Sequence record: SRR31156797_1634
Strand: one strand, 5' to 3'
DNA length: 64,000 nt
Shown here: positions 1 to 64,000 of the stretch, in pieces
How the letters are laid out: the number at the start of each line of letters is the position of its first letter
How positions within the stretch are numbered: position 1 is the first letter of the stretch
Notes under the pieces: model-generated
The model's input: only the letters and a program-made list of their open reading frames with translations
The model's database searches: none
What the model was told of the DNA's origin: nothing
Made by a program: the position numbers and the translations under genes

Positions 1-60
1 ATTATCCCCTTTGGCCGCCGGAGGCGAAATAAGATCGTCTCAAAGCGCGAAGCGCATCAA
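1..60. repeat. Possible end of a short intergenic REP/MITE-like element
   Basis: CCCCTTTGGCCGCCGGAGGCGAAAT...AAAGCGCGAAGCGCATCA resembles, from recollection, dispersed GGCCGCCGGAGGC intergenic repeats of Desulfovibrionaceae; only one truncated copy in the window. Confidence 0.35.
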
Positions 61-84
61 TCCCAAAAGAACCGGAGCAAAATT

Positions 85-999
85 TTGAGTGACCGAAAAT
101 GCTGGATCGATCACAGCGGAATAGTTCTGCATTCTGTTGACGGTTTCGATGTAATTCATTGCGAAAGCTGTGGCTTCAAGCACATCATCCCCATTCCCGA
201 CGAAGAGGAACTGGAACGCATTTACAAACACGAATACCACGTTAAAGACAAACCGCTCATGCTCCAACACCAGTTGGAAGATGCGGACTGGCACGAAGCC
301 ACCAATAAAGCCCGTCTGGAATCAATTGAAAAGCAACTTAAACGTAAAGGTTCCATTCTGGATATAGGTTCCGGCAACGGTTTTTTCCTCAAGCAGGCTG
401 TAGAGATGGGCTGGCAGGCCAAAGGCGTAGAGCCGTCCGACAAAGCAGTGGAATACTGCCGCTCCATCGAGCTTGATGTAGAACACGGAATATTTGATAA
501 GCAATGCGCCGATTCCATCGGTACGTTTGACGTTGTCCATCTTTGGGAGGTGCTCGAGCACCTGCCTGATCCAATTGCTATACTTTCCCTCTGCCGACAG
601 GTGCTCAATCCCGGCGGGCTGATTGTCATCGGCGTTCCCAACGATTACAACAAACTGCAAAAAATCATGAACGAGGACCTCGACGAAAAACCTTGGTGGC
701 TGGCCCCCCCCCATCACATAAATTTCTTTAACCGCAGTTCCCTTGAACGGCTGCTGCAGCGGCTGGATTTTGAACCGCTGCACTACGAAATAACTTTCCC
801 TATGGAACTCTTCCTGCTCATGGGCAAAAACTATCTGCAGGACCCAAAACTGGGCCGTGAATGCCACGCCATGCGCAAGGAACTGGAATTGACCCTGACC
901 CGCACCGGAAACCGTGATGTGCTGGACAAACTTTACAGTAGCTTTGCCGAAACCGGATTTGGTCGTCACGCAGTGCTTATAGCTGGCAAAAAGGATTAG
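85..999 (+). CDS. Class I SAM-dependent methyltransferase with N-terminal CxxC
   Basis: LDIGSGNG SAM motif, VLEHL motif, HCESCG; TTG start. Confidence 0.85.
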   Translation: MSDRKCWIDHSGIVLHSVDGFDVIHCESCGFKHIIPIPDEEELERIYKHEYHVKDKPLMLQHQLEDADWHEATNKARLESIEKQLKRKGSILDIGSGNGFFLKQAVEMGWQAKGVEPSDKAVEYCRSIELDVEHGIFDKQCADSIGTFDVVHLWEVLEHLPDPIAILSLCRQVLNPGGLIVIGVPNDYNKLQKIMNEDLDEKPWWLAPPHHINFFNRSSLERLLQRLDFEPLHYEITFPMELFLLMGKNYLQDPKLGRECHAMRKELELTLTRTGNRDVLDKLYSSFAETGFGRHAVLIAGKKD

Positions 1000-1005
1000 G
1001 AATAC

Positions 1006-1755
1006 ATGCAAAGACTTAAAGATAAAATCGCGTTGGTCACCGGCGGAGGACGCGGAATAGGCAAGACCATCAGCCACAAACTTGCTGCCGAAGGCGCACA
1101 AGTGATCCTGACATGGGTAAGTGACCGCACAAGCGCAGAGCAGACCGCAGCAGAAATTTCCCAAAAAGGCGGTATCGCGCGCATCCTGCAACTTGAGGTC
1201 AGTGATGCGGATTCCGTGAACACGGTTGTTGCTGACATCACTGCCAATGAAGGCAGACTCGATGTTCTGGTCAACAATGCCGGAATCAATGATCCGCAGG
1301 ACTTCGATAAGATCACCCCGGAAGAATGGGACCACATCCTTTCAGTGAATCTGAAAGGCCCCTTCCTGTGCACCCAGCGTTGTCTTGAACTGCTCAAGAA
1401 AAGCAAAGGGGCAAGCGTGATCAATATTGGCTCGGTCAGCGGTCAGTACGGAGGTCCGCGCACCGCCCACTACGCAGCCAGCAAGGCCGGACTCATTTCC
1501 ATGGCACAAGTTGCTGCGCGTTTTGGTGCCGAGTGGAATATCCGCTGCAATACCGTTGCCGCAGGGCTGGTGGTTTCGGACATGGCTGATGCCGGCATGC
1601 AGAATCCCGCAGTGCAAAAGGCAGCTGAGAACGTGCTCCTGAAGCGCTTTGCCGCAGCTTCTGAAGTGGCAGACAGCGTGGCCTACCTTGCTTCCGATGA
1701 AAGTTCCTACATCACCGCCCAGACCATAAACGTCAACGGCGGACTGTATTTTTAA
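1006..1755 (+). CDS. Classical SDR oxidoreductase (FabG-like)
   Basis: TGGGRGIG, NNAG, YAASK motifs. Confidence 0.9.
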   Translation: MQRLKDKIALVTGGGRGIGKTISHKLAAEGAQVILTWVSDRTSAEQTAAEISQKGGIARILQLEVSDADSVNTVVADITANEGRLDVLVNNAGINDPQDFDKITPEEWDHILSVNLKGPFLCTQRCLELLKKSKGASVINIGSVSGQYGGPRTAHYAASKAGLISMAQVAARFGAEWNIRCNTVAAGLVVSDMADAGMQNPAVQKAAENVLLKRFAAASEVADSVAYLASDESSYITAQTINVNGGLYF

Positions 1756-1764
1756 GGAGAAGAT

Positions 1765-2595
1765 ATGTCCCAGTATCAGGAACTAGAAAATTTCGCGGCC
1801 GAGCTGCGCAAATCCATAATCACCATGAACTGCCATGCCGGGTCAGGTCATCCGGGCGGTTCCCTTTCCTGTGTGGAAATTGCCAGCTGGCTTTTTGCCA
1901 AAGAAATGAACTTCAGCCCTGAAAATATGACTGATCCCTGCCGGGACCGTTTCATCCTTTCCAAGGGGCATTCCTGCCTGACTCTCTACGCTGCACTTGC
2001 TGAAAAAGGATTTTTCTCCAAGGAAGAATTCAAGAAACTACGCCATGCTGATGGTATGCTGCAAGGCCATCCTGACCGGATCAAAACCCCCGGCGTAGAA
2101 TTCAACTCCGGTTCTTTGGGACAAGGTTTTTCCTTTGCACTTGGTTGCGCTCTCGGAGCAAAACGGGCCAAACGCGACAACCGCACCTACGTGCTCCTCG
2201 GTGACGGCGAACTGAACGAAGGCCAGATCTGGGAAGGCTGCATGTTCGGTGCTCACCACAAGCTGGATAACATCGTTGCAATAGTGGATTACAATAAATT
2301 TCAGAGCGACGACCTCAACGAGAACATCACCGCCCTTGAGCCTTTAAATGATAAATTCAAGGCCTTCGGCTGGCAGGTAATCGAGATTGACGGTCACAAC
2401 TTCCGCGAAATTGAAAACGGGTTCTACCGCGCCCGCACAACCGCAGGCAGGCCAACCATGATCATCGCCCACACCGTAAAGGGCAAAGGAATTTCATACA
2501 TGGAAAATGTTCCCAAATGGCACGGCAGCCTCTGCCCCACCGGAGAGGAGCGGAAATGCGCCCTGCGCGAATGCGGATGTGAGGAGCTGGAATAA
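1765..2595 (+). CDS. Transketolase, N-terminal (TPP-binding) subunit, pair 1
   Basis: SGHPGGSLS, DRFILSKGH, GSLGQG, GDGE...DYN TPP motif. Confidence 0.92.
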   Translation: MSQYQELENFAAELRKSIITMNCHAGSGHPGGSLSCVEIASWLFAKEMNFSPENMTDPCRDRFILSKGHSCLTLYAALAEKGFFSKEEFKKLRHADGMLQGHPDRIKTPGVEFNSGSLGQGFSFALGCALGAKRAKRDNRTYVLLGDGELNEGQIWEGCMFGAHHKLDNIVAIVDYNKFQSDDLNENITALEPLNDKFKAFGWQVIEIDGHNFREIENGFYRARTTAGRPTMIIAHTVKGKGISYMENVPKWHGSLCPTGEERKCALRECGCEELE

Positions 2596-3524
2596 TGCAA
2601 AACATGAGAGATGAATTCGGTAAAGCCCTTGTGGAACTTGCCTCCATCCGTGACGATTTTGTTGTACTTGATGCTGACGTAGCCGGGGGAACCGGAACCT
2701 ACCATTTCCGCAAAGCATACCCGGACCGCTTCATCCAGTGCGCCATTGCCGAACAGAACATGTTTTCCATGGCTGCGGGACTGGCAGAATCCGGCATCAT
2801 CCCCATTGTGACCTGTTACGCGGTATTTGCTTCCATGCGTGCTTTGGAGCAGGCTCGCAACTCCATTGCCTACCCTGATTTCAACGTAAAAATAGCTGCC
2901 AGCCATCTCGGTCTGGACGTAGGCCCGGACGGTGCAACCCATCAGGCCCTTGAAGATATTTCCATCTACCGTGCAATCCCCAACATGACTGTGGTCTCCC
3001 CGGCTGATCCCGTAGAGCTGCGTGCAGTCCTGCCCCATCTGCTGGACAACCACGGTCCGCTTTACCTGCGCACCGGACGCAGCCCCCTGCCTAATGTATT
3101 TGATGCCAGCACCAAATTTGAACCGGGCAAAGCCCAAGTTCTCGTGGAAGGCGAAGACTGTACCGTCATGGCTGTGGGAGTAATGGTCCACCGGGCCGTA
3201 CAGGCAGCACAAAAACTCGCCGAAGAAGGCATCTTCTGCCGGGTGCTGAACATGAGCTGGCTCAAACCCATGGACGAAAAAGCGGTAATCAAAGCCGCTA
3301 AGGAAACCGGAGCCGTTGTAACCTGCGAAGACCATAACAAGTACGGTGGCCTTGGCGGAGCAGTGATGGAAATTGTCTGCGAAAACCATCCGGTCCCAGT
3401 GGAGCGGGTGGCGATAGATGATATTTTCGGCAGCTCCGGGGAACCGGAAGACCTTGCCCGTGAATATGGACTTATGCCTGATAACATCGCCGCTGCGGTG
3501 CGCCAGATCCTGAAACGAAAATAG
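2595..3524 (+). CDS. Transketolase, C-terminal subunit, pair 1
   Basis: IAEQNM, GPDGATHQ, YLRTGR, EDH..GGLG; TAATG coupling to the N subunit. Confidence 0.92.
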   Translation: MQNMRDEFGKALVELASIRDDFVVLDADVAGGTGTYHFRKAYPDRFIQCAIAEQNMFSMAAGLAESGIIPIVTCYAVFASMRALEQARNSIAYPDFNVKIAASHLGLDVGPDGATHQALEDISIYRAIPNMTVVSPADPVELRAVLPHLLDNHGPLYLRTGRSPLPNVFDASTKFEPGKAQVLVEGEDCTVMAVGVMVHRAVQAAQKLAEEGIFCRVLNMSWLKPMDEKAVIKAAKETGAVVTCEDHNKYGGLGGAVMEIVCENHPVPVERVAIDDIFGSSGEPEDLAREYGLMPDNIAAAVRQILKRK

Positions 3525-3531
3525 GAGCGTA

Positions 3532-5076
3532 ATGACTGACCGAAAACGTCTGCTCATCATCGGCACGGCCCAGCAGTGCCACATCAAGGAATTCCTTGCC
3601 AACGTAGATCGCGACTACACGGAAGTTGTGCTCCTGCTCCCTGAACGGGACCGGGGAGCTTTTGATGGCGAACAGGCTATATTCTTCTCCGGTACCTTCC
3701 ACGCCCTTTTTCCACCGCTCCTAAAAACAATGCTTTCCTTCAGGCCGCATGAAACAGTCGTTGTCTGCGGTATGACCTACGACCATGATAACGTGGTCCG
3801 CGCGGTTTCCTTTTACGCTAACTTCTATGATCTACGCATCCAGACCTGCATCAGAAATGAACTATTCCCGGCTGATCCGGCTTTAAAGCCCAATCCGGTC
3901 AAGGAAATTTTTAAATGGGGTTCTCTGGGAACTCTGGCTCTCCTGATTAAGGTTGTATCTCTCTTCAAACCCGTGCGGGTAGCTGAAATTTATTCCTCTC
4001 GACTGGGGCATCTGGCCCTTGATTGCGAACTTTATCTTTCCGAAAAAGAGTTGGGCCGCCATAACGGCTTCCTTGACCTGTTCTATTTCAAAGATGGGCA
4101 GGTTGCTAACGAAACACTGGGAAGATTATTCTCCCGAAAGATGATGATCAGCAATTTAAACCGCCACCTGCTGGAAGCTGTACAATTTTTCAATCTCACG
4201 GATAAACACGGATTGAAGCTGAACACCCGGACCATTGCCCTTGGACGTGATTACGAATGTCTGATCCAACAAACCGATACACATATCAATTTCACTGCTG
4301 CCGAACAAAAACGAGGTAAGCGTGAACTTGCCGCCCTCGGCCTTGATCCGAATCGCCCACACGTCTGTTTGCTGGGCCGAGATTCCGCCTTCCTGCAACA
4401 GACCTTGCCCGGAAGTGACGGAGATATGCAGGAACCCCGCAACATGGATATTTCCACATTCAAAGCCGGAGCCAAAAAACTGCTTCGCCTAGGTTACAGC
4501 GTAATCAGGATCGGCAGCATTGTGCAGGAGCCGCTTAAAATAGATCATCCCAATTTTGTGGATTATGCCTGCAGTGGTAAACAAAATGATTTCATGGACA
4601 TCTATCTGCCTGCGACCTGCAATTTTTTTGTAGGCGCACAAAGCGGTCCCATGCATGTGGCAAACATCTTTCGCGTTCCCTGCCTGCGTATCAACGTGGC
4701 GCGATTGGAAGTAATTGAATACTGCTCACCGGAAGATTTGGCCCTGTTCAAACTCATCTGCTCGAAATCTTCAAAAAGAATTTTAAGCGTTCCTGAAATA
4801 ATCGAAGCCGGAATCAGCAAATGGCCCATTGAGAACTTTGCAGATTCAGATTTTACGGTTATTGACAATACAGAAGACGAACTGCTGGAAGCTATCAAGG
4901 AAATACATCTGCGGGTGAACGGAGACTGGAAGGCAACTAGAGAAGAGAAAAAGTTGCAACAACACTACCGTTCACACCTTAAAGTTTCAAACTACAACAC
5001 TCGGTTTGAAACCCCGATCAGTGCTTGTTTCCTGAAAAAACACGCGGACGAACTCTTTAACTCGAAGGACAGCTGA
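3532..5076 (+). CDS. TIGR04372-like putative glycosyltransferase with N-terminal extension
   Basis: RLGHLALD, RD..F, RNMDI, VIRIG, DYA, MDIYL...FFVG..SG, DNTEDEL pattern. Confidence 0.7.
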   Translation: MTDRKRLLIIGTAQQCHIKEFLANVDRDYTEVVLLLPERDRGAFDGEQAIFFSGTFHALFPPLLKTMLSFRPHETVVVCGMTYDHDNVVRAVSFYANFYDLRIQTCIRNELFPADPALKPNPVKEIFKWGSLGTLALLIKVVSLFKPVRVAEIYSSRLGHLALDCELYLSEKELGRHNGFLDLFYFKDGQVANETLGRLFSRKMMISNLNRHLLEAVQFFNLTDKHGLKLNTRTIALGRDYECLIQQTDTHINFTAAEQKRGKRELAALGLDPNRPHVCLLGRDSAFLQQTLPGSDGDMQEPRNMDISTFKAGAKKLLRLGYSVIRIGSIVQEPLKIDHPNFVDYACSGKQNDFMDIYLPATCNFFVGAQSGPMHVANIFRVPCLRINVARLEVIEYCSPEDLALFKLICSKSSKRILSVPEIIEAGISKWPIENFADSDFTVIDNTEDELLEAIKEIHLRVNGDWKATREEKKLQQHYRSHLKVSNYNTRFETPISACFLKKHADELFNSKDS

Positions 5077-6281
5077 TGGATACTCCGATTATTCTGGTAC
5101 AGGCGGCATCTAGAGCTTGGAGCGGCGCACCGGACTGGTGCATGAATGAAGTTGACGGACGCCCGGTAGTGGCCCTGACTGTTGAAAACGCACTCAAGGA
5201 ATTTCCCGAAGCGGATATTCGTATCATAGCACCCGAGTTTGACCGTAGTGGTAGGCTGGACGAAATCCCGGAAATGTTCCCGAAGCATAAAATTTCTGTC
5301 TTTTACGGACATGACGACAGCCCGCTTGAGCGCATGATCGCAGCCCTTGAAGGCGTTGACGAGCAAAGCTTGTTCATCAGGGTGGACGGACTCCACTTCG
5401 GCTGGCTGGCCGACCATGCCCGCACCATGCTGGCGCAGGCTGAAAAAAACAAACTGGACTGCGTTAAGATCGAAGACGATTTTCCCATCCAACTTACATC
5501 CGATATCTACAGACTGAGCGCACTCAAAAAAGCACTCGCCATTCTTGAGGAACGCCCTAACGGTGCGCCCTACCGGGTTCACCCCAAATTCTTCATGTTC
5601 AATGAAGCTGATGAATTCAAATGTGCCCGGGTAGCCGGACCGACTGTGAGTGAACAGTGGCTGAAGAAATGCCGCGAAACTGCTGAACAGGTCTATGTGG
5701 CCGGAAACATGAATGCAGGTCAGCACAAATCCATCAGCGCCGGTGACCAGCTCAGCTTTCATTATGAACTGGCCCTTGATTACATCAACCCGGAAGCACA
5801 AGTTCTGGACTGTGCCTGCGGGCCCGGATACGGAGCACGCATCCTCGCCGGAAAAGCGCACAAAGTTATCGCTGCTGACCTCGATATTGAGACCGTGCGT
5901 CTGGCCTCATCCGGCAAATACTTCGACAACATCACCTTCCAGACCGGTGATGTGACCTCCCTCAGCTTTGAAGACAATTCCTTTGACGCAGTCACCAGCT
6001 TTGAAACCGTGGAACATGTCAATCCAGCGCCTTTCTTCAAAGAGATGGAGCGGGTGCTTAAACCGGGCGGACTGCTCATCCTGAGTACTCCCCAGAACAG
6101 CCTTGGACATATTCCGGTCAATTCCCAGCACCTGCACGAATTTTCCCTACAGGAAATCAGCGGGCTGTGTTCCGAACATTTTGAAATAATGCAGACCACG
6201 GGCATTAAGCAGGGGCGCATTATCTTCCCTGACGATCCCAAGGGACAGAACACCTTCATGGTCTGCCGTAAGCCAGCTTAA
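5076..6281 (+). CDS. SpsF/cytidylyltransferase-like domain fused to class I methyltransferase
   Basis: N-terminal IILVQA...DGRPVV, YGHDDSPLER, IRVDG; C-terminal LDCACGPGYG, FETVEH, LKPGG..ILSTP. Confidence 0.7.
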   Translation: MDTPIILVQAASRAWSGAPDWCMNEVDGRPVVALTVENALKEFPEADIRIIAPEFDRSGRLDEIPEMFPKHKISVFYGHDDSPLERMIAALEGVDEQSLFIRVDGLHFGWLADHARTMLAQAEKNKLDCVKIEDDFPIQLTSDIYRLSALKKALAILEERPNGAPYRVHPKFFMFNEADEFKCARVAGPTVSEQWLKKCRETAEQVYVAGNMNAGQHKSISAGDQLSFHYELALDYINPEAQVLDCACGPGYGARILAGKAHKVIAADLDIETVRLASSGKYFDNITFQTGDVTSLSFEDNSFDAVTSFETVEHVNPAPFFKEMERVLKPGGLLILSTPQNSLGHIPVNSQHLHEFSLQEISGLCSEHFEIMQTTGIKQGRIIFPDDPKGQNTFMVCRKPA

Positions 6282-6284
6282 CAT

Positions 6285-7514
6285 ATGAAAAAGACATTAA
6301 TCGTGATCGGGTCCGGACTGGAATCCATTCCAGTGCTGCAAAGGGCAAAAGAAATGAACCTGCATGTGGTGGCGGTAGATGCCAATCCGCAGGCACCCGG
6401 ATTCGCTTATGCCCATGAATCGGTCATCGGTTGTGTCTATACCCCGGAAATAACGGTTGCCGCCCTGACGGCATGGTCCCAAAAGGGCGGCAAACCGCAG
6501 GGAGTCATCTGCGCGGCGGTGGATGCACCGGGAACAGTGGCGGCGGTGGCTGATCATTTCGGACTAACTGCGGTCAGTGCTGAAACGGCCCGTCTGGCAA
6601 CAGATAAAAAAGCCATGAAGGACCGTTTCAAAGAACTGGGAATTCCCATCCCATGGTACCGGGAAATATTCAGCGCCCACGAACTGGCACAGGTTCTGGA
6701 TGAACGTAGAGAAACGCTGGTAATCAAACCCGTGGACAGCCGAGGCGCACGCGGGGTACTGCGTCTTGTTTACGGATCAGCAAATATGCCTGATCCTGCA
6801 TGGGCCTTTGAGTACACCAAGAAAGAATCCCCCAGCGGACGGGTCATGGTGGAAAAGCATCTCAACGGCCCTCAGATCAGTACCGAGGGTTTTGTAGTTA
6901 ACGGAAAATCATTCTGCCCCGGTTTCTCGGACCGCAACTATGAATTTTTGGACCGCTTTGCACCCAACATCATTGAGAACGGCGGCGACCTGCCTTCCTT
7001 TCTGGATCAGGATGTACAACAGGGAGTGAAAGATCTTTCCGGTCAGGCGGCAATTGCCCTTGGCATTGAAAATTCCATGTTCAAAGGAGACATGGTAGTC
7101 CATGACGGCACACCCTATGTAATTGAAATGGCAGCCCGTCTTTCCGGTGGTTACTTCTGCTCCCATGAAATTCCGTGGAATACCGGGGTTGATTTCACAG
7201 GTACGGCTATCCGGCTGGCCCTTGGCGAAACTCCTACTCCAGAAGATATGACCCCGTCTTTTCAAAAAGGCGTGGCCCAACGTTACCTTTTCCCAGAACC
7301 GGGTAAGGTGCTGGCCATTGAAGGAATTGAAGAAGCGCAAGCCATGGACGGAATCAGTATGGTGGAAATCCGCACAGCTGTGGGTGAAACCATTACTCAG
7401 GCAACCAGCCATCCGGCCCGGGCAGGAGTGGTCATGGCGCGCGCCAAGACCCGCGAACAAGCCATTAAACAGGCAGAAGCGGCTGTTGCTGCCATTATAA
7501 TCATCACTGCCTAA
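6285..7514 (+). CDS. ATP-grasp domain protein (carboxylate-amine ligase-like)
   Basis: DKKAMK, VIKPVDSRGARGV, VEKHLNG, IEMAARLSGG. Confidence 0.85.
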   Translation: MKKTLIVIGSGLESIPVLQRAKEMNLHVVAVDANPQAPGFAYAHESVIGCVYTPEITVAALTAWSQKGGKPQGVICAAVDAPGTVAAVADHFGLTAVSAETARLATDKKAMKDRFKELGIPIPWYREIFSAHELAQVLDERRETLVIKPVDSRGARGVLRLVYGSANMPDPAWAFEYTKKESPSGRVMVEKHLNGPQISTEGFVVNGKSFCPGFSDRNYEFLDRFAPNIIENGGDLPSFLDQDVQQGVKDLSGQAAIALGIENSMFKGDMVVHDGTPYVIEMAARLSGGYFCSHEIPWNTGVDFTGTAIRLALGETPTPEDMTPSFQKGVAQRYLFPEPGKVLAIEGIEEAQAMDGISMVEIRTAVGETITQATSHPARAGVVMARAKTREQAIKQAEAAVAAIIIITA

Positions 7515-7519
7515 TTGAT

Positions 7520-9460
7520 ATGAAAATCTTTGCCATATTTCATCTCAACCTCATGTTTTCTTCCATTCCCGAAGAAAACCGCTTGGAGGTCATCAAACGC
7601 TGCTATTGGCCGCTTTTGAAGCTGGCTGAAAAGGGATATCCGCTAGGCATTGAGGCTTCGGGAATCACCCTTGAAATAATTCGCAATCTTGATTCGAGTT
7701 GGATTAAAGATTTCAAAACCCTGCTCCATAACGACAAAGCCGAATTCATCGGTAGCGGTTACGGACAAATCATCGGCCCCCTTGTGCCTCCGTCACTAAA
7801 CCGGGCCAACCTTATGCTGGGCAAGCAAACCGGAAAAGAAATTCTGGAAACCATTCCCCAGATCGCACTAGTTAACGAACAGGCATGGTCCGCTGGTATG
7901 ACCGCCCACTATATTGAAGCCGAATATAAAGCAGTTTTCATGGATTACGACAATCCTGCCCGTTACGCGGACTGGGGCGAATATATTCAACATTTCCCAC
8001 AACGAGCAAAAGGGACCAACAGCGAATCCATCCCGGTAATCTGGAGTCGTTCCATGGTCTTCCAGAAACTGCAAAGGTTCGCCCACCGGGAATTAGAACT
8101 GGATGAATACCTCAATTATGTAGAAAATTTGGGAACTGGAGAGGGTTGGTTGCCCATCTACGGCAATGATGCTGAAATTTTCGATTTCCGTCCTCGCCGC
8201 TATAAAAATGAAGCCGTGCAGGAAGCGGAAAGTGAATGGATACGGATTGAACAAGTATTTGAAACCCTGCGAGCACGTGGTCATAAATTCCAACTGCCAT
8301 CTGCTGTGCTTGACGGACTGGAACACAAAGCCGGCGGCAATGAACTTGAGCTGAGTTGTGCCAGTCAGCCCACCCCAGTAAAAAAGCAGAGCAAATACAA
8401 TATCACCCGCTGGGCCCTGAGCGGACGCGACGACTTCCAGCTCAATTCACTTTGCCGAGCAGTCTGCCATAAACTTGAACAGAATTTTCCTTTCTGCGCT
8501 GACCATGAAGACAAATGGCGAGACCTCTGCTTCTGCTGGTCCAGCGACCTGCGCACCCACATCACCGAAAACCGCTATAATGACTCGCTAACAAAACTGG
8601 AACAGCTGGCCCTTGCAACTAAGGCTGCAGTCCGCGAGCCATCTTTTAAAGTATCCGGCAACCCGGCCGGCAACCATGGCCGCATGCTCCAATTAACCAC
8701 TGAATACGCAAATGTAACCCTGAACACCTCCAAGGGACTGGCTGTACAGGAAGCATCATTTCTATCCCATGGAAACATTTCTGCATTCGGCACCCTCGGA
8801 CACGGCTACTTTGAGGAAATCGACCTCGGTGCGGACTTCTTTTCTGGCCACATCGTCATGGAAGGTCCGGGAATTCCCAAAGACACCGACCTGGCCCGAG
8901 TCACCCCGCTCATTAACGAATGCGATGAGTTCATCACAGCATCCTGCGCCATAGCCTTGTATCAGGGACTGCTCGAAAAAGCCGTGCGCATCTATAAGAA
9001 CAAGGAACAAGTTGATATCCTTTACCGTTTTGCACTGGATTGCAAACCTCCGGGGTACGCCCGTATCGGGCACGTCACCCTTCTCACCACTGATATGGAC
9101 CCGACAAAACTTTTCTTTTCCACCTCCAACGGAGGACAAGCTGAACGATTCCTGCTGGACGGACTTAATTTTGATCACAGTGACAACATTTCATTTGCAG
9201 TCTCAGCTTCACAGGGACTGGGCATGACCGACTCAAAAGTCGTGTTGGGCGGAGCGGAACGAGCCTTAGAAATAAATCCTCTCTACCCGGAGCACGGCTT
9301 TATCGGCATGATCAAATGCAAGCAGGCCACACCATCACCTTTTGTGCGGGTATTCTTTTCCATGCAGGAAATGGATGAAACCAGTATGCGCGAATGCAAA
9401 CCAAACCCCAAATTCAATTTCAGCACCGGATTCAGCATCAAACCTCGGCCGGGAGAATAA
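7520..9460 (+). CDS. Glycoside hydrolase family 57-like protein
   Basis: N-terminal FHLN, CYWPLL, SGITLE, EFIGSGYGQIIGPL, NEQ, GNDAE; C-terminal beta-rich domain. Confidence 0.7.
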   Translation: MKIFAIFHLNLMFSSIPEENRLEVIKRCYWPLLKLAEKGYPLGIEASGITLEIIRNLDSSWIKDFKTLLHNDKAEFIGSGYGQIIGPLVPPSLNRANLMLGKQTGKEILETIPQIALVNEQAWSAGMTAHYIEAEYKAVFMDYDNPARYADWGEYIQHFPQRAKGTNSESIPVIWSRSMVFQKLQRFAHRELELDEYLNYVENLGTGEGWLPIYGNDAEIFDFRPRRYKNEAVQEAESEWIRIEQVFETLRARGHKFQLPSAVLDGLEHKAGGNELELSCASQPTPVKKQSKYNITRWALSGRDDFQLNSLCRAVCHKLEQNFPFCADHEDKWRDLCFCWSSDLRTHITENRYNDSLTKLEQLALATKAAVREPSFKVSGNPAGNHGRMLQLTTEYANVTLNTSKGLAVQEASFLSHGNISAFGTLGHGYFEEIDLGADFFSGHIVMEGPGIPKDTDLARVTPLINECDEFITASCAIALYQGLLEKAVRIYKNKEQVDILYRFALDCKPPGYARIGHVTLLTTDMDPTKLFFSTSNGGQAERFLLDGLNFDHSDNISFAVSASQGLGMTDSKVVLGGAERALEINPLYPEHGFIGMIKCKQATPSPFVRVFFSMQEMDETSMRECKPNPKFNFSTGFSIKPRPGE

Positions 9461-9462
9461 AC

Positions 9463-10479
9463 ATGGCAAAAAAAAGGCCCAAACTTTCCGTTTCCATCAT
9501 CGAGACCAAAAGAATCACCCCGCAGGAATGGGATGGTTACCAATCCTTCCCGACCATTACCGATGTGAATGGCGAACTGCTGGTAGGATTTCGCAGGGCG
9601 GTAAACATCAGCGAAAATTTGCGCCAGAGAATGGATCACGGCATGGCCGGAGATATCTATACCACCCGTTCCATAGACGGAGGAATTACTTTTAAAAGTC
9701 CTCAACTGGTCATCAACCACGCGGAGAACAGAACCAACGAACATGATGGACTAGTAACTCATCTGGGCAACAACAAAGTGCTGCTCATCTCGCGTACCCA
9801 TAGCTCGGAACTACGCCGCAACTATTTTTCCCTTAGCACGGACGGCGGCAGAACATTTCCGACCCGCCAGCCGCTGGACCTGCCCGGTGGTGAATGGGCC
9901 TCTTTCGGACACTTCATTCCCACCCTCGACGACGAAAACACATTCATTGGTTCATTCTACAACGGTTCGGGCTGCGGAACTTTTCGCTTTAACCCCGAAA
10001 GCGCTGAAATCTCTCAACAATCCTACATTTATGAATATTTCCCTGAATATAGACTCAATGAAACTTCCATCGCCCGTTTGCCTTCAGGCCGGATACTGGC
10101 CCTCATGCGGCAGGCACCATGCATGGACGGATTGTTCAAAGCCACTTCAGATGATGACGGCAGGACTTGGTCTACACCGAAGCCTATAGGGCTTTACGGA
10201 GAAGCTCCATCTATCAAAGTCTTGCCGGACGGAAAGGTGCTGGCAATTTACCGGGGCATGATCCGCAAAAACAGGAAATGCCGCGTAGCCCTGACCATCT
10301 CCGAAGACGAAGGCGAAACATGGAGTCATCCGCAGACATTGGCATGGTACAAGGGCGGAAGATTTCACGGAGGTTACGGTGATCTGGCTGTAAACGCGAA
10401 GGAACAGGTCATTGCGGTCTACTATATTTCACGCAAAGATGAGGGGCCTGTTGTGGAGCGGATGGTGCTTGAGATGTAA
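9463..10479 (+). CDS. Sialidase/BNR (Asp-box) beta-propeller protein
   Basis: Asp-boxes SIDGGITF, STDGGRTF, SDDDGRTW, SEDEGETW; start moved to ATG 9463 after GGAG. Confidence 0.8.
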   Translation: MAKKRPKLSVSIIETKRITPQEWDGYQSFPTITDVNGELLVGFRRAVNISENLRQRMDHGMAGDIYTTRSIDGGITFKSPQLVINHAENRTNEHDGLVTHLGNNKVLLISRTHSSELRRNYFSLSTDGGRTFPTRQPLDLPGGEWASFGHFIPTLDDENTFIGSFYNGSGCGTFRFNPESAEISQQSYIYEYFPEYRLNETSIARLPSGRILALMRQAPCMDGLFKATSDDDGRTWSTPKPIGLYGEAPSIKVLPDGKVLAIYRGMIRKNRKCRVALTISEDEGETWSHPQTLAWYKGGRFHGGYGDLAVNAKEQVIAVYYISRKDEGPVVERMVLEM

Positions 10480-10496
10480 ATTACCGAGGATTGATA

Positions 10497-10525
10497 TTGA
10501 AGAGCCTACTTTTATTAAGTACTGT
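10497..10525 (+). promoter_or_regulatory. Candidate sigma70 promoter
   Basis: TTGAAG-N17-TACTGT upstream of the 10574 gene. Confidence 0.35.
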
Positions 10526-10573
10526 TGCCCGGTAACATAAAGCCAGCACGTCAAGACCAAGGATTCAGATACA

Positions 10574-12451
10574 ATGCATTTTATCATTACAGCCCCCCCA
10601 AAAGCTTATATTCCCGAACCTCGCATCAGAGAAATTATGGATATTAGCGGACAAGCCAGACTGACTGTGGCTGCCGCGCAACTCTCCAGCCGTTCAGTTT
10701 CCATGCTGGAAAAAGTTGCTGCGGAAACGGGTCGCCTGAATCTGATTCTGTCTGAAGGGAACAATCCAACCCCCTGCATTGAAACAGCCCTCAAAGAAGC
10801 AACAGACTCAAATGCTGAATTGACCGCAATCATTGACGGACGCACCCAGCTTACCGCTGAAGCGGTGTCTACCGCCATGCGAACCATGCAAGCCAACGAG
10901 AATTGCGGTTTTGCCATTCCAAGCGCAACCCAATCTGCACTGGAAATGATTTTGAATATGCTTCAGGAACCGTACTGTCCGCCAGTTATCATCCTGCGCA
11001 ATAAGCTGTTCGAATCACACATGCAACTCCGAGAAAATCTGCACTTTTTTGCCCTGCCGGAAATGCTGCTCCGTCTTTCACTGACAACAACACCAGTCGC
11101 CCTGCCGCAGGAAATCATAATCTCGACACCGGAGAACCGTCAAAGACCTGAAAACGAACAGCGGTCCATGGATGAAGAAAATTTCATTCTGGAAGAATAT
11201 CAAAAACTATTCTTCAACCGAACTTTCAAATGGCTTCCGGTTAAGGAAGTCACAGCTGAACTCTCTTTGCGTATCAACAAGGTAGTGCAACTCTTCGAGC
11301 AATTGAAAAAAGGTGTGATTGAATCCATTGACGAATACGACCGCAGTCTTTTCCGCTACTCCCTGCTGGCCGCTTACTCCGGGGAAGTGGACAGTGCCCG
11401 CCAGATGCTGGACACAAGTTTCAGCGTAGTCGGCGAACGTCCGGCCCTGATGCGAATTTACAAACAGGTGGTACTCAATTTTCCTCTGGAAAAAGGTCCC
11501 ATCAGCGGACCGGAAAAGGTCAGCATAGTTGTGCCGCTTTTCAATCAGGGACATTACCTTGAAGAGACAGTGTTCTCAGTGCTTAACCAGACCTATACCA
11601 ATTGGGAACTCTGTATTATCAATGACGGTTCCACTGATGATTCCTATGAAGTGGCTCAAGAACTGATTGAAAGAGTTAATGATAGCCGAATCCGACTACT
11701 GACTCAAGAGAACAGAGGTAAAGGAGGAACCCGCAACCGGGGTATCCGCGAGACAGACGGAGAATTTGTAGCCACCCTCGATTCGGACGATATGATTTCC
11801 CCGGATTATCTGGCAGTAGCAGTCAGGCTGATGAAGGAAAATCCCAGAGTAGGCTGGGTCACACCCAAGACCCTTGTTTTCGGTAAGGACAACCACGTTG
11901 CATGGGGTGATGAATTCAATTTTATACAATCAATAAGAATATCTCCCTCCCCAAGCTCTTCATTACTGCGGCGGGAAGCTCTTGAGGAAATCGGAATGTA
12001 CCGTGAAGACCTGACTAATCGTGAAGATGCCGAGGTATGGACAAATCTCAGCGAACACGGCTGGATTTCTATTGCCACCGAAGAACCATTTTTTCTCTAT
12101 CGCCATGCCTGCCGCAGACCGGGATTGAATAATATCTCCAACATCCCCAGCAAAGAAGAAATTACCTCGCTGCACCCATGGTGGTATCGTCTGGACCTTG
12201 ATGAGGAGTACAGGGAAAAAGCTTATACAGAATTTCAGGTCTACCGTTTTCCAGACTGGTTTCTCAACTGGGACAACTTGAAGAAAGCCCAAGCCCATCA
12301 TCATGACCGGAAGGCTTTTCTTGAGGTTATGGCCGAACTTAAATCCGGATATCCGCTCATAACCAAGCCTTGCCGATGGAAAAGTGACCATGATGAATGC
12401 TACCTTGACGCCCGCGAGTTTCTCTACGGAGTGAGATCTAAAACAACTTAA
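10574..12451 (+). CDS. GT2-family glycosyltransferase with long N-terminal region
   Basis: VSIVVPLFN, INDGSTD, RNRGI, LDSDD. Confidence 0.85.
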   Translation: MHFIITAPPKAYIPEPRIREIMDISGQARLTVAAAQLSSRSVSMLEKVAAETGRLNLILSEGNNPTPCIETALKEATDSNAELTAIIDGRTQLTAEAVSTAMRTMQANENCGFAIPSATQSALEMILNMLQEPYCPPVIILRNKLFESHMQLRENLHFFALPEMLLRLSLTTTPVALPQEIIISTPENRQRPENEQRSMDEENFILEEYQKLFFNRTFKWLPVKEVTAELSLRINKVVQLFEQLKKGVIESIDEYDRSLFRYSLLAAYSGEVDSARQMLDTSFSVVGERPALMRIYKQVVLNFPLEKGPISGPEKVSIVVPLFNQGHYLEETVFSVLNQTYTNWELCIINDGSTDDSYEVAQELIERVNDSRIRLLTQENRGKGGTRNRGIRETDGEFVATLDSDDMISPDYLAVAVRLMKENPRVGWVTPKTLVFGKDNHVAWGDEFNFIQSIRISPSPSSSLLRREALEEIGMYREDLTNREDAEVWTNLSEHGWISIATEEPFFLYRHACRRPGLNNISNIPSKEEITSLHPWWYRLDLDEEYREKAYTEFQVYRFPDWFLNWDNLKKAQAHHHDRKAFLEVMAELKSGYPLITKPCRWKSDHDECYLDAREFLYGVRSKTT

Positions 12452-12877
12452 ATTGCAGGACTTTTCTCACTACAATTTGACACCTTTAAAAATAAACTCA
12501 AGAGAATTGCCAGCAGTATTTAGTACGGCGTAAAAAACATCCATTTCATATCTCAGACAAAGATCTGACTGAGTCTTTCCACTAAAACACGACAATGACA
12601 GCTGCCTGAATTTCCGTGAGGAAGACAAAAAAAAGATGATTATTACCGAGTAATAAGGTAGAAAAGTTACTACTATTTGCCCAGTAACGACAAAAAACTA
12701 CTTTTCTGGCGAAAACACGTCCATATTGCACACTAATTGCAAAAAACTTGCAGAATCAGGAGTCACCATAAAGTTGATTTTGTAAGTGTTTAATTTTACA
12801 GAGCAAAACTCCGTCTTTTTTTTGACGGTTTTTGTGTGATCAGTATTTAGCAAAAATATTTTTCTTGAGGTTGTAGC

Positions 12878-13969
12878 ATGTCTGGCAAAAAAGCTCTTAT
12901 TACCGGGATTACCGGTCAGGATGGTTCATATCTAGCTCGATTCCTTTTGGAAAAAGGGTATGAAGTTCACGGCATTAAACGCAGAGCATCTTCATTCAAC
13001 ACCCAACGCATCGATGACCTCTATCAAGACCCACACGAAAAACAGCGCCGCTTTTTTCTTCATTATGGTGATCTGACAGATTCCACCAACCTTATCCGTA
13101 TCATTCAGGAAGTACAGCCAGATGAAATTTACAATCTGGCGGCCCAGAGCCATGTCCATGTTTCCTTTGACAGCCCGGAATACACCGCAGACGTAACCGG
13201 AATAGGCACACTGCGCCTGCTTGAGGCCGTCCGGATTCTCGGACTTCAGGATAAAACCCGTTTTTATCAGGCCTCCACCTCTGAACTCTTCGGGCAGGTT
13301 CAGGAAACCCCGCAAAAAGAGACTACACCTTTCTATCCTCGCTCCCCATATGCCGTTGCCAAACTATACGGTTACTGGATCTGTGTGAACTACCGCGAAG
13401 CATACAACATGTATACCTGTAACGGGATTCTCTTTAACCATGAATCTCCAGTGCGTGGTGAGACCTTTGTAACCCGCAAGATTACCCGTGCGTTGGCCCG
13501 CATCAAACTGGGTATGCAGGACCGTCTTTATCTAGGAAATATGAACGCGAAACGCGACTGGGGACACGCAAAAGATTTTGTGCGCATGCAATGGCTCATG
13601 CTCCAACAGGAGACTCCGCAAGATTTCGTGATCGCCACAGGAGAACAACACTCTGTACGCGATTTTGTTGACGCTGCGGCAAAAGAAATGGGCATCGATA
13701 TAGAGTGGCGGGGTAAAGGAGAACAAGAGCAAGGCATAAACACCGAAAACGGCAAATGCATAGTAGCCGTTGACCCGCGCTACTACCGCCCTACCGAAGT
13801 AGAAACCCTTCTGGGCGATCCCTCCAAGGCCAAGAATGAATTGGGGTGGGAACCAGAAATAAGTTTCAAAGAACTAGTTCAAGAAATGGCCCGTGAAGAC
13901 CTGATAGAAGCCAGTCGTGAAGATCTTTGCCTCAAGCATGGTTTCGAAATTTTTCAGCCTCAGGAGTAA
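12878..13969 (+). CDS. gmd: GDP-mannose 4,6-dehydratase
   Basis: [56 protein letters not shown]. Confidence 0.97.
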
Positions 13970-13984
13970 GGTACACCTGTGCTA

Positions 13985-14914
13985 ATGGATAAAAATGACA
14001 AAATATACGTAGCCGGACACGGGGGTCTGGTAGGTTCCGCTATCGTCCGCAGATTGAAAAAGGAAGGGCTGAATAATATTCTGACCCGCTCCAGTGCAGA
14101 ACTGGACCTCCGCAATCAAAAGGAAGTTGATGACTTTTTCGCCAAAGAAAAGCCAGATTTTGTTTTTCTTGCGGCAGCCAAGGTAGGCGGAATTCTTGCT
14201 AACAGCACTTACCCGGCAGACTTTATCCGCGACAATTTACTAATACAAAGCAATGTTATCGATGCAGCATACCGTAACGGTGTGCGTAAGCTACTATTTC
14301 TGGGCTCATCGTGCATTTATCCTAAATTTGCGGCCCAACCCATTGAAGAGAGCAGCCTGCTCAGTTCTGCCCTTGAACCGACCAATGAATTTTATGCCAT
14401 CGCCAAGATTGCCGGCCTGAAAATGTGCTCGGCCTATCGCCGCCAGTACGGCTTTGACGCCATCAGCCTGATGCCTACAAATCTTTATGGCCCCGGAGAT
14501 AACTACGATCTGGACAACTCCCACGTCATCCCCGCGCTGATTCGAAAATTCCACGAAGCCAAATTATCTGGCAAAGACAAGGTTACAGTTTGGGGCACAG
14601 GAAAACCAAAACGAGAATTCCTGCATGTAGATGATCTGGCTGACGCCAGCCTCTATTTAATGCGCAATTACAGTGCGGAAGAACACGTCAACGTAGGTGT
14701 TGGGAAAGAGATCAGCATTGCAGAATTGGCAGAACTGATCGGAAATGCAGTCGGATTTAAAGGTGAAATTGTATACGACACATCCAAGCCGGACGGAACT
14801 CCCAGAAAACTACTGGATGTATCTAAACTCCAAAAGAGCGGATGGAAAGCGGCTATCGACCTGAAAAAAGGGTTACTGGATACATATAAATTCTTTGTTT
14901 CGGAGCATCATTAA
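13985..14914 (+). CDS. fcl: GDP-L-fucose synthase
   Basis: [50 protein letters not shown] 13979 is an alternative start. Confidence 0.96.
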
Positions 14915-16182
14915 TGACAAAAACTAAATTAAATTCAGACGATGTTGAATGGATAGGCGTACGATTTCTGGACCCCATATCCAGATCGTTCCTATATAAC
15001 GACACATACTACAGAGCAATTTACCCCGAAAAACAAGAGCAGGTTTTGGCATTACTGAACTCAACTGCGATCCAGGAACTCATTGAAGAAGAATACTTAG
15101 TTGAATTTAAAGAATCAAAATTTTCAATGGATGAATACCCGCTAATCCTTGAAAGTAAATCTGAATATTTTCAAGTGCATCGTTCCTTATGGAATGCCCT
15201 GTTTATCAAGGAAGCCGCCGAAAGATACTGCGACATGAACATCATATTGTGCAGACATGGGTTAGGACTCATCGACGGACACGGAGGCAACTTCATATGG
15301 CAGCAAAATGCAAGACCGACATGGTGCGACCTCGGCTCAATTCAGGAAATTTCAAAAGATTCATTGGCCGCTGTTGATGAATTCATTAGGCATTTTGTTT
15401 ATCCGCTACTTATCCGTTCCATTTCACCAGAATTTACGCGATTAATGCAATTTTATGTCGAGAACGGATGCGGACACACCGAAGCTCATTTTTTCACCAA
15501 AAGCAATCTGCATTCTTTGAAGGGGAATAGACTCTATGTCTTTTCCAAACTTAAAGATTTGATCAGCTCCATAGATTTCAATTACCCCAAAACAACATGG
15601 AGCGACTATCATGATAATTTTGATTTTTCCACCGCCAAATTAACCGACGGAACCCCGCAGGCTAGAAAAGAAATAATTGCCCAGTTAATCCACCAGTCCA
15701 AGCCGAAAACAGTCATAGACTACGGCTCCAATGCCGGTTTTTTCTCCATAATGTCCGCAAAACTAGGGGCTGAAGTTCTAGCCTATGAATTAGATGAAGA
15801 AGCATCTGCCAAATGTTATAATAATTTTCGCAAAAGCGACCCGTCATTGAAGCTGAAGGTCGCCATGTCCGGTATACATAACCACAAGAGCAAGCCAGCT
15901 GAAATGGTTTTGGCCCTTGCCCTTACCCACCATTTATTTTTCACCCATAAATTTTCATTTGAAGTTGCTGCTAAAATGTTTGCTGAAAGCACTTCAAAAT
16001 ACCTGCTCACCGAATTCATGCCTAACGGTTTGGGGATCGGCAAACCGCATATGTCTCCTTTCCCTCCCGGATATGATATAAATATTTTAAAATCTGAGCT
16101 GGAAAAACATTTCAGTAAAGTACGAATAATTCACTACCCGAACTACACAAACAGAATTCTTCTATATGCGATAAAAGAATAA
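14914..16182 (+). CDS. NoeA-like protein: kinase-like N-terminal region plus SAM methyltransferase domain
   Basis: FLDP..., DGHGGN/DLGS, WSDY, IDYGSNAGFFS, LALALTHHL. Confidence 0.6.
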   Translation: MTKTKLNSDDVEWIGVRFLDPISRSFLYNDTYYRAIYPEKQEQVLALLNSTAIQELIEEEYLVEFKESKFSMDEYPLILESKSEYFQVHRSLWNALFIKEAAERYCDMNIILCRHGLGLIDGHGGNFIWQQNARPTWCDLGSIQEISKDSLAAVDEFIRHFVYPLLIRSISPEFTRLMQFYVENGCGHTEAHFFTKSNLHSLKGNRLYVFSKLKDLISSIDFNYPKTTWSDYHDNFDFSTAKLTDGTPQARKEIIAQLIHQSKPKTVIDYGSNAGFFSIMSAKLGAEVLAYELDEEASAKCYNNFRKSDPSLKLKVAMSGIHNHKSKPAEMVLALALTHHLFFTHKFSFEVAAKMFAESTSKYLLTEFMPNGLGIGKPHMSPFPPGYDINILKSELEKHFSKVRIIHYPNYTNRILLYAIKE

Positions 16183-16323
16183 ATAGAATATTTTTTGAAC
16201 TCTAAATTTTAATCTTCAACTTGGAAGTTAAAAATTGTACCAAGTGATTGTACATTAATTCGGCCGAAATGGTCTTAATTATAATGAAGCGTTATTATTT
16301 ATATAAAAACCAGGAGAACAAGG

Positions 16324-18552
16324 ATGCAGAAAAACAATAGCCAATGTGTAAAAATCAGCTTTGTGGTCTCTGCCGCAGAAGGAAGCCTATTTACAAAATA
16401 TTGCCTGCAGTCCCTGTATCCATATGCAAATGAAATCCTGATTGCTAAGTCTACGGCGGTATCACTTGGTGGAATATCCAATAAACTTGAAGAACTTACT
16501 ACTAGCGAAGACCCGGACAACAAAATCAAAATCATCAGCGGTGATGTCGGCGACTGCGTAAAGGAAGCACAGTCCGAATGGCTCTGGTTTGTTGATGCTA
16601 ATGAACTTTTTCGCAGTGCAGACATGGATTACATCTGCGCTTATCTGACAGAAGTTCCGGAAACAACCTGCATAGCCTTTGAACAAAAGTTCTTCTGGGG
16701 TTCCCCGGATTACATCTGTAACTCTACCAATCAGACAGCTGACACAAAATACCGTAATTCCATTTTCAAATGGAAAGCAGACTTCAAATTCGTATCTGCC
16801 GATCCTTTTGATATTAAAGATGCTGCCGGGGTATCCCTATCCGAAATAACTCCTGCTTCCGGCGAAAACATTTCAAGCGTAGGCATCTTTTCCTATAATT
16901 ATTCCCAACTGTTTCCCATGCAGGAACAGGATACCGGTAGCAACCCTTTCCAGCTCTGCAGCAATAAAGAAAACCCCTCATGGATCGAAAAATTCAACGG
17001 CGAACATCCCGAACAGAGCAGAAATTTATGGAAAGATGTGCTGAATAATGAATTTCCGGTCCCCGCTAGAAATATGGATGACGTTGAGTCTTTTGTCGAC
17101 AGCTACGAATACCGCAAAGGCATAATGGCTATCCGCTCGGAAATGCGCACAAGAGAAAATACTGAAATCAAAATGGACGATTCTGTGTTGCGCGCAACTC
17201 TCACTCCCTCAAAGCCAGAGACCCCTCCGATCAATATTCTACAACTGAGCACCAATGAGAGTAAGGGCGGTGCTGCACAGATCCACACCGGAATATGCAA
17301 CGGACTGGCTAAGGATGAAAGATTCACCATCACCAGTTTTGTAAGAGACCGGGACATCAAAGCTCCATGGTGCAAAAAGATATACTCCGAAGCCATTGAA
17401 AAACAGGCCACCAAAAAAGCCACTCCCCTGATGGACTACGACATCGCCTCCAGCTTCTACCTGCTTGATAAGCCGGAATACAAAAAGAGTGATCTGGTCC
17501 ATTTCCACAACATGCATGGCTACTATTTCAACCCGTTAACCATGCCCCTGATCAGCCTGCAAAAACCGACCGTCTGGACTCTACATGACATGAACCCCAT
17601 CACCGGACACTGCGGTTTTTCCCTTGGCTGTGAAGGCTGGAAATCCGGATGTTCACCTTGCCCCCGTATCGACTTTTACCCCCCGCTGAAAAAAGACGTG
17701 GCCGGAGAGTTGCTGAAGGACAAGGAAATAATGGCCTCCATAATGGAGACAACTGTACTAGCCAGCTATTCTCACTGGCTGAAGGATCTGGTCAAGGACA
17801 CCTATCTGGGCCAGTTGGAGTGCAGAATTCTTCCTAACGGAATCGACACAGACATTTTCAAGCCCTATCGTCAGGATGAAGCCCGCAAAATATTCGGAAT
17901 ACCACAGGACGCCTTCGTGCTGGCAATGACAGCCAAAGGCGGAATGCAAAACGAATTCAAAGGCGGTCCCTACCTCGAACAGGCCGGCATAGCCCTGCAG
18001 CAGATCAACCCCAAGCTGGTGTTATTGAATATCGGCGGGGAGTACTATTCCAACAAAACCAATATCATCAACTTACCGTACATTGAGGATAAGAATATTC
18101 TGGCTCTGGCTTACAGTGCCGGAGATGTTTTCGCTTTCCCGTCTATTGGTGACAACCACCCGCTGGCAGTGTTGGAAGCCATGTGCTGTGGACTCCCGGT
18201 TGTATCTTTCCGCACCGGAGGAATCCCGGAAGAAGTTATTGAAGGCGAAACCGGGCTGATTGCAGAATACAAGAATGTAGAGCAATTCATCACCAACCTG
18301 AAAATCATCATGGAGCGGCCGAAACTGCGTCAAGCCATGAGCATCAAAGCAGCTGAAAGAGGCAGCACTTTCACTCTGGCAAGACTAGCCTCAGAATACA
18401 TCAAGCTCTACGAAGACATTCTGGAACGCGAAAGGCAGACACCCAAATCTCTTATCGAGAAAAAACGCCGTGCGCTTGAATACCTGCAATCCCAATTGGC
18501 CAAAGTAGGCAACGTTGCCGGTGTAGAAGCTTACAAAAAATTTCTGGCTTAG
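16324..18552 (+). CDS. Two-domain glycosyltransferase (degenerate GT2-like plus GT4)
   Basis: GGAA, HFHNMHG, VWTLHD, PNGID, DNHPLAVLEAMCCGLPVV. Confidence 0.85.
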   Translation: MQKNNSQCVKISFVVSAAEGSLFTKYCLQSLYPYANEILIAKSTAVSLGGISNKLEELTTSEDPDNKIKIISGDVGDCVKEAQSEWLWFVDANELFRSADMDYICAYLTEVPETTCIAFEQKFFWGSPDYICNSTNQTADTKYRNSIFKWKADFKFVSADPFDIKDAAGVSLSEITPASGENISSVGIFSYNYSQLFPMQEQDTGSNPFQLCSNKENPSWIEKFNGEHPEQSRNLWKDVLNNEFPVPARNMDDVESFVDSYEYRKGIMAIRSEMRTRENTEIKMDDSVLRATLTPSKPETPPINILQLSTNESKGGAAQIHTGICNGLAKDERFTITSFVRDRDIKAPWCKKIYSEAIEKQATKKATPLMDYDIASSFYLLDKPEYKKSDLVHFHNMHGYYFNPLTMPLISLQKPTVWTLHDMNPITGHCGFSLGCEGWKSGCSPCPRIDFYPPLKKDVAGELLKDKEIMASIMETTVLASYSHWLKDLVKDTYLGQLECRILPNGIDTDIFKPYRQDEARKIFGIPQDAFVLAMTAKGGMQNEFKGGPYLEQAGIALQQINPKLVLLNIGGEYYSNKTNIINLPYIEDKNILALAYSAGDVFAFPSIGDNHPLAVLEAMCCGLPVVSFRTGGIPEEVIEGETGLIAEYKNVEQFITNLKIIMERPKLRQAMSIKAAERGSTFTLARLASEYIKLYEDILERERQTPKSLIEKKRRALEYLQSQLAKVGNVAGVEAYKKFLA

Positions 18553-18601
18553 CTAACAGCAGAAATTTTATTCATAATTTTATACAACAGAAGGCAATCA
18601 A

Positions 18602-20617
18602 TTGTTTGAATCAGAGCCACCACTGGTCACCGCCATTGTTTCCACCTATGCTTCCGAAAAATTCATGGGAGGATGCCTGACAAACCTCGTCAATCAATCC
18701 ATTTTCGACAAGATGGAAGTAATTGTTGTAGATGCCAGTTCCCCAGAAGACGAGGGGAGTATTGTCCGCAAATTTCAAGAAAAATATTCCAATATACGTT
18801 ATATCAGAACACCTGAAAGAATCGGGATTTACCATGCCTGGAATGTGGGAATCCGCGAAGCCAAAGGTAGATATCTGACCAACGCCAATACGGACGACCG
18901 CCGCCATCCGCAATGTACGGAGAAACTGATACAGGCTCTTGAAAGCAATCCTGAATCAGTCCTTGCTTATTGCGACACGGCAATCACCAACGAGGAAAAC
19001 AAAGATTTTCATGAAGGAAAGGTCATCGGGCAGCATAACTGGCTTGACCATGACCACATGAACCTGATTCGCCGCTGTGAGATAGGCCCCATGCCAGTAT
19101 GGAAGGCCTCCCTGCATGACGAGATAGGACTTTTTGACGAACGGTTCTTCGGTGCCGGAGACTATGAATTCTGGCTACGAGCTTCGGAAAATCACTCCTT
19201 TGTACATGTAAAAGAAATTCTAGGCCTGTACCTGAGTTATGACAACAACCTCGAAACGCGCAATATGCAGCGCAAGCTCAACGAAGAATATTTCACCAAA
19301 TCAACGTATATAAACTCTTTTCTGGATCGAGGTCTGCCACAGTCGGAATCCTCCGCCTTACTGGACAAACATACCGCAGCCGTACGATCCTTTCTTAGCA
19401 GGCAAGACGGTATCAGCCCTGATGAATTGAACAAATTTGAATCCCACTATTACGCATGCGCCATGCTGCTTGCGGAGCAGGGAAACATTGCAGAAGCAAT
19501 AAGAATGCTGGAAGACTGGCTACGTTCCATCAACTTATCCAAAAACATAGGGCATCTCTTGTACGGACTTTTACTGCGCCAGCCAGAGACTGCTTCACTT
19601 TCCAATTCTAAAGTAAGTTTTGTGGTAGTGGACAACGCCCATCCTGAACTGTTGGGCCGGACCCTGAAAAGCATTTTTGCGCAGAAACACGAAAACTGGG
19701 AACTAACCATCATCACTAGCAGCGAGCCGGGGCAAGACGGAATTCCCGAAATAATTTCCGGGCTGGTATATTCTACCGAATTTCAAGAACAGATGAGGAA
19801 GCTCCCCCCGGAACGAATTTCGTTTGTAAGTTGCTCAGAAGCCTGCGCTGACGGCTGTATGGATGGCTGCCCGGAAACAGGCCCTGAACTCGACAGGATA
19901 GTTAAAAAAGCAATCAACAACGGGAGCGGAGATTACATATGCCTGCTACATTCCGGTGGGGTACTGGTCCCCGGATATATAAGTGAAGCAGCATTGATGC
20001 TGGATCAAAATGAAGAAGCCGCATGGGTTGCCCCCAAAACGCTATTCTTCAGCACCACGGCAATTCCGGCCTGGGGAATACCCTTTTCCTTCAAGCATGC
20101 CCTTACCGAACCTCCTGCAGTTCGTCCTTCAATATTTAGACGCACAGCATGGGCATCCATTGACAGTAAATCGCTAAAATCCACAGATTTTGAAAGCTGG
20201 GAACTCTGGATTGCCCTTGCCGAACAGGGATGGACCAGGATGCATATGGAAAAATTCGGGGTGATCAGAAACATCGCCCACGAAGAAGCTTTACAGACCG
20301 TTAAGAAAAAAGCCCTGCACAACATTGTCAGCTATCATCCATGGTGGTTCAGTCAGGCCAATGGCACAATAAATATCAATGAAAATGCAATTTCCGATTA
20401 TGAACAGGCCGGTGATAGAGCAAAGAAAGGACAAGCAGTCAGCGCTCTTAAGAAAAGCCAGCCAGCACAACGGTCTGAACATGGAAAGATGCGCCTTGTC
20501 CGCCATTATCTGGATAAAGGTAATTCAACCAAGGCCCTCAGCCTGCTGAAGCAGATTCTGGCAGAAATCCCTGATGATGCGGCAGCCCTGGAACTTCAGC
20601 AAAGACTCCGCAGCTAA
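18602..20617 (+). CDS. GT2 glycosyltransferase with second degenerate GT2 domain and TPR-like tail
   Basis: AIVSTY, VVDASS, AWNVGI, NANTDD, GDYEFWLR; helical C-terminal repeat; TTG start. Confidence 0.82.
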   Translation: MFESEPPLVTAIVSTYASEKFMGGCLTNLVNQSIFDKMEVIVVDASSPEDEGSIVRKFQEKYSNIRYIRTPERIGIYHAWNVGIREAKGRYLTNANTDDRRHPQCTEKLIQALESNPESVLAYCDTAITNEENKDFHEGKVIGQHNWLDHDHMNLIRRCEIGPMPVWKASLHDEIGLFDERFFGAGDYEFWLRASENHSFVHVKEILGLYLSYDNNLETRNMQRKLNEEYFTKSTYINSFLDRGLPQSESSALLDKHTAAVRSFLSRQDGISPDELNKFESHYYACAMLLAEQGNIAEAIRMLEDWLRSINLSKNIGHLLYGLLLRQPETASLSNSKVSFVVVDNAHPELLGRTLKSIFAQKHENWELTIITSSEPGQDGIPEIISGLVYSTEFQEQMRKLPPERISFVSCSEACADGCMDGCPETGPELDRIVKKAINNGSGDYICLLHSGGVLVPGYISEAALMLDQNEEAAWVAPKTLFFSTTAIPAWGIPFSFKHALTEPPAVRPSIFRRTAWASIDSKSLKSTDFESWELWIALAEQGWTRMHMEKFGVIRNIAHEEALQTVKKKALHNIVSYHPWWFSQANGTININENAISDYEQAGDRAKKGQAVSALKKSQPAQRSEHGKMRLVRHYLDKGNSTKALSLLKQILAEIPDDAAALELQQRLRS

Positions 20618-21972
20618 GTTGAACCGCCAATAAGTTTCAAAATCCGGGAAGTCATATCCCGCATTAATTCAACATCTCCCTGAGACTCCACATTGAGCCG
20701 AATAACCGGCTCAGTGTTGGAAGAACGGAGATTGAAACGCCAGTTTTCAAATTCAAAACTCAAGCCGTCAATTTCGGTAAAGGATGTAGCTTGGGATTCA
20801 AATTCCTTGCGTACTAACTCAAAACACATGGCGGCATCAGTAACACGTCGGTTTATTTCCCCGCTTGCAGGGTAGGCAACCTGCGCTTCAGTAACAAATT
20901 CCGAAAATTTTCTTCCTGAAATTGAAAGCAATTCCGTCACCAGCAGCCATGGGATCATGCCTGAGTCACAATATGCAAACTCACGGAAATAATGGTGAGA
21001 ACTCATTTCCCCACCATAAGCAGCATCCTCCTGACGCATTCTTTCCTTGATGAAGGCGTGTCCGGTCTTAGTTTCAATAGGGACACCGCCTCGCCCGGAA
21101 ACAATATCCATGGTATTCCAAGTCAGCCGGGGATCATGAAGAATCTTTTCACCGGGATTTTTCTCCAGAACGAGGGAAGCAAGCAGTCCCACCAAATAGT
21201 AGCCCTCAATATATTCACCGCGCTCGTCGAAGAAAAAGCAACGGTCAAAATCACCATCCCAAGCCAGACCGAAATCAGCTTTATTTTTGATAACTGCTGC
21301 AGATGTGGCGGCTCTGTTTTCCGGCAGCAAGGGATTCGGCACCCCGTTGGGAAAAGTTCCGTCTGGTTCGTAGTTCACTTTTATTAATTCAAAAGGAAGT
21401 TCTTTTTCCAAAAGGTCGAGAGTTTTCCCGGCACCACCATTGCCCGGATTGACTACAATCCTAAGCGGCTTGAGCGCTGCTTTTGAAATATAACCGAGCA
21501 GGTGCTCCACATAACGGGCCGAATTATCTATGCGTTCAATTGCCCCCTTCTTGGGGGACTCTTTGAGAATATCAGCCTGAATCAATTCCTTCATTTTATT
21601 GAGTCCGGTATCACCGCTGACCGGAATAGACTTTTCACGAACGAATTTCATGCCGTTGTAATCTTCGGGGTTATGGCTGGCAGTTATCATTATGCCGCCA
21701 TCAAGACCTAGGCTGAATACCGCATGGTAGATCTCCTCGGTTCCACACAGCCCGATATCCTTTACATCCACTCCGCCACTGCTCAGCCCCTCAATCAAAG
21801 CATCACGCAGTTGGGGGCTGGAAAGCCTTATGTCATAACCCACAGCCACATTTTCAGATTTAATAACCTGTGCGTAAGCCAGCCCGATCCTGCGGGCCAG
21901 ATCAGGATTCAATTCATCGGGAACCCGGCCCCGGAGATCATAAGCTTTGAAACAAGATAAATTCTCAACCAT
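20614..21972 (-). CDS. manB: Phosphomannomutase (CpsG/ManB)
   Basis: FKAYDLRG, TASHNP, DGDFDR, GEMSSH, RSSNTEP; start ATG 21972 after GAGGT. Confidence 0.95.
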   Translation of the reverse strand: MVENLSCFKAYDLRGRVPDELNPDLARRIGLAYAQVIKSENVAVGYDIRLSSPQLRDALIEGLSSGGVDVKDIGLCGTEEIYHAVFSLGLDGGIMITASHNPEDYNGMKFVREKSIPVSGDTGLNKMKELIQADILKESPKKGAIERIDNSARYVEHLLGYISKAALKPLRIVVNPGNGGAGKTLDLLEKELPFELIKVNYEPDGTFPNGVPNPLLPENRAATSAAVIKNKADFGLAWDGDFDRCFFFDERGEYIEGYYLVGLLASLVLEKNPGEKILHDPRLTWNTMDIVSGRGGVPIETKTGHAFIKERMRQEDAAYGGEMSSHHYFREFAYCDSGMIPWLLVTELLSISGRKFSEFVTEAQVAYPASGEINRRVTDAAMCFELVRKEFESQATSFTEIDGLSFEFENWRFNLRSSNTEPVIRLNVESQGDVELMRDMTSRILKLIGGST

Positions 21973-23410
21973 TTCCGACCTCATTGCCCTCTTCCAATCG
22001 CCCGTACAAATCTTCCATACGCACAATATCGTCCTCACCGAGGTAACTACCGGTCTGCACTTCGATCAATTCAAGGTCGACCTTGCCGGGATTATGCAAA
22101 CGGTGCACAGCACAAAGCGGGATATAGGTGGATTGGTCTTCGGTCAGAACCATTTCCTCATCATCGCGAGTGACAAGTGCAGTTCCCTTGACCACAATCC
22201 AGTGCTCGGCCCGATGATAATGTTTCTGCAGGGACAATGTCTGTCCAGGGTAAACTATAATCCGCTTAACCTGATACCTGCCACCTTCATCTATGGATTC
22301 GTAGTTACCCCACGGACGGTAAACCTTGGTGTGCGATTCATATTCACTTCGCCCATCTTTCTTCAAACGGCTGAAAATATTTTTAACATCCTGCACCCGG
22401 TCCAAACGGGACACAAGAACCGCGTCTTTTGATTCAACCACCGCAATATTCTCAAGACCAACACCGGCTACCAGCCGTTCGGATGAATGCATGTAACAAT
22501 TGCTGGAATCTTCCAACATAACATCGCCAATGCTGACGTTATCACTTTCGTCTTTATCACGGACCTCATAAAGTGAAGACCAGGCACCCACATCACTCCA
22601 GCCGCAATCAAGGGGGACCACAATACCTTTGGAAGTTTTTTCCATCACCGCATAATCAATGGAATCTTCCGGACAACGGGCAAAAACATCTTTGTCCAGC
22701 CTCAGGAAATCAAGGTCTTCACGGGCCTTGTCGATTGCGCCCCGGCAACAGCGCACCATTTCCGGCTCAAATCTATCCAGCTCTTGCAGATAAGCCTCGG
22801 CCTTGAACAAGAACATGCCGCTATTCCAGTAATAATCTCCGGACGCAAGATACTCTTCAGCCCTAGCAAGATCTGGCTTTTCCACAAAGCTGTCGATGAA
22901 AAATCCTTCCCCGGAACTGTCCGGCACAGCCGCATCACGTTTGATATAGCCATACCCTGTTTCCGGCTTGTTCGGAACAATCCCGAAAGTGACAAGTCCG
23001 GCATCTTCAGTGTATTCCGCTGCCATGGACAAACACGATAAAAATGGCTGAACATTCTGGATATAATGATCGGCAGGCAGAAGCAGAACATCCGGATTCC
23101 CTCCGGATTGCAGGGCCAGCAAAGAACCTATTGCCGCAGCTGGTGCGGTACTACGTCCCACAGGTTCCAGAACGATCCGATCAGGCTCAACCCCAATAGC
23201 CTGCAACTGCGAGGCAATAATAAATCTGTATTTCTCATTAGTAACCACAATGGGGCTGTCCATTTCCGGAAGCTGCATAACTCGGCGCACAGTCTCCTGC
23301 AGCAGGGAATATTCACCGCCCAAAACAGGCATTAGCTGCTTGGGAAAATTTGTTCTGGAAAGGGGCCATAACCGGGAGCCTGTCCCGCCTGCCAAAATAA
23401 CTGGAATCAT
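21965..23410 (-). CDS. manC: Mannose-1-phosphate guanylyltransferase/mannose-6-phosphate isomerase
   Basis: LAGGTGSRLWPLSR, FVEKP, SIDYAVME, WSDVG, RPWG, LSLQKHYHRAEHW. Confidence 0.96.
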   Translation of the reverse strand: MIPVILAGGTGSRLWPLSRTNFPKQLMPVLGGEYSLLQETVRRVMQLPEMDSPIVVTNEKYRFIIASQLQAIGVEPDRIVLEPVGRSTAPAAAIGSLLALQSGGNPDVLLLPADHYIQNVQPFLSCLSMAAEYTEDAGLVTFGIVPNKPETGYGYIKRDAAVPDSSGEGFFIDSFVEKPDLARAEEYLASGDYYWNSGMFLFKAEAYLQELDRFEPEMVRCCRGAIDKAREDLDFLRLDKDVFARCPEDSIDYAVMEKTSKGIVVPLDCGWSDVGAWSSLYEVRDKDESDNVSIGDVMLEDSSNCYMHSSERLVAGVGLENIAVVESKDAVLVSRLDRVQDVKNIFSRLKKDGRSEYESHTKVYRPWGNYESIDEGGRYQVKRIIVYPGQTLSLQKHYHRAEHWIVVKGTALVTRDDEEMVLTEDQSTYIPLCAVHRLHNPGKVDLELIEVQTGSYLGEDDIVRMEDLYGRLEEGNEVGNG

Positions 23411-23576
23411 AAGTTCTCCCTTTAACCTGCGCTAGATAAATCCATTGGCAAAAAAATGACAAACGCTGCTCAACAGCACGGAATAATGCTATATTTATAC
23501 CAAAATTATCTTTATAAATCATTTACTACAAAAGAAAGCCGTTGCCTAGGAAAGGCCGAAAATTATCTGACATACG

Positions 23577-23605
23577 TTGACTTGTCCGCCTGCGGGAAAT
23601 AGTCT
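23577..23605 (+). promoter_or_regulatory. Candidate sigma70 promoter of the 23650-38650 operon
   Basis: TTGACT-N17-TAGTCT, 44 nt before the first start codon. Confidence 0.5.
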
Positions 23606-23649
23606 GCCAACAGGCATGTAAATTCTTAATAAAAAAAGGTGTTCACGCT

Positions 23650-24531
23650 TTGCCCTGCAATTCAAACACATATCCTCCCCTCTTCATAGCTGAAGTATCC
23701 AGCAATCATGGTTGTGATATTGACCGCTGCTATAAATTCATTGATACAGCAGCGCAAATCGGCTGCGGGGCAGCAAAGTTTCAGCTATTCAAAATAAATG
23801 AACTTTTTTCGCCAGAAATACTTACCCACAGCCAAGAACACCGCGATAGAAAGCGCTGGGAATTACCGGAATCCTTTATTCCGCTGATAGCCGAGCGCTG
23901 CCGGAAACAGGGCATAGCTTTTTCCTGCACCCCGTTCTATCTTAAGGCTGTTGATATCCTGACGCCACACGTGGACTTTTTTAAAATCTCCTCCTACGAA
24001 CTGCTCTGGACCGACCTGCTTAAAAAATGTGCCTCCAGCGGCAAGCCCCTGGTACTTTCCACCGGAATGGCAGATATGAGCGAAATAAACTCTGCTGTAA
24101 GCACCCTGCACAAAGCTGGTTGCGTTGACCTGACACTGCTGCACTGTGTATCAGGGTATCCCGCTCCGATTACGCAGGCGAATCTCGCAGCCATGCAGAC
24201 CATGAAAGATAAATTCCATTGCAAAATCGGCTGGTCTGACCATACAGTAAGCGAGGGCGTCATTCAGCGGGCAATCCATAGATATGACGCGCAGGTAATT
24301 GAACTGCATCTCGATCTTGATGAAACTGGGGACGAATACAAATTCGGACATTGCTGGCTGCCGGCACAGACTGAAAGGATGATCAAAAACATCCACGAAG
24401 GCTTGGCTGCTGATGGAGACGGAATCAAAAGTCCGGTGGAAGCGGAATTACCTGACCGCCAGTGGCGAGCCGATCCAGAGGACGGACTGCGTCCCTTGAA
24501 ATCAATCAGAAAAACATGGAAAACAAATTAA
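23650..24531 (+). CDS. N-acetylneuraminate-synthase-family (NeuB-like) protein, short form without SAF domain
   Basis: IAEVSSNH, KFQ, TPF, KISS, LSTGM, LHCVSGYP, GWSDHT, IELH; 293 aa. Confidence 0.88.
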   Translation: MPCNSNTYPPLFIAEVSSNHGCDIDRCYKFIDTAAQIGCGAAKFQLFKINELFSPEILTHSQEHRDRKRWELPESFIPLIAERCRKQGIAFSCTPFYLKAVDILTPHVDFFKISSYELLWTDLLKKCASSGKPLVLSTGMADMSEINSAVSTLHKAGCVDLTLLHCVSGYPAPITQANLAAMQTMKDKFHCKIGWSDHTVSEGVIQRAIHRYDAQVIELHLDLDETGDEYKFGHCWLPAQTERMIKNIHEGLAADGDGIKSPVEAELPDRQWRADPEDGLRPLKSIRKTWKTN

Positions 24532-26061
24532 ATGGCCAATGCAAACAGTAAGATAAAAAATCTTTCAGAACTTGCGGAGATCGCAAAGAAACTGCGCGAA
24601 GACGGCAAACGGATCGTGCTCTGCCACGGTGTCTTCGACCTGTTGCATATCGGACACATCCGCTATTTCAATCAAGCCAAGGAACACGGGGACGTGCTCA
24701 TGGTTACCCTGACCCCGGACCACTATGTAGACAAAGGTCCGGACCGTCCTGCATTTACCGAAATCCTCCGCGCGGAAGCCTTGGCCTCACTAGGTGAGAC
24801 CGATTACGTTGCCATCAATGAGTGGCCCACAGCCGAAAAAACCCTGCGCGCCATCCGCCCACACGTCTATGCCAAGGGAGATGAATTCAAAGACATCGAG
24901 AACGACCCGCTGGGTAAGATCGGCAAGGAAGCTGACGTAGTCCGTGAGATAGGAGCGGAGCTGGTCTTCACCTCTGACATCGTCTACAGCTCTTCCAACC
25001 TGATCAACCGCTACCTAAGCCGAAACAGCGAGGAGCTGGACGAATACTTGAAAATGTTTCGCAACCGTTACCAGTTGGACGATGTGCTCGACCATCTTGA
25101 ACGCATGCAAAACCTCAAGGTACTCATCATCGGAGACACCATCCTTGATGAATACCAAATAGCTTCCGCGCTAGGCAAATCATCCAAAGACCCCATTCTG
25201 GCCTTCAAATACCAATCTCACGAGCTTTATGCAGGTGGGGCACTGGCTGTAGCCAACCACGTAGCCAACTTCGCCGGGGAAGTTACCCTCTTAACCATGC
25301 TCGGAGAGAAGGAGCGCTACGAAGATTTCATCCACGAAAAACTGGATGCCAAAATCAAACCATACTTTTTTACCCGTCCCAATGGCCCGACGACTCTTAA
25401 ACGTAGGTTCGTTGACGGATATTCACTAAACAAGGTCATGGAATTCTACGTCATGGATGATAGCCCGCTACCGGATGATGTAGAACAACAAATCTGCACC
25501 GAGTTGGCCAAAATAATATCTGATCACGACCTCGTGCTGGCAGCCGACTTCGGGCACGGATTGATCAGTCCTGCAGTAGTGGATGTGCTGGTAAGTAAAT
25601 CTCCTTATCTTGCAGTGAACACACAAGCCAATGCCGGAAACCGGGGCTTCAATACCATTGGGAAATATCCACAAATGGATTTTTTCTCGCTGGCTGAGCA
25701 TGAACTACGCCTTGAAACCCGCGACCAAATCAATGAGTTACGCCCCTTACTTATCGAAACCGGAACAAAACTGAACACTAAAATTTGCCTGGTAACACAG
25801 GGGAGTCGGGGCTGTTCACTTTACAATCCGGCCAGCGAATTTGTACGTATCCCCACCTTCCAGTCCAATGTTGTGGACAGGGTAGGTGCCGGGGACGCAC
25901 TATTTTCCATTGCCGCCATGTCTGCCTGCATGGGGTTACATGAAGAACTGGTCGGATTCCTCGGCAATATTGCCGGATCTCTGGCCGTGCAAATCATGGG
26001 CAATGACCGGGCCATAGACAAAGAATCCACGCGCAAATACATAACCGCAACCATGAAATAA
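24532..26061 (+). CDS. Bifunctional cytidylyltransferase-like plus PfkB sugar kinase (HldE-like, reversed domain order)
   Basis: N-terminal HGVFDLLHIGH and YSSS; C-terminal IGDTILDEY, GGA..VANH, DFGHG, DRVGAGD. Confidence 0.88.
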   Translation: MANANSKIKNLSELAEIAKKLREDGKRIVLCHGVFDLLHIGHIRYFNQAKEHGDVLMVTLTPDHYVDKGPDRPAFTEILRAEALASLGETDYVAINEWPTAEKTLRAIRPHVYAKGDEFKDIENDPLGKIGKEADVVREIGAELVFTSDIVYSSSNLINRYLSRNSEELDEYLKMFRNRYQLDDVLDHLERMQNLKVLIIGDTILDEYQIASALGKSSKDPILAFKYQSHELYAGGALAVANHVANFAGEVTLLTMLGEKERYEDFIHEKLDAKIKPYFFTRPNGPTTLKRRFVDGYSLNKVMEFYVMDDSPLPDDVEQQICTELAKIISDHDLVLAADFGHGLISPAVVDVLVSKSPYLAVNTQANAGNRGFNTIGKYPQMDFFSLAEHELRLETRDQINELRPLLIETGTKLNTKICLVTQGSRGCSLYNPASEFVRIPTFQSNVVDRVGAGDALFSIAAMSACMGLHEELVGFLGNIAGSLAVQIMGNDRAIDKESTRKYITATMK

Positions 26062-26063
26062 AA

Positions 26064-27029
26064 ATGAGCAGCAAATACCGCCAATTTGATCGCAGCAGAC
26101 TGAAAATACTTCCCCTTGCAGAACGCAAAAGCCTGATTAATACCGGGATTATCAAAACGGTTCAGCCATGCACCGAAGTTCATCCATCCCTTGAGACTAT
26201 AGCCAAAGAATTAGCTGCAGCCAGAGACAGGAAATCTGCACGGATACTCATGATCGGGGCGCATGTAATTCGTTCCGGGGTTCAGCGCTACCTTTTCGAA
26301 CTTATGGAAAAAGGACTAATCAGCTGCATTGCAGTCAACGGAGCCTGTGCCATCCATGATTTTGAATTCGCTCTCCTTGGACAGACCACAGAATGCGTTG
26401 CCACCTACATTTCCAACGGACAATTCGGCCTCTGGCAGGAAACCGGACTGCTCAACGAAATCATTTCCAAGGGCAATACACAGGGACTTGGCTTCGGTGA
26501 AGCTGTGGGCAAATACATCTGTGAAAACCAACTACCCCATGCTGATATAAGCCTCTTTGCCAAAGCTTATGAACTGGGTATCCCCGTGACCGTACATGCC
26601 GGAATCGGTTACGATATCATCCATGAACATCCAAATTGCGACGGGGCCGCTATAGGGGAGGCCAGCTACCGCGACTTCCTTATTTTTGCCGACCAGCTTG
26701 AGCAGCTTGAGCAAGGTGTGGTCATGAATTTCGGCAGTGCCATCATGGCTCCGGAAATATATCTCAAGGCTCTGGCTATGGTTCGCAATGCGGCTGCAAA
26801 TTCCAACCCTGCAAAGACAATTCGAAATTTCACAACTTTAGTATGCGATTTGCAGGACCTACCCGAACAGGTAAAGAATGAAGCCCCCAAAAGTGATGCC
26901 CAGTACTATTTCAGACCATGGAAGACCATGCTGGTACGTACCGTGGCTGACGGGGGCAAAAGTTATTATGTCCGGGGATTTCACGCCCAGACGATTCCCC
27001 AGCTCTGGTCCGCTGCCGCAGAACTTTAA
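26064..27029 (+). CDS. Conserved hypothetical protein, deoxyhypusine-synthase-like fold (GSU2086-like)
   Basis: GAHVIRSG, NGA..IHDFE, GLGFGEAVG, PVTVH..IGYDIIH.H, GSAIMAPEIYLKAL. Confidence 0.6.
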   Translation: MSSKYRQFDRSRLKILPLAERKSLINTGIIKTVQPCTEVHPSLETIAKELAAARDRKSARILMIGAHVIRSGVQRYLFELMEKGLISCIAVNGACAIHDFEFALLGQTTECVATYISNGQFGLWQETGLLNEIISKGNTQGLGFGEAVGKYICENQLPHADISLFAKAYELGIPVTVHAGIGYDIIHEHPNCDGAAIGEASYRDFLIFADQLEQLEQGVVMNFGSAIMAPEIYLKALAMVRNAAANSNPAKTIRNFTTLVCDLQDLPEQVKNEAPKSDAQYYFRPWKTMLVRTVADGGKSYYVRGFHAQTIPQLWSAAAEL

Positions 27030-27045
27030 GCACCGAGGAAAGACT

Positions 27046-27612
27046 TTGTGGAATAAACACGCGCAAAAATTACAGAACTGCCTTAGCTCCATTGAAGTAA
27101 GTGGGATCGACTGCAGTACACACGGTTGTGATCAAGCTTTTTCTGTATGGAAAGATATGACCGAAAAACTTCGCAAGCAGGGTAATATAATCTACCTCAT
27201 CGGAAACGGAGCCAGTGCGTCCATGGCTAGCCACTTCTCTGCCGACCTTGCAAAAAATGCCCATGTGCATACGCAGGTTTTTACCGATCTGGCACTTATT
27301 ACCGCCCTTGCCAATGACATTTCATATGATCAGGTCTTTGTGGAACCACTGAGACGAAGATTAACATCAAACGACATGCTAGTTGCCATCAGCAGTTCCG
27401 GCAACTCCCCAAACGTACTCAATGCCTGTCGCTTTGCCGCAGAAACCGGAGCTTTAGTGGTCACTCTCAGTGCCATGTCTCCGGAAAACAGTCTGCGTTC
27501 AATCGGTGATCTCAATTTTTGGATACCCGCAGACACATACGGTATGGCTGAAACGGGCCACACCTGCATTCTCCACTACTGGATGGATTCTGTTTCCACT
27601 TCCCCGGCATAA
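27046..27612 (+). CDS. SIS-domain phosphosugar isomerase (GmhA-like)
   Basis: IGNGASASMASHF, TALAND, ISSSGNSPN, YGMAE..H; TTG start at 27046 after GAGGA. Confidence 0.85.
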   Translation: MWNKHAQKLQNCLSSIEVSGIDCSTHGCDQAFSVWKDMTEKLRKQGNIIYLIGNGASASMASHFSADLAKNAHVHTQVFTDLALITALANDISYDQVFVEPLRRRLTSNDMLVAISSSGNSPNVLNACRFAAETGALVVTLSAMSPENSLRSIGDLNFWIPADTYGMAETGHTCILHYWMDSVSTSPA

Positions 27613-27621
27613 GGATTTTTC

Positions 27622-28692
27622 ATGAACGATAATCTACGCATAGATTCCCACAAACTGCACCTGCACCCTAGCCGGGTTGCCAAATGGCTGGCAGGCGAAA
27701 ATATTGGCCCCATTTTTATGGAAGTCAGTCCCAGCGGGGCTTGTAACCACCGTTGCCGCTTCTGCGCCTACGATTTCACAAATTACGTACCCAAATATTT
27801 GGACCTTGAAATATACCGCCGGCGTATTCCCGGAATCGCAGCAACCGGAGTAAAAAGCATCATGTTTTCCGGTGAAGGCGAGCCGTTCATGAACAAAAAT
27901 TTAACTGAAATCTGTCTTGCCACCCTAGATGCTGGAATCGACGTGGGAATCACCACCAATGGCGCGCTCATGCAAGCTGAAAAACTGAGCCCTATGCTGG
28001 ATCGGCTCTCATGGATTAAAATCAGTTGTAACGGACTCAATCCCGGTAATTATGAATCAGTGCATCGTGGGCCTCAAGGCGACTTTGAAAAGGTCATGCG
28101 AAACATTGAAGATGCAGTCTCAATGCGCAATGCTAGCGAATCTAACTGTACTCTTGGTTTGCAGAGCCTCCTTTTACCAGAGAATGCGGGAGAGATGAAG
28201 GAACTGGCTATACACAGCCGTGAAATGGGTCTGGATTACATGGTAGTCAAACCATATTCCCAGCATCCGCTAGGAATAACCAAAGAATTTGAGGGCCTCA
28301 CTTATGAGGAATTCAAAGAACTTGGCCGGGAGTTACGTGGGCTTTCCACTCCTTCATTCACCGTAATTTTCCGAGATAAAGCTATGGACCGTTTGCAGGA
28401 CCAAGAACGCGGCTATGAGCGTTGTTACGCCATGCCCTTCTGGTCTTATATGGACGTGGACTGGAACATCTGGGGGTGCGGAATATACATAGGCGACGAG
28501 CGTTTTCATTATGGCAATCTCGCCGAACAAAGTTTCGAAGAACTTTGGTCCGGGAAAAAACGCATGCAATCCCTCGAATGGTGCAACAGCAAACTTGATC
28601 CATCCTCTTGCCGCGTCAACTGTCGCATGGACAAAGTCAACTCATACTTATGGGAACTGTGCAACCCCGGCGCACACGTTAATTTTATTTAG
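27622..28692 (+). CDS. Radical SAM enzyme with Twitch/SPASM domain
   Basis: CNHRCRFC, FSGEGEP, TTNG; C-terminal CYAMPF...WGC...YGNL...CRVNC. Confidence 0.88.
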   Translation: MNDNLRIDSHKLHLHPSRVAKWLAGENIGPIFMEVSPSGACNHRCRFCAYDFTNYVPKYLDLEIYRRRIPGIAATGVKSIMFSGEGEPFMNKNLTEICLATLDAGIDVGITTNGALMQAEKLSPMLDRLSWIKISCNGLNPGNYESVHRGPQGDFEKVMRNIEDAVSMRNASESNCTLGLQSLLLPENAGEMKELAIHSREMGLDYMVVKPYSQHPLGITKEFEGLTYEEFKELGRELRGLSTPSFTVIFRDKAMDRLQDQERGYERCYAMPFWSYMDVDWNIWGCGIYIGDERFHYGNLAEQSFEELWSGKKRMQSLEWCNSKLDPSSCRVNCRMDKVNSYLWELCNPGAHVNFI

Positions 28693-28706
28693 CAGAGGTA
28701 AAATCT

Positions 28707-29333
28707 GTGAGCGTTGGAATCGACCTCGACAATACTATAATCTGCTACGACAATTCCTTACATGGGATTGCCGTGGAACGAGGTTTAATTCCAAATGACC
28801 TACCTAGAATAAAAAGAATTATTCGAGACACAGTACGCGCAGCACACGGTGATATTGAATGGCAAAAACTACAAATAGCCATTTATGGGACTCACATGGA
28901 TCGTGCAGAATTAATGCCCGGAGTCTGGGAGTTTTTACTTAATTTAAAGGAACGCGGCATAAAGTTTCAAATCGTCAGCCACAAGACCCGCTACCCGAAC
29001 TACGGAGACAACAAAATTGATCTGCGCACAGCAGCACTGAATTTCCTACGCCAGCATAATTTCTTTGCTGAATCAGGATTGGGATTGACTGAAGGTGATG
29101 TTTTCTTCCTGTCCACAAGGGCGGAAAAAATTACGACCATTTGTAAATTAAAATGCTCCCTTTTCATCGATGATCTCAAAGAACTCTATCTCGAACAGGA
29201 TTTCCCGAAACTGAGTGCCAAGATACTTTTCTCTTCAGAACAAAATCTCGATATTTCCGGCGTGACCGTGCTGCCCGATTTTAATCAGATAGATAAATTC
29301 ATTTTTAAGGGGATTGCGGATGGTAAATTCTGA
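28707..29333 (+). CDS. HAD-superfamily phosphatase
   Basis: GIDLDNT motif I, VSHK, FIDD. Confidence 0.75.
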   Translation: MSVGIDLDNTIICYDNSLHGIAVERGLIPNDLPRIKRIIRDTVRAAHGDIEWQKLQIAIYGTHMDRAELMPGVWEFLLNLKERGIKFQIVSHKTRYPNYGDNKIDLRTAALNFLRQHNFFAESGLGLTEGDVFFLSTRAEKITTICKLKCSLFIDDLKELYLEQDFPKLSAKILFSSEQNLDISGVTVLPDFNQIDKFIFKGIADGKF

Positions 29334-30351
29334 CCCTAAAAGACTAATCTGCCGTCTGACCAAAGAGATTCCTGTCAAGTCTGAGCGCATCCGTGCCGGA
29401 CGCAACAGCCGAATTTATCGCGTTAATTGTGAGTCCGGAAAGACCCTGCTGACAAAATTTTACATTCAACCCACGGCTGACGGACGCAGCAGACTTGACC
29501 AGGAATGGACCGCCCTGAAGCTCATGACCGAATCAGGACTCAAGAACATCCCCCGTCCGCTGGAATTCGACGACCCTATTCAGGGAGCAATTTATTCTTT
29601 CATCCCCGGGAATCCTGTTAATGAGACAACAAATCAAGACATTCTGGAAGTTGTCTCATTTCTCGCCAAGCTCAAAGAAATTTCCAGTCTACCGACAGCA
29701 ATAAAACTGCCCCGCGCTGCCGAAGCCTGTTTTTCGCCCACAGAACTGGTGGAAAATATCAGACAGAGGCTTAAAAAATTACAAGCTCTACCCGCAAAAG
29801 ACGAAATCTATCAGCGCATGCATTCATTCCTTGAAAACAGATTCTCTACTGAACTTGAAAGGTGCGCAGACAATGCAAAACAGCATTTCCCCGCTGAATT
29901 ATGGACTGAACCGCTCCCACAGAGGCAGAGAACTCTCAGTCCATCCGATTTTGGGTTCCACAATGCGCTGCGCACTGAAGACGGACTCGCTTTTGTGGAT
30001 TTTGAATATTTCGGCTGGGATGATCCGGTAAAAGCAACTTCGGATTTTTTGCTTCATCCGGCAATGGATTTGCGTACAAGCCAGATAAAATATTTCTTTG
30101 CGGGTATGAAAGAAATTTTTATAAATGATACAAATTTCACCACCCGTTTCAAAATATACCTGCCCCTGTTTCGCTTAAAGTGGTGCATGATCCTGCTAAA
30201 CGAATTTATAAACCACCATCTTGAACGACGGGAATTCGCCAGCGGAGGCGTCGGCTGGCGAGAGGGCCTGCGCGCGCAGCAGCTTGAAAAGACTCAGAAT
30301 TTCCTTAATAAGGATCAAAAGATACTAACCGCACTGAATTTGCGGAATTAA
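29320..30351 (+). CDS. APH/choline-kinase-family phosphotransferase
   Basis: GRNSRIY, SPSDFGFHNAL, FVDFEYFGWDDP. Confidence 0.8.
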   Translation: MVNSDPKRLICRLTKEIPVKSERIRAGRNSRIYRVNCESGKTLLTKFYIQPTADGRSRLDQEWTALKLMTESGLKNIPRPLEFDDPIQGAIYSFIPGNPVNETTNQDILEVVSFLAKLKEISSLPTAIKLPRAAEACFSPTELVENIRQRLKKLQALPAKDEIYQRMHSFLENRFSTELERCADNAKQHFPAELWTEPLPQRQRTLSPSDFGFHNALRTEDGLAFVDFEYFGWDDPVKATSDFLLHPAMDLRTSQIKYFFAGMKEIFINDTNFTTRFKIYLPLFRLKWCMILLNEFINHHLERREFASGGVGWREGLRAQQLEKTQNFLNKDQKILTALNLRN

Positions 30352-30367
30352 TATATCGGAGAAAAAA

Positions 30368-31174
30368 TTGGACCAGCGCTCTAAACAGCTCAGAAAAAAA
30401 ATAGTGGATGTCCTCCACCATGCCGGACGCGGTCATATCGGACCATCAATGTCCTTGGTGGAAATGCTACGCGTGCTTTATGATTCGGTTTTGAAATATG
30501 ATCCCGCCAATCCACAATGGGCGCAGCGGGACCGTTTCATCCTCAGCAAAGGACACGGCTGTCTTGCCCTTTACGTGTTGCTGGCTGAAAAAGGATTCAT
30601 CAGTGAGCAAGAACTGCTCAGCTTCTGCTCCTTTGACGGTTTGCTGGGCGGTCATCCTACAACCAAAACTCCGGGAGTGGAATTCGCTACCGGAAGTCTC
30701 GGACATGGTTTATCTCTCGCTGTGGGCGTTGCCTCCGCGCTTAAAATCGACAAATCGGAAAGCCGTATTTTAACAGTTCTAGGTGATGGTGAATGTGGAG
30801 AAGGTTCGGTATGGGAAGCGGCCATGAGCGCATCCCGCCAGAAACTATCCAACCTGACCGCTATTGTAGATTACAACAAACTGCAATCCTACGGTCCCAC
30901 TGAAGAAATTTCCGGGCTGGAACCTTTTGCCGACAAATGGAAAAGTTTCGGTTTTGCTGTACGCGAAGTGGACGGACACGATGTAACCGCGCTGGGACAA
31001 ACATTCGCAGAACTTCCCTTTGCCGAAGGCAAACCGTCAGCCATCATCTGCCACACAGTCAAAGGCAAGGGCATCCCCTTTGCCGAAGGCAATCCCAACT
31101 GGCACCACAAAACAAAAATGTCCGATGAAGACCACGCCCGGATGATCAAAAGCATTGAGGATTACCATGCGTAA
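30368..31174 (+). CDS. Transketolase, N-terminal subunit, pair 2
   Basis: GHIGPSMS, DRFILSKGH, GSLGHG, GDGE...DYN; TTG start. Confidence 0.92.
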   Translation: MDQRSKQLRKKIVDVLHHAGRGHIGPSMSLVEMLRVLYDSVLKYDPANPQWAQRDRFILSKGHGCLALYVLLAEKGFISEQELLSFCSFDGLLGGHPTTKTPGVEFATGSLGHGLSLAVGVASALKIDKSESRILTVLGDGECGEGSVWEAAMSASRQKLSNLTAIVDYNKLQSYGPTEEISGLEPFADKWKSFGFAVREVDGHDVTALGQTFAELPFAEGKPSAIICHTVKGKGIPFAEGNPNWHHKTKMSDEDHARMIKSIEDYHA

Positions 31175-32087
31175 AGCTTGTCTGGAACAGGTCTATCAAC
31201 TGGCAAAAAGAGATGAGCGGGTAGTCTTCGTAGGCTCCGACCTTGGCGCGGGCACCCTCTCACATTTTCAGGATGAAATGCCTGAACGTTTTTTCATGGA
31301 AGGGATTGCCGAAGCACACGCTGTAGGCATGGCCTGCGGTCTGGCTCACGAAGGCAAGGTAGTTTACGTGAACACCATCCAGAGTTTCCTGACCCGGCGC
31401 TGCTACGAACAACTTTTGCTTGATGCCTGTTTGCACAATTTAAATGTACGCTTCATCGGCAACGGCGGAGGTCTGGTCTATGCCCCGCTCGGCCCCACCC
31501 ACTGGGCCACCGAAGATATTTCCATCCTGCGGGTTATTCCCAACTTGACCGTGCTTTCCCCGGCGGATGCAAAAGAAATGGACCGGATCATGCCCCACAC
31601 CTTAGACCATCAAGGACCGATTTTTATCCGCCTTGCCAAAGGCTACGACCCCATCGTCACCGAAGAAAAATATTTTGAAATCGGCAAAGCTTATCCGTAC
31701 CGTGAAGGCAAAGATGTGCTGCTCATTGGTTGCGGGGTCATGCTGGGCATCATAAAACAAGCCGGAGAACTGCTGAAAGAAGCTGGAATCGAAGCATCCA
31801 TACTGCATCTGCCGACCATCAAACCGTTGGACAATGAAGCAATAATTTCACGGGCACGGGAAACACGGGCGGTCATAACCGTGGAAGAGAACACCACTCT
31901 CGGCGGACTTGGCAGCGCAGTGGCGGAAATCCTCGCAGAAGCATGCCTGCCCAATCCTCTGCGCATGAAACGGATTGGCTTACCGGACTCATTCAGCGAA
32001 AATTACGGTTCACAGCTCCAACACTTCGCTCATAACGGCCTGACAGCTGAAAACATATTTATAGAAGCCCGCAAATTACTCATTTAG
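31167..32087 (+). CDS. Transketolase, C-terminal subunit, pair 2
   Basis: SDLGAG, GIAEAH, LGPTHW, EEN..GGLG; ATG 31167 after GAGG. Confidence 0.92.
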   Translation: MRKACLEQVYQLAKRDERVVFVGSDLGAGTLSHFQDEMPERFFMEGIAEAHAVGMACGLAHEGKVVYVNTIQSFLTRRCYEQLLLDACLHNLNVRFIGNGGGLVYAPLGPTHWATEDISILRVIPNLTVLSPADAKEMDRIMPHTLDHQGPIFIRLAKGYDPIVTEEKYFEIGKAYPYREGKDVLLIGCGVMLGIIKQAGELLKEAGIEASILHLPTIKPLDNEAIISRARETRAVITVEENTTLGGLGSAVAEILAEACLPNPLRMKRIGLPDSFSENYGSQLQHFAHNGLTAENIFIEARKLLI

Positions 32088-32092
32088 AAGTT

Positions 32093-32722
32093 TTGCCAAA
32101 TACAATGATAAGACTATCACCGCACATGGCATACAACCTGAAGAAGGACCCTAAACGGCTGGCATTCGTGCTGGCCCGCTACTCCTTTGCGGCCCAGATA
32201 ACCGCGGACTGCGCCAGTATCCTTGAACTGGGCTGTAGCGAAGGTATAGGAGCTTCCATGCTCCACGGAGGCACCAAAACATATCTCGGCCTCGATCTAG
32301 ACACCCCGGCCATTGAAGCGGCCCAGCGCAATTTTGGAAACGAGAAGGTGCGCTTTGAAAATGAAAATTTCCTGCACATGGATGAGGGCAAATTCGAAGC
32401 TGTGGTCAGCCTTGATGTGATCGAACATATTTCAAAAGGCGAAGATGAAGCGGCATTCTTCAATGCAGTGCGCGATAACATCACCGAGAACGGAGTCTGC
32501 GTCATCGGCACCCCGAACATTACCAGCACCCCCTATGCCTCACCGGAAAGTATACGCGGTCACGTAAATATGTTTGATGCCACACGGCTTAAATCCACTA
32601 TGGAGCAGCATTTCAGCAACGTGTTCATATTTTCCATGAACGACGAAGTTATTCATACCGGCTATCATCCCATGGCTCATTATCTGTTCGCCGTAGGTTG
32701 CAACAAAATCATCGAGAAATAG
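32093..32722 (+). CDS. Class I SAM-dependent methyltransferase
   Basis: LELGCSEGIG, LDVIEH, IGTPN. Confidence 0.82.
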   Translation: MPNTMIRLSPHMAYNLKKDPKRLAFVLARYSFAAQITADCASILELGCSEGIGASMLHGGTKTYLGLDLDTPAIEAAQRNFGNEKVRFENENFLHMDEGKFEAVVSLDVIEHISKGEDEAAFFNAVRDNITENGVCVIGTPNITSTPYASPESIRGHVNMFDATRLKSTMEQHFSNVFIFSMNDEVIHTGYHPMAHYLFAVGCNKIIEK

Positions 32723-32724
32723 TC

Positions 32725-33330
32725 ATGATAAATACTACAGAAAATCCAGAAAAACACTGGAAAAAAATGATCGATGAATTCGGGGACGAGCATGCTCCAC
32801 TAACTCCAAAATTGGCACAGTCATTTGCAAGTGATCCTTATGGCTTAATGGAACAGATTTCATGGTTCAAGTTCGCAGGCAAGATGATCAGCAAAAATCA
32901 ACGCGTACTGGTCTATGATCATCTGGAAGGACTGGGAGGCTGGACCGTAGCTTGTGAAACAGGTCCGGTGGTCGCAGTTCTTGAGGAGCTCGATCCAGTG
33001 GATGAAATCCGCTCTGCATGGCCTGATGATAAAATCATATTTGAAAAACATGATGAGATCCTGCGCTCCGCAAAAGACGAATTTGATGGTCTGGTCCGCT
33101 TTGATCCACATGGCAATATGAACGAAACGCAGTGGGAATCCTTTATTGCAGATAGCGCAAAAATACTGCGCGAAAGTGGTGTTCTCATTGCTGGAAGCAA
33201 AAATGACAAAGAATTCACTTTCATAAAAGCAGCGGCCAAAAAACATTTCAACCACGTTTTCTGTTTCGGTAAGGGACACCCTCATCCACTCATCACCCCG
33301 GCAAATGCAACCATCATTTTGGCCTGTTAA
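32725..33330 (+). CDS. Degenerate methyltransferase-like protein (paralog of upstream gene)
   Basis: DP..L.....F.FA, EGLG, G..I.G, HF.HVF.F align with the 32093 protein; SAM glycine loop altered. Confidence 0.55.
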   Translation: MINTTENPEKHWKKMIDEFGDEHAPLTPKLAQSFASDPYGLMEQISWFKFAGKMISKNQRVLVYDHLEGLGGWTVACETGPVVAVLEELDPVDEIRSAWPDDKIIFEKHDEILRSAKDEFDGLVRFDPHGNMNETQWESFIADSAKILRESGVLIAGSKNDKEFTFIKAAAKKHFNHVFCFGKGHPHPLITPANATIILAC

Positions 33331-33342
33331 GAGGATATCTGT

Positions 33343-34002
33343 ATGAGAAATCTACTAAATCTGGTCACTCCACTGCACACTTCCACTAAACGCGAATATC
33401 TGCCGCGTATGGTTGATGAGAAAGTAGAGTGTATGCTCAAAGCCAAGGAATATGAATTCGATTACTGGGATGGTGACCGCCGCTTTGGATACGGGGGCTA
33501 CCATTATCTTGCAGGCTACTGGACCCCGGTAGCTGAAAACCTGATCGAGACTTACAGACTTGAAAAGGGAGCACGAATTTTGGACGTGGGCTGCGGCAAG
33601 GCTTTCCTGCTTTATGAACTGCATAAGCTGGGTATGGAAGTACACGGCTTTGATATTTCCCGACACGGACTTGAGTGCGCAAAGGATGAAATCAAAGAAA
33701 ACCTGTTCATCCAACGAGCCGAAGAGCCTTTCCCTTATGCTGAGGGCGAATTTGATCTGGTTATCTCCATCAATTCACTGCACAATTTACCCGTATTCAA
33801 TCTCAAGAAAACACTTAACGAAATGGAACGGGTAGGCCGCAATAAATATCTTTGCGTAGAAAGCTTCCGAAATGAACAGGAATTGTTTAACCTCCAATGC
33901 TGGGCCCTGACCTGTGAGTCTTTTTTTAGTAAAGAAGAATGGGAATGGCTTTTCAACGAATTTAACTATTCCGGTGACTACGAATTTATCTACTTCGAAT
34001 AA
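33343..34002 (+). CDS. Class I SAM-dependent methyltransferase (YWDGDRR.GYGGY family)
   Basis: LDVGCGKAF, SINSLHNL, WALTC. Confidence 0.85.
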   Translation: MRNLLNLVTPLHTSTKREYLPRMVDEKVECMLKAKEYEFDYWDGDRRFGYGGYHYLAGYWTPVAENLIETYRLEKGARILDVGCGKAFLLYELHKLGMEVHGFDISRHGLECAKDEIKENLFIQRAEEPFPYAEGEFDLVISINSLHNLPVFNLKKTLNEMERVGRNKYLCVESFRNEQELFNLQCWALTCESFFSKEEWEWLFNEFNYSGDYEFIYFE

Positions 34003-34014
34003 ACGAGGGACGAC

Positions 34015-35082
34015 ATGCAGCTATACACCAACCTTAAAATTTTCCATTACCAGCACAAACTAGACTCACTGCCCCCGGAATCGGAGCAGACTGAAGCGCC
34101 CCTGCACATCCGTATTAAACCTACCAATGCCTGCAACCACAGTTGTACTTACTGCGCCTACCGCAATCCCAACCTGCAACTGGGGCAGGACATGGCCATT
34201 GCTGACCGCATTCCGGCTGCGAAAATGAAAGAAATTGTCAACGACTGCATTGAAATGGGTGTAAAAGCGGTAACTTTCAGCGGCGGAGGCGAACCGCTCT
34301 GCTACCCGCAACTTGCAACTTCTGCCCGCACTTTAGCCGAGGACGGAGTCAGCATCGCCACCCTGACCAATGGCGGTCTGCTGCACGGTGAAGTCGCTGA
34401 AGTTTTTTCCTCCATGGGCACATGGATCAGGATTTCCATGGATGGCTGGGACGGGCCAAGTTATGCTCGTTTTCGTTCCGTGGATAATGATGAATTTTCC
34501 AAGATCATGACCAACATTGAAAATTTCAAAAAACTGGGCGGTAATTGTTTTCTGGGCGTGAGCTATGTGATCAACCGCGACAATGCCGAACATGTTTTTG
34601 CCATGGCTCGTCAGCTTAAAGACGCAGGAGTGGACAGCATCAAATTCTCTGCCTGCGTGGTCAGCAATGACGGACATGAAAACAACCGCTACCACGCACC
34701 CGTATTCGGCAGAATCAAAGAACAAACCCAACGCGCCGTAAGCGAACTCCAAGACAACGGATTCGAAGTCTTTGATGCCTATCACGAACTGGATGAAAAA
34801 TTCTCCAAATCCTATGAGTGGTGCCCGTATCAACAGATACTCCCGGTAATTGGGGCGGATCAGCGTGTCTACTCCTGTCAGGATAAGGCCTACAATCTTG
34901 ATTGCGGTGTTCTTGGCTCCATCAAGGACGTGCGCTTCAAGGATTTCTGGTTCAATAATCGCGATAAATTCTTCAAGATCAATCCCGCAGAACATTGCAA
35001 CCACCATTGCGTTTCCAATGGCAAGAACATGCTGGTTCACGATTACCTGAATGCCAATCCAGACCATCTACCCTTTGTTTAA
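34015..35082 (+). CDS. Radical SAM enzyme with Twitch/SPASM domain
   Basis: CNHSCTYC, FSGGGEP, LTNG; C-terminal CPYQQ...YSC...LGSI...CNHHC. Confidence 0.88.
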   Translation: MQLYTNLKIFHYQHKLDSLPPESEQTEAPLHIRIKPTNACNHSCTYCAYRNPNLQLGQDMAIADRIPAAKMKEIVNDCIEMGVKAVTFSGGGEPLCYPQLATSARTLAEDGVSIATLTNGGLLHGEVAEVFSSMGTWIRISMDGWDGPSYARFRSVDNDEFSKIMTNIENFKKLGGNCFLGVSYVINRDNAEHVFAMARQLKDAGVDSIKFSACVVSNDGHENNRYHAPVFGRIKEQTQRAVSELQDNGFEVFDAYHELDEKFSKSYEWCPYQQILPVIGADQRVYSCQDKAYNLDCGVLGSIKDVRFKDFWFNNRDKFFKINPAEHCNHHCVSNGKNMLVHDYLNANPDHLPFV

Positions 35083-35097
35083 CGGGTGCAAGACTCC

Positions 35098-37038
35098 ATG
35101 AAAATTTTGGTTATCGGAGACGGTGCGCTGGGCAAGGCAATCGCGCAGCAAATAAAAAAACGCGGACACAAAATATCACAGACTTCGCGCAAGAATTCGC
35201 AACTTATTCCTTTAGAATTGAAAAATGAACACGAGTTCACCAATCTTCCAAGCGCGAATTGGGCTGTTATTGCCGCAGGAATTTCCGGTTACAAAGAATG
35301 TGCTGATTACCCTGAATCGCGAGAGATTAATGTAGACCGCACAATTGAACTCTGCCGGTTTCTGCTCAGCCGGGGAACCAAAATTCTATTCCCTTCCAGC
35401 ACAGCTGTCTTTGACGGAGAAAAAAAATTTCCAAGACCAAACACTCTCACCTGCCCTGCTACGGAATATGGTCGCCAGAAAGCAGAAGTGGAAAATTTTC
35501 TAGGTCAGTACCCTGATCAGACCGCCATCGTGCGTCTGACCAAACTTCTGGATCACAACACACTGCTCGTTGCCGGCTGGTTGAAAAATCTCGCTGCCGG
35601 ACAAGAAATCACTCCATTCAAAGACCTGACCATCGCCCCTGTGCTCTTTGAAGATGCGGCCTTTGCCTGCTGTAAGATCATGGAAAATGGTAATAGCGGG
35701 ATATTTCATTGTTCAAGCCCACAAGAAATCAACTACCTTGAATTCGGACGGATGCTCTGCGAGCAATCAGGGTTTGATTCCGAACTTATCAAGCCTGCCA
35801 GCTGCAAAGGATTTCTTGACTACTGCCCAGTTCATTGCGGCCTTGATTCAAGTTCCACCGAACAACTAATCCAATTCAAATTTCCCGATCCAGAGCAGGT
35901 CATCGCAAAACTGCTGCAACCCCGCTGCCTGCTCTGCGGAAGTCTCAATCTGTATCACTTTGATAAATTTAAAGATTTTCCAGGGATAACTTCGGACTGC
36001 AAGCCATGGCCGCGTTCCGGGGAGTTCATGCTCTGCAGGGAATGCGGGCACCCTCAGAAAAGACTTTCCGCGCAATGGTTCAAGGACATCAACGAAATCT
36101 ATTCCGGGTATGAGATGTATCCCTTAAGCTCGGGCAATGAGCCACTCATCTTTGATGAAAAGGGTGAAGGCTGTCCACGTAGTGGTGTTCTGCTAGGCAA
36201 ACTCATTCCTGCACTTTCTCTACCCGAAGAAGGAAACGTGCTGGATGTGGGCTGCGGCAACGGGAGCCTGCTGCAACAGTTTCATCTACGCCGCCCCGGA
36301 TGGAAGTTATACGGACATGAGCAATCGGCCCAACGTGAAGAAATTCTGCATCTTCCCGGAGTTCATGGTTTCTATTCCGGACCGCTATCAAATATTGATC
36401 GCAAATTCGACCTGATCACCATGACCTACGTCATTGAGCACCTGACTGATCCGCTGGACGTGCTCAAGCAACTTACCGGACTGCTCCGCGAGGGCGGACG
36501 AATCATGGTCCATACCTCATCTTTTGAGGACAATCCATTTGACCTCATGGTCTGTGATCACTGTTCTCACTTCACCCCGGGAACACTGCAATTTCTGGCA
36601 GCAGAGGCCGGACTTAAAATAACCGGGCGTACCGATCCATGGCTGGCTAAAGAAATCGGCTTCATCGCCCTCAAAGGTCCACACCAGCATACCCCGGCCC
36701 GAATTACCAAAAATCTGCAAAGCATGACAGACTCACTCAGTTGGCTGGATCAACTAGCCTGCAAAACACAGCAGGCCAGCGTAAAACAAGAAGTGGGAAT
36801 CTTCGGCACTGCCGTAGCGGGGACATGGCTGGCGGCCTCCCTTGAAAAGACATCCTTTTATGTTGATGAAGACCCGTCCAGACAAGGCCAGACTCACATG
36901 AGTTTGCCTATCATCGGCCCTGCTCAAGTTCCGCAGGGAGCGGCGGTAATCATGGGATTCAACAAAGAATTGGGAACACGTATTGCCGAGCGACTGAATG
37001 GTTGCTATCCCCAAATAAATTTCATTATCCCGGACTGA
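35098..37038 (+). CDS. RmlD-like NDP-sugar reductase fused to Zn-binding C-methyltransferase-like module
   Basis: IGDGALG, SSTAVFDG, YGRQK; CLLC...CREC; LDVGCGNG, VIEH; IFGT..AG...YVDED; GTG 35086 is an alternative start. Confidence 0.75.
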   Translation: MKILVIGDGALGKAIAQQIKKRGHKISQTSRKNSQLIPLELKNEHEFTNLPSANWAVIAAGISGYKECADYPESREINVDRTIELCRFLLSRGTKILFPSSTAVFDGEKKFPRPNTLTCPATEYGRQKAEVENFLGQYPDQTAIVRLTKLLDHNTLLVAGWLKNLAAGQEITPFKDLTIAPVLFEDAAFACCKIMENGNSGIFHCSSPQEINYLEFGRMLCEQSGFDSELIKPASCKGFLDYCPVHCGLDSSSTEQLIQFKFPDPEQVIAKLLQPRCLLCGSLNLYHFDKFKDFPGITSDCKPWPRSGEFMLCRECGHPQKRLSAQWFKDINEIYSGYEMYPLSSGNEPLIFDEKGEGCPRSGVLLGKLIPALSLPEEGNVLDVGCGNGSLLQQFHLRRPGWKLYGHEQSAQREEILHLPGVHGFYSGPLSNIDRKFDLITMTYVIEHLTDPLDVLKQLTGLLREGGRIMVHTSSFEDNPFDLMVCDHCSHFTPGTLQFLAAEAGLKITGRTDPWLAKEIGFIALKGPHQHTPARITKNLQSMTDSLSWLDQLACKTQQASVKQEVGIFGTAVAGTWLAASLEKTSFYVDEDPSRQGQTHMSLPIIGPAQVPQGAAVIMGFNKELGTRIAERLNGCYPQINFIIPD

Positions 37039-37063
37039 TACCTCCCACTTACAAGGAATACTT

Positions 37064-38650
37064 ATGAGCACTGACACTCTTTTAGATAATACAACCCCAT
37101 TTACGGTAAATGGGAAGAACACCATGCAGCACGCCTATAACTCCGCTGACATGGACGCTTTTCCCTGCGAAAAATTTACACTGGGTAAAGAGCAACGAAC
37201 AAAAGAAAAAATATTCTTCCACTGTAATATGGTCGTTTTCGGGGATGAATATACGTCTACCTTTGTAAAAGATGTGCTGCCCACCCAACTCGGACCGGAT
37301 AATATTGAGGCCCTCAATTCAGAAGCTCGTTCGATATACGTTTTCTACACCACCCCCGAAGATCTCCCAACCATAAAGGAATCCCCCGCCTTTGCAGAGC
37401 TTGCCCAAATCATGGACATACGAATTCATATCATTGATTATGAGCACATAAGCAGTGCTAACAAATACAATTTCATGATTCAAAGTCATAAGCACTCCAT
37501 TCGCAAGGCACATGAGGAAGGAGCCAGAGCTTTGTTTCTTGCTCCTGATCTAATATTTCCGAAATGCGCATTCCGCAACTTATACCGCAGAACAGCTGAA
37601 GGGCATAAGGCGATTATGATCGGGACCATGAGAGTGACCAAAGAAGAATTCCTGCCGAAAATGCATGAACTATTCTTTGCTGATAACGATATAGCAGCCC
37701 CTATTGCGGCCCGTGCTTTGGTAGATTTAGTTATTGATAATTTACATCCCGACACCCGCAACTCAATCATAGGATCATCAAGAAGCACTGGATGGCCATC
37801 ACAATTGTTATGGGAAATTCCCGGTGAAGGTATTCTTGCACGAAATTTTCACCTGCAGCCAATCATGGTTTACCCAGTAGAACTCAACGAATTTAACGGA
37901 ACAGTGGATGACGATTGCGTCCGCAAAATATGCAAAAACATTGAAGACGTTTACATCACCCATGATTCTGACGAAATAGCCGCTTTCGACCTCAGTAAAA
38001 AGGATATCAGAACCATTGAACAGGATAAGCCTTTCAACATTGAGTACGCCGCAGCATGGGCGGATGACCATGCAGATGAATTTCACCGCCAGTTTGTGGA
38101 ACATGAAATCCGCTTCCATAACGGTAAATCCGGCCCGCTGTGGACTAAACTTTCAGAAAACGCAGCTGAAGTGGTGGACGCAATTAAAAACCACTCGCCC
38201 AGTGAAGAAGAACACTTCTTTCCTAAAGTTTTGCTGGATTACGATCTGCGCTTTCCTCCTCTTAAAATCGATTCGCCCTGCATTAATAACAATATTGAAC
38301 AGAAAGAACCGGACACAAGAATTACGCCGCCCCACTTAGAAGAAACAAAAACTGACATCCCCGGTCCGGAGGAAACCCGGTTCTGCCTGTCGCCATGGAA
38401 CTCCCCTCATGTCACGCCCTGCGGGGATGTGTATTCCTGCCGCATACGCCAAGAAGTTATGAGCCGAACAGATGAGAACACATCGCTCAGAAAGGCCATG
38501 CACAGTGCATCATTTACTGAACTGCGCAAGCAGCTTATCACTGGAAACATCAAAGACCCCGCCTGCCGAAACTGTCCCATCGCTCCCGTTCGCCCATTAC
38601 GCGATTTGAAACGCTCAATAGCTGATATGATCCGCGCCAGCATAAAATAA
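37064..38650 (+). CDS. Hypothetical protein (possible GT-A-like domain) with C-terminal SPASM-like domain
   Basis: VVFGDEY, LAPDLIF; C-terminal CLSPW...GDVYSC...CRNC; no CxxxCxxC. Confidence 0.55.
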   Translation: MSTDTLLDNTTPFTVNGKNTMQHAYNSADMDAFPCEKFTLGKEQRTKEKIFFHCNMVVFGDEYTSTFVKDVLPTQLGPDNIEALNSEARSIYVFYTTPEDLPTIKESPAFAELAQIMDIRIHIIDYEHISSANKYNFMIQSHKHSIRKAHEEGARALFLAPDLIFPKCAFRNLYRRTAEGHKAIMIGTMRVTKEEFLPKMHELFFADNDIAAPIAARALVDLVIDNLHPDTRNSIIGSSRSTGWPSQLLWEIPGEGILARNFHLQPIMVYPVELNEFNGTVDDDCVRKICKNIEDVYITHDSDEIAAFDLSKKDIRTIEQDKPFNIEYAAAWADDHADEFHRQFVEHEIRFHNGKSGPLWTKLSENAAEVVDAIKNHSPSEEEHFFPKVLLDYDLRFPPLKIDSPCINNNIEQKEPDTRITPPHLEETKTDIPGPEETRFCLSPWNSPHVTPCGDVYSCRIRQEVMSRTDENTSLRKAMHSASFTELRKQLITGNIKDPACRNCPIAPVRPLRDLKRSIADMIRASIK

Positions 38651-38660
38651 TCGCAATAAA

Positions 38661-38692
38661 AAAGACCTGCTTTTCTTAAAAAGCAGGTCTTT
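38661..38692. terminator. Intrinsic terminator between convergent genes, probably bidirectional
   Basis: AAAGACCTGCTTTT-CTTA-AAAAGCAGGTCTTT perfect 14-bp stem with A/T flanks. Confidence 0.8.
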
Positions 38693-38719
38693 ATGTTAAT
38701 AAATACTTAAGACCGAAAG

Positions 38720-38875
38720 CTACTTGCGACCTTTCTTGCCTCGGCTGCTGCCAGCACGGACAAGGACGTGGCTACCGTGACGATAACGATGACGTTGCTT
38801 ACGTTTAATCACCAACGGCAAAAAAAGGAGTGTTCCGATCGCTCCGAAAAGAGCCAGTCGGGCTAATGTGCTCAT
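38720..38875 (-). CDS. 51-aa membrane-anchored basic peptide (not in ORF track)
   Basis: MSTLARLALFGAIGTLLFLPLVIKRKQRHRYRHGSHVLVRAGSSRGKKGRK; ATGA overlap with upstream stop; followed by terminator. Confidence 0.65.
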   Translation of the reverse strand: MSTLARLALFGAIGTLLFLPLVIKRKQRHRYRHGSHVLVRAGSSRGKKGRK

Positions 38876-39126
38876 GCGGTTTCCTCCGCAGTTTCTTTAG
38901 CTGTTTTGGACACAAGGGAGCTTCCTTTCTCACGAGCCTGTTCGGCCAGCGATTTCACCTCTTCCTTGATACCCTCATACTGTTTTACGGTCCAATCTTT
39001 AGCCTTCAGTCCGGCTTTAACAGTACATACTGCTGCGGGACGTAATTTTTCAGACTTCAAAGCATATCCGGCCAAAACTCCGGCTGTGGCACCGGCTGCA
39101 AAAATTGCTATTCTTCCAAGAGACAT
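38872..39126 (-). CDS. 84-aa small protein with GxxxGxxxG hydrophobic N-terminus and amphipathic helix (DUF6110/FezA-like?)
   Basis: Strong AAGGAGG RBS; G12xxxG16xxxG20; RPAAV..VKAGL. Confidence 0.7.
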   Translation of the reverse strand: MSLGRIAIFAAGATAGVLAGYALKSEKLRPAAVCTVKAGLKAKDWTVKQYEGIKEEVKSLAEQAREKGSSLVSKTAKETAEETA

Positions 39127-39215
39127 AAAAACCTCCTTTGGCTTGCGTTTAAATCCAAATTAACTCTCTTGAAATAACCGCGCAAAGCCTGAAGGCAAAT
39201 ATCACTCTCAATTTT

Positions 39216-40112
39216 TTACCTGCTTCCGGGGCCCCAGTTCTCCCGTACTGTGGTAATAAAATTACTCACTGCCGGAAAAACATTCTTATTCCTATAAATT
39301 AAATGTAACTCAATGACTGGAAAATCTCCGCTCAACCTTTTAAAAACAACTCCCGGTGTCTTTCTACGGGCCAGACTTTCCGGCACAATGCCGATTCCCA
39401 CTTTGGCTGCAACAAGAGCAACAGTAGCACTCTTCCGTGCTGCTTCCTGCACCACATCCGGAACAAAACCGGCCTCGGCAAAGACTCTCATCCATTCATC
39501 GTATAGCCGGGGCTGTCCCTCACGTGGGAAAAAAATGAAATGCTCTCCGGCCAACTCTGAGACATCCACGCTTGTCCTTTCAGCAAGGGGATGCCCCTCC
39601 GGAACAACTAAAGCATATGATTCACGATGGAACAATTCACAATCAAGATCTGAAACATCATGTCGGAACAGCCGAACAATTCCGGCATCAAGTTCACCGC
39701 CACGCACAGCCTTAAGCTGATCATTGGTAAACATTTCCCGCAACTCCAGCCGCACTGCGGGATAATTTTCTTTAAATTTCCGGATATTATCTGCCAGCGA
39801 AGTCTCAAGAGCCGGACCGATATAGCCTAGTTTAAAACGCCCGCCCTGCCCGGTCGCAGCATCGAGAAGATTTGTTTCAGCTCGATCAATGGCCCGCAAT
39901 ATTCCCTGGGCATCACGCAGCAAAGAAGTTCCCGCAGCAGTTAACTCGACCGAACGCTTGTTGCGCTGAAAGAGTTTAACTCCAAGCTCATTTTCAAATT
40001 TCTTTATCTGCTGACTCAAGGGAGGCTGTGAAATATATAACCGCTTGGCAGCACGCCCGAAGTGCAGTTCCTCTGCCACTGCCAGAAAATATTTAAGCTG
40101 TCGTGTCTCCAT
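39216..40112 (-). CDS. LysR-family transcriptional regulator
   Basis: LKYFLAVAEELHFGRAAKRLYISQPPLSQQI. Confidence 0.95.
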   Translation of the reverse strand: METRQLKYFLAVAEELHFGRAAKRLYISQPPLSQQIKKFENELGVKLFQRNKRSVELTAAGTSLLRDAQGILRAIDRAETNLLDAATGQGGRFKLGYIGPALETSLADNIRKFKENYPAVRLELREMFTNDQLKAVRGGELDAGIVRLFRHDVSDLDCELFHRESYALVVPEGHPLAERTSVDVSELAGEHFIFFPREGQPRLYDEWMRVFAEAGFVPDVVQEAARKSATVALVAAKVGIGIVPESLARRKTPGVVFKRLSGDFPVIELHLIYRNKNVFPAVSNFITTVRENWGPGSR

Positions 40113-40113
40113 C

Positions 40114-40136
40114 AGTAATATCTAACAGATATTACT
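40114..40136. promoter_or_regulatory. Probable LysR recognition site
   Basis: Perfect inverted repeat AGTAATATCT-AAC-AGATATTACT containing T-N11-A (40119-40131) in the divergent lysR/AKR spacer. Confidence 0.7.
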
Positions 40137-40219
40137 ATGATCAAAAAGATATATTCGACATATTTATCACCCGAAAATATTAATCACTCATCCAGCAACC
40201 CAAACAACCGGAGATAATC

Positions 40220-41212
40220 ATGTCTGGAAAAATGAGCTTAAAAACACTCGGCAACAGCGACATCAAAATTTCCCCCATCGGCCTCGGCTGCATGGGATTA
40301 AGTGAATTCTACGGCCAACCCGCATCAGAAAAACAAGGACGTGAACTGATCCACCACGCCCTTGATCAGGGAGTAAATTTCTTCGACACCGCTGACATGT
40401 ATGGTGGAGGGCACAATGAGAGATTACTGGCGAAAGCACTGCATGAACGCAGGGGAGAAGCGGTGATCGCCACCAAATTCGGGATTGTGCGCGAAGACGG
40501 TGAATACGCCCGGACTATCAGCGGCAAGCCCGAATATGTACGCAAAGCCTGTCACGAAAGTCTGCGTCGACTGAAAACAGACTACATCGACCTCTACTAC
40601 ATCCATCGGGTGGACAAGAACACCCCCATCGAAGAAACCATCAGAGAAATGTCCAGACTTGTGGAAGAAGGCAAGATCAGGGCCATCGGTATATCCGAAG
40701 CTTCCGCAGAAACCCTGCGCCGCGCACATGCTGTCCATCCGCTTTCAGCCCTGCAATCAGAATACTCCATGCTTACCCGCGACCCGGAAATGGAAATACT
40801 GAGCCTGACCCGAGAACTTAGAATCAGCTTTGTTCCCTACAGTCCCATCTGCCGGGGATTACTCAGCAACTGGAAACCGTCAGAGGATAAAACCGACTTC
40901 AGAAACATGCTGCCCCGCTTTCAGGGCAAAGCTTATGACAGCAACAAATCCATTGCCGAATCCCTTACCCGGATTGCAGAAAGCAAAAACTGCACATTAG
41001 CCCAACTCTCACTGGCCTGGGTCTGTGCACAGGGGGAAAACATCATACCTATTCCCGGAACCACAAAAATCAAAAACCTTAATTCCAACATCAGAGCCAC
41101 ACGCGTTAACCTGAACAACGACGACATTGCCGCCATTGAGAAAATCCTTACGGCCAATAAAGTGCAGGGAAAACGTTATACTGATGAAGGTATGAAAGGA
41201 GTGAATATATAA
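40220..41212 (+). CDS. Aldo/keto reductase
   Basis: GLGCMG, FDTADMYG, IATKFG, DLYYIHR, IGISE, PIPGT. Confidence 0.93.
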   Translation: MSGKMSLKTLGNSDIKISPIGLGCMGLSEFYGQPASEKQGRELIHHALDQGVNFFDTADMYGGGHNERLLAKALHERRGEAVIATKFGIVREDGEYARTISGKPEYVRKACHESLRRLKTDYIDLYYIHRVDKNTPIEETIREMSRLVEEGKIRAIGISEASAETLRRAHAVHPLSALQSEYSMLTRDPEMEILSLTRELRISFVPYSPICRGLLSNWKPSEDKTDFRNMLPRFQGKAYDSNKSIAESLTRIAESKNCTLAQLSLAWVCAQGENIIPIPGTTKIKNLNSNIRATRVNLNNDDIAAIEKILTANKVQGKRYTDEGMKGVNI

Positions 41213-41217
41213 AGGAG

Positions 41218-41254
41218 AATCCCCCTTCCCGTAATTTCCACAGGAAGGGGGATT
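41218..41254. terminator. Hairpin/terminator after aldo/keto reductase
   Basis: AATCCCCCTTCC...GGAAGGGGGATT 12-bp stem. Confidence 0.65.
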
Positions 41255-41365
41255 AAAGAAACAACACAGACCTGTTCATATCTGTACTCACCCGACAGGG
41301 CGTGATATGGTAGACCACCAATATTAGTGTTTGGTCATATTTTCAAACATTTTGGACAGGATATA

Positions 41366-42766
41366 ATGGCAAAAAACAAAGATCAACGAACAAACATTGC
41401 CCTGTTTGTCGCAGCAATATATGCCCTCTTCGGTTTTTTCTGGATTTTATTCTCGGATAAATTTCTGACCCTTCTCGTGCGCGACACGGAACTGATTAAC
41501 AAGATACAAACTTTCAAAGGCTGGTTCTATGTCCTGATCAGTGCCGCAATAATATACTTTCTGGTAAACAAGTATGATCGTTCCGTTCAAAAAAGCCAAC
41601 AGGACTACAGAAGACTGCTCGAAAACATTGCCGACCCCATCTATCTGGTAAATTCAGTTGGTCAGGTTATGGATATAAATGAAGCTGCACAGGAGACGCT
41701 GGGCTACAGCAAATATGAATTTAAAGGACTGACCTTGGCTGATCTGGACCCCAATGTTGATCTTGAAGACTGGCGCAGAACTATTGTCAATACTCCTCTT
41801 GATCAACGATTTGCACAGGAAAGCAGACACAAACGCAAAGACGGTACCTCCTTCCCTGTTGAAGTGGTCGCCTGCGTTTTTAAAGATGAAGAGCAAATTT
41901 TCTATCTTGGGGTAGCCCGGGACATCTCCCATAGAATTCAAACTCTTGAACTACTTGTTCAGAATGAGAAAATGAGTTCACTGGGTGCAATGGCTGCAGG
42001 GATAGCCCATGAAATCAACAATCCTCTTTCGGCTATACTTGGTGCATGCCAAAACATCACCAACCGCATCTTCAAAGATACCCCGCGGAACCTGCATACT
42101 GCCGAAGAATGCAATGCGGATTTAAAAACCATGCGGGAATACATTCGCAAAAGAGATATCCTGCGCATGATAGGTTCCATATCCGACGCAGGAGAACGTG
42201 CCTCCAAGATCGTATCAAGTATGCTTAATTTCAGTCGTGGAGGCTCAAGGGAAATGCACACCTGCCGGATTACGACATTGATAGATGAAAGCCTTGATCT
42301 AATAGCCTCGGATTTCAGTTTCAGTAGCAATGCTCGGTTCAACCAAATAAAAATAGAGAAAGACTATCCGCCACATCCACTGCCAATCTGCTGTATTCGC
42401 AGTGAAATACAACAAGTGCTAATGAATCTGGTGAAAAATGCAGGTGAGGCTATGGCAGAAAAACAATATCCAGAAGGGAGCTTCCCGCAACTGCAACTAC
42501 GGGTAAGAAACGGCAAACATTTGATTTATGTCGAAATAGAAGACAACGGTCCCGGAATTCCGCAAGACAAAGTGAAAAAAGTATTCGAACCATTCTACAC
42601 ATCCAAAGATGTCGGCGAGGGGACAGGGCTGGGATTATCGATATCTTATTTCATCATTACCGAGCAGCACAAAGGAAGAATGGAAGTGAAAAGTACTCTC
42701 GGCGAAGGGACTAAATTCATAATTACCCTGCCGGAAGACACATGCAATTGCTGTAAAGCAAAATAA
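41366..42766 (+). CDS. Membrane PAS sensor histidine kinase (NtrB-like)
   Basis: Two TM segments, PAS, AHEINNP, NLVKNA, DNGPG, GTGLGL. Confidence 0.92.
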   Translation: MAKNKDQRTNIALFVAAIYALFGFFWILFSDKFLTLLVRDTELINKIQTFKGWFYVLISAAIIYFLVNKYDRSVQKSQQDYRRLLENIADPIYLVNSVGQVMDINEAAQETLGYSKYEFKGLTLADLDPNVDLEDWRRTIVNTPLDQRFAQESRHKRKDGTSFPVEVVACVFKDEEQIFYLGVARDISHRIQTLELLVQNEKMSSLGAMAAGIAHEINNPLSAILGACQNITNRIFKDTPRNLHTAEECNADLKTMREYIRKRDILRMIGSISDAGERASKIVSSMLNFSRGGSREMHTCRITTLIDESLDLIASDFSFSSNARFNQIKIEKDYPPHPLPICCIRSEIQQVLMNLVKNAGEAMAEKQYPEGSFPQLQLRVRNGKHLIYVEIEDNGPGIPQDKVKKVFEPFYTSKDVGEGTGLGLSISYFIITEQHKGRMEVKSTLGEGTKFIITLPEDTCNCCKAK

Positions 42767-42812
42767 AAGGAAGCCCGGACAACCGGACCTCCCATTCTAT
42801 TTCAATAAAATT

Positions 42813-43175
42813 CTACTGCTTAATCAAAGTCAGCAACATCTTGAACCGCTCCCGGGCCTCGAGGCCGTGAGGGATATTGGCGGGCATAACAATTGACTCC
42901 CCCGCCGCGACATTGAAGACTTCATCGCCGATGGTCACTTCAGCTACTCCGTCCAGTACCTGCACCATGGCATCGCCCGGTGCGCTGTGAGTACTGATCC
43001 CTTCCCCGGCATCAAAAGCAAACAGGGTCAGGGAAATCTGCTTGACCTGTGAAAGGGTCCTGCTGACCACCTGTCCTTCCTGATAAACTACCAGATCGGT
43101 CAGGTTCAGCACCTTGTTATGGTCAATATTCTTTATTGTTACGTCCTTAAGATTCTTGAGTTCTAAGTCAGCCAT
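42813..43175 (-). CDS. Cupin domain protein
   Basis: VVSRTL, FAFDAGEGISTH, MPANIPH, FKMLL; GGAGG RBS before ATG 43175. Confidence 0.85.
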   Translation of the reverse strand: MADLELKNLKDVTIKNIDHNKVLNLTDLVVYQEGQVVSRTLSQVKQISLTLFAFDAGEGISTHSAPGDAMVQVLDGVAEVTIGDEVFNVAAGESIVMPANIPHGLEARERFKMLLTLIKQ

Positions 43176-43266
43176 ATCAACCTCCATATAAAGGTCGGGT
43201 TTGAGATTCAGGTTGAATTTCTCAACCGCTACGACTTATATTTCACACAAAGAAAGTAGGAATTAT

Positions 43267-43280
43267 ATGATGTAAGTCAA
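43267..43280 (-). promoter_or_regulatory. Candidate CRP/FNR-family (HcpR-like) site upstream of cupin
   Basis: Minus strand TTGAC-N4-ATCAT versus FNR consensus TTGAT-N4-ATCAA. Confidence 0.35.
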
Positions 43281-43282
43281 TC

Positions 43283-46200
43283 CTATCTATTTTCCTTCTC
43301 AAAAACATAATATCCCACCGGAATTACCAGCAGCGTGAACAGGGTGGAAGCGAATAGCCCGAAAATCAATGCCCAAGCCAGACCGGAAAAAATCGGGTCA
43401 AGGGTAATGGGCCATGCGCCAAGGGCGGTGGTAGCCGCGGTCAAGGCGATGGGCCGAAGACGTACAGAACCGGACTTGATAATTGCATCCTTTAATTCCA
43501 TACCCTCGGCAACGGACTGACGGATAAAATCGATGAGCACCAACGAATTGCGGATGACAATGCCACCCAACGCAATCATGCCGATCATGCCTGTAGCTGT
43601 GAAAAAGACCGGATCAGCAAAAGCTTCTCCAACTATTCCTTGTACGGTTCCGGCACTGATCAGGTTAAGCAGCCAGAATCCGGGCATGATACCCAGCAGG
43701 GTTAGCGGAATAGCGCACATGATCAACAGTGGCATTGAGAACGATCCGGTTTCCACAATAAGTAGAATATATATCCCCAATAGTGCGGCACCAAAAGCAA
43801 GGCCGAGATCGCGGAAAACATCCAAAGTAATCTGCCACTCCCCTTCCCCGGCCCACTCGGACCAGATGAACGGAGCCAGCGGATCTTTAGCAAGCTTGCC
43901 TTGCATATCGAGGATGGCTTCGCCCGGTGCTCGCCCGGCCATTTCCGCAAACACGTAAACCACACGTTTAAGATTCTTATGGTAAACGGGTTGCTCACGA
44001 CTGATCTCAACCAGACGCCCCAGCTCAGCCAAGGGCACGCTTTTTCCGTCGGAAGTGCGCACCTTGAGTTGTTCAAGGGATGACACATCCGCCCGCCGTA
44101 ACAAGGGCAGGATTAGCCGCACCGGAAGCGGGTTACGCTCGCCTTGCTCATGAACCGTAGCCGGAACCATACCTGACAAGACCATCTGCAAGGTACTCAC
44201 CACGTCACGGGCGCTAACCCCGTGCAAGGCCGCTTTTTCCTTGTCGAGCACAAAATCAACCATGGTCTGGTCCGCTTCAGTGGAAGTGTCGATATCCACC
44301 ACTCCGGGTTCCTCTTCCATGATAGTGGCAATCTGCTGCGCACCTTCGAGGAGAGCGGAATAAGGACGGTCCTCGGCTCCGTAAACCTCAGTGGTAATGG
44401 TGGAGATGACCGGAGGTCCGGGCGGGGATTCCACAATCTTGATGTTGGCATTGTTACGTCTGGCGACCTCTTCCAACTCATTGCGCAAACGGAGCACAAT
44501 GGCGTGGCTCTGTTCCTCACGCTGGGATTTGTCCGCCAGATTGACCCGGATATCAGCCATGTTTCCGCCCTCCCGCCAATAGTAATGGCGGACCAGGCCG
44601 TTGAAATCCATGGGCGAAGGCTCTCCGGCATAGGTCACGAAATTAGTCACTTCAGGCACGGTTTTGAGAACCTGTTCCATTTCACGGACGACCCGGTCAG
44701 TCTGCTCAAGAGGCGTGCCTTCATCCATATCAATAATAATCTGAAATTCATTCTTGTTGTCAAAGGGCAGCATCTTCAGCGGCACCAACCGCAATCCAGC
44801 CAATCCCATGGAAAAGATCAACCCGATCACGATCACACCCACCAATGACCAGCGACGGACACGAGACTCCAGAAAAGGAGTTATTATCCGGGAATACATG
44901 GACTCAATCCGTCCCGGACCGGAAGCTGTTACGGACTTGGACTTCAAATCCTTAAGCAAACGAAAGGCCAGCCACGGAACAATGGTCAGAGCGCAGACCG
45001 TGGAAAAGGTCACGGTCAGCGGCACGTTAGCGGCCATGGGGGCCATGTACGGTCCCATCATTCCGGTAATGAAAAAAAGCGGCACAAATGAAACAATGAT
45101 CGCCAGTGTGGACATGATAACCGGAGGCAGGACCTCGGAAACCGCATCAAGAGTGGCTTCAGACGGCTTTTTCTTTTTCATGAGAATATGCCGCTGAATA
45201 TTATCCACATTAGTAATCGGATCATCCACCACCAACCCGAGGGATAAGATAAGCGCGAAAAGGGTTACCCGGTTGATGGTGTAACCAAGCAGATAATTGA
45301 CGAACAGGGCCAGCGAAAAACTTATCGGCACTGCAAGGGCCACAACCGCAGCCTCACGCCAGCCGAGGGTCAGAGCCAGCAGAATAACCACGGTAAGCAC
45401 CGCAAAGCCCAATGAGCCGAGCAATTCGTCAACCTTGGCATCAGCGGTCTTGCCGTAATCGCGGGTGACTTCTACTTCAATCCCTGCAGGCAGTATGGCC
45501 TGTTTAAGCTGTTCCATGCGTTTAAGCACGGCCTCGGCAACCTTGACCGCGTTGGTCCCCTTTTTCTTAGAAAAGGCGATTGTAACTGCCGGACGGGAAC
45601 CCTGCTCCGGGTTCAGCCCGGTTCGGGTCAAATACATGCGAGAAAAACCGATCCGTGAATAAGAATCAGCTTCCTGCGGACCGTCAAGGACCTCAGCTAC
45701 ATCACGCAGATAAACTGGACGGGAATTAAAAACACCAACCACCAGATTACGCACATCAGCAGCGTCTTCCAAAAAGGAATTGGCGGAGACAACAATCTCA
45801 CGGTTCCCGGAAAGCACTGATCCGGCCACAGCAGACTGATCTGCCCCCTGGAGTGCCCCGGCGATTTCCAGCGGGGAAATATTAAACCCGGCCATACGTT
45901 CGGGCAACAATTCCACCCGCACCTCACGAGAACGCCCGGAAACGAGTGAAACGCGGGAAAGATTCTCCACTTCAGCCAGACGGGAAGCCAATTCTTCTGC
46001 CACCCTGCGTAACTCAAAATCAGAAAGTTCTTCACGTCCCCCGGAGGAAGAGGTGGACGGATAAAGTGTCAGGGCAACGATGGGCACATCGTCAATTTCA
46101 ACAGGCTTGATAACCCAGCTTGCAGCAATCCCCGGAGCCATATCAGTGTTCTTTGCAATAGCATTATGCAGCTTGATCAAGGATTCCTCACGATCCTCCC

Positions 46201-46531
46201 CCACGTAAAAACGGACCGTGACCATGGATGAATCCCGCCGGGAAACGGAATACACATACTCCACCCCGTCAATCTGCCAGAGAATACGTTCCAGCGGAGT
46301 AGTGATCAGCTTCTCCACCTCTTCCACTCCGGCACCGGGAGCCTGCACCATAATGTCAGCCATCGGCACCACAATCTGCGGTTCTTCCTCCCGCGGCGTA
46401 AGCTGTACGGCAGCCACACCAAGCAGAAGAGCGCCTATAACCAGCACCACAGTCAGCTTGGAATGCAGAAAGAAACGAACCGCTGAAGCGATCTGTCCTT
46501 GAGCATGCTCAGTTTTTTGCGAAGCAGACAT
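43283..46531 (-). CDS. RND efflux permease subunit (AcrB/CusA superfamily)
   Basis: 1082 aa, TPREEEPQI, LVVDD, IVIRN, RLRPI.LT. Confidence 0.93.
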   Translation of the reverse strand: MSASQKTEHAQGQIASAVRFFLHSKLTVVLVIGALLLGVAAVQLTPREEEPQIVVPMADIMVQAPGAGVEEVEKLITTPLERILWQIDGVEYVYSVSRRDSSMVTVRFYVGEDREESLIKLHNAIAKNTDMAPGIAASWVIKPVEIDDVPIVALTLYPSTSSSGGREELSDFELRRVAEELASRLAEVENLSRVSLVSGRSREVRVELLPERMAGFNISPLEIAGALQGADQSAVAGSVLSGNREIVVSANSFLEDAADVRNLVVGVFNSRPVYLRDVAEVLDGPQEADSYSRIGFSRMYLTRTGLNPEQGSRPAVTIAFSKKKGTNAVKVAEAVLKRMEQLKQAILPAGIEVEVTRDYGKTADAKVDELLGSLGFAVLTVVILLALTLGWREAAVVALAVPISFSLALFVNYLLGYTINRVTLFALILSLGLVVDDPITNVDNIQRHILMKKKKPSEATLDAVSEVLPPVIMSTLAIIVSFVPLFFITGMMGPYMAPMAANVPLTVTFSTVCALTIVPWLAFRLLKDLKSKSVTASGPGRIESMYSRIITPFLESRVRRWSLVGVIVIGLIFSMGLAGLRLVPLKMLPFDNKNEFQIIIDMDEGTPLEQTDRVVREMEQVLKTVPEVTNFVTYAGEPSPMDFNGLVRHYYWREGGNMADIRVNLADKSQREEQSHAIVLRLRNELEEVARRNNANIKIVESPPGPPVISTITTEVYGAEDRPYSALLEGAQQIATIMEEEPGVVDIDTSTEADQTMVDFVLDKEKAALHGVSARDVVSTLQMVLSGMVPATVHEQGERNPLPVRLILPLLRRADVSSLEQLKVRTSDGKSVPLAELGRLVEISREQPVYHKNLKRVVYVFAEMAGRAPGEAILDMQGKLAKDPLAPFIWSEWAGEGEWQITLDVFRDLGLAFGAALLGIYILLIVETGSFSMPLLIMCAIPLTLLGIMPGFWLLNLISAGTVQGIVGEAFADPVFFTATGMIGMIALGGIVIRNSLVLIDFIRQSVAEGMELKDAIIKSGSVRLRPIALTAATTALGAWPITLDPIFSGLAWALIFGLFASTLFTLLVIPVGYYVFEKENR

Positions 46532-47688
46532 TACTGCTCCCCTCCGGCTGCGGAAAACCCAAACCCCACTGTTTCATTGCCGCTCAGACCGGAAAGAATC
46601 TCCAGCTTATCTCCGTGTCTAGCACCGCTGCGAACATAGACAGGCTCCCAAGTTTCAGCAGTTCTAACCAGCACGGTTTCAAGCTGCCCCACGCGGGATA
46701 CTGCTTTTTTCGGGATGAGCACGGTCTGCTTTTCCCCCACAGGAATGAGTAACCGCCCGAACATGCCGGGATAAAGCCCGGGCAAAGGAGCAAGTCCGGC
46801 CTTGACCAAAAATGTCCGAGTCAAAGGATCTGCGGAAGGGACAACCTCTTCCACGACTGCTTCTGCCTGCTCGCCAAGAGCCTGAATATCAACAACAAGT
46901 TTTTGGCCGATACGCACCTGTCCGATAACGCCTTCGCGCACAAGAGCCTCCAGCCTCAAAGCACCCCCGGTCTGAATCAACATGAGCGGCTTGCCGGGAA
47001 AAGCAAGGTCACCTGGTTCAACCATGCGCTTAGCGACTTCCCCATCTGCCGGAGCGGCAATGGTAGTGTAATCAAAATTAATGCGGGCAGACTCCACGCC
47101 CTTGCGAGCCTGCCGAACCCCGGCAGACGCAGCGTCCAATCCGTCCCCGGCCTGTGCCAGTGCAGCCTTGGCCTTGAGATAAGCAGCCTCTACCCGATCC
47201 AATTCATCCTGAGTAGCGACCTTATCTGCAAAAAGTCTCTTCATCCGTTTCCATGTAGCCGTAGCCGTGCCGGATTCGGCTTTTGCCGCATTGATGGCTT
47301 CACGGGCCTGACGTTCAGCGGCCTCCGCAGATTTAAGTCCCTGCTGAGCACTCTCAAGCCGGGTCTTGAATTCACGATCATCCAACACGATCAACTTATC
47401 GTCTTTGCGAACCTTCTGCCCGGAGCGAACCGTAACCTTGAGCACTTTTCCAGTCACCTGAGCCTCTATTGAGGCTTCAGTTTCAGGACGTACGGTTCCA
47501 ACTGCTTCATAAACAACAGGAACGTTTACCCGTTTAGCGACAGCAGTGGCTGCCGGAGGTTCTGCAATACGTGTCGAGACAATACGTCCTTGTTCAATCA
47601 TCCCGGACTCGAAAACACCTGTCATCCAGAGAACCAAAAACATTATCACAGCCCCTAGCAAGGCAACCAGAATACATTTTTTTGTCAT
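46531..47688 (-). CDS. RND periplasmic adaptor (membrane fusion protein)
   Basis: N-terminal TM, lipoyl halves, coiled hairpin, IAAPADG, LYPGMFG. Confidence 0.92.
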   Translation of the reverse strand: MTKKCILVALLGAVIMFLVLWMTGVFESGMIEQGRIVSTRIAEPPAATAVAKRVNVPVVYEAVGTVRPETEASIEAQVTGKVLKVTVRSGQKVRKDDKLIVLDDREFKTRLESAQQGLKSAEAAERQAREAINAAKAESGTATATWKRMKRLFADKVATQDELDRVEAAYLKAKAALAQAGDGLDAASAGVRQARKGVESARINFDYTTIAAPADGEVAKRMVEPGDLAFPGKPLMLIQTGGALRLEALVREGVIGQVRIGQKLVVDIQALGEQAEAVVEEVVPSADPLTRTFLVKAGLAPLPGLYPGMFGRLLIPVGEKQTVLIPKKAVSRVGQLETVLVRTAETWEPVYVRSGARHGDKLEILSGLSGNETVGFGFSAAGGEQ

Positions 47689-47906
47689 TCTTTACTCCAG
47701 TGAAACTATAAGAACCTATAGGAAAGACACTATTACAGAACTTATACAACCCTTAAGCAACTGTTTCAATTACAAACAATTATTCAAGAACCTAAAATAG
47801 AAGCCAGTTATAAAAAACACTCAACTAATTCACAATATATTAATTTTTTTGTATTGTTACTTAGTTTTTATGTCCGAAGGACAAATAATATATTTTCGGA
47901 GAATCG

Positions 47907-50606
47907 ATGAAAGCCAAGGAAATGCAAAAAAATTTCAACCGTTACAAGTTGCTGTTTGAGAATGCCCCTATCGCATACCAATCCCTTGATGAACAAGGAT
48001 ATTTCCTTGAAGTGAACAATAAATGGCTTAGCACTCTCGGGTATAATAAGGATGAAGTCATTGGAAAATGGTTTGGAGATTTTTTAATCCCTGGTGACCG
48101 GGAACACTTTGACCAAAAATTTCCCATGTTCAAAGAGACGTGTGTTATAGACGGAGCCGAGTTCAGACTCATCCGTAAAGACAACTCTGAAATTATCGTA
48201 TCTTTTGATGGCCGGATTCAACAAGATGAAGACGGCAGCTTTGTTTGTACCCACTGCACTTTTCAAGATATCACCATCACTAAAAAATACCAAAAAGACT
48301 TGCAGGACAGCGAAGAACGGCATCGACTTATTTTTGAATTTTCTCCTCTGGCAATAATCCGCTTTGACAAAACCGGAACCATTGTCGACTGCAACCAGAA
48401 ATTCATAGATCTGATGGGTTCAAGTAGAGAAAAACTGATCGGATTCAACACGATACATGACAGCCCCCCTAAAATGAGTGCAGCTGTAAAACAGGCCGTT
48501 GAAGGGAATACCTCTGAATACGAAGATATTTATACTTCTGTTACCGGAAACAAAACCACATATATCCGCACCGTATTCAATCCCGTTGAAAAAGGGAAAA
48601 ATCCCACCGAAGTAATCGCTACTCTTGAAGATATTACCGAGCGCAAAAGGGTCGAAGAAAAACTGGCGGAAAGCGAAAGACGCCACCGGCTTATCTTTGA
48701 CCATTCCCCCCTTGGATTAGTCCGTTGTGACACCAAAGGACGTATCACCGACTGCAACCAAAAATTCATAGATCAGATGGGTTCTAGCCGGGAGAAACTA
48801 CTCGGTTTCAATGTCGCTCAAAACAGCCCCCGGAAAGTGTCTGAAAAATTACGCAGGGCTATAAAGGGGGAAGCAACAGAATACGAAGACTATTACACTT
48901 CAATAACCGGGGGCAAAACAACTTTCATACGGGGGATGTTCAATCCCATTGCCCCCGAGAATCCCCCATCAGAAGTAATCGGAGTGGCCGAAGACATTGG
49001 TGAACGCAAAAAAGTTGAAGAAAAACTGGCAAAAACGGAAGCCAGATTCAAGATAATGGCCGAAAATACCAAGGACCTTATTTACCGTTTTTCCGTCCCG
49101 GACAAAAAATTCAAATATGTCAGTCCGGCTTGTCTGGATATGACCGGATACCCTCCGGGAACATTTTATAATGACTCTCAGTTTTTCTTTAATATGGTCC
49201 ATCCGAGCTCACAAGAATTCATGCATCAGCAATGGCTGGACATGGCTTCCGGAAAAATGGCCCCTCTTGTAGAATACCGAATAGTTGACCGCTACGGAAA
49301 AATAAAATGGCTACAACAAAGTAATGTCCCCTTTTATGATGAGCAGGGCAATCCGACTATGGTGGAAGGCATTGTTCGTGATGTAACAGAACTTAAAAAT
49401 GCCCTTGAACGGGTTGAACTGGCAAAAGCAAAAGCTGAAACGGCAAGCAGGACCAAATCCGAATTTCTAGCCAACATGAGCCACGAAATCCGAACCCCGC
49501 TGAACGGGATAATGGGCATGCTGCAACTCATGGAGACGGAAGCACCGACTCCTAAACAAGGAGAATATATTAATGCGGCAATACAAGCTTCCAAGCGTTT
49601 GAACAATGTATTGTCTGACATTCTTGATCTGGCCCGGGTTGAAGCAGGCAAGCTGGACCTCAACAATACCGAATTTAACATTACGGATGAACTCAAACAT
49701 GTCTTCGAACTTTTCGAAGTCACATCAAGGCATTCCGGGGTCAATCTTGAACTTAAATTGCCCGCAAAACTCCCCCAAATCGTCATTGGAGATCCGGCCC
49801 GTTTACAACAGATCCTAACCAATATTGTCGGCAATGCCCTGAAATTCACCCATGAAGGGCAGGTTTCAATTGCAGCGCAACTTTTGCCGCATAGCACTAC
49901 CGTAAACAGTCATATTCTATTTACAGTTGAAGACACCGGAGTGGGTATTGCTGAAGACAAAATGAACTTACTGTTTCAATCCTTCACGCAGGCCAGCGAA
50001 GGATATACCCGCCAATATCAGGGAGCAGGACTGGGATTATCCATTTGTAAAAAACTCACCGAACTTATGGGCGGGACCATTGCCGTAGAGAGTACAGCAA
50101 AGACAGGGACCACATTTTACATATCCATTCCGTTTACCGTGCCTGACAGTAATACTCTGAAACAGGGACAACAGACAGCAGAACCGGAAGTCATCACCTC
50201 ATTTGGGGAGTACCGCATCCTCATAGCTGAAGACGAAAAAGTGAATAGGCTCTACACCAAGCAATATCTCGAACAACAGGGGTTCACTGTAGATGCTGTA
50301 ACCGACGGACAGCAGGTTCTGGACAAATTATTCTACGAAGATTTCAATCTGGTGCTTATGGACGTGCAAATGCCCATAATGAACGGTATTGAAGCAACAC
50401 AGGCCATCAGGAAAGGTGAGGCCGGAGCACACAACAAACGTATTCCGATAGTTGCCATCACCGCCTACGCCATGCAGGGTGACCGGGACCAATTCATAGA
50501 GCAAGGCATGACCGATTATATTGCCAAACCGGTGGATAAAGAAGAACTAAGCAAAGTAATCATGAAAACACTGCAGCAGAATAGATCCGATAACTCCATT
50601 GGTTGA
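47907..50606 (+). CDS. Cytoplasmic multi-PAS hybrid histidine kinase with receiver domain
   Basis: Four PAS domains, FLANMSHEIRTPLNG, NALKFT, GAGLGL, AEDE, MDVQMP, KP. Confidence 0.94.
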   Translation: MKAKEMQKNFNRYKLLFENAPIAYQSLDEQGYFLEVNNKWLSTLGYNKDEVIGKWFGDFLIPGDREHFDQKFPMFKETCVIDGAEFRLIRKDNSEIIVSFDGRIQQDEDGSFVCTHCTFQDITITKKYQKDLQDSEERHRLIFEFSPLAIIRFDKTGTIVDCNQKFIDLMGSSREKLIGFNTIHDSPPKMSAAVKQAVEGNTSEYEDIYTSVTGNKTTYIRTVFNPVEKGKNPTEVIATLEDITERKRVEEKLAESERRHRLIFDHSPLGLVRCDTKGRITDCNQKFIDQMGSSREKLLGFNVAQNSPRKVSEKLRRAIKGEATEYEDYYTSITGGKTTFIRGMFNPIAPENPPSEVIGVAEDIGERKKVEEKLAKTEARFKIMAENTKDLIYRFSVPDKKFKYVSPACLDMTGYPPGTFYNDSQFFFNMVHPSSQEFMHQQWLDMASGKMAPLVEYRIVDRYGKIKWLQQSNVPFYDEQGNPTMVEGIVRDVTELKNALERVELAKAKAETASRTKSEFLANMSHEIRTPLNGIMGMLQLMETEAPTPKQGEYINAAIQASKRLNNVLSDILDLARVEAGKLDLNNTEFNITDELKHVFELFEVTSRHSGVNLELKLPAKLPQIVIGDPARLQQILTNIVGNALKFTHEGQVSIAAQLLPHSTTVNSHILFTVEDTGVGIAEDKMNLLFQSFTQASEGYTRQYQGAGLGLSICKKLTELMGGTIAVESTAKTGTTFYISIPFTVPDSNTLKQGQQTAEPEVITSFGEYRILIAEDEKVNRLYTKQYLEQQGFTVDAVTDGQQVLDKLFYEDFNLVLMDVQMPIMNGIEATQAIRKGEAGAHNKRIPIVAITAYAMQGDRDQFIEQGMTDYIAKPVDKEELSKVIMKTLQQNRSDNSIG
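48310..49035 (+). repeat. Tandem duplicated PAS domains (363-nt period)
   Basis: GACTGCAACCA.AAATTCATAGATC.GATGGGTTC at 48387 and 48750; RHRLIF..SPL...DCNQKFID.MGSSREKL.GFN twice. Confidence 0.85.
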
Positions 50607-50639
50607 CGAACAGCACTTATACGTGAAATATAATCCTTT

Positions 50640-52127
50640 ATGGGTATAAATACGGGGAATTTCAAAAATCTTGGACACTCTTATGAAGAAGGCTCCAATG
50701 CTGCCTTGCTCTCCGCTATTGCCCGAAGTGCGGAGGAACTTACGTCCGGTAAAGGCTGGCCGGACGGAGTCAACGATCTGCTGGCTGCTCTAGGCCAGGC
50801 CAGCGGGGTCAGTAGAGTTTGGATATTTCAAACAATAGAAATCACCGATACCCATATTACCCAGAATTATACTTTTGAATGGGCAGCTGCGCCCCGCTAC
50901 AAACAACTGGGCATGCCCATGTTCAGCATGTTTACCAACAAGATCAACCGCCCTGAATACCGGGAAACCATCCAGAGCAGGCTACGCGGCGAATGGCAGA
51001 AACTGGTCGTCGACCAGCTTAAACCTGGCTGGCTCAAAGACACTCTTGAAGTCCAGAAGATTAAATCCATGCTGACCATCCCGGTCATGGTCGAAGACCA
51101 ATGGTGGGGGACCTTGGGTTTTGACGATTGCGAACGGGCCTATAACTGGTCCGACGTGGAAGTAGCCCTACTCAAGACCGCCGGATATCTTATTTCAAAT
51201 GCAGTCCTCCGGGACCGCCTCAGCGCTAAACGCAGGCAATTCAGTATCCTCAAAGAGTTGACAGACAGCAGTGTCTGGGAATTTGATTTCAAGACCGGAC
51301 AAATCTGGTGCTCCCCGGAACTTCTATATTCTGTCCCAGTGCCAACTGACAATATCCGCTTTTCCCTGCATAAGGCTCTGCATTTGATCCACCCTGATGA
51401 CCGCCGCCCGCTGATTTCATCAGTCAGAAGATATCTCAAAGGGGACCGCAAAAAAGTTTTCCGTTTTGATATGCGTTTGTTTACTGATTGCGGAGACCTA
51501 CGCTGGGTTGAACTCATCGGCAACACCCGCAGCAATGAAGGTGGTAATCCAGAGCAACTGGCCGGAATTTTAATTGATATCCGCAAACGGAAACGCGAAG
51601 AAGAACGTCTCCGGGAAGAAGCAATTACCGATCCGCTCACCGGAGTGACCAACCGCCGTCTATTTGAACATCGCCTTCAAGAATTCATTGACTACTCCAT
51701 AAATGAAGGCACGGTATTCTCAGTTCTTTTCTTTGACATTGACCATTTCAAAAAACTCAATGACAGATACGGACATCAGGCCGGAGATCAAGGATTGCGT
51801 CATCTGGCGGAGATATGTGAATCCCACCTGCGACGCAACGACCTGCTGGCCCGTCTGGGCGGAGATGAATTCGCCCTGCTCCTGCCGGAAACTGACCAGA
51901 AAACAGCAACAGCAATCGGAAAAAGATTGCTCCGGGCCGTGGAGTCTACTCCCTTTAAGTATGACAACACAACACACATCATGACTATCAGCATCGGATT
52001 AGCCAGCAATGACGGCCGTCTGACCACCCCGGCACGTTTGATCGAAATTGCGGACACCGCCCTTTATGAAGCCAAGCAGAATGGACGAAACAGACTGGCG
52101 ACACTGACAGGCTGCCTGCTACGCTGA
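50640..52127 (+). CDS. GAF-PAS diguanylate cyclase
   Basis: WWGTLGFDDC GAF, PAS, DPLTG, RRND I-site, GGDEF. Confidence 0.93.
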   Translation: MGINTGNFKNLGHSYEEGSNAALLSAIARSAEELTSGKGWPDGVNDLLAALGQASGVSRVWIFQTIEITDTHITQNYTFEWAAAPRYKQLGMPMFSMFTNKINRPEYRETIQSRLRGEWQKLVVDQLKPGWLKDTLEVQKIKSMLTIPVMVEDQWWGTLGFDDCERAYNWSDVEVALLKTAGYLISNAVLRDRLSAKRRQFSILKELTDSSVWEFDFKTGQIWCSPELLYSVPVPTDNIRFSLHKALHLIHPDDRRPLISSVRRYLKGDRKKVFRFDMRLFTDCGDLRWVELIGNTRSNEGGNPEQLAGILIDIRKRKREEERLREEAITDPLTGVTNRRLFEHRLQEFIDYSINEGTVFSVLFFDIDHFKKLNDRYGHQAGDQGLRHLAEICESHLRRNDLLARLGGDEFALLLPETDQKTATAIGKRLLRAVESTPFKYDNTTHIMTISIGLASNDGRLTTPARLIEIADTALYEAKQNGRNRLATLTGCLLR

Positions 52128-52191
52128 GCAGAATTGACTTTTCAGAAAAGACTGGATTAGTTATTTACAACAAAAACATGCTGGAGGAGAT

Positions 52192-52365
52192 ATGGTCACC
52201 AGAATTGCTGCTGCACTGATCATTGCAGCACTTATGATTTCTTCCCTTGGCTGTGCGAAAATCGGCAAAGCCACAGGTCAGGCCGTCAAAGAAGTCAAGG
52301 AAATGCCCGGTGAATTCAAGAAGGGCTATGACGATGGTAGAACTTCTGAAGAAGACAATATTTAA
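52192..52365 (+). CDS. 57-aa small lipoprotein (entericidin-like size; not in ORF track)
   Basis: GGAGGA RBS; MVTRIAAALIIAALMISSLG-C lipobox; amphipathic mature part. Confidence 0.75.
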   Translation: MVTRIAAALIIAALMISSLGCAKIGKATGQAVKEVKEMPGEFKKGYDDGRTSEEDNI

Positions 52366-52388
52366 TTTTAACAAACAATTCCGCAGAC

Positions 52389-52410
52389 AGGGGCCTTGAG
52401 CCCCTTTTTT
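52389..52410 (+). terminator. Intrinsic terminator
   Basis: AGGGGC-CTTGA-GCCCCT followed by T-run. Confidence 0.6.
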
Positions 52411-52439
52411 GCATTAAACGAATTTTTCTCGGACAAAAT

Positions 52440-53162
52440 ATGTCAAAGATTGCTTTAATTACCGGAGCCAGCAAAGGCATCGGCGCAGCTATCGCCCTGC
52501 AACTGGCTGAAGACGGCTACGATATCTGGCTCAACTACCGCAGTGATGACGCGGGAGCAGAAAAAATCGCAGCAGCTGTCCACGAAATGGGCCGCAAATG
52601 CACCCTGCTTAAATTTGACGTAACCGATGAAGAAGCTGTGGAAAACGCTCTTTCACCGCTCTTGCAGGAAGAAGTGCCCTATATTGTGGTCAACAATGCC
52701 GGATTCGCACGCGATTCCATCATGATGATGATGTCTTCCGAAGACTGGAACAAAGTCCTGCAAGTCCACCTGAGCGGTTTCTTCAATGTAACCAAACCCG
52801 TGGTTTCACGCATGCTACGCAAACGAACAGGACGGATCATCAATATCGCTTCTACCTCCGGTGAGACAGGCGTTGCAGGACAGACCAACTACTCCGCAGC
52901 CAAGGCAGGTCTCATCGGGGCCACCCGCTCTTTGGCGGTCGAAGTTGCCAAGCGCAACATTCTGGTCAACGCAGTCACTCCCGGTTTCATTGAAACAGAC
53001 ATGGTCGCCGAACTCCCTGTAGATCAGATTAAAGGTCAGATCCCGCTGAAAAGGCTGGGCACACCTCAGGAAGTTGCCGGAGTGGTTTCCTTTCTCTGTT
53101 CGGACAAGGCGACCTACATCACCGGACAGACCATTGCTGTGAACGGCGGTATTCATACCTAG
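52440..53162 (+). CDS. fabG: 3-oxoacyl-ACP reductase (APE/flexirubin-cluster type)
   Basis: TGASKGIG, NNAG, NYSAAKAG, PGFIETDM. Confidence 0.88.
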   Translation: MSKIALITGASKGIGAAIALQLAEDGYDIWLNYRSDDAGAEKIAAAVHEMGRKCTLLKFDVTDEEAVENALSPLLQEEVPYIVVNNAGFARDSIMMMMSSEDWNKVLQVHLSGFFNVTKPVVSRMLRKRTGRIINIASTSGETGVAGQTNYSAAKAGLIGATRSLAVEVAKRNILVNAVTPGFIETDMVAELPVDQIKGQIPLKRLGTPQEVAGVVSFLCSDKATYITGQTIAVNGGIHT

Positions 53163-53296
53163 TATTGCATTCATCTAATTCATCAATATGAATCAGATGA
53201 AAAAATAATATATTTAATTTTTCCTTAAAATAAATATGAATTTGTTTTTATAAACCTATTTTAGGGCGTCAGACCTAGTTTCCGGGAGCTTTTCTT

Positions 53297-54511
53297 TTGT
53301 ACAAAGTGGCAATCACAGGCATCGGAGCCATTTCCGTTCTGGGATCGGACCTTGAAACCATTGCCGGTGCCCTTAAGATTGGGCGTTCCGGAATTGAGGT
53401 GGAAGGGGAACGGATCAAGCTCGGCTTTGAAAGCCCGCTAACCGGGGTAATCAAGGATTTCAATCCCAAAAAATGGCTGGGCCGTAAGCAACGCAAGACC
53501 ATGCCCGACTTCGCGGTACAGGCCTACGCTGCAGCCAAGCAGGCACTTGAGCAATCCGAACTTGCTGAAGAAGATTTGCACAACGATGAAAGCGGACTTA
53601 TTTTCGGCTGCGATTCCAGCTGCATTGCCGCCCTTGATCAGGTGGAACGGCTCAAGGAAAGAGGCGAGACTTCGCTCATCGGAAGCGGCGCAGTTTTCCG
53701 CTCCATGACCTCCTGCGTAACCATGAACCTGAACACCCTTTTCAAGACCCGTGGTGCAGCGTGGACCATCAGTTCAGCCTGTTCCAGCGGCGGGCATGCC
53801 GTGGGTCAGGCATTCAACCTCATTGCCTCAGGCCAGCAGGAACGGGTCATTTGCGGAGGCGCGCAGGAACTCAACTGGCAATCCATGTGCAGCTTTGACG
53901 GACTGGGGGCTTTTTCCACCCAAACCGAGAATCCCGCACAAGCCAGCCGCCCCTTTGACAAAGAGCGCGACGGGCTGGTTCCCAGCGGCGGCGCAGCTGC
54001 CATCATGCTTGAACGTTACGAGCTGGCAAAAAAACGCGGTGCCGAAATTTTAGGAGTAGTCAGCGGATATGGTTTTTCCTCGGACGGCGAACATATTTCA
54101 GTTCCCGGCAGGGACGGGCTGGCAAGGGCCGGAGCCAAGGCCCTCAAACAGGCCGGACTCACTCCTGCTGACATTGACTACATCTGCGCCCATGCCACCT
54201 CCACTCCTGCAGGAGACAGCGCCGAAGCAGCCAATATCCGCACCCTTTTCGACGATAAATTTCCGCGCATATCCTCCACAAAATCCATGACCGGACACGA
54301 ATTGTGGATGTCCGGGGCCAGCCAAGTGGTCTACACGACCCTCATGAACCGCTATGGATTCACTGCGCCGAACATAAATTTCAGCGGGGGTGATGACGAG
54401 ACATCCGGTCTGAACATACTCACTGAAACCGACAACCGTCCCCCGCAAAAAGCCCTGCTCAATTCCGCAGGATTCGGCGGAACCAACTCCTGCCTCGTGC
54501 TTAAATTCTAA
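53297..54511 (+). CDS. Beta-ketoacyl-ACP synthase (FabB/F family) 1
   Basis: SSACSSG, HATST, GHELWMSG, GFGGTN; TTG start. Confidence 0.92.
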   Translation: MYKVAITGIGAISVLGSDLETIAGALKIGRSGIEVEGERIKLGFESPLTGVIKDFNPKKWLGRKQRKTMPDFAVQAYAAAKQALEQSELAEEDLHNDESGLIFGCDSSCIAALDQVERLKERGETSLIGSGAVFRSMTSCVTMNLNTLFKTRGAAWTISSACSSGGHAVGQAFNLIASGQQERVICGGAQELNWQSMCSFDGLGAFSTQTENPAQASRPFDKERDGLVPSGGAAAIMLERYELAKKRGAEILGVVSGYGFSSDGEHISVPGRDGLARAGAKALKQAGLTPADIDYICAHATSTPAGDSAEAANIRTLFDDKFPRISSTKSMTGHELWMSGASQVVYTTLMNRYGFTAPNINFSGGDDETSGLNILTETDNRPPQKALLNSAGFGGTNSCLVLKF

Positions 54512-56007
54512 TGACTCTATACGATCACATAGTTGTTGGTGCGGGAATTTCCGGCATGACCTCAGCCCTTTTGCTGGCAAAACAAGGCCACAAAGTCGCA
54601 TTAGTGGAAGCCTTTCCTCTTCCAGCCCCGACAGCACGTGGATTCAGCAGACAGGGTGTGCATTTCGAAACCGGAATCCACCTCATCGGCGGGATGGGTG
54701 ATGGCGATCCGCTGGATACATATTTTAAACATCTGGGCATCAGTGACGAACTGGTCAAAATCCCTTTCAAAAAAGACGGCTGCGACTGCTTCCGCTTTGA
54801 AAAACAAAAGACCCAAATATGCCTGCCCTATGGTTATAAGCGGGTCCGCCAAACTCTGGAGCAAACATTCCCCGCAGAGAAAATTGCCATCGACAAATAT
54901 CTGGAACGGATCAGGACAATTTTCGATTCATCATCCTTCCTTAATTTCAAACGGAATTTCAGTCTGGACTCCCTAGCCCACGATGAAACAGAATCCCTAC
55001 GCGATTACCTTGATTCCATCACTGAGAATCAGGAACTTAAAGACCTGCTCTGCTGCCACTCCCTGCTTTACGGCACCCCGCCGGAACAGGCCATGCTCTC
55101 CACCCACGCCCTTGTGGCCGGATCATATTTCCGTTCTTCGCACACCATTGAAGGCGGCGGCAAAGCTCTTGTTGATACTTACTTGAGGCAGCTCAAGAAG
55201 CATGGGGTGGATATTTTCTGTGGCAAAAGGGCAGAGCGTATCAAACACGATGCAGACAAAAATTTCACAGGTTTGCTGCTGGATGACGGAAGCGAATTGC
55301 GTGGCAAAATCTGCATCTGGTCCGCACATCCGGCGTCCATGCTGCCTTGCGTTGAGGACGGTGCTTTTCGCCCGGTATTCAAACGCAGAATCAATGAATT
55401 GCAGGAAACCGTGTCTGCGCTGATTCTTTTCGGGATAGCCGAAACTCCGGTAGAAACATTGCAAGGCCGAAACATCTACCTCTGGCCGGAATCAGATTAC
55501 AACGAAGTCCTTTCCGGCAAGGCCGGGATGGCAGAAAACGCAATCTTCCTTTCCGCAGGGCAGACACTTAGCCGGAATGATAAACAGAGCGTGACCGCCA
55601 TCATGCCCTACAGTTTTGAGAAATTCAGCAGATGGCAGGATTCAAGCCTACGCAACAGACCGCAGGATTACCTTGATTTCAAAGCCGAACTTATGGCGGA
55701 ATTTGAAGAACAGGTATTTAACCGCTGTCCGGAATTAAACGGGCAGGTAAAATTCATTGATGCAGCAACTCCGCTGAGCCTACGCGATTACTGCAATTCC
55801 CCTTACGGCAGCATGTACGGTGCGGCCCATACTGTTTCACAATACAATCCCCTCCCGGCTACCAAGATCAAAGGACTGCTACTGGCCGGACAGTCCATCA
55901 TCGCCCCCGGAGTTATGGGCGCAGTGGTCTCCGCTTACCTGACCTGCGGATTCATCTGCGGACACGAAAAGATTCACGAGGAACTTCAATGCATATACAA
56001 CGCATAG
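54511..56007 (+). CDS. Phytoene desaturase/retinol saturase-family FAD oxidoreductase
   Basis: GAGISG, FETGIH, TPLS..DY....GSMYG, LAGQS...PGV.G. Confidence 0.85.
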   Translation: MTLYDHIVVGAGISGMTSALLLAKQGHKVALVEAFPLPAPTARGFSRQGVHFETGIHLIGGMGDGDPLDTYFKHLGISDELVKIPFKKDGCDCFRFEKQKTQICLPYGYKRVRQTLEQTFPAEKIAIDKYLERIRTIFDSSSFLNFKRNFSLDSLAHDETESLRDYLDSITENQELKDLLCCHSLLYGTPPEQAMLSTHALVAGSYFRSSHTIEGGGKALVDTYLRQLKKHGVDIFCGKRAERIKHDADKNFTGLLLDDGSELRGKICIWSAHPASMLPCVEDGAFRPVFKRRINELQETVSALILFGIAETPVETLQGRNIYLWPESDYNEVLSGKAGMAENAIFLSAGQTLSRNDKQSVTAIMPYSFEKFSRWQDSSLRNRPQDYLDFKAELMAEFEEQVFNRCPELNGQVKFIDAATPLSLRDYCNSPYGSMYGAAHTVSQYNPLPATKIKGLLLAGQSIIAPGVMGAVVSAYLTCGFICGHEKIHEELQCIYNA

Positions 56008-57215
56008 TCATCACCGGAATGGGCGCAATTTCCCCACTAGGCAGCGGAGTGAAGGAACTTTGGAGCGGACTTGTTGCAGGACGTTCCGGCATCAGCCATA
56101 TGGAAGAACTTGAGCACGTCAAAGGCTTGCGTCCGCGCATTGCCGGACGTGTCCCGGAAGTTAATATTAAAGCAATTCCACGCAAAGCCCGCCGGACCAT
56201 GTCCAATCTTTCTATTTTCGCCGCCCTTGCCGCACTTGAAGCTATTGAACAGGCTGGACTAGAGGAAGAAATGTTAACCGGAGGACGGACTGGACTTTCT
56301 ATAGGTTCTACCACTGGAAGTTCGCAGGCTCTGGAACAATTCTTCAAGCTTTACCTGCCTGAAAATTCCCTTGAAGCTATCCGCAGTACTGAGTTTTTCA
56401 AGATCATGAACCACAGTGCAGCCGCCAACCTTGCTCAATTCTTAAGAATCAGTGGACGGGTTATCGCGGCCTCGGCAGCCTGCTCCACCGGATGCCAAAA
56501 CATTGGTTTGGCAGCGGAAGCAATTGCCACAGGAAAACAGGATGCGATGCTCTGCGGCGGTACGGATGAACTGCATCCCTTAACCGTAGGCACCTTCGAT
56601 ATTATTGAAGCTGCTTCCACTTCCGGGGCAGATGATCCCACAAGCGCGTCCCGCCCCTTTGACGTTAACCGGGACGGCATTGTCTGTTCTGAAGGTGCGG
56701 GCATACTTCTGCTGGAAAGCTATGAACATGCCCAAAAGCGCGGAGCCGAAATTCTGGCCGAAATCACAGGTTTTTCATCACTGTGCGACAGCAGCAACAT
56801 GGCATCCCCCAGTGCGGATGCTATTGCCCGCTGTATGGCAGAAGCCTTGAAAGATGCCGACATTTCCGAATCAGACATTGATTATGTGAACGCCCACGCC
56901 ACCGGGACCTTACAGGGAGATGCTTCCGAGGCACAGGCTATAGCAGGTTTGCTTAGCAAAAATCCCCCGGTAAGCAGTTTAAAGGGCCATCTGGGCCATA
57001 CCATGGCTGCCAGCGGAGCTATTGAAACCATCGCAACAGTGCGCATGATGCAGAAAAGTACAATCATTCCCACAGCAAACCTCACAACTCCTGCCGATGA
57101 ATGCTCTACAATAAACAACACCTTGCATTTGCAGGAAAGACCAATTACATATGCGCTGAAAAATAATTTCGCCCTTGGCGGTATAAATACATCGCTGGTA
57201 TTGAGGAGATCATAA
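55989..57215 (+). CDS. Beta-ketoacyl-ACP synthase (FabB/F family) 2
   Basis: SAACSTG, HATGT, KGHLGHTMAASG, NFALGG. Confidence 0.92.
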   Translation: MHIQRIVITGMGAISPLGSGVKELWSGLVAGRSGISHMEELEHVKGLRPRIAGRVPEVNIKAIPRKARRTMSNLSIFAALAALEAIEQAGLEEEMLTGGRTGLSIGSTTGSSQALEQFFKLYLPENSLEAIRSTEFFKIMNHSAAANLAQFLRISGRVIAASAACSTGCQNIGLAAEAIATGKQDAMLCGGTDELHPLTVGTFDIIEAASTSGADDPTSASRPFDVNRDGIVCSEGAGILLLESYEHAQKRGAEILAEITGFSSLCDSSNMASPSADAIARCMAEALKDADISESDIDYVNAHATGTLQGDASEAQAIAGLLSKNPPVSSLKGHLGHTMAASGAIETIATVRMMQKSTIIPTANLTTPADECSTINNTLHLQERPITYALKNNFALGGINTSLVLRRS

Positions 57216-57469
57216 TGAATGACGCAGAAATCATAAAAAGAATAAACTCCGCTTTAGCCGAAGAATTCGAGCTGGAGCTGGACGAACTGGTCCCTGAAGC
57301 AGTCTTCAAAGATGACCTTGACCTCGACAGCCTTGATGCTGTGGATATGGTCATCGTTCTGGAGCAGGAATTCGGGATCAAAATCAAGAAAGACGAAGCC
57401 TTCAAGGCAATACGTACTCTCGGGGATTTACACAAATTCATCCTGAGCAAAAAAGAAGAAGCCGCTTAA
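57215..57469 (+). CDS. Acyl carrier protein
   Basis: Acidic 84 aa, DLDSLDAVD phosphopantetheine site. Confidence 0.92.
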   Translation: MNDAEIIKRINSALAEEFELELDELVPEAVFKDDLDLDSLDAVDMVIVLEQEFGIKIKKDEAFKAIRTLGDLHKFILSKKEEAA

Positions 57470-57481
57470 TATAAGCGGCTT
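57459..57481 (+). terminator. Hairpin overlapping the ACP stop (partial terminator or mRNA stabiliser)
   Basis: AAGCCGCTTA-ATA-TAAGCGGCTT 10-bp stem. Confidence 0.55.
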
Positions 57482-57505
57482 TCTACCCTTCCCACTTTTC
57501 CCCCA

Positions 57506-58258
57506 ATGCCCCAATTCCTCAAACTTATCTGGATCAACACCGGGATATACCTGAGCATCATCCTCTGGACTCTGGCCGGGGTCATCATTTCGCCGCTCTG
57601 CTACCTGTTCTTTACCCGCATACTGAGATGGGAAAAACCGAAAACCCTGCGTAAAATGATCTGGTACTACGGCTGGACCAGTTCTAAACTGATGTCTGTG
57701 TTCGTAGATATCAAGTGGCCTGAACAGCGGAAACTCCCCTCGCCCTGTATCATTGTCGCCAACCACGAATCTTTCTTCGACCCCTATCTTGTCTCCTTCC
57801 AGCCACAGCGCAACATATGTATGGCTGTACGCAACTGGCCCTTTAAAATCCCCTTCTACGGATTCTACATGAAACTTGCGGGCTACATAAATGTTGAAAC
57901 TGATGATCTGGATGAGATCATTGAACAAGCGGAAACAGCTTTGGATCAGGATGCCACGCTCATGTTCTTTCCCGAAGGGACCCGCAGCAAGGACGGCAAC
58001 CTGAACCGCTTCCATTCCGGCCCCTTTCACCTTGCCGTTCAAACCGGACTGCCCATTGTCCCCCTGTGCATTACCGGGACTTATAATATGCTTCCCCGCG
58101 GACACATGCTAATCCGCCCAACTAAAGTACGAGGCACAATACTTTCTCCCATTTATCCTGACCAATTCCAAAACACGCAAAGCCCGCATATTGAATTGCG
58201 CCGCGCGGTTAAAACAACTATGGTTGCTTGCATTCAGGAAATGAATCAGGAAGCGTAA
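57506..58258 (+). CDS. PlsC-like lysophospholipid acyltransferase
   Basis: NHESFFD, FPEGTRS, PIVP. Confidence 0.9.
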   Translation: MPQFLKLIWINTGIYLSIILWTLAGVIISPLCYLFFTRILRWEKPKTLRKMIWYYGWTSSKLMSVFVDIKWPEQRKLPSPCIIVANHESFFDPYLVSFQPQRNICMAVRNWPFKIPFYGFYMKLAGYINVETDDLDEIIEQAETALDQDATLMFFPEGTRSKDGNLNRFHSGPFHLAVQTGLPIVPLCITGTYNMLPRGHMLIRPTKVRGTILSPIYPDQFQNTQSPHIELRRAVKTTMVACIQEMNQEA

Positions 58259-58302
58259 CAGCGATTTTCACGAATTTAACTATCAAGATGAGGATGTTAC
58301 AA

Positions 58303-58698
58303 ATGAGAAATCTCCGTATTGTTGCTTTTGTACTTGTTGCCTGCGCACTTTTTCTCGGCGGATGCAGAACCGCCCCCATCCAAAACATTGAGATGGCCCC
58401 GATAGTTTCCACCAGCCAGCAGGCCCGCTCCATGGAAAGTGTGAAAAACGCTATTATCAAAGGCGGCTATGACCGTGGATGGCAGATGAGTGATGTCGCT
58501 CCCGGACACCTTATAGCTACCCTGAACATCCGCTCCCATCAGGCAGTTGTGGACATTACCTACACCCCTGAAAATTACAGCATCAACTATAAAGACAGCA
58601 CCAACCTGAAACATAAAGGGAACGTGATTCACAGTAACTACAACGCCTGGATCAAAAACCTTGCCGGGGCCATCAATCGCGAATTGGGCCAGATTTAA
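58303..58698 (+). CDS. Lipoprotein of unknown function
   Basis: Signal peptide ending LGG-C; RGW, IHSNYNAWIKNL; GAGGA RBS. Confidence 0.75.
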   Translation: MRNLRIVAFVLVACALFLGGCRTAPIQNIEMAPIVSTSQQARSMESVKNAIIKGGYDRGWQMSDVAPGHLIATLNIRSHQAVVDITYTPENYSINYKDSTNLKHKGNVIHSNYNAWIKNLAGAINRELGQI

Positions 58699-58721
58699 CA
58701 ACAAAACTGACGAGAACAACT

Positions 58722-59753
58722 ATGAATTCAAACCGTTGCTGGGGCAGTCCTTTTACCAAGGCTGAAATTGAACAAACCCTCAAGAACAAGCAATTGCTCA
58801 CTGCAGAGCTTGAGTTAAGCAGGGTCTGTGACCTGCGCTGCATCTACTGCTATGCTTCATCCGGGGAAAAGCTCAACAACGAGCTTGATTACGATGAGAT
58901 TACCAATGCAGTGGACCAATGCCAGAGCCTCGGCGCGCGCAAAATAATAATCCTCGGCGGGGGAGAACCTATGCTTTACCCCCGCATTATAGATGTAATC
59001 CGTTATATCCATAGTCTCGGTCTGGAAATAGAGCTGTTCAGTAACGGAACCCGGATCACCCCGGAAATCGCATCCGAACTATATTCCATCGGCGTGCAGC
59101 CGGTTATTAAATTCAACAGCCTCAATCCAGAAATTCAGGACCATCTGGCCGGCAAAAAAGATGCCCACAAAGCAATCCGCCAAGGGCTTAGCAATCTTCT
59201 TGAAGCAGGATACGGCAAAGGAGATATTCCCATTGGTGCCCAGACCATCATCTGCCGCCAGAATTTTGCCGAAATCCCGGAAATGTGGCGCTGGCTGCGC
59301 ACCCGTAATATTATCCCCTATTTCGAAACTATCACGGATCAGGGCCGAGCCAAGGATCATGTGGAACTGGCACTCAGTCCTGAAAAGATAGGAGAATTAT
59401 TCCAGAAACTTTCACGTATTGACCGAGAAGAATTCGGCATAGAATGGGAACCGAAACCTCCAGTAGCTGCATTTTCCTGCAAACGTCATTTCTATTCCTG
59501 CACTATCACCACTACCGGGGAGATTATCCCCTGTCCGGGAGTGGATATTTCCGCAGGCAATCTGCGTTTTGACACACTGGAAAATATCATTTCGCAGAGC
59601 GACGTATTCAACAACCTGCGCAACATCCGCCAGAACATCACCGGACCGTGCAAGACATGTGATTTAAACACAGAATGTTACGGCTGCCGGGGCATGGCCC
59701 ACCATTTGAACGGCGATTACCTTTCATCCGACCCGCTCTGCTGGCGCAACTAA
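58722..59753 (+). CDS. Radical SAM/SPASM enzyme (NirJ/PqqE-like architecture)
   Basis: CDLRCIYC, GGGEP; C...PC...GNL...CKTC.....CYGCR...DPLC. Confidence 0.9.
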   Translation: MNSNRCWGSPFTKAEIEQTLKNKQLLTAELELSRVCDLRCIYCYASSGEKLNNELDYDEITNAVDQCQSLGARKIIILGGGEPMLYPRIIDVIRYIHSLGLEIELFSNGTRITPEIASELYSIGVQPVIKFNSLNPEIQDHLAGKKDAHKAIRQGLSNLLEAGYGKGDIPIGAQTIICRQNFAEIPEMWRWLRTRNIIPYFETITDQGRAKDHVELALSPEKIGELFQKLSRIDREEFGIEWEPKPPVAAFSCKRHFYSCTITTTGEIIPCPGVDISAGNLRFDTLENIISQSDVFNNLRNIRQNITGPCKTCDLNTECYGCRGMAHHLNGDYLSSDPLCWRN

Positions 59754-59767
59754 TTCCGGAGTTTTAA

Positions 59768-60262
59768 ATGAGTCTTCCCATGCAGGCTGAAAAACTGCTG
59801 CCCCATCGCGGACAGATGCTGCTCATCGACAGAGTGCTTACTGCTGAAGAAAACGCAGGGACCGCACTTGCTGACCTTTCCACACAGTACATCGCTAAAG
59901 GAACGGACGGCAATTTGCTGGCTCCGTTTTACATTGAACTGGTGGCACAAACATACGCCGCAGTGTGCGGTTACCAGCTTAAATCTATTGGTCAGCCCGT
60001 ACCTGAAGGCTATCTTGTGGGTGTTCAAAAATTTCAGATCATGCCCCAAAACACCATGGTATTTACCAGCGACCAACTGCTGGTGAATGTACAGACTGTA
60101 GGTGGTTTTGACGGATTCGCAGTGGTAGAAGGCACGGTCAGCCGTGAAGGAAAAACATTGGCCGAGGGTAGAATCAAAATATTTGTACCGCAGGATGAGT
60201 CCATGGCCGAACTGTTTACGCAGGCAGAATCCGGAGAAAATGCAGTCTCATGGCAATTGTAA
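59768..60262 (+). CDS. Hotdog-fold dehydratase-like protein (ApeP-like)
   Basis: LLPHRGQMLLID, IELVAQ, GYLVG. Confidence 0.8.
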   Translation: MSLPMQAEKLLPHRGQMLLIDRVLTAEENAGTALADLSTQYIAKGTDGNLLAPFYIELVAQTYAAVCGYQLKSIGQPVPEGYLVGVQKFQIMPQNTMVFTSDQLLVNVQTVGGFDGFAVVEGTVSREGKTLAEGRIKIFVPQDESMAELFTQAESGENAVSWQL

Positions 60263-60882
60263 GAAAAACAATTCTGCTCACTTTTCTACTGCTGATCATT
60301 ATGGAAGGTAGTGTTTTCGCAGACAAACAGACTGATTTTCTAAAAGACCTGCAAGCTAGTTCACAAGCAATCCACTCCATCAGCAGCGATTTTACCCAGC
60401 AAAGCCATATCGCACTTTTCGCAGATATCATGGAATCCAAAGGAAAATTCTGCTTTGCCCGTCCGGATAACCTGCGCTGGGAATATACCGAACCATTTGT
60501 ATCCGGCTTCCTGCTTAAGGGACAGAAAGGGTTGAAATGGGACGGAGCAGCGAAAGAGTCGACCCCGTTCGAGACCGAGACATCACCGGAAATGGCGATT
60601 ATCTCAGAACAGATTCTGGCTTGGACAACCATGAATATTCCGTGGTTACAATCTCTATATTCCATCAAAGTGACCAATTATACCCCGGCAGCGATGGAGC
60701 TGACCCCGAAGTCACGCAAGACAAAACAATTTTTAAGTCTGATCCGCATCTTTTTTGCACCCAAGGCAACCCATCTTGAATCCATTGAATTGCATGAGCC
60801 GGGTGGGGATTACACAAAAATCATCTTTGCCAACGTACACTTAAATCAAAAACTGGATCAGGATATTTTCCTGAAAGAGTAA
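60250..60882 (+). CDS. LolA-like outer-membrane lipid/lipoprotein carrier
   Basis: Signal peptide, FTQ, SKGKF...P..LRWEYTEP, GDYT.I.F. Confidence 0.85.
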   Translation: MAIVRKTILLTFLLLIIMEGSVFADKQTDFLKDLQASSQAIHSISSDFTQQSHIALFADIMESKGKFCFARPDNLRWEYTEPFVSGFLLKGQKGLKWDGAAKESTPFETETSPEMAIISEQILAWTTMNIPWLQSLYSIKVTNYTPAAMELTPKSRKTKQFLSLIRIFFAPKATHLESIELHEPGGDYTKIIFANVHLNQKLDQDIFLKE

Positions 60883-60884
60883 AA

Positions 60885-63275
60885 ATGTTTTTCAGCAAGT
60901 TGAATAATCTCGCGACAGAAAGCAGAAAAGATCAAATAAAAAGCTCACTGTTTCTTATTTTTTTCGTCCTCTTCTGCGCCATCCCGCTGATCTCGGTTTC
61001 TTTTTCCGAAGACATTTCGGCCATGCTCCCCAATGGTGAAAACGGAGAAATCAGCCGCGATTTTGTTCTGCTTCAAAAAGCTCCCTTAGCCGGAAAAGTA
61101 CTTATTTCCATTTCCAGTAACACTCTTGGAGAAAAAACACTTGGTGATGTAGCCCAAAGCCTAGCCAGCAGAATGAACAGTCCGCTGCTTGAGGATTACA
61201 ATTCTCTGGAAACAACTCCACAGGAGATAATGGATTACCTGCTCAAGCAAGCCCCTAATCTGACCACACAAGATGATCTGGAAAAATTAAATAAACTGAC
61301 CAGTAAAGAATCAATTGAGCAAAATTTAAGCGACGCAAAGAAACTACTTATTTCTCCGGCAGGAATCGGAATGCGCGGGATTATCGCCACAGACCCGCTT
61401 AATTTACGCATGACCTACCTATCCAAAATAGCATCCATGCAGAACCTGCCCAGCACCAAAAGAGTAGGCAATAGATACTTCGTCAGCGGCGAAAACGCGC
61501 TGTTGCTCATTGCGAAAACAAACATCCCCATGACCGATTCCAAGAACGGACTCCTGCTGCTGGATCGTTTTAAAGAAATAAAAAAAGATGCATTAGCGGA
61601 AAACAATCTCGTAAACGATGACATTTACATCGAAATGCTGAGCGGACATCGCTACACAACCGCCAATGCCTCAGTCATCAAAAGCGACATCCTGACTGTT
61701 TCGATCATCTCTCTTGGCGCGCTGATACTGCTTTTTTTCTTTGGATTCCGCAGCAAAGGAGCCTTAAGCGTTTTTCTTGCGCCGGGTGTTGCAATTATGG
61801 CCGGACTGGGAAGCTGCGCTTTTATATACAGCGACATGTCCGCAATCGTCATCGGCTTCGGTGCTGTACTCATGGGTATTTCCATCGACTTTGCTGTGCA
61901 CACCTATTTTGCCTTGGCGGAAACCCCGGAAGACAAAGCAGGAGCCATGCGCAAAGTCAGCAAACCCGTACTTTTCGGAGCCGCAACATCCTGCGCATCC
62001 TTTGCCGCCCTGTATATTTCAGGCATTCCGGGCATCAAACAACTTTCCATCTTCTCTGTAGCCGGGATAATCGCAGCCAGCGGCTACGCCCTGCTCTTTG
62101 TTCCCCGATTCTGTAATTCATTCCCTGAAGCCGGGAAGACTCAATCTTTTCTTCAAATTAACGGAAACAAAAAACTCATATTTTGGTGTACAGGACTCAT
62201 ATTTGCGGTTTCAATTGTAGGCGCATTGAACAATAATTTTGACACGGAACTGAAAAACCTAGGCTATATTTCAAAAGATATTTCCCACACGGAAAAACAT
62301 TTTCAGGAGAAATGGAGCCGAATGCACGCCCAATCCATGCTTTTTGCTACAGGGGAAAATATGGATCTTGCCCTGCAAAAGAATGAAAACGCATGGTCCG
62401 ACATCAGACAAAACCTGAACGACATTAAAGCGGTCAATATTGCGGAAACCCTGCCTTCCCCCAAAACCATTGCGGAAAACAGAAACCGCTGGTCCTCATT
62501 CTGGGATGAAACCAAAGAACAAACAGAGCATGCCGTTTTGGAAAGCAGCAAGAAACTCGGCTTCACGTCCAGAGCATTTCTCCCGGCAATGGACCGAATT
62601 TCGTCCCCCCCTCCAGCCCTTAATGCAAATATTTACAGCACCGGACCGCTTAATTTTCTCTATGAGCTACTCATTCCTCCCAGCAACAACGGATCTGATA
62701 AACTGATCATGACCCTGCTCCCGGACAATGAACAAGTGGATGAATACTATTCTCCACAAAAAGAAAAAGAACTGGGCGTGCGCCTTGTTTCCCAGTCCCG
62801 CTTTAAAACCAGCCTTGAACAGGAAATGAAGCAGGACATCATCAAATTCATCACTTGCTCGGGACTTATGGTTGCGGTGCTTATTTTCGGGTTGTTTCGG
62901 AACCTGCGCCAAGCAATTCTGGCACTTTTCCCTGCAATTTTCGGTGTAGCGGTGACTTTCGGAATACTGGGGATTCTTCAGATTCCGTTGAATATTTTTC
63001 ACATCGTAGCTTTACCCCTTGTAATCGGCCTTGGAGCCGACTACGGAATCTTCATGGTTTTTCAAGAAATAAGAACTCCCTCACTATGGACCGTCAAAGC
63101 GGTCAAAATTTCGGGCCTGACCTCACTTGCAGGCTTCGGAGTGCTGATCTTTGCCAAACATCCCTCGCTGCACTCATTGGGAGCAACTGTTTCCATCGGA
63201 ATCACAGCAGCCCTGTGCTGCGCGATTTTTGTGCTCCCGCAACTGCTGCGATTACAAGGAGGTAGACATGCATAA
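60885..63275 (+). CDS. MMPL-family exporter (APE-cluster type)
   Basis: Two TM bundles, GISIDFAVH and GLGADYGIF. Confidence 0.85.
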   Translation: MFFSKLNNLATESRKDQIKSSLFLIFFVLFCAIPLISVSFSEDISAMLPNGENGEISRDFVLLQKAPLAGKVLISISSNTLGEKTLGDVAQSLASRMNSPLLEDYNSLETTPQEIMDYLLKQAPNLTTQDDLEKLNKLTSKESIEQNLSDAKKLLISPAGIGMRGIIATDPLNLRMTYLSKIASMQNLPSTKRVGNRYFVSGENALLLIAKTNIPMTDSKNGLLLLDRFKEIKKDALAENNLVNDDIYIEMLSGHRYTTANASVIKSDILTVSIISLGALILLFFFGFRSKGALSVFLAPGVAIMAGLGSCAFIYSDMSAIVIGFGAVLMGISIDFAVHTYFALAETPEDKAGAMRKVSKPVLFGAATSCASFAALYISGIPGIKQLSIFSVAGIIAASGYALLFVPRFCNSFPEAGKTQSFLQINGNKKLIFWCTGLIFAVSIVGALNNNFDTELKNLGYISKDISHTEKHFQEKWSRMHAQSMLFATGENMDLALQKNENAWSDIRQNLNDIKAVNIAETLPSPKTIAENRNRWSSFWDETKEQTEHAVLESSKKLGFTSRAFLPAMDRISSPPPALNANIYSTGPLNFLYELLIPPSNNGSDKLIMTLLPDNEQVDEYYSPQKEKELGVRLVSQSRFKTSLEQEMKQDIIKFITCSGLMVAVLIFGLFRNLRQAILALFPAIFGVAVTFGILGILQIPLNIFHIVALPLVIGLGADYGIFMVFQEIRTPSLWTVKAVKISGLTSLAGFGVLIFAKHPSLHSLGATVSIGITAALCCAIFVLPQLLRLQGGRHA

Positions 63276-63789
63276 GTTCAAAACTATACTCCCCCTGCTA
63301 CTCTTAACAATTATAGCCGGATGTGCATCGCGAAGCACAATCGATCCTACTAACCCCGCAGATTCATCCACCTATCTGCTGCAACATTCCGGGGTGCTCT
63401 CCATCGCGGAAAAGCGGATGCCCTTGCGCGGCATGCTGCAACTCAAACCGAAGCAACGAAGCGCACGGGTGGTCATGCTCAATGACATGGGCATGAAACT
63501 ACTGGTCGCTGAAATCACTGCCGATAATGCTGGCGGTTTTGAATCTAAAAAACTTTTCGTCTCACCTTTCTTGCGTATGATTCCGCCTTTTTATGATGAA
63601 TCCATGCGTTGCATCTATGAAATGTACCTCGCCCCGCAACACGCGAATTCCCAAAAGGCAAATATCACCACCGAAGGCAAAAAAAGAATCGGCAACCGTG
63701 AATTCGCAGCCCATACCATCATCAACGATCCGCAAGGCAACTACAGTCTTGAACTTTTTCTTGATTCCGGATCACAAAAGGATTCTTAA
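63268..63789 (+). CDS. Lipoprotein (DUF3261-like)
   Basis: GGAGG RBS, IAG-C lipobox, VMLNDMGMKL. Confidence 0.65.
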   Translation: MHKFKTILPLLLLTIIAGCASRSTIDPTNPADSSTYLLQHSGVLSIAEKRMPLRGMLQLKPKQRSARVVMLNDMGMKLLVAEITADNAGGFESKKLFVSPFLRMIPPFYDESMRCIYEMYLAPQHANSQKANITTEGKKRIGNREFAAHTIINDPQGNYSLELFLDSGSQKDS

Positions 63790-63793
63790 ACAG

Positions 63794-64000
63794 ATGGAAC
63801 TGAACGAACATATTTCAAACAGCTGTGGCGACCTTGAAAAAACAGAATCAGGCTACAGCCGTTCATATCTTTTCAAGGAATCATTCCCCGGATTCGATGG
63901 ACACTTCCCCGGCAACCCCATCCTGCCCGGAGTGATTCAGACCTTGCTCGGACAAGAGTCCTCCATGGAAGCACTTATTCTTGAATACCCTGCTGAAAAG
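63794..64000 (+). CDS. FabZ/ApeI-like dehydratase, truncated by window end (not in ORF track)
   Basis: Manual translation MELNEHISNSCGDLEK...FPGFDGHFPGNPILPGVIQ. Confidence 0.8.
   Translation, partial: MELNEHISNSCGDLEKTESGYSRSYLFKESFPGFDGHFPGNPILPGVIQTLLGQESSMEALILEYPAEK

What the first reader, a model, noticed from the sequence alone, without database searches (positions are those of the whole stretch)
23650..38650. 15-gene operon that may build an undescribed higher-carbon, radical-SAM-tailored nucleotide sugar
Seen: one tightly packed, co-oriented unit between a TTGACT-N17-TAGTCT promoter and a strong terminator. It encodes a NeuB-like synthase, HIGH-nucleotidyltransferase/PfkB kinase, DHS-like unknown, GmhA-like isomerase, HAD phosphatase, APH-type kinase, split transketolase, two Twitch radical SAM enzymes, several methyltransferases and a reductase-methyltransferase fusion. 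Known: isomerase-kinase-phosphatase-nucleotidyltransferase is the logic of NDP-heptose synthesis (GmhA/HldE/GmhB) and of the lincosamide GDP-octose route, where a dedicated transaldolase makes the ketose phosphate. Inference: a dedicated transketolase may supply a C7/C8 ketose phosphate or add a C2 branch; the sugar is then activated, radically modified and methylated, and possibly extended with PEP by the NeuB-like enzyme. I know of no characterised pathway with this combination.
Basis: partly seen in the sequence, partly recalled or inferred. Interest (0 to 1): 0.85.

Follow-up and report, generated by a model that had tools for sequence, protein, structure and literature searches.

The report
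Uncharacterised heptose-type nucleotide-sugar tailoring operon
This is a real 15-gene operon in a sulfate-reducing bacterium that most likely builds and heavily remodels an activated seven-carbon-type sugar for a surface glycan. Its core gene set recurs from bacteria to archaea but has never been worked out biochemically.

Summary
The promoter is only a weak string match. The terminator hairpin is real.

The operon is not a one-off. A search anchored on the DHS-fold gene (GSU2086 family) found a co-oriented core. It comprises a reversed HldE-like nucleotidyltransferase/kinase, GSU2086, a SIS isomerase, radical SAM 1, a ThDP enzyme pair, a methyltransferase and radical SAM 2. It recurs in Desulfovibrio, Thermodesulfobacteriota, Nitrospirae, Planctomycetota and archaea.

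- GSU2086 domains occur fused to isomerase, kinase, phosphatase or nucleotidyltransferase domains. I therefore read it as an unrecognised fifth enzyme of an NDP-heptose-type route.
- The split transketolase slot holds E1 alpha/beta pairs or YerE-type ThDP enzymes in other lineages. This favours C2 transfer onto the sugar over substrate supply.
- NeuB, the reductase-methyltransferase and the last gene (GT-A-like) are lineage-specific.

No characterised pathway was found (nine literature searches). The nearest precedent is Coxiella CBU0678, a reversed HldE essential for O-antigen whose function is unknown. The product is unknown.

The parts
23577..23605 (+). promoter-like string TTGACT-N17-TAGTCT, 45 nt before g1
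   Evidence: Read. The -10 element matches the consensus at 3 of 6 positions. The scan did not call it. Function unproven.
23650..24531 (+). g1: short NeuB-family PEP-condensing synthase (293 aa, no SAF/antifreeze-like C-terminal domain)
   Evidence: PF03102 207 bits. It scores below the NeuB and PseI equivalog cutoffs, 183 against 400 and 167 against 340. The best solved relative is 6ncs, a 290-aa short NeuB. It aligns with 1xuu, keeping E15, K43, K112, E117, H198 and H219. Which of these are catalytic is recalled, not tested.
24532..26061 (+). g2: bifunctional HldC-like nucleotidyltransferase (N-terminal) / HldA-like PfkB sugar kinase (C-terminal), the reverse of E. coli HldE order
   Evidence: Residues 5-159 match HldE positions 319-469, and residues 189-494 match rfaE domain I. 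All scores are below the equivalog cutoffs (145 against 521, 113 against 345, 90 against 181). The HxGH motif is present and there is no STTR5 motif.
26064..27029 (+). g3: GSU2086-family protein with a deoxyhypusine-synthase-like (DHS/LOR-SDH/ArgZ-C) fold; the anchor of the conserved module; function unknown
   Evidence: NF052581 392 bits against a 250 cutoff. AF2 pLDDT 88. Foldseek to DHS, 3c2q and ArgZ/AgrE at TM about 0.5 and 12-17% identity. Identity across phyla is 55-60%. Fusions to SIS, PfkB, HAD, NT and DUF89 domains were seen.
27046..27612 (+). g4: SIS-domain sugar-phosphate isomerase, GmhA-like (start probably TTG 27046, 188 aa)
   Evidence: SIS_2 54.7 bits. gmhA models score 64-69 bits against cutoffs of 209-276. 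Start choice.
27622..28692 (+). g5: radical SAM enzyme 1 with a C-terminal Cys cluster
   Evidence: PF04055 64 bits. CxxxCxxC at residues 41-48. The nearest solved proteins are DesII (1e-10), BlsE and viperins, all of which act on nucleotide or nucleotide-sugar substrates.
28707..29333 (+). g6: HAD-like hydrolase (putative phosphatase or mutase), always paired with g7
   Evidence: No HMM hit. DLDNT and FIDD motifs are visible in the sequence. It forms a family with 10 other loci, and it is fused to the APH kinase in 4 loci. No similarity to GmhB of L041.
29314..30351 (+). g7: APH/choline-kinase-fold small-molecule kinase
   Evidence: PF01636 28.5 bits against a 23.2 cutoff. No solved relative at E below 0.1. 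DFGFHN and DFEY motifs are visible in the sequence.
30368..31174 (+). g8: split transketolase, ThDP-binding N-terminal subunit
   Evidence: PF00456 158.6 bits. GDG-x-N motif at residue 139. 48% identical to a second copy at 1765-2595.
31155..32087 (+). g9: split transketolase, pyrimidine-binding/C-terminal subunit (scores as well to Dxs as to transketolase)
   Evidence: PF02779 and PF02780. TIGR00204 dxs 188.7 bits against transketolase 176.6 bits.
32093..32722 (+). g10: class I SAM methyltransferase (lineage-specific)
   Evidence: Methyltransf_23/25/11. Its family is found in 4 of 81.
32698..33330 (+). g11: unknown, possibly a divergent class I methyltransferase
   Evidence: No HMM hit. Language-model look-alikes at 0.95 are all methyltransferases (a lead only). 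A homologue was found only in L001.
33343..34002 (+). g12: class I SAM methyltransferase 'MT2', conserved partner of g13
   Evidence: Methyltransf_31 75.5 bits. 56-68% identical across phyla and adjacent to rSAM2.
34015..35082 (+). g13: radical SAM enzyme 2 with a C-terminal Cys cluster
   Evidence: PF04055 75 bits. CxxxCxxC at residues 40-47. 23% identical to g5. The nearest solved proteins are anSME, MoaA and BlsE.
35086..37038 (+). g14: fusion of an RmlD-like NDP-4-keto-sugar reductase domain, a Zn ribbon and a Methyltransf_23 domain
   Evidence: The methyltransferase part aligns at 26% (E 3e-7) with a Methyltransf_13/23/14 sugar C-methyltransferase-type protein of L041.
37064..38650 (+). 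g15: unknown 528-aa protein. The N-terminal roughly 390 aa are GT-A glycosyltransferase-like and the C-terminus is SPASM-like and Cys-rich. It lacks the radical SAM core that longer relatives carry.
   Evidence: SPASM 22 bits. There are 15 homologues, nearly all in the Maridesulfovibrio group, and most are 760-870 aa with TPR, rSAM and SPASM domains. AF2 pLDDT 78.5. The top Foldseek hits are all GT-A transferases, but TM is only 0.2-0.33.
38661..38692 (.). 14-bp-stem hairpin, probable bidirectional terminator
   Evidence: called on the - strand. Sequence read. A sub-threshold Rfam hit falls here only.
20614..23410 (-). context: divergently transcribed phosphomannomutase and ManC (GDP-mannose supply)
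12878..14914 (+). context: GDP-mannose 4,6-dehydratase and GDP-fucose-synthase-like SDR in the upstream glycan operon

Best explanation
The operon makes a tailored nucleotide-activated sugar of the heptose type for a surface glycan.

Core route (inferred from family resemblance, fusions and synteny):
- The SIS isomerase g4 converts a ketose phosphate (sedoheptulose 7-phosphate or a close analogue) to the aldose phosphate.
- The PfkB domain of g2 phosphorylates O-1.
- A phosphatase removes the distal phosphate. In this operon the only candidate is the HAD g6.
- The N-terminal domain of g2 makes the NDP-sugar.
- g3 (GSU2086 family, DHS fold) is a fifth, obligatory enzyme of this route. Every solved look-alike uses NAD+ for transient oxidation. 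I therefore infer a redox-neutral epimerase/isomerase, or a keto-forming step, on the heptose scaffold.

Tailoring (inferred):
- Radical SAM 1, which resembles DesII, BlsE and viperin, and/or g3 create a carbonyl or deoxy centre without oxygen.
- The split transketolase g8/g9 transfers a two-carbon ketol unit onto that carbonyl. The result is a C2 branch, or a C9 chain if the carbonyl is at C-7.
- The g6/g7 HAD-kinase pair serves this ThDP step.
- MT2 (g12) with radical SAM 2 (g13), g10, g11 and the methyltransferase domain of g14 methylate the sugar. The RmlD-like domain of g14 reduces the remaining ketone.
- g15 (GT-A-like) or the glycosyltransferases upstream install the sugar.

The role of g1 (short NeuB) is open.

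Shown here: gene content, conserved synteny and domain fusions. Inferred: every chemical step.
For: Gene content.

Widespread conserved module:
- 589 relatives of g3 were confirmed in the species-genome collection, and the best 80 were examined.
- Among the 80 loci plus the window, families were counted as follows: NT-PfkB 49, SIS 40, rSAM1 28, MT2 24, TKn 20, TKc 20, rSAM2 15, HAD 11, APH 10, NeuB 8. Many loci are cut by contig ends, so these are lower bounds.
- Of 41 loci with at least 3 kb upstream and 8 kb downstream, 39 have a PfkB kinase beside g3: 32 fused to the nucleotidyltransferase and 7 alone.
- The full ten-gene core lies in window order in L001, L005, L055 and L070, that is Desulfovibrio, Thermodesulfobacteriota, Nitrospirae and Desulfarculaceae.
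- A variant occurs in archaea (L025, L041 Methanoperedens). In L041 it sits with a Wzx-type flippase, a bona fide GmhB (199 bits against a 178 cutoff) and a TalC/FSA aldolase.

Fusions of the GSU2086 domain: to nucleotidyltransferase (P0137, P0197, P0223), SIS (P0139, P0169), HAD (P0140, P0143, P0189), PfkB (P0163), and DUF89 phosphatase plus nucleotidyltransferase (P0183, P0235).

Genetics: Geobacter hldE, GSU2086 and gmhA share a Tn-seq phenotype with LPS genes (PMC5585712, one passage).

The ThDP slot:
- Of 39 loci with NT-PfkB and at least 8 kb downstream, 21 have the transketolase pair, 9 have an E1 alpha/beta pair, 0 have both and 9 have neither.
- Three of those nine carry a YerE/ALS-type ThDP enzyme in the same position.
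- E1-like AviB1/B2 and Pau11/12, and YerE, are the described two-carbon-branch enzymes (PMC4425429, passages).

Keto-sugar logic: enzymes that use a keto sugar are present, namely the RmlD-like domain, a C-methyltransferase-type domain and, in relatives, DegT aminotransferases. The operon has no SDR 4,6-dehydratase.

Glycan context: ManC, PMM, gmd, fcl and several glycosyltransferases lie upstream.
Against: - No step has biochemical support.
- g2 and g4 score far below the HldE and GmhA equivalog cutoffs, so the substrate need not be a manno-heptose.
- No GmhB-like phosphatase is in the operon, and g6 shows no similarity to GmhB.
- Classical transketolases accept aldehydes, not ketones. A housekeeping-like supply role cannot be excluded.
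- The transketolase/E1 exclusivity count ignores shared ancestry. L062 and L080 carry both an E1 pair and an ALS-type gene.
- Minimal loci in Acidobacteria and Gemmataceae have only HAD, GSU2086 and PfkB, with no nucleotidyltransferase or isomerase nearby. The g3 step may therefore act on a sugar phosphate rather than on an NDP-sugar.
- The fold match of g3 to DHS is modest (TM about 0.5, 12-17% identity), and NAD binding was not tested.
- The fused proteins are gene predictions from metagenomes. Some could be calling errors.
- The GT-A assignment of g15 rests on TM 0.2-0.33.
Confidence: 0.55

Rival explanations
1. The dedicated transketolase builds an unusual C7/C8 ketose phosphate from central sugar phosphates. 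That sugar is then isomerised, phosphorylated, dephosphorylated and activated, as in the lincosamide GDP-octose pathway. The NeuB-like enzyme then extends it with PEP to a still longer ulosonic acid.
For: Isomerase, kinase, HAD, nucleotidyltransferase and transketolase are all present. The archaeal locus L041 carries a TalC/FSA-type aldolase beside GmhB and the module, which recalls the lincosamide transaldolase. g1 keeps the NeuB residues that align with the solved enzyme and is the first gene of the operon.
Against: The transketolase lies among the tailoring genes, after radical SAM 1. Other lineages replace it with E1-like or YerE-type enzymes, which use pyruvate-type donors and do not make ketose phosphates. 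Core modules without any ThDP enzyme exist, for example Geobacteraceae L078 and the minimal loci. NeuB is in 8 of 81 loci and elsewhere travels with a CMP-sugar synthetase gene. No transaldolase domain is in the window operon.
Confidence: 0.15
2. The block is two or three independent pathways that happen to be co-transcribed in a glycan island. These would be an ordinary ADP/NDP-heptose supply (g2-g4), a nonulosonate-like step (g1), and unrelated tailoring of GDP-mannose-derived 6-deoxy sugars by the radical SAM, methyltransferase and reductase genes. The keto sugar for the last would come from gmd upstream.
For: ManC, PMM, gmd and fcl lie upstream. Gmd is found in 5 of the 41 well-covered loci. 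In Coxiella the reversed HldE sits in a region with ManC, Gmd, an Fcl-like gene and a TylCIII-like C-methyltransferase, where GDP-4-keto-6-deoxymannose is the proposed virenose precursor. Minimal GSU2086 modules exist without tailoring genes.
Against: The heptose-type core and the rSAM/ThDP/MT2 genes stay adjacent and co-oriented across phyla and in archaea, mostly without gmd. Gene gaps of -25 to +25 nt indicate translational coupling. g2 and g4 are not equivalogs of the LPS-core enzymes.
Confidence: 0.2
3. The product is a small secreted or intracellular natural product, for example a nucleoside or cyclitol-type metabolite, rather than a glycan building block.
For: Radical SAM, ThDP and multiple methyltransferase genes are typical of secondary metabolism. 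No classical glycosyltransferase HMM hit falls within the 15 genes.
Against: The flanks here are rich in glycosyltransferases. L041 has a Wzx flippase, and other loci carry GT1/GT2 genes. g15 looks GT-A-like. The Geobacter orthologues behave like LPS genes.
Confidence: 0.07

Closest known systems
[quoted passage not shown]
   Same: SIS isomerase, PfkB-type kinase and HxGH nucleotidyltransferase are the best family matches of g4 and g2. A bona fide GmhB sits in the archaeal version of the module. Geobacter orthologues give LPS-type phenotypes.
   Different: The domain order of g2 is reversed. All scores are far below the equivalog cutoffs. There is no GmhB-like gene in the operon. An extra obligatory DHS-fold enzyme is present. 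Radical SAM, ThDP and methyltransferase tailoring genes are attached. No STTR5 motif is present.
Coxiella burnetii CBU0678, the reversed-domain HldE-like protein of the virenose/O-antigen region
   Same: It has the same unconventional order, nucleotidyltransferase first and kinase second. It lies in an O-antigen locus with a phosphoheptose isomerase, ManC, Gmd, an Fcl-like gene and methyltransferases. It is essential for full-length LPS and virenose, and its biochemical function is stated to be unknown (PMC5843353 passages; PMC13552124 passages; PMC13252051 section 7). Its closest orthologues are reported in Alpha-, Delta/Epsilon-proteobacteria and Planctomycetes (PMC5423948 passages).
   Different: Orthology with g2 was not tested by sequence here. 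The papers' passages do not mention them.
Two-carbon-branched sugar pathways: YerE (yersiniose), AviB1/AviB2 (eurekanate), Pau11/Pau12 (paulomycose)
   Same: A ThDP enzyme is embedded in a nucleotide-sugar tailoring cluster. In sister loci the slot of g8/g9 is held by E1 alpha/beta-like pairs or a YerE/ALS-type enzyme (PMC4425429 passages).
   Different: Here the enzyme is a split transketolase, which has no described role in sugar branching. Its donor would be a ketose or hydroxypyruvate (a glycolaldehyde unit) rather than pyruvate. The sugar scaffold is heptose-type, not a 3,6-dideoxy or 2,6-dideoxy hexose. No SDR 4,6-dehydratase is in the operon.
Lincosamide GDP-octose route (transaldolase, isomerase, kinase, phosphatase, nucleotidyltransferase); recalled from knowledge and from the finding, no paper read
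   Same: The same isomerase-kinase-phosphatase-nucleotidyltransferase logic follows a C-C bond-forming step on sugar phosphates. A TalC/FSA aldolase is present in L041.
   Different: No transaldolase is in the window operon. The ThDP enzyme appears to act late rather than early.
NeuB/PseI/LegI nonulosonate synthases
   Same: g1 has the NeuB TIM-barrel domain, and the residues aligned to the solved enzyme are kept.
   Different: It has no SAF/antifreeze-like domain and scores below the equivalog cutoffs. No CMP-sugar synthetase gene was found among the 49 window ORFs scanned.

Membership tests
ADP-heptose pathway (GmhA/HldE/GmhB) | GmhA equivalog (sedoheptulose-7-P isomerase) | tested here: not met
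   g4 scores 64-69 bits against gmhA models whose cutoffs are 209-276. Only the SIS fold is shared.
ADP-heptose pathway (GmhA/HldE/GmhB) | HldE: kinase domain N-terminal, adenylyltransferase C-terminal, equivalog score | tested here: not met
   In g2 the nucleotidyltransferase is at residues 5-159 and the kinase at 189-494, so the order is reversed. Scores are 145 against 521, 113 against 345 and 90 against 181.
ADP-heptose pathway (GmhA/HldE/GmhB) | GmhB-type HAD-IIIA 7-phosphatase | tested here: not met
   None of the 15 ORFs matches GmhB models. g6 shows no similarity to the bona fide GmhB of L041. A copy elsewhere in the genome cannot be excluded.
ADP-heptose pathway (GmhA/HldE/GmhB) | Product is an NDP-glycero-manno-heptose | not testable with these tools
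   This needs an enzyme assay or LC-MS.
GSU2086 family (NCBIfam NF052581) | Score above the curated cutoff over the full length | tested here: met
   g3 scores 392.5 bits against a 250 cutoff, covering profile positions 1-300 of 301.
Deoxyhypusine synthase / LOR-SDH / ArgZ-C NAD-dependent enzymes | DHS-like Rossmann fold | tested here: met
   Foldseek probability 1.0 and TM 0.48-0.54 to 7cmc, 3c2q, 6juy and 1dhs.
Deoxyhypusine synthase / LOR-SDH / ArgZ-C NAD-dependent enzymes | Sequence membership, NAD binding and amine substrate | tested here: inconclusive
   Only 31 bits to ArgZ-like_C_2nd over 94 residues and 12-17% identity. Cofactor binding was not tested.
NeuB-type nonulosonate synthase | NeuB TIM-barrel domain with conserved metal/PEP residues | tested here: met
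   PF03102 207 bits. The alignment to 1xuu keeps E, K, K, E, H and H. The residue roles are recalled.
NeuB-type nonulosonate synthase | C-terminal SAF/antifreeze-like domain and equivalog score | tested here: not met
   At 293 aa the match ends near profile position 273 of 329. Scores are 183 against 400 and 167 against 340.
NeuB-type nonulosonate synthase | Partner CMP-sugar synthetase (CTP_transf_3) | tested here: not met
   None was found among the 49 window ORFs scanned. It is present beside NeuB-like genes in L015, L022, L024, L030 and L032.
Transketolase | N, pyrimidine-binding and C domains with the ThDP motif | tested here: met
   g8 has PF00456 and GDG..N. g9 has PF02779 and PF02780. 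The pair is split into two genes.
Transketolase | Pentose-phosphate-pathway activity | not testable with these tools
   Scores are below the full-length equivalog cutoffs because the gene is split. Substitution of this slot by E1 and ALS types in other loci argues for another role.
ThDP-dependent two-carbon branching systems (YerE; AviB1/B2) | ThDP enzyme of the ALS/YerE or E1 alpha/beta family | tested here: not met
   The window has a transketolase-type pair instead. The E1 and ALS types occur in sister loci.
ThDP-dependent two-carbon branching systems (YerE; AviB1/B2) | NDP-keto-sugar acceptor made by a 4,6-dehydratase | tested here: not met
   No SDR dehydratase is in the operon. gmd lies 10 kb upstream in another operon.
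Radical SAM (SPASM/Twitch subgroup) | CxxxCxxC and the radical SAM core | tested here: met
   g5 and g13.
Radical SAM (SPASM/Twitch subgroup) | Recognised auxiliary-cluster domain | tested here: inconclusive
   g5 SPASM scores 20.1 bits against a 21.5 cutoff. g13 N_Twi_rSAM scores 38 against 170. C-terminal Cys residues are present.
Reversed-domain HldE of the Coxiella O-antigen region (CBU0678 type) | Nucleotidyltransferase-then-kinase order within an O-antigen-type locus | tested here: met
   g2 order. Locus context. Description of CBU0678.
Reversed-domain HldE of the Coxiella O-antigen region (CBU0678 type) | Sequence orthology | not tested
   No sequence of that protein was fetched.

The most novel reading that the evidence does not exclude
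The GSU2086-family DHS-fold protein is a missing fifth enzyme of an alternative, anaerobe-adapted NDP-heptose pathway shared by bacteria and archaea. In this operon that pathway feeds radical-SAM- and ThDP-dependent chemistry, which extends or branches the heptose by two carbons and methylates it. The product would be a higher-carbon or branched sugar whose structure has not been described. It would also be the first use of a transketolase as a nucleotide-sugar tailoring carboligase.
Probability: 0.35. Interest if true: 0.8.

Novelty: new variant of a known kind. Interest (0 to 1): 0.66.

Why it matters
Heptose-nucleotide enzymes were recently found to be spread across bacteria, archaea, viruses and eukaryotes. 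The commentary I read says their physiological roles outside LPS are unknown, and it suggests looking at conserved neighbours (PMC11573728, passages). This operon and its relatives define such a neighbourhood.

- They point to a highly conserved enzyme of unknown reaction (55-60% identity across domains) that is genetically welded to every step of the heptose route.
- They show three unrelated ThDP enzyme families converging on one tailoring slot.
- They contain two conserved radical SAM enzymes that probably do oxygen-independent sugar redox chemistry.

Solving the pathway would add a new reaction to nucleotide-sugar biochemistry. It would explain a gene that behaves like an LPS gene in Geobacter. 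It would also give a biochemical handle on a reversed HldE whose function is still called unknown in an O-antigen locus of a pathogen.

Tried and rejected
- Promoter. The scan did not call the proposed site, and promoter-like sites are at chance level. I keep it only as a string.
- RNA elements. No riboswitch or other Rfam family was found in 22500-39500 at E up to 0.1, apart from a sub-threshold hit on the terminator hairpin. The window has no tRNA.
- Literature. I ran nine searches. 'GSU2086' returned one Tn-seq paper. Transketolase + radical SAM + heptose + gene cluster + nucleotidyltransferase returned nothing relevant. 'Deoxyhypusine synthase' + heptose returned 0 papers. 'Split transketolase' + polysaccharide returned 0 papers. 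Transketolase + radical SAM + O-antigen + methyltransferase + sugar returned one irrelevant paper. The others were. None describes this gene combination. Subscription journals and supplements were not searched.
- A paper listing the ORFs of the Coxiella deletion region (PMC132984) is not held.
- Language-model look-alikes for g15 gave only unnamed clusters at 0.82-0.83.
- g7 has no solved relative at a useful E-value.
- g6 against GmhB-type and HAD296-type phosphatases showed no meaningful similarity. I therefore cannot call g6 the GmhB equivalent.
- An ordinary LPS-core ADP-heptose operon was considered and rejected as the whole explanation. The scores are below equivalog cutoffs, the module occurs in archaea, and the tailoring genes are attached.
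- I did not run complex prediction, because I make no binding claim.
- My greedy longest-ORF gene calls for GC-rich loci picked some antisense ORFs. For example, family 3 is the antisense of GSU2086. I ignored these.

Full report
**What is there.** The window comes from a Maridesulfovibrio-like sulfate reducer; the best hits of gene 3 are 85-89% identical to Maridesulfovibrio/Desulfovibrio sp. proteins. Between 23650 and 38650 lie fifteen + strand ORFs separated by -25 to +25 nt. This assumes gene 4 starts at TTG 27046, which removes a 150-nt overlap with gene 3.

- a short NeuB (g1);
- a nucleotidyltransferase/PfkB kinase fusion (g2);
- a GSU2086-family protein (g3);
- a SIS isomerase (g4);
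- two radical SAM enzymes (g5, g13);
- an APH-fold kinase (g7);
- a split transketolase (g8/g9);
- class I methyltransferases (g10, g12);
- an RmlD-like reductase fused to a Zn ribbon and a methyltransferase (g14).

Three genes are less clear. g6 has no HMM hit and is HAD-like only by its DLDNT and FIDD motifs. g11 is a methyltransferase only by a language-model lead. g15 is new to the description. Its homologues are almost confined to the Maridesulfovibrio group, and most are 760-870 aa with TPR, radical SAM and SPASM parts. The window's 528-aa form keeps only the N-terminal domain and a Cys-rich tail. The AF2 model (pLDDT 78.5) finds only GT-A glycosyltransferases at the top of the PDB search, with low TM of 0.2-0.33.

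**Boundaries.** The TTGACT-N17-TAGTCT string is at 23577-23605, but it is weak and the scan did not call it; promoter-like sites are at chance level. A 14-bp hairpin at 38661-38692 follows the last stop codon. No riboswitch or tRNA is present. Upstream, ManC and phosphomannomutase are transcribed divergently. Beyond them is a 20-kb + strand glycan operon with gmd, fcl, several glycosyltransferases and a second SDR plus split transketolase set.

**Is it more than a chance neighbourhood?** I aligned g3 with 14 relatives and scanned one genome per species. 589 stretches encode a relative, and the best 80 loci were kept.

tblastn with the 15 window proteins and an all-against-all ORF clustering of the 80 loci plus the window give the same picture. 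The family counts out of 81 are lower bounds, because many contigs are short:
- GSU2086: 79
- NT-PfkB: 49
- SIS: 40
- radical SAM 1: 28
- MT2: 24
- each transketolase subunit: 20
- a lone HldC-like nucleotidyltransferase: 20
- radical SAM 2: 15
- a lone PfkB kinase: 15
- each subunit of an E1 alpha/beta pair: 13
- HAD g6 type: 11
- APH: 10
- NeuB: 8

Of the 41 loci with at least 3 kb upstream and 8 kb downstream, 39 have a PfkB kinase next to GSU2086.

Four arrangements recur:
- Type I: GSU2086, NT, NT/PfkB, SIS, SDR, DegT, DegT, E1a, E1b, rSAM1.
- Type II: GSU2086, NT, NT/PfkB, SIS, rSAM1, (rSAM2), TKn, TKc, MT2, rSAM2. This type includes the archaeal loci L025 and L041.
- Type III: the window's type, with HAD and APH before the transketolase. 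The full ten-gene core is present in L001, L005, L055 and L070.
- Type IV: a minimal HAD, GSU2086, PfkB unit in Acidobacteria, Gemmataceae and Armatimonadetes.

The window's g1, g10, g11, g14 and g15 are lineage-specific additions.

**The DHS-like protein.**
- g3 folds with confidence (pLDDT 88).
- It resembles deoxyhypusine synthases, the LOR/SDH protein 3c2q and the ornithine-cyclodeaminase domain of ArgZ/AgrE, at TM about 0.5 and 12-17% identity.
- It is 55-60% identical between Desulfovibrio, Planctomycetota, Nitrospirae and archaea.
- A full HMMER search of 1.84 billion representatives finds 2105 clusters at E up to 1e-3 and 409 at E up to 1e-30.
- Among the longer hits, the GSU2086 domain is fused to a nucleotidyltransferase (P0137, P0197, P0223), a SIS domain (P0139, P0169), a HAD (P0140, P0143, P0189), a PfkB kinase (P0163), or a DUF89 phosphatase plus nucleotidyltransferase (P0183, P0235).

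Those partners are exactly the four activities of NDP-heptose synthesis as summarised in PMC11573728 (passages). In Methanoperedens locus L041 the neighbouring HAD is a bona fide GmhB (199 bits against a 178 cutoff) beside a TalC/FSA aldolase and a Wzx-type flippase. In Geobacter sulfurreducens, hldE, GSU2086 and gmhA are adjacent and share a Tn-seq phenotype with LPS genes (PMC5585712, one passage).

I conclude that GSU2086 is a fifth component of a heptose-type route. Its reaction is unknown. Its solved look-alikes use NAD+ for transient oxidation, so a redox-neutral epimerase/isomerase or a keto-forming step is my inference. The minimal loci lack a nucleotidyltransferase nearby, so the substrate may be a sugar phosphate rather than an NDP-sugar.

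**The transketolase.** Among 39 loci with NT-PfkB and at least 8 kb downstream, 21 have the split transketolase, 9 have an E1 alpha/beta-like pair, none has both and 9 have neither. The hypergeometric P for zero overlap is 2e-4, ignoring shared ancestry. I then looked at the 'neither' group. In L010, L018 and L007 an 864-aa YerE/acetolactate-synthase-type ThDP enzyme sits between radical SAM 1 and MT2-rSAM2. L062 and L080 carry that type in addition to an E1 pair, so the classes are not strictly exclusive.

E1-like AviB1/AviB2 and Pau11/Pau12, and the ThDP flavoprotein YerE, are the described mechanisms for attaching a two-carbon chain to a keto sugar (PMC4425429, passages). Three ThDP families in one slot, placed among tailoring genes, favours a carboligation on the pathway sugar. 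If the carbonyl is a C-7 aldehyde, it would instead be a C2 extension to a nonose. No transketolase has been described in such a role in what I searched.

**Where the carbonyl comes from.** The operon and its relatives carry enzymes that need a keto sugar. These are the RmlD-like reductase, a Zn-ribbon/Methyltransf_23 domain that aligns with C-methyltransferase-type proteins, and DegT aminotransferases in type I loci. The operon has no SDR 4,6-dehydratase. The nearest solved relatives of radical SAM 1 are DesII, BlsE and viperins, which all act on nucleotides or nucleotide sugars. I infer that g5 and/or g3 generate the reactive centre anaerobically.

The HAD and APH genes are always adjacent, directly precede the transketolase, and are fused in four loci. 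They probably prepare or recycle a phosphorylated partner of the ThDP step. This is the weakest part of the model.

**NeuB.** g1 keeps the residues that align with the active site of the solved Neisseria enzyme (the residue roles are recalled). It lacks the SAF domain and scores below the equivalog cutoffs. It is outside the conserved core, and in L015, L022, L024, L030 and L032 NeuB-like genes lie beside a CTP_transf_3 synthetase. No such synthetase is among the 49 window ORFs scanned. PEP extension of the heptose-derived sugar is therefore possible but unsupported.

**Comparison with the known.** The core works like the ADP-heptose pathway but fails its membership tests: reversed domain order, sub-cutoff scores and no GmhB.

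The closest printed precedent is Coxiella burnetii CBU0678.
- It is described as having an 'unconventional, reversed domain arrangement'.
- It is essential for phase I LPS and virenose production, and its function is stated to be unknown.
- It lies in a region with a phosphoheptose isomerase, ManC, Gmd, an Fcl-like gene and a TylCIII-like methyltransferase.
- Sources: PMC5843353 passages, PMC13552124 passages, PMC13252051 section 7, PMC3539893 passages.
- Its closest orthologues were reported in Alpha-, Delta/Epsilon-proteobacteria and Planctomycetes (PMC5423948 passages).

I did not test orthology by sequence. I also could not check whether that locus has a GSU2086 relative.

**Novelty and verdict.** This is a real, conserved and biochemically uncharacterised variant of nucleotide-sugar biosynthesis. 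It is a new variant of a known kind rather than a new category. Its interest lies in three points: a very conserved unknown enzyme tied to every heptose-pathway step, convergent recruitment of three ThDP enzyme families, and its spread into archaea. The final product, the nucleotide used and every reaction remain inferred. Supplements of the cited papers and subscription-only literature were not examined and could hold relevant gene tables.

Noticed in passing
window 1-20617 (+ strand): A second long glycan operon. It holds a methyltransferase, SDR, a second split transketolase (1765-3524; 48% and 36% identical to g8 and g9), an unknown 514-aa protein, a methyltransferase, an ATP-grasp ligase (LAL_C2), a GH57-like protein, a BNR protein, GT2, gmd, fcl, an unknown 422-aa protein, GT1 and GT2-TPR. 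An SDR plus transketolase sub-module also appears next to the ThDP slot in some related loci (for example L061).
   Followed up: partly
window 52440-63275 (+ strand): A lipid-type cluster: FabG-like SDR, two ketoacyl synthases, an FAD amine-oxidase-type oxidoreductase, an acyltransferase, a radical SAM/SPASM protein, a LolA-like protein and an MMPL transporter. It resembles aryl-polyene or unusual outer-membrane-lipid loci. It is not linked to the finding.
   Followed up: no
proteins P0183 and P0235: Tri-domain proteins: DUF89/ARMT1 'damage-control' phosphatase, then HldC-like nucleotidyltransferase, then GSU2086 domain. This suggests DUF89 can replace the HAD phosphatase of the heptose-type route.
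   Followed up: no
L010:13832-16426, L018, L007: The YerE/ALS-type ThDP enzyme in the Phycisphaerae loci has an extra N-terminal region of about 260 aa with no Pfam match.
   Followed up: no
window 37064-38650 versus P0121-P0133: g15 looks like a natural truncation or fusion variant. Most relatives carry TPR, the same N-domain, and a full radical SAM/SPASM enzyme. The window and P0126 keep only the N-domain and a Cys-rich tail.
   Followed up: partly
L064, L069, L074, L075, L079, L060: Minimal three-gene units (296-aa HAD, GSU2086, lone PfkB kinase with an N-terminal extension) occur in Acidobacteria, Gemmataceae and Armatimonadetes. No isomerase or nucleotidyltransferase is nearby. This does not fit a simple 'acts on the NDP-sugar' reading.
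   Followed up: partly
window 26064-27029 (alignment A1): In 15 sequences g3 has invariant H178, D184 and H187-E188-x-P190-N191, with H189, C192 and D193 nearly invariant (90% or more). This stretch is next to the only low-confidence loop of the model (residues 181-183). It may be a metal or active-site loop.
   Followed up: no
L078:13679-14553: An MqsR/MqsA-type toxin-antitoxin pair lies directly after the Geobacteraceae GSU2086, HldE-like, SIS module.
   Followed up: no

Follow-up and report, generated by a model that had tools for sequence, protein, structure and literature searches.

The window analyzed in this study, a stretch of 64,000 nucleotides from sequence record SRR31156797_1634, carries on its plus strand a single, uninterrupted open reading frame (ORF) at positions 35098 to 37038, which encodes 646 amino acids from an ATG start codon, as evident from the ORF listing and its translation. 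A longer version of this ORF is also listed (35086 to 37038, plus strand), with a GTG start and 650 amino acids; the ATG at 35098 agrees with the N-termini and the lengths (646 to 648 amino acids) of the homologues. An earlier note on this DNA had described the product as a fusion of an RmlD-like SDR domain with a zinc ribbon, a SAM domain and a C-terminal domain. The ORF is intact, Pfam matches and structural models agree with this architecture, and the motifs named in the note are all present in the translation (GDGALG at residues 7 to 12, YGRQK at 124 to 128, CLLC at 277 to 280 and CREC at 313 to 316).

A fusion of this kind could in principle result from an assembly or frameshift artefact, or the gene could be in decay. 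The closest split relative (locus L001) has the two genes 5 nucleotides apart, such that one error could join them. However, nine independent homologues from genomes of Maridesulfovibrio-type organisms, which are non-pathogenic sulfate reducers, match the fused protein over its full length (68 to 76% identity, 100% coverage) and, although they come from separate assemblies, have an uninterrupted frame and a length in common. Six more distant cluster representatives (31 to 34% identity) are likewise fusions of an SDR with a methyltransferase, as confirmed by Pfam. Because of these nine homologues and six distant fusions, we conclude that the fusion is not a sequencing artefact, a possibility that the earlier note had raised. 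Every catalytic and structural motif is intact, and both AlphaFold models, one of the entire protein and one of its methyltransferase (MT) module, are confident throughout. The model of all 646 amino acids (pLDDT 93.7, pTM 0.87) has no stretch below pLDDT 50 and is compatible with two halves held in a fixed packing. Thus, we consider an artefact or a decaying gene to be practically out of the question.

The N-terminal half (residues 1 to 273; 35098 to 35916, plus strand) matches the Pfam family RmlD_sub_bind (PF04321) with an E value of 2.9e-22 and 79.5 bits against a cut-off of 27, and covers profile positions 1 to 282 of 287. Its best matches in both sequence and fold are RmlD structures; PDB entry 1vl0 is found with a sequence E value of 1.7e-11 and, by Foldseek, with TMt values of 0.83 to 0.84 and an rmsd of 2.8 over 280 columns. 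The glycine-rich NAD(P)-binding motif GDGALG (35116 to 35133, plus strand) was located by translation and conservation. In alignment A5, G7 is present in 30 of 30 sequences, residue 9 is G in 26 and S in 4, and G12 is present in 29 of 30. Alignment conservation also locates the predicted SDR catalytic residues, S100/S101 and Y124-G-R-Q-K128 (35395 to 35481, plus strand), with S100, S/T101, Y124 and K128 each found in 30 of 30 sequences, and S101 pairs with the Thr of 'STDYVFDG' in RmlD 1vl0. The RmlD-like SDR domain claimed in the note is therefore well founded on the Pfam match, the intact S/T-Y-K triad and the Foldseek match to RmlD.

We regard this half as RmlD-like but not as an RmlD orthologue, because it scores 55.8 bits against the NCBIfam rmlD equivalog TIGR01214, whose cut-off is 224.05. 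It has in common with RmlD (PDB 1vl0, 1kbz) and with NDP-hexose 4-ketoreductases the short SDR fold, PF04321, the triad and a glycine-rich motif, but it differs from RmlD in the GDGxxG form of that motif, in being fused or paired with a methyltransferase, and in falling far below the equivalog cut-off. RmlD-type SDRs act on NDP-sugars, and NovS is an NDP-hexose 4-ketoreductase of a deoxysugar pathway.

Fold and active site of the methyltransferase module

The MT module begins with a Cys4 region (C277-x2-C280 ... C313-x2-C316; 35926 to 36045, plus strand) that is predicted from sequence to form a zinc ribbon. The four cysteines are conserved in 24 of 24 to 27 sequences, and structural alignment to MtmC and TcaB9 sets in at module residue 3 to 6. 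Within this region lies TSDCKPWP (residues 298 to 305), an invariant motif specific to the family. The class I SAM-dependent methyltransferase core (approximately residues 350 to 530; 36145 to 36687, plus strand) matches Pfam Methyltransf_23 over residues 368 to 508 with an E value of 6.7e-20, well beyond chance, and includes SAM motif I, VLDVGCGNG (residues 381 to 389; 36238 to 36264), in which DVGCGNG is invariant or nearly so. An alpha/beta, Rossmann-like domain (approximately residues 533 to 646; 36694 to 37035, plus strand) completes the protein, as indicated by both AlphaFold models, the VIA alignment and conservation, with G567, F569, G570, W577, D590 and R632 as its invariant residues. 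Its counterpart in TcaB9-type enzymes holds the NDP-sugar (a dTDP-sugar in TcaB9).

The C-terminal 377 residues alone were also modeled with confidence by AlphaFold (pLDDT 92.3, pTM 0.90). In a Foldseek comparison of this module with the PDB, listed ranks 1 to 18 are all MtmC, KijD1 or TcaB9 (E 7.8e-19 to 1.7e-15, TMq 0.65 to 0.69, approximately 425 columns), and the rows after those 18 are generic methyltransferases with TMq values near 0.35. VIA-align gives a similar picture, as it superimposes 336 to 349 of the 377 residues on MtmC, KijD1 and TcaB9 with Z scores of 23.8 to 25.9 and an rmsd of 4.0 to 4.3. This alignment spans model residues 3 to 377 and chain residues 8 to 410, with the end of the module at 377 placed against chain residues 408 to 410. 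In the subsequent rows, generic methyltransferases align through the core only (Z at most 19.1, approximately 200 residues). Thus, the Foldseek comparison with TcaB9 and RmlD that had been proposed earlier returned MtmC, KijD1 and TcaB9 as the top matches of the MT module and RmlD as that of the SDR half, and the claimed succession of zinc ribbon, SAM domain and C-terminal domain agrees with the TcaB9/MtmC/KijD1 fold across all three domains. Sequence identity of the module to the solved C-methyltransferases is 11 to 16%.

Profile comparisons also reach these enzymes. Using hhalign, family profile A1 aligns with a PF08484-positive protein (L082) at a probability of 97.7% and an E value of 1.8e-12 over 338 columns, from the zinc ribbon through the C-terminal domain. 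The same profile finds MtmC (E 6.1e-8) and TcaB9 (E 1.4e-4) among PDB sequences with colinear coordinates. Six other proteins considered as bridges (L047, L050, L051, L053, L064 and L071) were dropped as plain Methyltransf_23 proteins without PF08421 or PF08484. A Pfam scan of the fused protein gave no match to PF08421 or PF08484 at E <= 1. Both models were absent at E <= 0.01 from ten related proteins that were scanned, and from the precomputed Pfam domains of 32 homologue matches. When PDB sequences were searched with a profile of the zinc ribbon only (A3), no C-methyltransferase was found and one chance match was returned. A profile of the C-terminal domain only (A4) likewise found no C-methyltransferase among PDB sequences, and gave a faint likeness to the nucleotide-sugar enzyme domain 3nkl (E 0.021). 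Because A3 and A4 find no C-methyltransferase, the case for homology of these two domains depends on the fold and on the hhalign alignment through L082.

As judged from sequence profiles and predicted structure, the MT module is a distant full-length homologue of TcaB9, MtmC and KijD1. Since the Pfam C-methyltransferase models miss it, we treat the family as a separate, unnamed subfamily rather than as a regular member of the C-methyltransferases. The earlier description of the module as C-methyltransferase-like thus holds for its distant homology over the entire length, as evident in fold, profile and active-site residues, but does not carry over to the Pfam models PF08421 and PF08484 or to Tyr222 of TcaB9, which is not kept.

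Residues of the module were mapped to TcaB9 through L082, since profiles A3 and A4 had given no residue-level alignment. TcaB9 numbering was inferred from KijD1 on the basis of equal chain length and alignment ranges. Subtracting 2 from the KijD1 index places Y, H, Y, E and H at 76, 181, 222, 224 and 225, which are the residues mutated in TcaB9 PDB entries according to their titles. TcaB9 itself is matched with an E value of 1.1e-11 in the alignment search from which the residue pairs of L082 with KijD1 and MtmC were taken. By this route, H448 in E447-H448 (36436 to 36441, plus strand) is the equivalent of TcaB9 His181, and D487 and H488 in D487-H488-C-S-H491-F492 (36556 to 36573, plus strand) are the equivalents of Glu224 and His225. 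H448, D487 and H488 are invariant in 24 of 24 sequences. In the hhalign alignment, VCDHCSHF pairs with YYEHCSYF of L082 (overlapping 'EHCSYFTPGTL'), and L082 pairs in turn with YHEH of MtmC and YDEH of KijD1.

Scores of mutant TcaB9 chains against family profile A2 bear on the same positions. The wild-type chain scores 21.1 bits, H181N 15.8 and H225N 15.4 (losses of 5.3 and 5.7 bits, respectively), E224Q 20.5, and Y222F slightly above wild type. Glu224 is replaced by Asp487 in the fused protein, and Tyr222, replaced by Val485, is not conserved in the family. The equivalent of Tyr76 is probably the invariant Tyr338, an assignment that is tentative given the alignment gaps that adjoin it. His491 is also invariant in the family, and both this residue and TSDCKPWP are absent from L082, MtmC and KijD1. 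In TcaB9, His181, Glu224 and His225 have catalytic roles.

Gene pairing and neighborhood

Linkage between the two activities was assessed for 42 loci, each of which carries a full-length relative of the MT module. In 1 locus this relative is fused to an SDR homologue. The SDR gene immediately precedes it in 20 loci, immediately follows it in 4 and lies farther off within the locus in 7; the other 10 loci have none, two of them being contigs shorter than 3.3 kb. Reductase and methyltransferase are therefore fused or adjacent in 25 of the 42 loci. Fusions account for 7 of the 150 best cluster representatives, the six new ones being those confirmed by Pfam as described above, and have at least two origins on the tree from a quick IQ-TREE run. 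A search with the entire fusion as the query yields 898 cluster representatives at E <= 1e-30, a count that includes plain SDRs and methyltransferases. The family occurs in glycan clusters of Desulfovibrionaceae, Planctomycetota, Verrucomicrobiota, Acidobacteriota, Pseudomonadota and others. The idea put forward in the note, that one polypeptide carries out two steps, gains strength from this conserved pairing and recurrent fusion.

Directly upstream of the fused ORF is a gene for a radical SAM enzyme (34015 to 35082, plus strand; PF04055, E 8.6e-21), with its stop 15 nucleotides before the ATG. In loci L001, L037 and L002, the gene for an orthologue of this enzyme immediately precedes the gene pair or the MT gene; in L012 it is 6 kb distant. 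The upstream enzyme is a candidate source of a keto group. Downstream is a gene for a 528-amino-acid protein (37064 to 38650, plus strand) in which a domain scan finds only a C-terminal SPASM/twitch-like domain. Domain scans and conservation counts over the 42 loci also delineate a co-directional cassette (24532 to 34002, plus strand). It encodes an HldE-like protein, a GSU2086-family protein, a GmhA-like SIS protein, a weakly HAD-like protein, an APH-type kinase and a split transketolase, and it further includes a radical SAM gene and two small methyltransferases with one degenerate copy. A scan of 14 small or neighboring ORFs turned up no cupin epimerase.

The GDP-mannose 4,6-dehydratase Gmd that the note placed in the same island is indeed present (12878 to 13969, plus strand; PF16363, E 7.8e-162), 21 kb upstream of the fused ORF in a separate gene block. 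The note had suggested that Gmd supplies GDP-4-keto-6-deoxymannose as the substrate. We do not favor this substrate, as a true Gmd is near the pair in 2 of the 42 related loci, whereas other companions recur. The two parts of the split transketolase, TKN (21 of 42 loci) and TKC (24 of 42), are among the most constant, the two small methyltransferases are found in 23 and 31 of the 42 loci, and HldE-like heptose activation genes in 10. These conserved neighbors suggest that the pair belongs to a cassette that combines a split transketolase with further methyltransferases and genes for heptose-type activation. Within the sub-cluster of the window itself, no 4,6-dehydratase-type SDR that could supply a 4-keto sugar was found. 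In 11 of the 42 loci there is an extended SDR with a score of 50 bits or more against the Gmd of the window; of the two scanned with NCBIfam, the one in L033 is dTDP-glucose 4,6-dehydratase-like and the one in L004 is closest to GalE and that dehydratase.

Proposed function and alternatives

With a probability of roughly 0.6, we propose that the fused ORF encodes a bifunctional NDP-ketosugar C-methyltransferase/ketoreductase. The MT half would deprotonate the carbon adjoining the keto group of an NDP-ketosugar and then move the methyl group of SAM onto that carbon, with His488, backed by Asp487, as the likely base and with His448 and Tyr338 nearby. The RmlD-like SDR half, through S101, Y124, K128 and the GDGALG motif, would use NAD(P)H to reduce the keto group, yielding a sugar nucleotide with a C-methyl branch that would go into a surface glycan. 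The substrate would most likely be an NDP-heptose, or another higher sugar akin to it, for which the cassette has its own HldE-like and GmhA-like genes. In relatives, a dehydratase-like SDR would introduce the keto group of this substrate; in the window, the adjoining radical SAM enzyme may do so. We infer methylation on carbon rather than oxygen, and likewise the order of steps, the methylated position and the substrate. Mycarose-type pathways normally methylate C3 first and reduce the 4-keto group afterward, with MtmC followed by MtmTIII (PMC10269268).

The MT module might instead use the TcaB9 fold for O- or N-methylation, or act on a differently set carbon, and reduction or epimerization by the SDR would then be linked to it through the pathway but not through the mechanism. 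The missing Pfam matches, the loss of Tyr222, the low identity to solved C-methyltransferases and the invariant TSDCKPWP and His491 of the family could all be read in this way, and the many other methyltransferases of the cassette imply heavy O-methylation in any case. However, all solved proteins with the three-domain fold are sugar C3-methyltransferases, and the His/acid pair and second His that were targeted in TcaB9 mutant structures are invariant. Moreover, close linkage to a ketoreductase-type SDR and recurrent fusion with it are what one expects of a C-methylation that depends on a keto group, but not of an O-methylation. We therefore judge methylation elsewhere than on such a carbon to be unlikely. 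Lower still do we rate the prospect that the substrate is no nucleotide sugar, but a ketose phosphate or branch ketone from the split transketolase, beside whose ketone the MT would methylate before the SDR reduces it. Such a substrate would suit the frequency of the transketolase genes relative to a true Gmd, as well as the sub-cluster of the window with its lack of a 4,6-dehydratase. The C-terminal domain, whose counterpart holds the dTDP-sugar in TcaB9, is nonetheless kept and highly conserved, with its faint likeness to 3nkl, and RmlD-type SDRs use NDP-sugars; HldE-like nucleotidyltransferase or other NTP-transferase genes also occur in the cassettes.

Another conceivable arrangement is redox-neutral, wherein the SDR oxidizes a hydroxyl, the MT methylates the neighboring carbon, and the SDR returns the hydride, such that no separate dehydratase or oxidase is needed. 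No sugar-type SDR other than the fused or paired one lies in the sub-cluster of the window or in that of L001, and the full-length model packs the halves confidently. Against this scheme, NAD(P)H is a dissociable co-substrate of RmlD-type enzymes, which are not known to oxidize. In addition, the extended SDRs of the 11 loci, including those of L033 and L004, and the radical SAM genes that adjoin the pair offer other sources of a ketone. We find this scheme very improbable. A broader speculation, and at best a long shot, is that a redox-neutral protein oxidizes a hydroxyl of an NDP-heptose or NDP-octose, C-methylates the neighboring carbon and returns the hydride. Such a protein would make a C-methyl-branched, non-deoxy higher sugar without a dehydratase. 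Its reaction would then be the hallmark of a widespread cassette (split transketolase, HldE-like, GmhA-like and three to four methyltransferases), which in seven or more phyla would build a higher-carbon sugar bearing many methyl groups.

Relationship to known C-methylation systems

Most known sugars with a C-methyl branch come from actinomycete antibiotics, along with a few unusual ones from LPS, and the methyltransferases that make them are recognized via two Pfam models. The MT module has the same predicted three-domain order as TcaB9 from Micromonospora chalcea, KijD1 and the MtmC/TylC3-type enzymes (PDB 3ndi/4e2x, 5t64, 4rv9; PF08421 plus PF08484), and resembles them in fold over its whole length (Z 24 to 26) and in keeping counterparts of His181 and His225 as well as an Asp where they have Glu224. 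It differs from them in having no Pfam match, a Val in place of Tyr222, motifs of its own, 11 to 16% identity and a reductase joined to it. Furthermore, this family is found in glycan clusters of many phyla rather than in actinomycete antibiotic clusters.

The best structural match of the module, MtmC, and its relative CmmC, of mithramycin and chromomycin biosynthesis, are described as a 'bifunctional 4-ketoreductase and 3-C-methyltransferase' acting as one polypeptide on an NDP-4-keto sugar (PMC10269268). According to the same paper, the two activities of MtmC are alternatives on one substrate, set by whether SAM or NADPH is bound, and MtmTIII reduces the methylated product (PMC10269268). MtmC has no SDR domain, whereas the fused protein has a complete RmlD-like SDR, and therefore both steps could run in series, unlike in MtmC. 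Another point of comparison is virenose, a 6-deoxy-3-C-methyl sugar of Coxiella LPS. Its proposed route leads from GDP-mannose or TDP-glucose to a 4-keto-6-deoxy intermediate that is methylated and then reduced (PMC3539893). Virenose, like the predicted product of the fused protein, is a sugar with a C-methyl branch that belongs to a Gram-negative surface glycan. The virenose route, however, is an in-silico proposal with separate enzymes, for which no fusion is described and which involves no transketolase or heptose-type genes (PMC3539893).

This separate subfamily is thus missed by PF08421 and PF08484, yet has the same fold and catalytic core, and its members lie in surface-glycan clusters of many environmental phyla, mostly paired with a dedicated RmlD-like reductase, with repeated cases of fusion between the two. 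If the proposed function is correct, branched sugars would be far more widespread in bacterial glycans than current annotation suggests, glyco-engineering would gain a compact catalyst for two successive steps, and the split transketolase, heptose-type activation genes and extra methyltransferases would mark a new sugar pathway. No principle would be overturned, because the fusion of consecutive pathway enzymes is common. A literature search covering mostly sources other than subscription journals turned up no account of this subfamily, nor of an SDR covalently fused to a C-methyltransferase. Among the homologue matches, members of the subfamily carry generic names only, such as 'sugar nucleotide-binding protein', 'class I SAM-dependent methyltransferase' and similar.

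Reality of the fused open reading frame

An uninterrupted open reading frame occupies 35086..37038 on the + strand, and translation from the ATG at 35098 yields a protein of 646 residues (P0001) whose start, MKILVIGDG, and length agree with those of its full-length homologues (646-648 amino acids). The motifs from which an earlier note had read a ketoreductase fused to a sugar C-methyltransferase-like module are all present in this translation: GDGALG (residues 7-12), YGRQK (124-128), CLLC (277-280), CREC (313-316), a SAM domain with motif I (VLDVGCGNG, 381-389) and a C-terminal domain of alpha/beta type. Pfam assigns RmlD_sub_bind to residues 1-273 (E 2.9e-22) and Methyltransf_23 to residues 368-508 (E 6.7e-20). 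The gene lies in an operon-like block, as evident by the fact that the next gene begins 25 nt past its stop codon; the upstream radical SAM gene ends 15 nt ahead of the ATG.

The possibility that the fusion is a sequencing artefact can be excluded. A word-indexed search, in which 8000 candidates were scored, matched 32 proteins to P0001 at E <= 0.001. Nine of these are full-length (646-648 amino acids, 68-76% identity, 100% coverage); they derive from assemblies of Maridesulfovibrio/Desulfovibrio type and a single record with the label Marinifilum sp. JC120. Another 19 are stand-alone proteins of 372-404 amino acids whose match is confined to the C-terminal 55-59% of P0001, at 35-64% identity, and the remaining four matches are weak. 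Among the best 150 matches of an exhaustive HMMER search against 1.84 billion cluster representatives, seven proteins span both halves (P0002, P0034, P0035, P0038, P0040, P0057 and P0075), and Pfam confirmed PF04321 together with a methyltransferase domain in all six of the new fused representatives. A 699-amino-acid fusion is also encoded by L030, a locus from a Planctomycetia MAG. The nine homologues and the six distant fusions establish the fusion as genuine.

A model of full-length P0001, built from a 43-row alignment (A5), reached pLDDT 93.7 and pTM 0.87, and no part of it falls below pLDDT 50. Its N-terminal half best matches MAT2B and RmlD structures, with 1vl0 superimposing at TMt 0.83-0.84 (rmsd 2.8 over 280 columns, 25% identity) and further fold matches to 2ggs, GacA 4wpg, 8ctr and 1kbz; a search with the entire model found no PDB chain covering both halves. 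By sequence, too, RmlD proteins are the PDB entries that match this half best (1vl0, E 1.7e-11). All 30 sequences compared share S100, S/T101, Y124 and K128, and the SDR glycine motif is kept in 26-30 of the 30; in the alignment with 1vl0, S101 of P0001 falls on the Thr of 'STDYVFDG'. With the NCBIfam rmlD equivalog the score is 55.8 bits, where the cut-off is 224. This domain is an RmlD-like ketoreductase-type SDR, not RmlD.

Fold and catalytic residues of the methyltransferase module

An AlphaFold model of the methyltransferase module, built from a 27-sequence alignment (A1), reached pLDDT 92.3 and pTM 0.90. When it was compared with the PDB by Foldseek, every match shown to rank 18 was MtmC, KijD1 or TcaB9 (E 7.8e-19 to 1.7e-15, TMq 0.65-0.69, ~425 alignment columns), followed by generic methyltransferases at TMq ~0.35. 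VIA-align superimposed model residues 3-377 on residues 8-410 of these C3-methyltransferases (Z 23.8-25.9, rmsd 4.0-4.3, 336-349 residues aligned), whereas the next matches (Z <= 19.1, ~200 residues) involve the methyltransferase core only. Therefore, all three domains match the NDP-sugar C3-methyltransferases in fold.

At the level of sequence the relationship is remote. Neither PF08421 nor PF08484 matches P0001 in Pfam, and profiles of the zinc region or the C-terminal part alone retrieved no C-methyltransferase from the PDB sequences. A whole-module profile did match MtmC (6.1e-8) and TcaB9 (1.4e-4) at colinear coordinates, together with many generic methyltransferases. A search with PF08484 of five genomes holding related loci revealed, in L082, a 409-amino-acid protein that scores above the cut-off (59.1 bits) and matches MtmC (5.2e-16), KijD1 (3e-14) and TcaB9 (1.1e-11). 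By hhalign, profile A1 aligns with this protein at 97.7% probability (E 1.8e-12) over 338 columns, from the first CxxC through the C-terminal domain, and this sequence bridge settles the homology of the module to C-methyltransferases. The architecture originally proposed is thus upheld by the fold over three domains, the hhalign bridge and the RmlD-like SDR.

The same note held that loss of the C-methyltransferase catalytic residues would speak against its reading. Residues were placed in TcaB9 numbering through the KijD1 chain (index minus 2), which gives Tyr76, His181, Tyr222, Glu224 and His225, exactly the five named in the titles of TcaB9 mutant structures. His181 and His225, the latter being the catalytic base of TcaB9, are conserved as His448 and His488 of P0001, and Glu224 is replaced conservatively by an invariant Asp487. 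Tyr76 probably corresponds to the invariant Tyr338, in a region where the alignment has gaps, and Tyr222 is not conserved (Val485). The equivalents of His181, Glu224 (as Asp) and His225 are therefore kept, and that of Tyr222 is not. The local segment of P0001, VCD(487)H(488)CSH(491)F, aligns with YYEHCSYF in the L082 protein, YHEH in MtmC and YDEH in KijD1.

As an independent check, TcaB9 mutant PDB chains were scored against a second family profile (A2). Wild type and Y76F, whose residue lies outside the profile, both score 21.1 bits, Y222F 21.7 and E224Q 20.5, versus 15.8 for H181N, 15.4 for H225N and 15.2 for H181N/E224Q. These scores demonstrate that TcaB9 His181 and His225 align with family-invariant histidines. 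Within A5, none of 24 sequences deviates at E447, H448, D487, H488, H491 or F492, and 24 of 24-27 keep the four zinc cysteines. The L082 protein, MtmC and KijD1 lack two features that are invariant in the family, namely His491 and the TSDCKPWP motif located between the CxxC pairs.

A profile of the C-terminal domain (36694-37035) also faintly matched (E 0.021) the 141-residue PDB chain 3nkl, whose title is UDP-D-quinovosamine 4-dehydrogenase, with the common pattern GxFG...W/L...F(V/I)D(E/D)D...G. This sequence likeness is a hint, and nothing more, of a nucleotide-binding role.

Pairing of reductase and methyltransferase

Of 600 pattern matches from a scan of genome contigs, 289 were confirmed as relatives; analysis continued with the 80 best loci, and 42 of them hold a full-length relative of the methyltransferase module (E < 1e-40). 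In these 42, an SDR homologue is fused to the module once, lies directly upstream 20 times (often with overlapping stop and start codons), directly downstream four times and elsewhere in the locus seven times; it was not found in ten, two of which are contigs under 3.3 kb. This constant pairing and the repeated fusion are what keto-dependent C-methylation followed by ketoreduction would predict. We infer on good grounds, with a probability of about 0.6, that methylation next to a ketone and then reduction is the chemistry of the fusion. The C-methyltransferase-like subfamily to which the module belongs is widespread and unnamed; its members are habitually paired with their reductase, and in the window the two are fused.

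According to one report (PMC10269268), MtmC is a bifunctional 4-ketoreductase/3-C-methyltransferase whose activity is set by binding of NADPH or SAM, and its methylated product is acted on by a separate reductase, MtmTIII. Unlike MtmC, P0001 is predicted from its sequence and model to reach both functions by means of a complete SDR domain. The virenose pathway, assembled in silico, provides a Gram-negative LPS case of methylation then reduction by separate enzymes (PMC3539893). A literature search, whose coverage excluded most subscription journals, found nothing on this subfamily or on a covalent fusion of an SDR to a C-methyltransferase.

A quick IQ-TREE tree was computed from 57 module sequences (ten Maridesulfovibrio-type fusions, the L030 fusion, 19 stand-alone proteins from the word search and 27 locus ORFs, with other loci omitted). 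The fused clade of the window (SH-aLRT 99) is nested among split-gene relatives (P0011-P0014 and L001), and the L030 fusion sits in a distant clade, which requires at least two origins of the fusion. L001 (Maridesulfovibrio sp. FT414), the closest relative with split genes, has 5 nt between the end of its reductase gene and its methyltransferase gene, a gap that shows the route by which the fusion arose.

Other joined forms were also observed. A 708-amino-acid ORF (L044:8606-10732, +) joins an SDR homologue (residues 173-439) to a module without the stretch matching module residues ~155-315, catalytic motifs included, and may be a decayed fusion or reflect an assembly gap. In an Opitutaceae MAG (L011:1857-3788, +), the module is fused instead to a family 2 glycosyltransferase domain. 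Pfam found no RmlD domain in two other long proteins, P0055 and P0160; the former (758 amino acids) carries an unassigned 378-residue N-terminal region ahead of the module.

Genomic context and candidate substrates

The earlier note suggested GDP-4-keto-6-deoxymannose, made by Gmd in the same island, as a possible substrate. Gmd is indeed present (12878-13969), with a GDP-fucose-synthase-like SDR after it. It is, however, 21 kb upstream of the fusion, with glycosyltransferases and oppositely oriented manB/manC between, and a true Gmd (>= 300 bits) accompanies the module in only two of 42 related loci, so this substrate is not favoured.

The fusion is located at the end of a co-directional block (23650-38650) that begins with genes for a truncated, 293-amino-acid NeuB-like protein (23650-24531, +) and an HldE-like bifunctional protein of reversed domain order (24532-26061, +). 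The former matches the NeuB TIM-barrel domain but falls far short of the equivalog cut-offs for NeuB and PseI; domain scans reported no second domain, and no homologue was found in the 80 related loci. The latter carries an adenylyl/cytidylyltransferase domain (17-160) and a PfkB heptose-7-P-kinase-like domain (189-494), with every score well under the HldE cut-offs. Also in the block are a GSU2086-family gene, a GmhA-like SIS gene, a first radical SAM gene, a weakly HAD-like gene (208 amino acids), an APH-type kinase, a split transketolase, two small methyltransferases (one being MT1, 32093-32722) with a degenerate copy, and a second radical SAM gene directly upstream of the fusion. The 210-amino-acid ORF beside MT1 (32698-33330, +), which overlaps the MT1 end by 25 nt, has no Pfam or NCBIfam match; its weaker phmmer matches are ORFs that also match MT1, and it is probably a degenerate MT1 paralogue. 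Downstream of the fusion, a 528-amino-acid protein (37064-38650, +) has as its sole recognisable part a C-terminal SPASM/twitch-like cysteine domain (residues ~440-505) and lacks a radical SAM core, its first 430 residues being unassigned; its relatives in L001 and L009 are ~875 amino acids long.

Companion genes were counted in the 42 loci within at most +/-10 kb of the methyltransferase gene, where many contigs end early. An SDR was present in 32, MT2 in 31, the transketolase C half in 24 and N half in 21, MT1 in 23, the APH-type kinase and HAD-like gene in 14 each, an extended SDR with >= 50 bits to Gmd in 11, the HldE-like gene in ten, the GmhA-like gene in five and NeuB in none. Two of the extended SDRs were scanned against NCBIfam: that of L033 is dTDP-glucose 4,6-dehydratase-like (2.3e-61), and that of L004 is closest to GalE (9.3e-57), then dTDP-glucose 4,6-dehydratase (3.7e-48). 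These counts point to a dedicated pathway that activates a heptose-type or higher sugar with several methylations, and do not point to GDP-6-deoxymannose. Because the window's sub-cluster contains no dehydratase-type SDR, there are several candidate sources of the keto group: the neighbouring radical SAM enzymes, of which rSAM1 faintly resembles DesII, Gmd despite its distance, or the fusion's own SDR domain. The most useful gain would be to identify the branched sugar and the transketolase-containing cassette behind it.

That cassette (24532-34002 in the window) travels with the SDR/zinc-methyltransferase pair across several phyla (L001, L004, L016, L021, L028, L030, L033, L037, L043 and others). 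It comprises the split transketolase, two small class I methyltransferases, the APH-type kinase, the weakly HAD-like 208-amino-acid protein and often the HldE-like gene; some relatives add a ~390-amino-acid methyltransferase, a Zn-ADH and a B12-radical SAM gene. None of 14 ORFs scanned in the window encodes a cupin. The combination of a dedicated transketolase with genes for an isomerase, a kinase, a phosphatase and a nucleotidyltransferase is reminiscent of the octose route of lincosamide biosynthesis, and the cassette might make an NDP-heptose or NDP-octose. We found no published description of it. A second, separate set at the start of the island (85-3524, +) encodes a Methyltransf_23 protein along with a classical SDR (adh_short) and a further transketolase split over two genes (1765-2595 and 2595-3524, +), such that the island holds two split transketolases.

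Follow-up and report, generated by a model that had tools for sequence, protein, structure and literature searches.

An aryl-polyene-type lipid gene cluster of Maridesulfovibrio with a flavoenzyme of the phytoene desaturase family and a SPASM radical SAM enzyme

The end of the window (the whole 64,000-nucleotide stretch of record SRR31156797_1634 analyzed here) carries a real, tightly packed operon of the aryl polyene (APE) type, which in addition encodes a SPASM-domain radical SAM enzyme and a flavoenzyme of the phytoene desaturase family. Both enzymes had been proposed from the sequence alone and were borne out by the family matches (Table 1). The host is a marine sulfate reducer of the genus Maridesulfovibrio (Desulfovibrionales) and a strict anaerobe. 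With a modest preference, we consider that the operon would encode an anaerobe's version of the APE/APEL pathway, making a lipid that is exported to the outer membrane and whose second acyl chain, bound to ApeF, is modified without oxygen.

Thirteen genes lie on the same strand within positions 52440 to 64000, often overlapping; at most junctions the start and stop codons overlap or almost touch, and the last gene is cut at the window end. Every gene listed in the sequence-only reading was confirmed on this strand and in its place. Region 48749 to 63999 is collinear with a Maridesulfovibrio relative (L001/L085) at 82.6% nucleotide identity over 15,274 columns, and the radical SAM enzyme is 91% identical between the two. 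The arrangement is far beyond chance because the gene order was found again in many of 80 related loci. Judging from the relative, the window would hold the first 13 genes of an operon of about 21.

Table 1. Genes of the operon within the window
Product	Position	Strand	Supporting match or feature
FabG, 3-oxoacyl-ACP reductase (ApeQ equivalent)	52440-53162	+	adh_short_C2 E 8.6e-63
KS1, FabB-like ketosynthase	53297-54511	+	ketoacyl-synt N and C domains
FAD oxidoreductase, phytoene desaturase/CrtD/RetSat-like	54511-56007	+	Amino_oxidase E 4e-16
KS2, ApeR-type ketosynthase	55989-57215	+	ApeR 38.7% identity
ACP1, ApeF-type acyl carrier protein	57215-57469	+	PP-binding E 7.5e-11
PlsC-type lysophospholipid acyltransferase (ApeD equivalent)	57506-58258	+	PF01553 E 2.6e-23
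Lipoprotein lipA, ApeA homologue	about 58288-58698	+	signal peptide, lipobox LGGC
Radical SAM enzyme with SPASM domain	58722-59753	+	Radical_SAM E 1.7e-22, SPASM E 1.3e-7
ApeP-like hotdog dehydratase	59768-60262	+	ApeP 26.8% identity, E 9e-11
LolA-like periplasmic carrier (ApeL equivalent)	60250-60882	+	PF03548 E 2.9e-19
MMPL/HAE3 RND-type transporter (ApeM equivalent)	60885-63275	+	MMPL E 1.6e-8
Second lipoprotein lipB, in the position of ApeN (LolB-like)	63268-63789	+	lipobox IAGC
ApeI/FabZ-like hotdog dehydratase, cut by window end	63794-64000	+	weak FabZ matches on fragment

Direct BLAST of 22 cluster proteins, including those of the relative L001, against the 18 ApeA-R proteins of E. coli CFT073 (gene table in PMC8253772) revealed that 16 of the 22 match 14 of the 18, namely ApeA, D, E, F, H, I, K, L, M, O, P, Q and R plus an ApeJ that is divided over two proteins, in support of the proposed type II PKS/FAS and export cluster of the APE type. 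FabG exceeds the cut-off of NCBIfam PRK05653.1-5 (310.8 versus 273) and is 46.7% identical to ApeQ over 242 amino acids. KS2 aligns with ApeR over 408 amino acids (E 2e-97), and its best solved relatives are 7f27 and 4ewg (308 bits), the latter an ApeR homologue (PMC8358021). KS1 is closest to FabB/KAS I structures (4xox, 286 bits); its only Ape match is ApeR, at 31% identity, for which KS2 is the better match, and on this comparison KS1 has no partner of its own in the E. coli ape cluster. ACP1 is 42.5% identical to ApeF (E 9e-16; versus ApeE, E 1e-6), ACP2 is 41.5% identical to ApeE, and the PlsC-type enzyme is 33% identical to ApeD over 100 amino acids (E 4e-12). The best solved relative of the ApeP-like dehydratase is 6qsr_B (E 9e-5); its L001 orthologue matches PF22817 (ApeP-like) at E 1.2e-4, under the cut-off, and across 21 sequences Glu57 is invariant and His13 nearly so. 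The full L001 orthologue of the truncated dehydratase matches FabA (PF07977, E 6e-7) and ApeI (28% identity, E 5e-6).

Among the export proteins, the LolA-like carrier is 24% identical to ApeL (E 7e-6), and the HpnN-like transporter matches HAE3 (TIGR00921, E 1e-31) and, in three segments, ApeM (24-28% identity). The lipoprotein lipA, which may start at the ATG at 58288, 58294 or 58303, matched no Pfam or NCBIfam family, and its L001 orthologue aligns with E. coli ApeA at 39% identity (E 6e-27). The earlier reading of two lipoproteins stands as to their presence, and the first can now be assigned as an ApeA homologue. For lipB we found no family match with the window protein and no BLAST match to ApeN; its orthologue in L006 reached 19.7 bits for LolB and 19.2 bits for DUF3261, both under the cut-offs, and it is placed here by its position.

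Like the APE/APEL clusters of E. coli CFT073 and Xenorhabdus doucetiae, the operon has the gene successions LolA-MMPL-lipoprotein, KR-KS and acyltransferase-ACP, as well as two ACPs, a KS/CLF pair, paired ApeI/ApeP dehydratases, a thioesterase and an ApeH-like ligase. However, it adds the FabB-like KS1, the flavoenzyme, the SPASM radical SAM enzyme and a B12 radical SAM enzyme; these last three, together with lipB, the CLF and a 287-amino-acid protein, had no BLAST match among ApeA-R. Conversely, ApeB (methyltransferase) found no counterpart in this comparison, ApeG (COG4648) is also absent, and ApeJ corresponds to two proteins, a GT2+DUF2062 protein (34% identity to ApeJ residues 7-230) and an LpxL-like acyltransferase (20% identity to residues 270-550). 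The strictly anaerobic host is a further difference.

In the relative, the genes past the window end encode, in order, a thioesterase, the B12 radical SAM enzyme, the GT2, the LpxL-like acyltransferase, an ACP, KS3 with its CLF, and the ApeH-like ligase. The B12 radical SAM enzyme is a TIGR04072 member (690 bits versus a cut-off of 360), followed by BzaD (189 bits) and tryptophan 2-C-methyltransferase (146 bits). KS3 has a solved relative in 6qsp_A (191 bits), and the Cys-His-His triad is kept in KS1, KS2 and KS3, while the Cys is absent from the CLF. The ligase scores under its nearest curated cut-off (TIGR02372, 297.9 versus 334.7), and its alignment to ApeH spans only 190 amino acids. The sequence-only reading, which saw no aryl starter genes, is amended by this starter ligase in the closest relative. 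Neither an aromatic ammonia-lyase (TAL, PF00221) nor chorismate lyase UbiC (PF04345) was found in the genomes of two out of two close relatives. Therefore, an aryl head group is uncertain; the ligase, the CLF, the B12 radical SAM enzyme and half of the operon fall beyond the window and are deduced from the relative. That reading had also held that a canonical APE cluster downstream, giving a known pigment, would speak against it; the machinery is largely canonical APE, but it includes the B12 radical SAM enzyme and has no known pigment.

The SPASM radical SAM enzyme is a member of an unnamed family and lacks a counterpart in E. coli ApeA-R. Among curated families AhbD scores best, but its 135 bits lie far under the cut-off of 500. 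It carries the motif CX3CX2C plus the full SPASM cysteine set, with C36/C40/C43, C253, G266, C271, C310, C313, C319, C322 and C340 invariant, and the nearest folds to its structure model (pLDDT 87.6) are SkfB, SuiB, anSME and PqqE (Foldseek E 5e-17 to 7e-13). Motif, cysteines and fold are shared with AhbD/NirJ-type and other SPASM enzymes, but the protein falls far under all curated cut-offs, lacks the peptide-recognition N-terminal domain, and sits in a lipid-synthesis context. The FAD enzyme likewise reaches only 96 bits against CrtD (TIGR02733, cut-off 549.7), and its homologues are named "phytoene desaturase family" or "all-trans-retinol 13,14-reductase" in databases; it may desaturate, saturate or isomerize, and its sequence does not tell which.

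Synteny of the radical SAM gene is strong. Of the 58 loci that extend 6.5 kb or more upstream of it, 41 have PlsC, ACP1, KS2 and FAD genes immediately before it on the same strand (17 lack the full module), so that the gene is syntenic in related clusters; a lack of such synteny, which the sequence-only reading had named as counting against it, is not what we see. Five of 80 loci carry the radical SAM enzyme and the ApeP-like dehydratase as one fusion protein, and among the database matches listed, 9 of 120 homologues, 491-506 amino acids long, contain PF22817. Where both flanks could be read (44 loci), the FAD gene was found in 37, KS3 in 37 and the B12 radical SAM gene in 33, the last being out of reach in 11 loci that have the SPASM gene; LolA (26/44) and MMPL (24/44) lie within 10 kb, and the link to export genes is common, not universal.

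The operon falls in the "ladderane-like" family of clusters (Rattray 2009), to which antiSMASH gives the label "ladderane". "Ladderane-candidate" FAS II clusters were described in Kuenenia stuttgartiensis, Desulfotalea psychrophila, Geobacter and Pelobacter (PMC2649909), and the antiSMASH class occurs in non-anammox phyla (10.1101/2022.12.20.521206); the cluster type, noted since 2009, is not a novelty. The suggested link to these clusters is real, as the relative's TIGR04072 match indicates, and Pelobacter, Geobacter and Desulfobulbales loci are among the 80 syntenic ones. FabB/F paralogues, a phytoene-dehydrogenase-like protein, radical SAM enzymes, an acyl-CoA-ligase-like enzyme and a glycosyltransferase are common to both (PMC2649909), whereas the copy here comes from Maridesulfovibrio; we infer orthology to Kuste3342/3343 or DP1853/1855. 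The anammox "Cluster I" (KustE3603-3608: amxACP, amxFabZ, amxFabF2, amxFabFmut, PDH-like, B12 radical SAM), described as specific to ladderane producers, shares the KS pair adjoining a PDH-like flavoenzyme, a dedicated ACP, a dehydratase and a radical SAM enzyme, but one of its KSs is catalytically dead while both KS1 and KS2 here keep the triad, and the radical SAM enzyme beside the KS/flavoenzyme genes is of the B12 type there and of the SPASM type here (10.64898/2026.05.19.726425).

The flexirubin cluster of Chitinophaga pinensis (flx, PMC3992019) also has a type II PKS polyene system, KR, LolA, acyltransferase and glycosyltransferase, and FlxB and LolA2_flexi are the top or near-top NCBIfam matches of the window FabG and LolA. 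However, both lie under the cut-offs (313.9 versus 340; 121.2 versus 125), the two relatives' genomes yielded no TAL, and no dialkylresorcinol genes were seen here; we therefore reject flexirubin membership. Neither a FAD nor a radical SAM enzyme is named in the searched passages of that paper.

The radical enzymes of an ordinary APEL system could instead act on the aryl part, with the B12 radical SAM enzyme replacing ApeB to C-methylate the aromatic head and the SPASM enzyme and flavoenzyme making or trimming the starter acid; the product would then be close to a standard APEL. BzaD and tryptophan 2-C-methyltransferase, the next-best families of the B12 radical SAM enzyme, both methylate aromatic carbons; ApeB is missing, and another starter route is needed since UbiC and TAL, which commonly supply the starter, were not found in the two relatives' genomes. 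We nevertheless hold this unlikely, because the genes for the SPASM enzyme and the flavoenzyme lie within the ApeR-ApeF-ApeD-ApeA block, away from ACP2, KS3, CLF and ligase, the fusions join the radical SAM enzyme to a dehydratase subunit that handles ACP-bound intermediates, and a quarter of the both-flank loci have the SPASM enzyme with no B12 radical SAM gene within reach.

As Rattray et al. (2009) hypothesized, the KS paralogues, the desaturase-like flavoenzyme and the radical SAM enzymes could also place double bonds in ordinary fatty acyl chains that end up in bulk membrane lipids or hydrocarbons, with no aryl polyene. The FabB-like KS1, the family of the flavoenzyme and the failure to find UbiC and TAL in the two relatives' genomes fit such a pathway, as do the polyunsaturated hydrocarbons of Desulfotalea psychrophila, which has a syntenic cluster and in which no ladderanes were detected (PMC2649909). 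Yet the 14 Ape counterparts, among them the ApeH-like ligase, KS3 with CLF, split ApeJ and LolA/MMPL, argue for a specialized exported lipid rather than bulk membrane fatty acids, and a radical SAM orthologue (E <= 1e-60) occurs patchily, in 17 of the 121 genomes sampled from the order. Other pathways (ole/pfa) may account for the Desulfotalea hydrocarbons. We regard this second explanation as quite improbable. Cyclization of the polyene chain by the radical SAM enzymes to a cyclobutane (ladderane-like) or otherwise polycyclic lipid, as proposed for anammox ladderanes, draws on the KS paralogues, PDH-like flavoenzyme and TIGR04072-type enzyme common to the anammox candidates (PMC2649909, 10.64898/2026.05.19.726425, PMC13459092). 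It is very hard to reconcile with the syntenic cluster of D. psychrophila, where ladderanes were not detected (PMC2649909), with reports of ladderanes from anammox bacteria only (10.1101/2022.12.20.521206), and with a "Cluster I" described as unique to their producers (10.64898/2026.05.19.726425), and we give it hardly any weight.

In the anaerobic APE/APEL pathway that we favor, two chains would be built on two ACPs, as in the Xenorhabdus APEL proposal, in which a C26:5 conjugated acyl chain on ApeF is placed at sn-2 by ApeD, and ApeJ adds GalNAc and the APE (10.1101/2020.12.19.423268). The ApeH-like ligase would load an acid starter onto ACP2, which KS3:CLF, the KR and the ApeI/ApeP dehydratases would extend to a polyene, while KS1 and KS2 would build the second chain on ACP1. 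From gene order alone, we infer that the flavoenzyme and the SPASM enzyme act on this ACP1 chain: the former could alter its saturation or double-bond geometry, and the latter, offered its substrate through the ApeP-like subunit, might abstract a hydrogen atom for oxidation, desaturation or C-C cross-linking, although its nearest curated families use tetrapyrrole or peptide substrates, not lipids, which counts against lipid tailoring. The PlsC/ApeD-type enzyme would then esterify the chain to a lysophospholipid, the GT2 and the LpxL-like acyltransferase, jointly equivalent to ApeJ, would complete the lipid, and LolA, MMPL and the lipoproteins would carry it to the outer membrane. The cluster family, with at least 465 species-level matches, is widespread in anaerobes, and the KS1-FAD-KS2(ApeR)-ACP1(ApeF)-PlsC(ApeD)-radical SAM unit is kept across many anaerobic lineages, in which its radical enzymes may provide tailoring that is independent of oxygen.

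Pfam and NCBIfam scans together with translations confirmed that the feature is real and that the sequence-only reading had inventoried the genes of 52440-64000 correctly. The 13 genes all lie on the + strand, and their stops and starts overlap or almost abut. We followed the operon past the window end in L001 (extension L085), a Maridesulfovibrio MAG which is collinear with window positions 48749-63999 at 82.6% nucleotide identity over 15,274 columns, and whose radical SAM protein is 91% identical to that of the window. In this relative, the ApeI/FabZ-like dehydratase gene is followed by genes for a 4HBT thioesterase, a B12-binding radical SAM protein, a GT2+DUF2062 glycosyltransferase, an LpxL-like acyltransferase, a second acyl carrier protein (ACP2), a third ketosynthase (KS3), a short CLF-like protein (PF13723) and a 386-aa AMP-binding ligase. 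After the ligase come a secreted protein that belongs to no known family and a divergent GAF-domain sigma-54 activator just beyond the operon end. The secreted protein (287 aa) was not counted as an operon member, as it has neither a family nor an Ape counterpart.

Genes of the operon and its surroundings, with BLAST counterparts among the aryl-polyene (Ape) proteins of E. coli CFT073; positions are those of the window unless L001 or L085 is named
Feature	Position	Strand	Ape counterpart (identity)
Hybrid PAS histidine kinase/response regulator (899 aa) and GAF-PAS-GGDEF diguanylate cyclase (495 aa), directly upstream	47907-52127	+	
Small lipoprotein, 57-codon ORF (lipobox SSLGC, RBS GGAGGA)	52192-52365	+	
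FabG-type ketoreductase	52440-53162	+	ApeQ (46.7%)
KS1, FabB-like ketosynthase	53297-54511	+	ApeR (31%)
FAD amine-oxidase/CrtD-like enzyme (flavoenzyme)	54511-56007	+	
KS2, ApeR-type ketosynthase	55989-57215	+	ApeR (38.7%, E 2e-97)
ACP1	57215-57469	+	ApeF (42.5%)
PlsC-type acyltransferase	57506-58258	+	ApeD (33% over 100 aa)
Lipoprotein A	about 58288-58698	+	ApeA (39%)
Radical SAM/SPASM enzyme	58722-59753	+	
Hotdog dehydratase 1	59768-60262	+	ApeP (26.8%)
LolA	60250-60882	+	ApeL (24%)
MMPL/HAE3 transporter	60885-63275	+	ApeM (24-28%)
Lipoprotein B	63268-63789	+	
Hotdog dehydratase 2	from 63794, runs off window end	+	ApeI (27.9%)
Thioesterase (relative)			ApeK (32.8%)
B12 radical SAM protein (relative)	L001 15947-17341		
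GT2 glycosyltransferase (relative)			ApeJ N-terminal half (34%)
LpxL-like protein (relative)			ApeJ C-terminal half (20%)
ACP2 (relative)			ApeE (41.5%)
KS3 (relative)			ApeO (32.7%)
Ligase (relative)			ApeH (31% over 190 aa)
Sigma-54 activator (relative)	L085 12112-13704	+	

The kinase and diguanylate cyclase genes are also collinear in L001 (3-3407), and their products could regulate the lipid operon. The small lipoprotein ORF is conserved in four of the loci retained (L001, L002, L003 and L005); on its 3' side lies a GC-rich, terminator-like hairpin (52389-52405) with a T-run, some 35 bases ahead of the start of FabG. No sigma-70-like site was found in the 35 bases upstream of FabG, the sole one found being inside KS1. 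Because there is no space for a separate promoter of this type before FabG, the operon may be read through the terminator-like site. A sigma-54 promoter consensus had 0 matches anywhere in the window, and the 4 matches to Rfam were weak, each scoring far under its gathering threshold.

To relate the operon to a known system, 22 cluster proteins from the window and the collinear relative were compared by BLAST with the 18 Ape proteins encoded by E. coli CFT073 apeA-R, and 16 of the 22 matched 14 of the 18. Those without an Ape match were the flavoenzyme, both radical SAM proteins, lipoprotein B, the CLF and the 287-aa protein, while ApeB, ApeC, ApeG and ApeN had no counterpart among the 22. The CLF and lipoprotein B are located where ApeC-like and ApeN-like functions are expected. 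The APE core set consists of the ketosynthases ApeO and ApeR, the CLF ApeC, the ACPs ApeE and ApeF, the dehydratases ApeI and ApeP, the ketoreductase ApeQ and the transporter ApeM (10.1101/2020.12.19.423268). We found this set complete: ApeO, R, E, F, I, P, Q and M were recovered by BLAST, and the CLF only through PF13723 and the loss of its catalytic Cys; ACP2, KS3 and the CLF lie past the window end, in the collinear relative. Of the export trio ApeL-ApeM-ApeN (ApeN being a LolB-like DUF3261 protein), the first two have homologues in LolA and MMPL, and the third place is taken by a lipoprotein, lipoprotein B, with no match to ApeN. In Pfam, sub-threshold LolB/DUF3261 matches were obtained for 1 of 6 proteins (the window protein and its orthologues), an orthologue. 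An ESM Atlas search with lipoprotein A returned unnamed clusters only; its identity comes from the BLAST match to ApeA.

KS1, KS2 and KS3 all keep the Cys-His-His triad, which the CLF lacks at the Cys position. Searches of solved structures agree with the BLAST picture: the hotdog protein best matched 6qsr_B and KS1 best matched FabB proteins; KS3 matched 6qsp_A with 191 bits, and the best matches of KS2 were 4ewg and 7f27, of which 4EWG is described as an ApeR homologue (PMC8358021). The best solved relatives of KS3 and the CLF-like protein are chains B and C of one entry, 9s5h, a two-chain match that fits a putative KS/CLF-type heterodimer. 9s5h may be the anammox FabF heterodimer. With 14 of the 18 Ape counterparts and these structure matches, the operon amounts to a full ape-type cluster. 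Compared with E. coli ape, it adds four enzymes, namely KS1, the flavoenzyme, the SPASM radical SAM protein and the B12 radical SAM protein, but lacks the ApeB methyltransferase and ApeG.

The sequence-only reading had seen no aryl starter genes, which holds for the ammonia-lyase: PF00221, covering TAL as a source of 4-coumarate, had a match in 0 of the genomes of 2 close relatives, the control being positive in 5 genomes. For the activating enzyme it probably does not hold, because the ligase in L001/L085 places a putative starter-activating gene just past the window end. The nearest profile to this ligase is 4-coumarate-CoA ligase TIGR02372, which scored 297.9 bits, below its cut-off of 334.7. 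Chorismate lyase UbiC (PF04345), a source of 4-hydroxybenzoate, was likewise found in 0 of the 2 genomes, with a positive E. coli control. The suggested membership of the flexirubin group was not borne out, since FlxB (313.9 against a cut-off of 340) and LolA2_flexi (121.2 against 125) both fell short and PF00221 was found in neither of the 2 relatives' genomes. No dialkylresorcinol genes occur among the annotated cluster genes.

We then looked at the enzymes that set the operon apart. A SPASM protein with two auxiliary clusters is defined by CX3CX2C followed by a C-terminal CX9-15GX4C, CX2CX5CX2-3C and a final C. The radical SAM enzyme is such a protein with the complete cysteine set, comprising C36/C40/C43, C253-X12-G266-X4-C271, C310-X2-C313-X5-C319-X2-C322 and C340; these motif residues are all invariant in 15 sequences, and PF13186 matches with E 1.3e-7. 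Its predicted model (pLDDT 87.6) has just a short N-terminal helix ahead of the core and is nearest in fold to SkfB, SuiB, anSME, PqqE and CteB. The nearest curated profiles, AhbD and NirJ2, score far under their cut-offs. It belongs to an unnamed SPASM family whose substrate is not readable from sequence. The flavoenzyme scores weakly against CrtD/CrtI (96 bits against a cut-off of 550), and its homologues are named phytoene desaturase family or all-trans-retinol 13,14-reductase in the source databases; it may be a desaturase, a saturase or an isomerase. In the ApeP-like dehydratase, His13 is nearly invariant and Glu57 invariant, and these are positions that an active hotdog dehydratase would be expected to keep.

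At E <= 0.001, 940 database proteins are related to the radical SAM protein, and among the matches listed the closest is from Maridesulfovibrio. When one genome per species was scanned, there were matches to at least 600 stretches, at least 465 of which encode a radical SAM relative; 80 loci were kept, and the 22 proteins were searched by BLAST against all their ORFs. The sequence-only reading had staked its interpretation on the radical SAM gene being syntenic in related clusters, and so it is: PlsC, ACP1, KS2 and the flavoenzyme are encoded on the same strand immediately upstream of it in 41 of the 58 loci with at least 6.5 kb of upstream sequence. In the 44 loci with both flanks, we found the flavoenzyme in 37, KS3 in 37, the B12 radical SAM protein in 33, GT2 in 30, LolA in 26, the LpxL-like protein in 25 and MMPL in 24. 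The radical SAM protein is fused to the ApeP-like dehydratase in 5 of the 80 loci, and PF22817 is carried by 9 of the 120 database homologues listed (lengths 491-506 aa). In three Sumerlaeota loci (L016 8109-9080, L043 1763-2683 and L050 2595-3479), the ApeP-like ORF has about 295-324 aa, double the usual length, which points to another kind of fusion, perhaps one that joins two hotdog domains.

The remaining 17 of the 58 loci include a second architecture, of Omnitrophota and Nitrospirota type, in which KS genes lie to either side and radical SAM copies are more numerous. It is represented by L027, L029, L048, L075 and L077 (labelled Omnitrophota, 'Planctomycetia', Nitrospiraceae or Bacteroidales), which have no PlsC/ACP1 block and 1-5 B12 radical SAM genes across the group; L027 and L029 carry two SPASM radical SAM copies each. 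Record titles assign the loci to Desulfovibrionales, Desulfobulbales, Desulfobacterales, Geobacterales/Pelobacter, Thermodesulfovibrionia/Nitrospirota, Rokubacteria, Methylomirabilia, Lentisphaerae, Opitutales, Sumerlaeota, Omnitrophota and Bacteroidales. Of 121 genomes sampled from the closest relative's order, 17 have a radical SAM orthologue (E <= 1e-60), so the operon is accessory and patchily distributed.

The operon also has the marks of 'ladderane-type' FAS II clusters. A phytoene-dehydrogenase-like flavoenzyme lies among FabB/F paralogues together with a further syntenic radical SAM gene, and, as seen in the collinear relative, a TIGR04072 B12 radical SAM gene belongs to the lipid-synthesis cluster; its product there scores 690.1 bits against a cut-off of 360; each of the 2 relatives' genomes has 1 match above this cut-off. 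TIGR04072 was built on the cluster family of Rattray et al. According to that study, FAS II clusters are syntenic among Kuenenia stuttgartiensis, Desulfotalea psychrophila, Geobacter and Pelobacter, and share SAM-radical, phytoene-dehydrogenase-like and phenylacetyl-CoA-ligase-like enzymes and a glycosyltransferase (Rattray et al. 2009, PMC2649909). An anammox link through L029 and L027 was rejected, as hydrazine synthase alpha (PF18582) was found in 0 of the 2 genomes (each about 1.5 Mb), and the link to Kuenenia thus rests on the literature and TIGR04072. antiSMASH is reported to label such clusters 'ladderane', and the cluster type is transcribed in anoxic waters, being expressed in the Cariaco Basin in Desulfobacterota, Omnitrophota, Verrucomicrobiota and other phyla with function unknown (10.1101/2022.12.20.521206). 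A 2026 review of radical SAM enzymes that modify lipids names, in its available part, no characterised representative of this cluster's kind (PMC13459092), and our search of the available literature found no characterised product of the cluster type.

In aerobes, APE lipids give protection from reactive oxygen species. The Xenorhabdus aryl-polyene lipid (APEL) provides the framework for a possible function of the operon. It has a GalNAc-phosphate-glycerol backbone bearing an aryl polyene, a saturated acyl chain and a conjugated C26:5 acyl at sn-2; the second chain is proposed to be carried by ApeF and installed by ApeD, and the sugar and aryl polyene to be added by ApeJ (10.1101/2020.12.19.423268). 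In our operon, KS1, the flavoenzyme and the SPASM radical SAM enzyme are embedded in the ApeR-ApeF-ApeD-ApeA block, the most conserved unit across phyla, and a block of its own is made up by ACP2, KS3, the CLF and the ligase. From this embedding we infer that the radical SAM enzyme and flavoenzyme would act as tailoring enzymes on the ACP-bound, non-aryl chain of ApeF type; gene order points this way, and the fusions of radical SAM protein to a dehydratase subunit would fit it. The tailored chain would be esterified and the finished lipid exported via LolA, MMPL and the lipoproteins. Alternatively, the aryl head could be the target of the radical enzymes, with the B12 radical SAM protein functionally replacing the missing ApeB; the next-best curated relatives of this protein after TIGR04072, BzaD and tryptophan 2-C-methyltransferase, speak for this, and we regard it as unlikely.

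Taking up the tailoring of the non-aryl chain again, we tentatively suggest, as a possibility well short of probable, that the unit of FabB-like KS, PDH-like flavoenzyme, ApeR-type KS, ApeF-type ACP, ApeD-type acyltransferase and SPASM radical SAM enzyme, the last at times fused to a dehydratase, modifies an ACP-bound polyenoyl chain by radical chemistry so far undescribed, which would give strict anaerobes an outer-membrane lipid of a new class. Cross-linking, cyclisation and anaerobic desaturation are the candidate reactions. The operon might instead be the anaerobic PUFA/hydrocarbon pathway of Rattray et al.; polyunsaturated hydrocarbons were detected in Desulfotalea and ladderanes were not, in the available text (PMC2649909), and we rate this reading as quite improbable for an operon built as a full ape-type cluster. 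Ladderane-like cyclisation, to which the 'ladderane-type' gene content would point, seems to us highly improbable, the available portions of two sources reporting no ladderane lipids outside anammox bacteria (PMC2649909; 10.1101/2022.12.20.521206).

We conclude that the operon is a further member, from Maridesulfovibrio, of a known but uncharacterised APE-type outer-membrane-lipid family with radical SAM enzymes and a desaturase-like flavoprotein. What makes it interesting is the unsolved product, with its bearing on the radical chemistry of lipids, rather than any oddity of the present copy: the operon type pairs two radical SAM enzymes and a desaturase-like flavoprotein with aryl-polyene-lipid machinery in hundreds of anaerobic species. 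What is new here is the copy in Maridesulfovibrio, a genus of which members are in culture (complete genomes of named strains were among the matches), and the gene-by-gene map onto E. coli apeA-R, which singles out the extra enzymes. Identification of the product would give real meaning to the antiSMASH 'ladderane' label on non-anammox genomes, would define new radical lipid chemistry and may inform ladderane biosynthesis. If the radical-modification reading were true, culturable Maridesulfovibrio would be a tractable model for unsolved ladderane chemistry, because relatives of these enzymes are candidates for ladderane synthesis.
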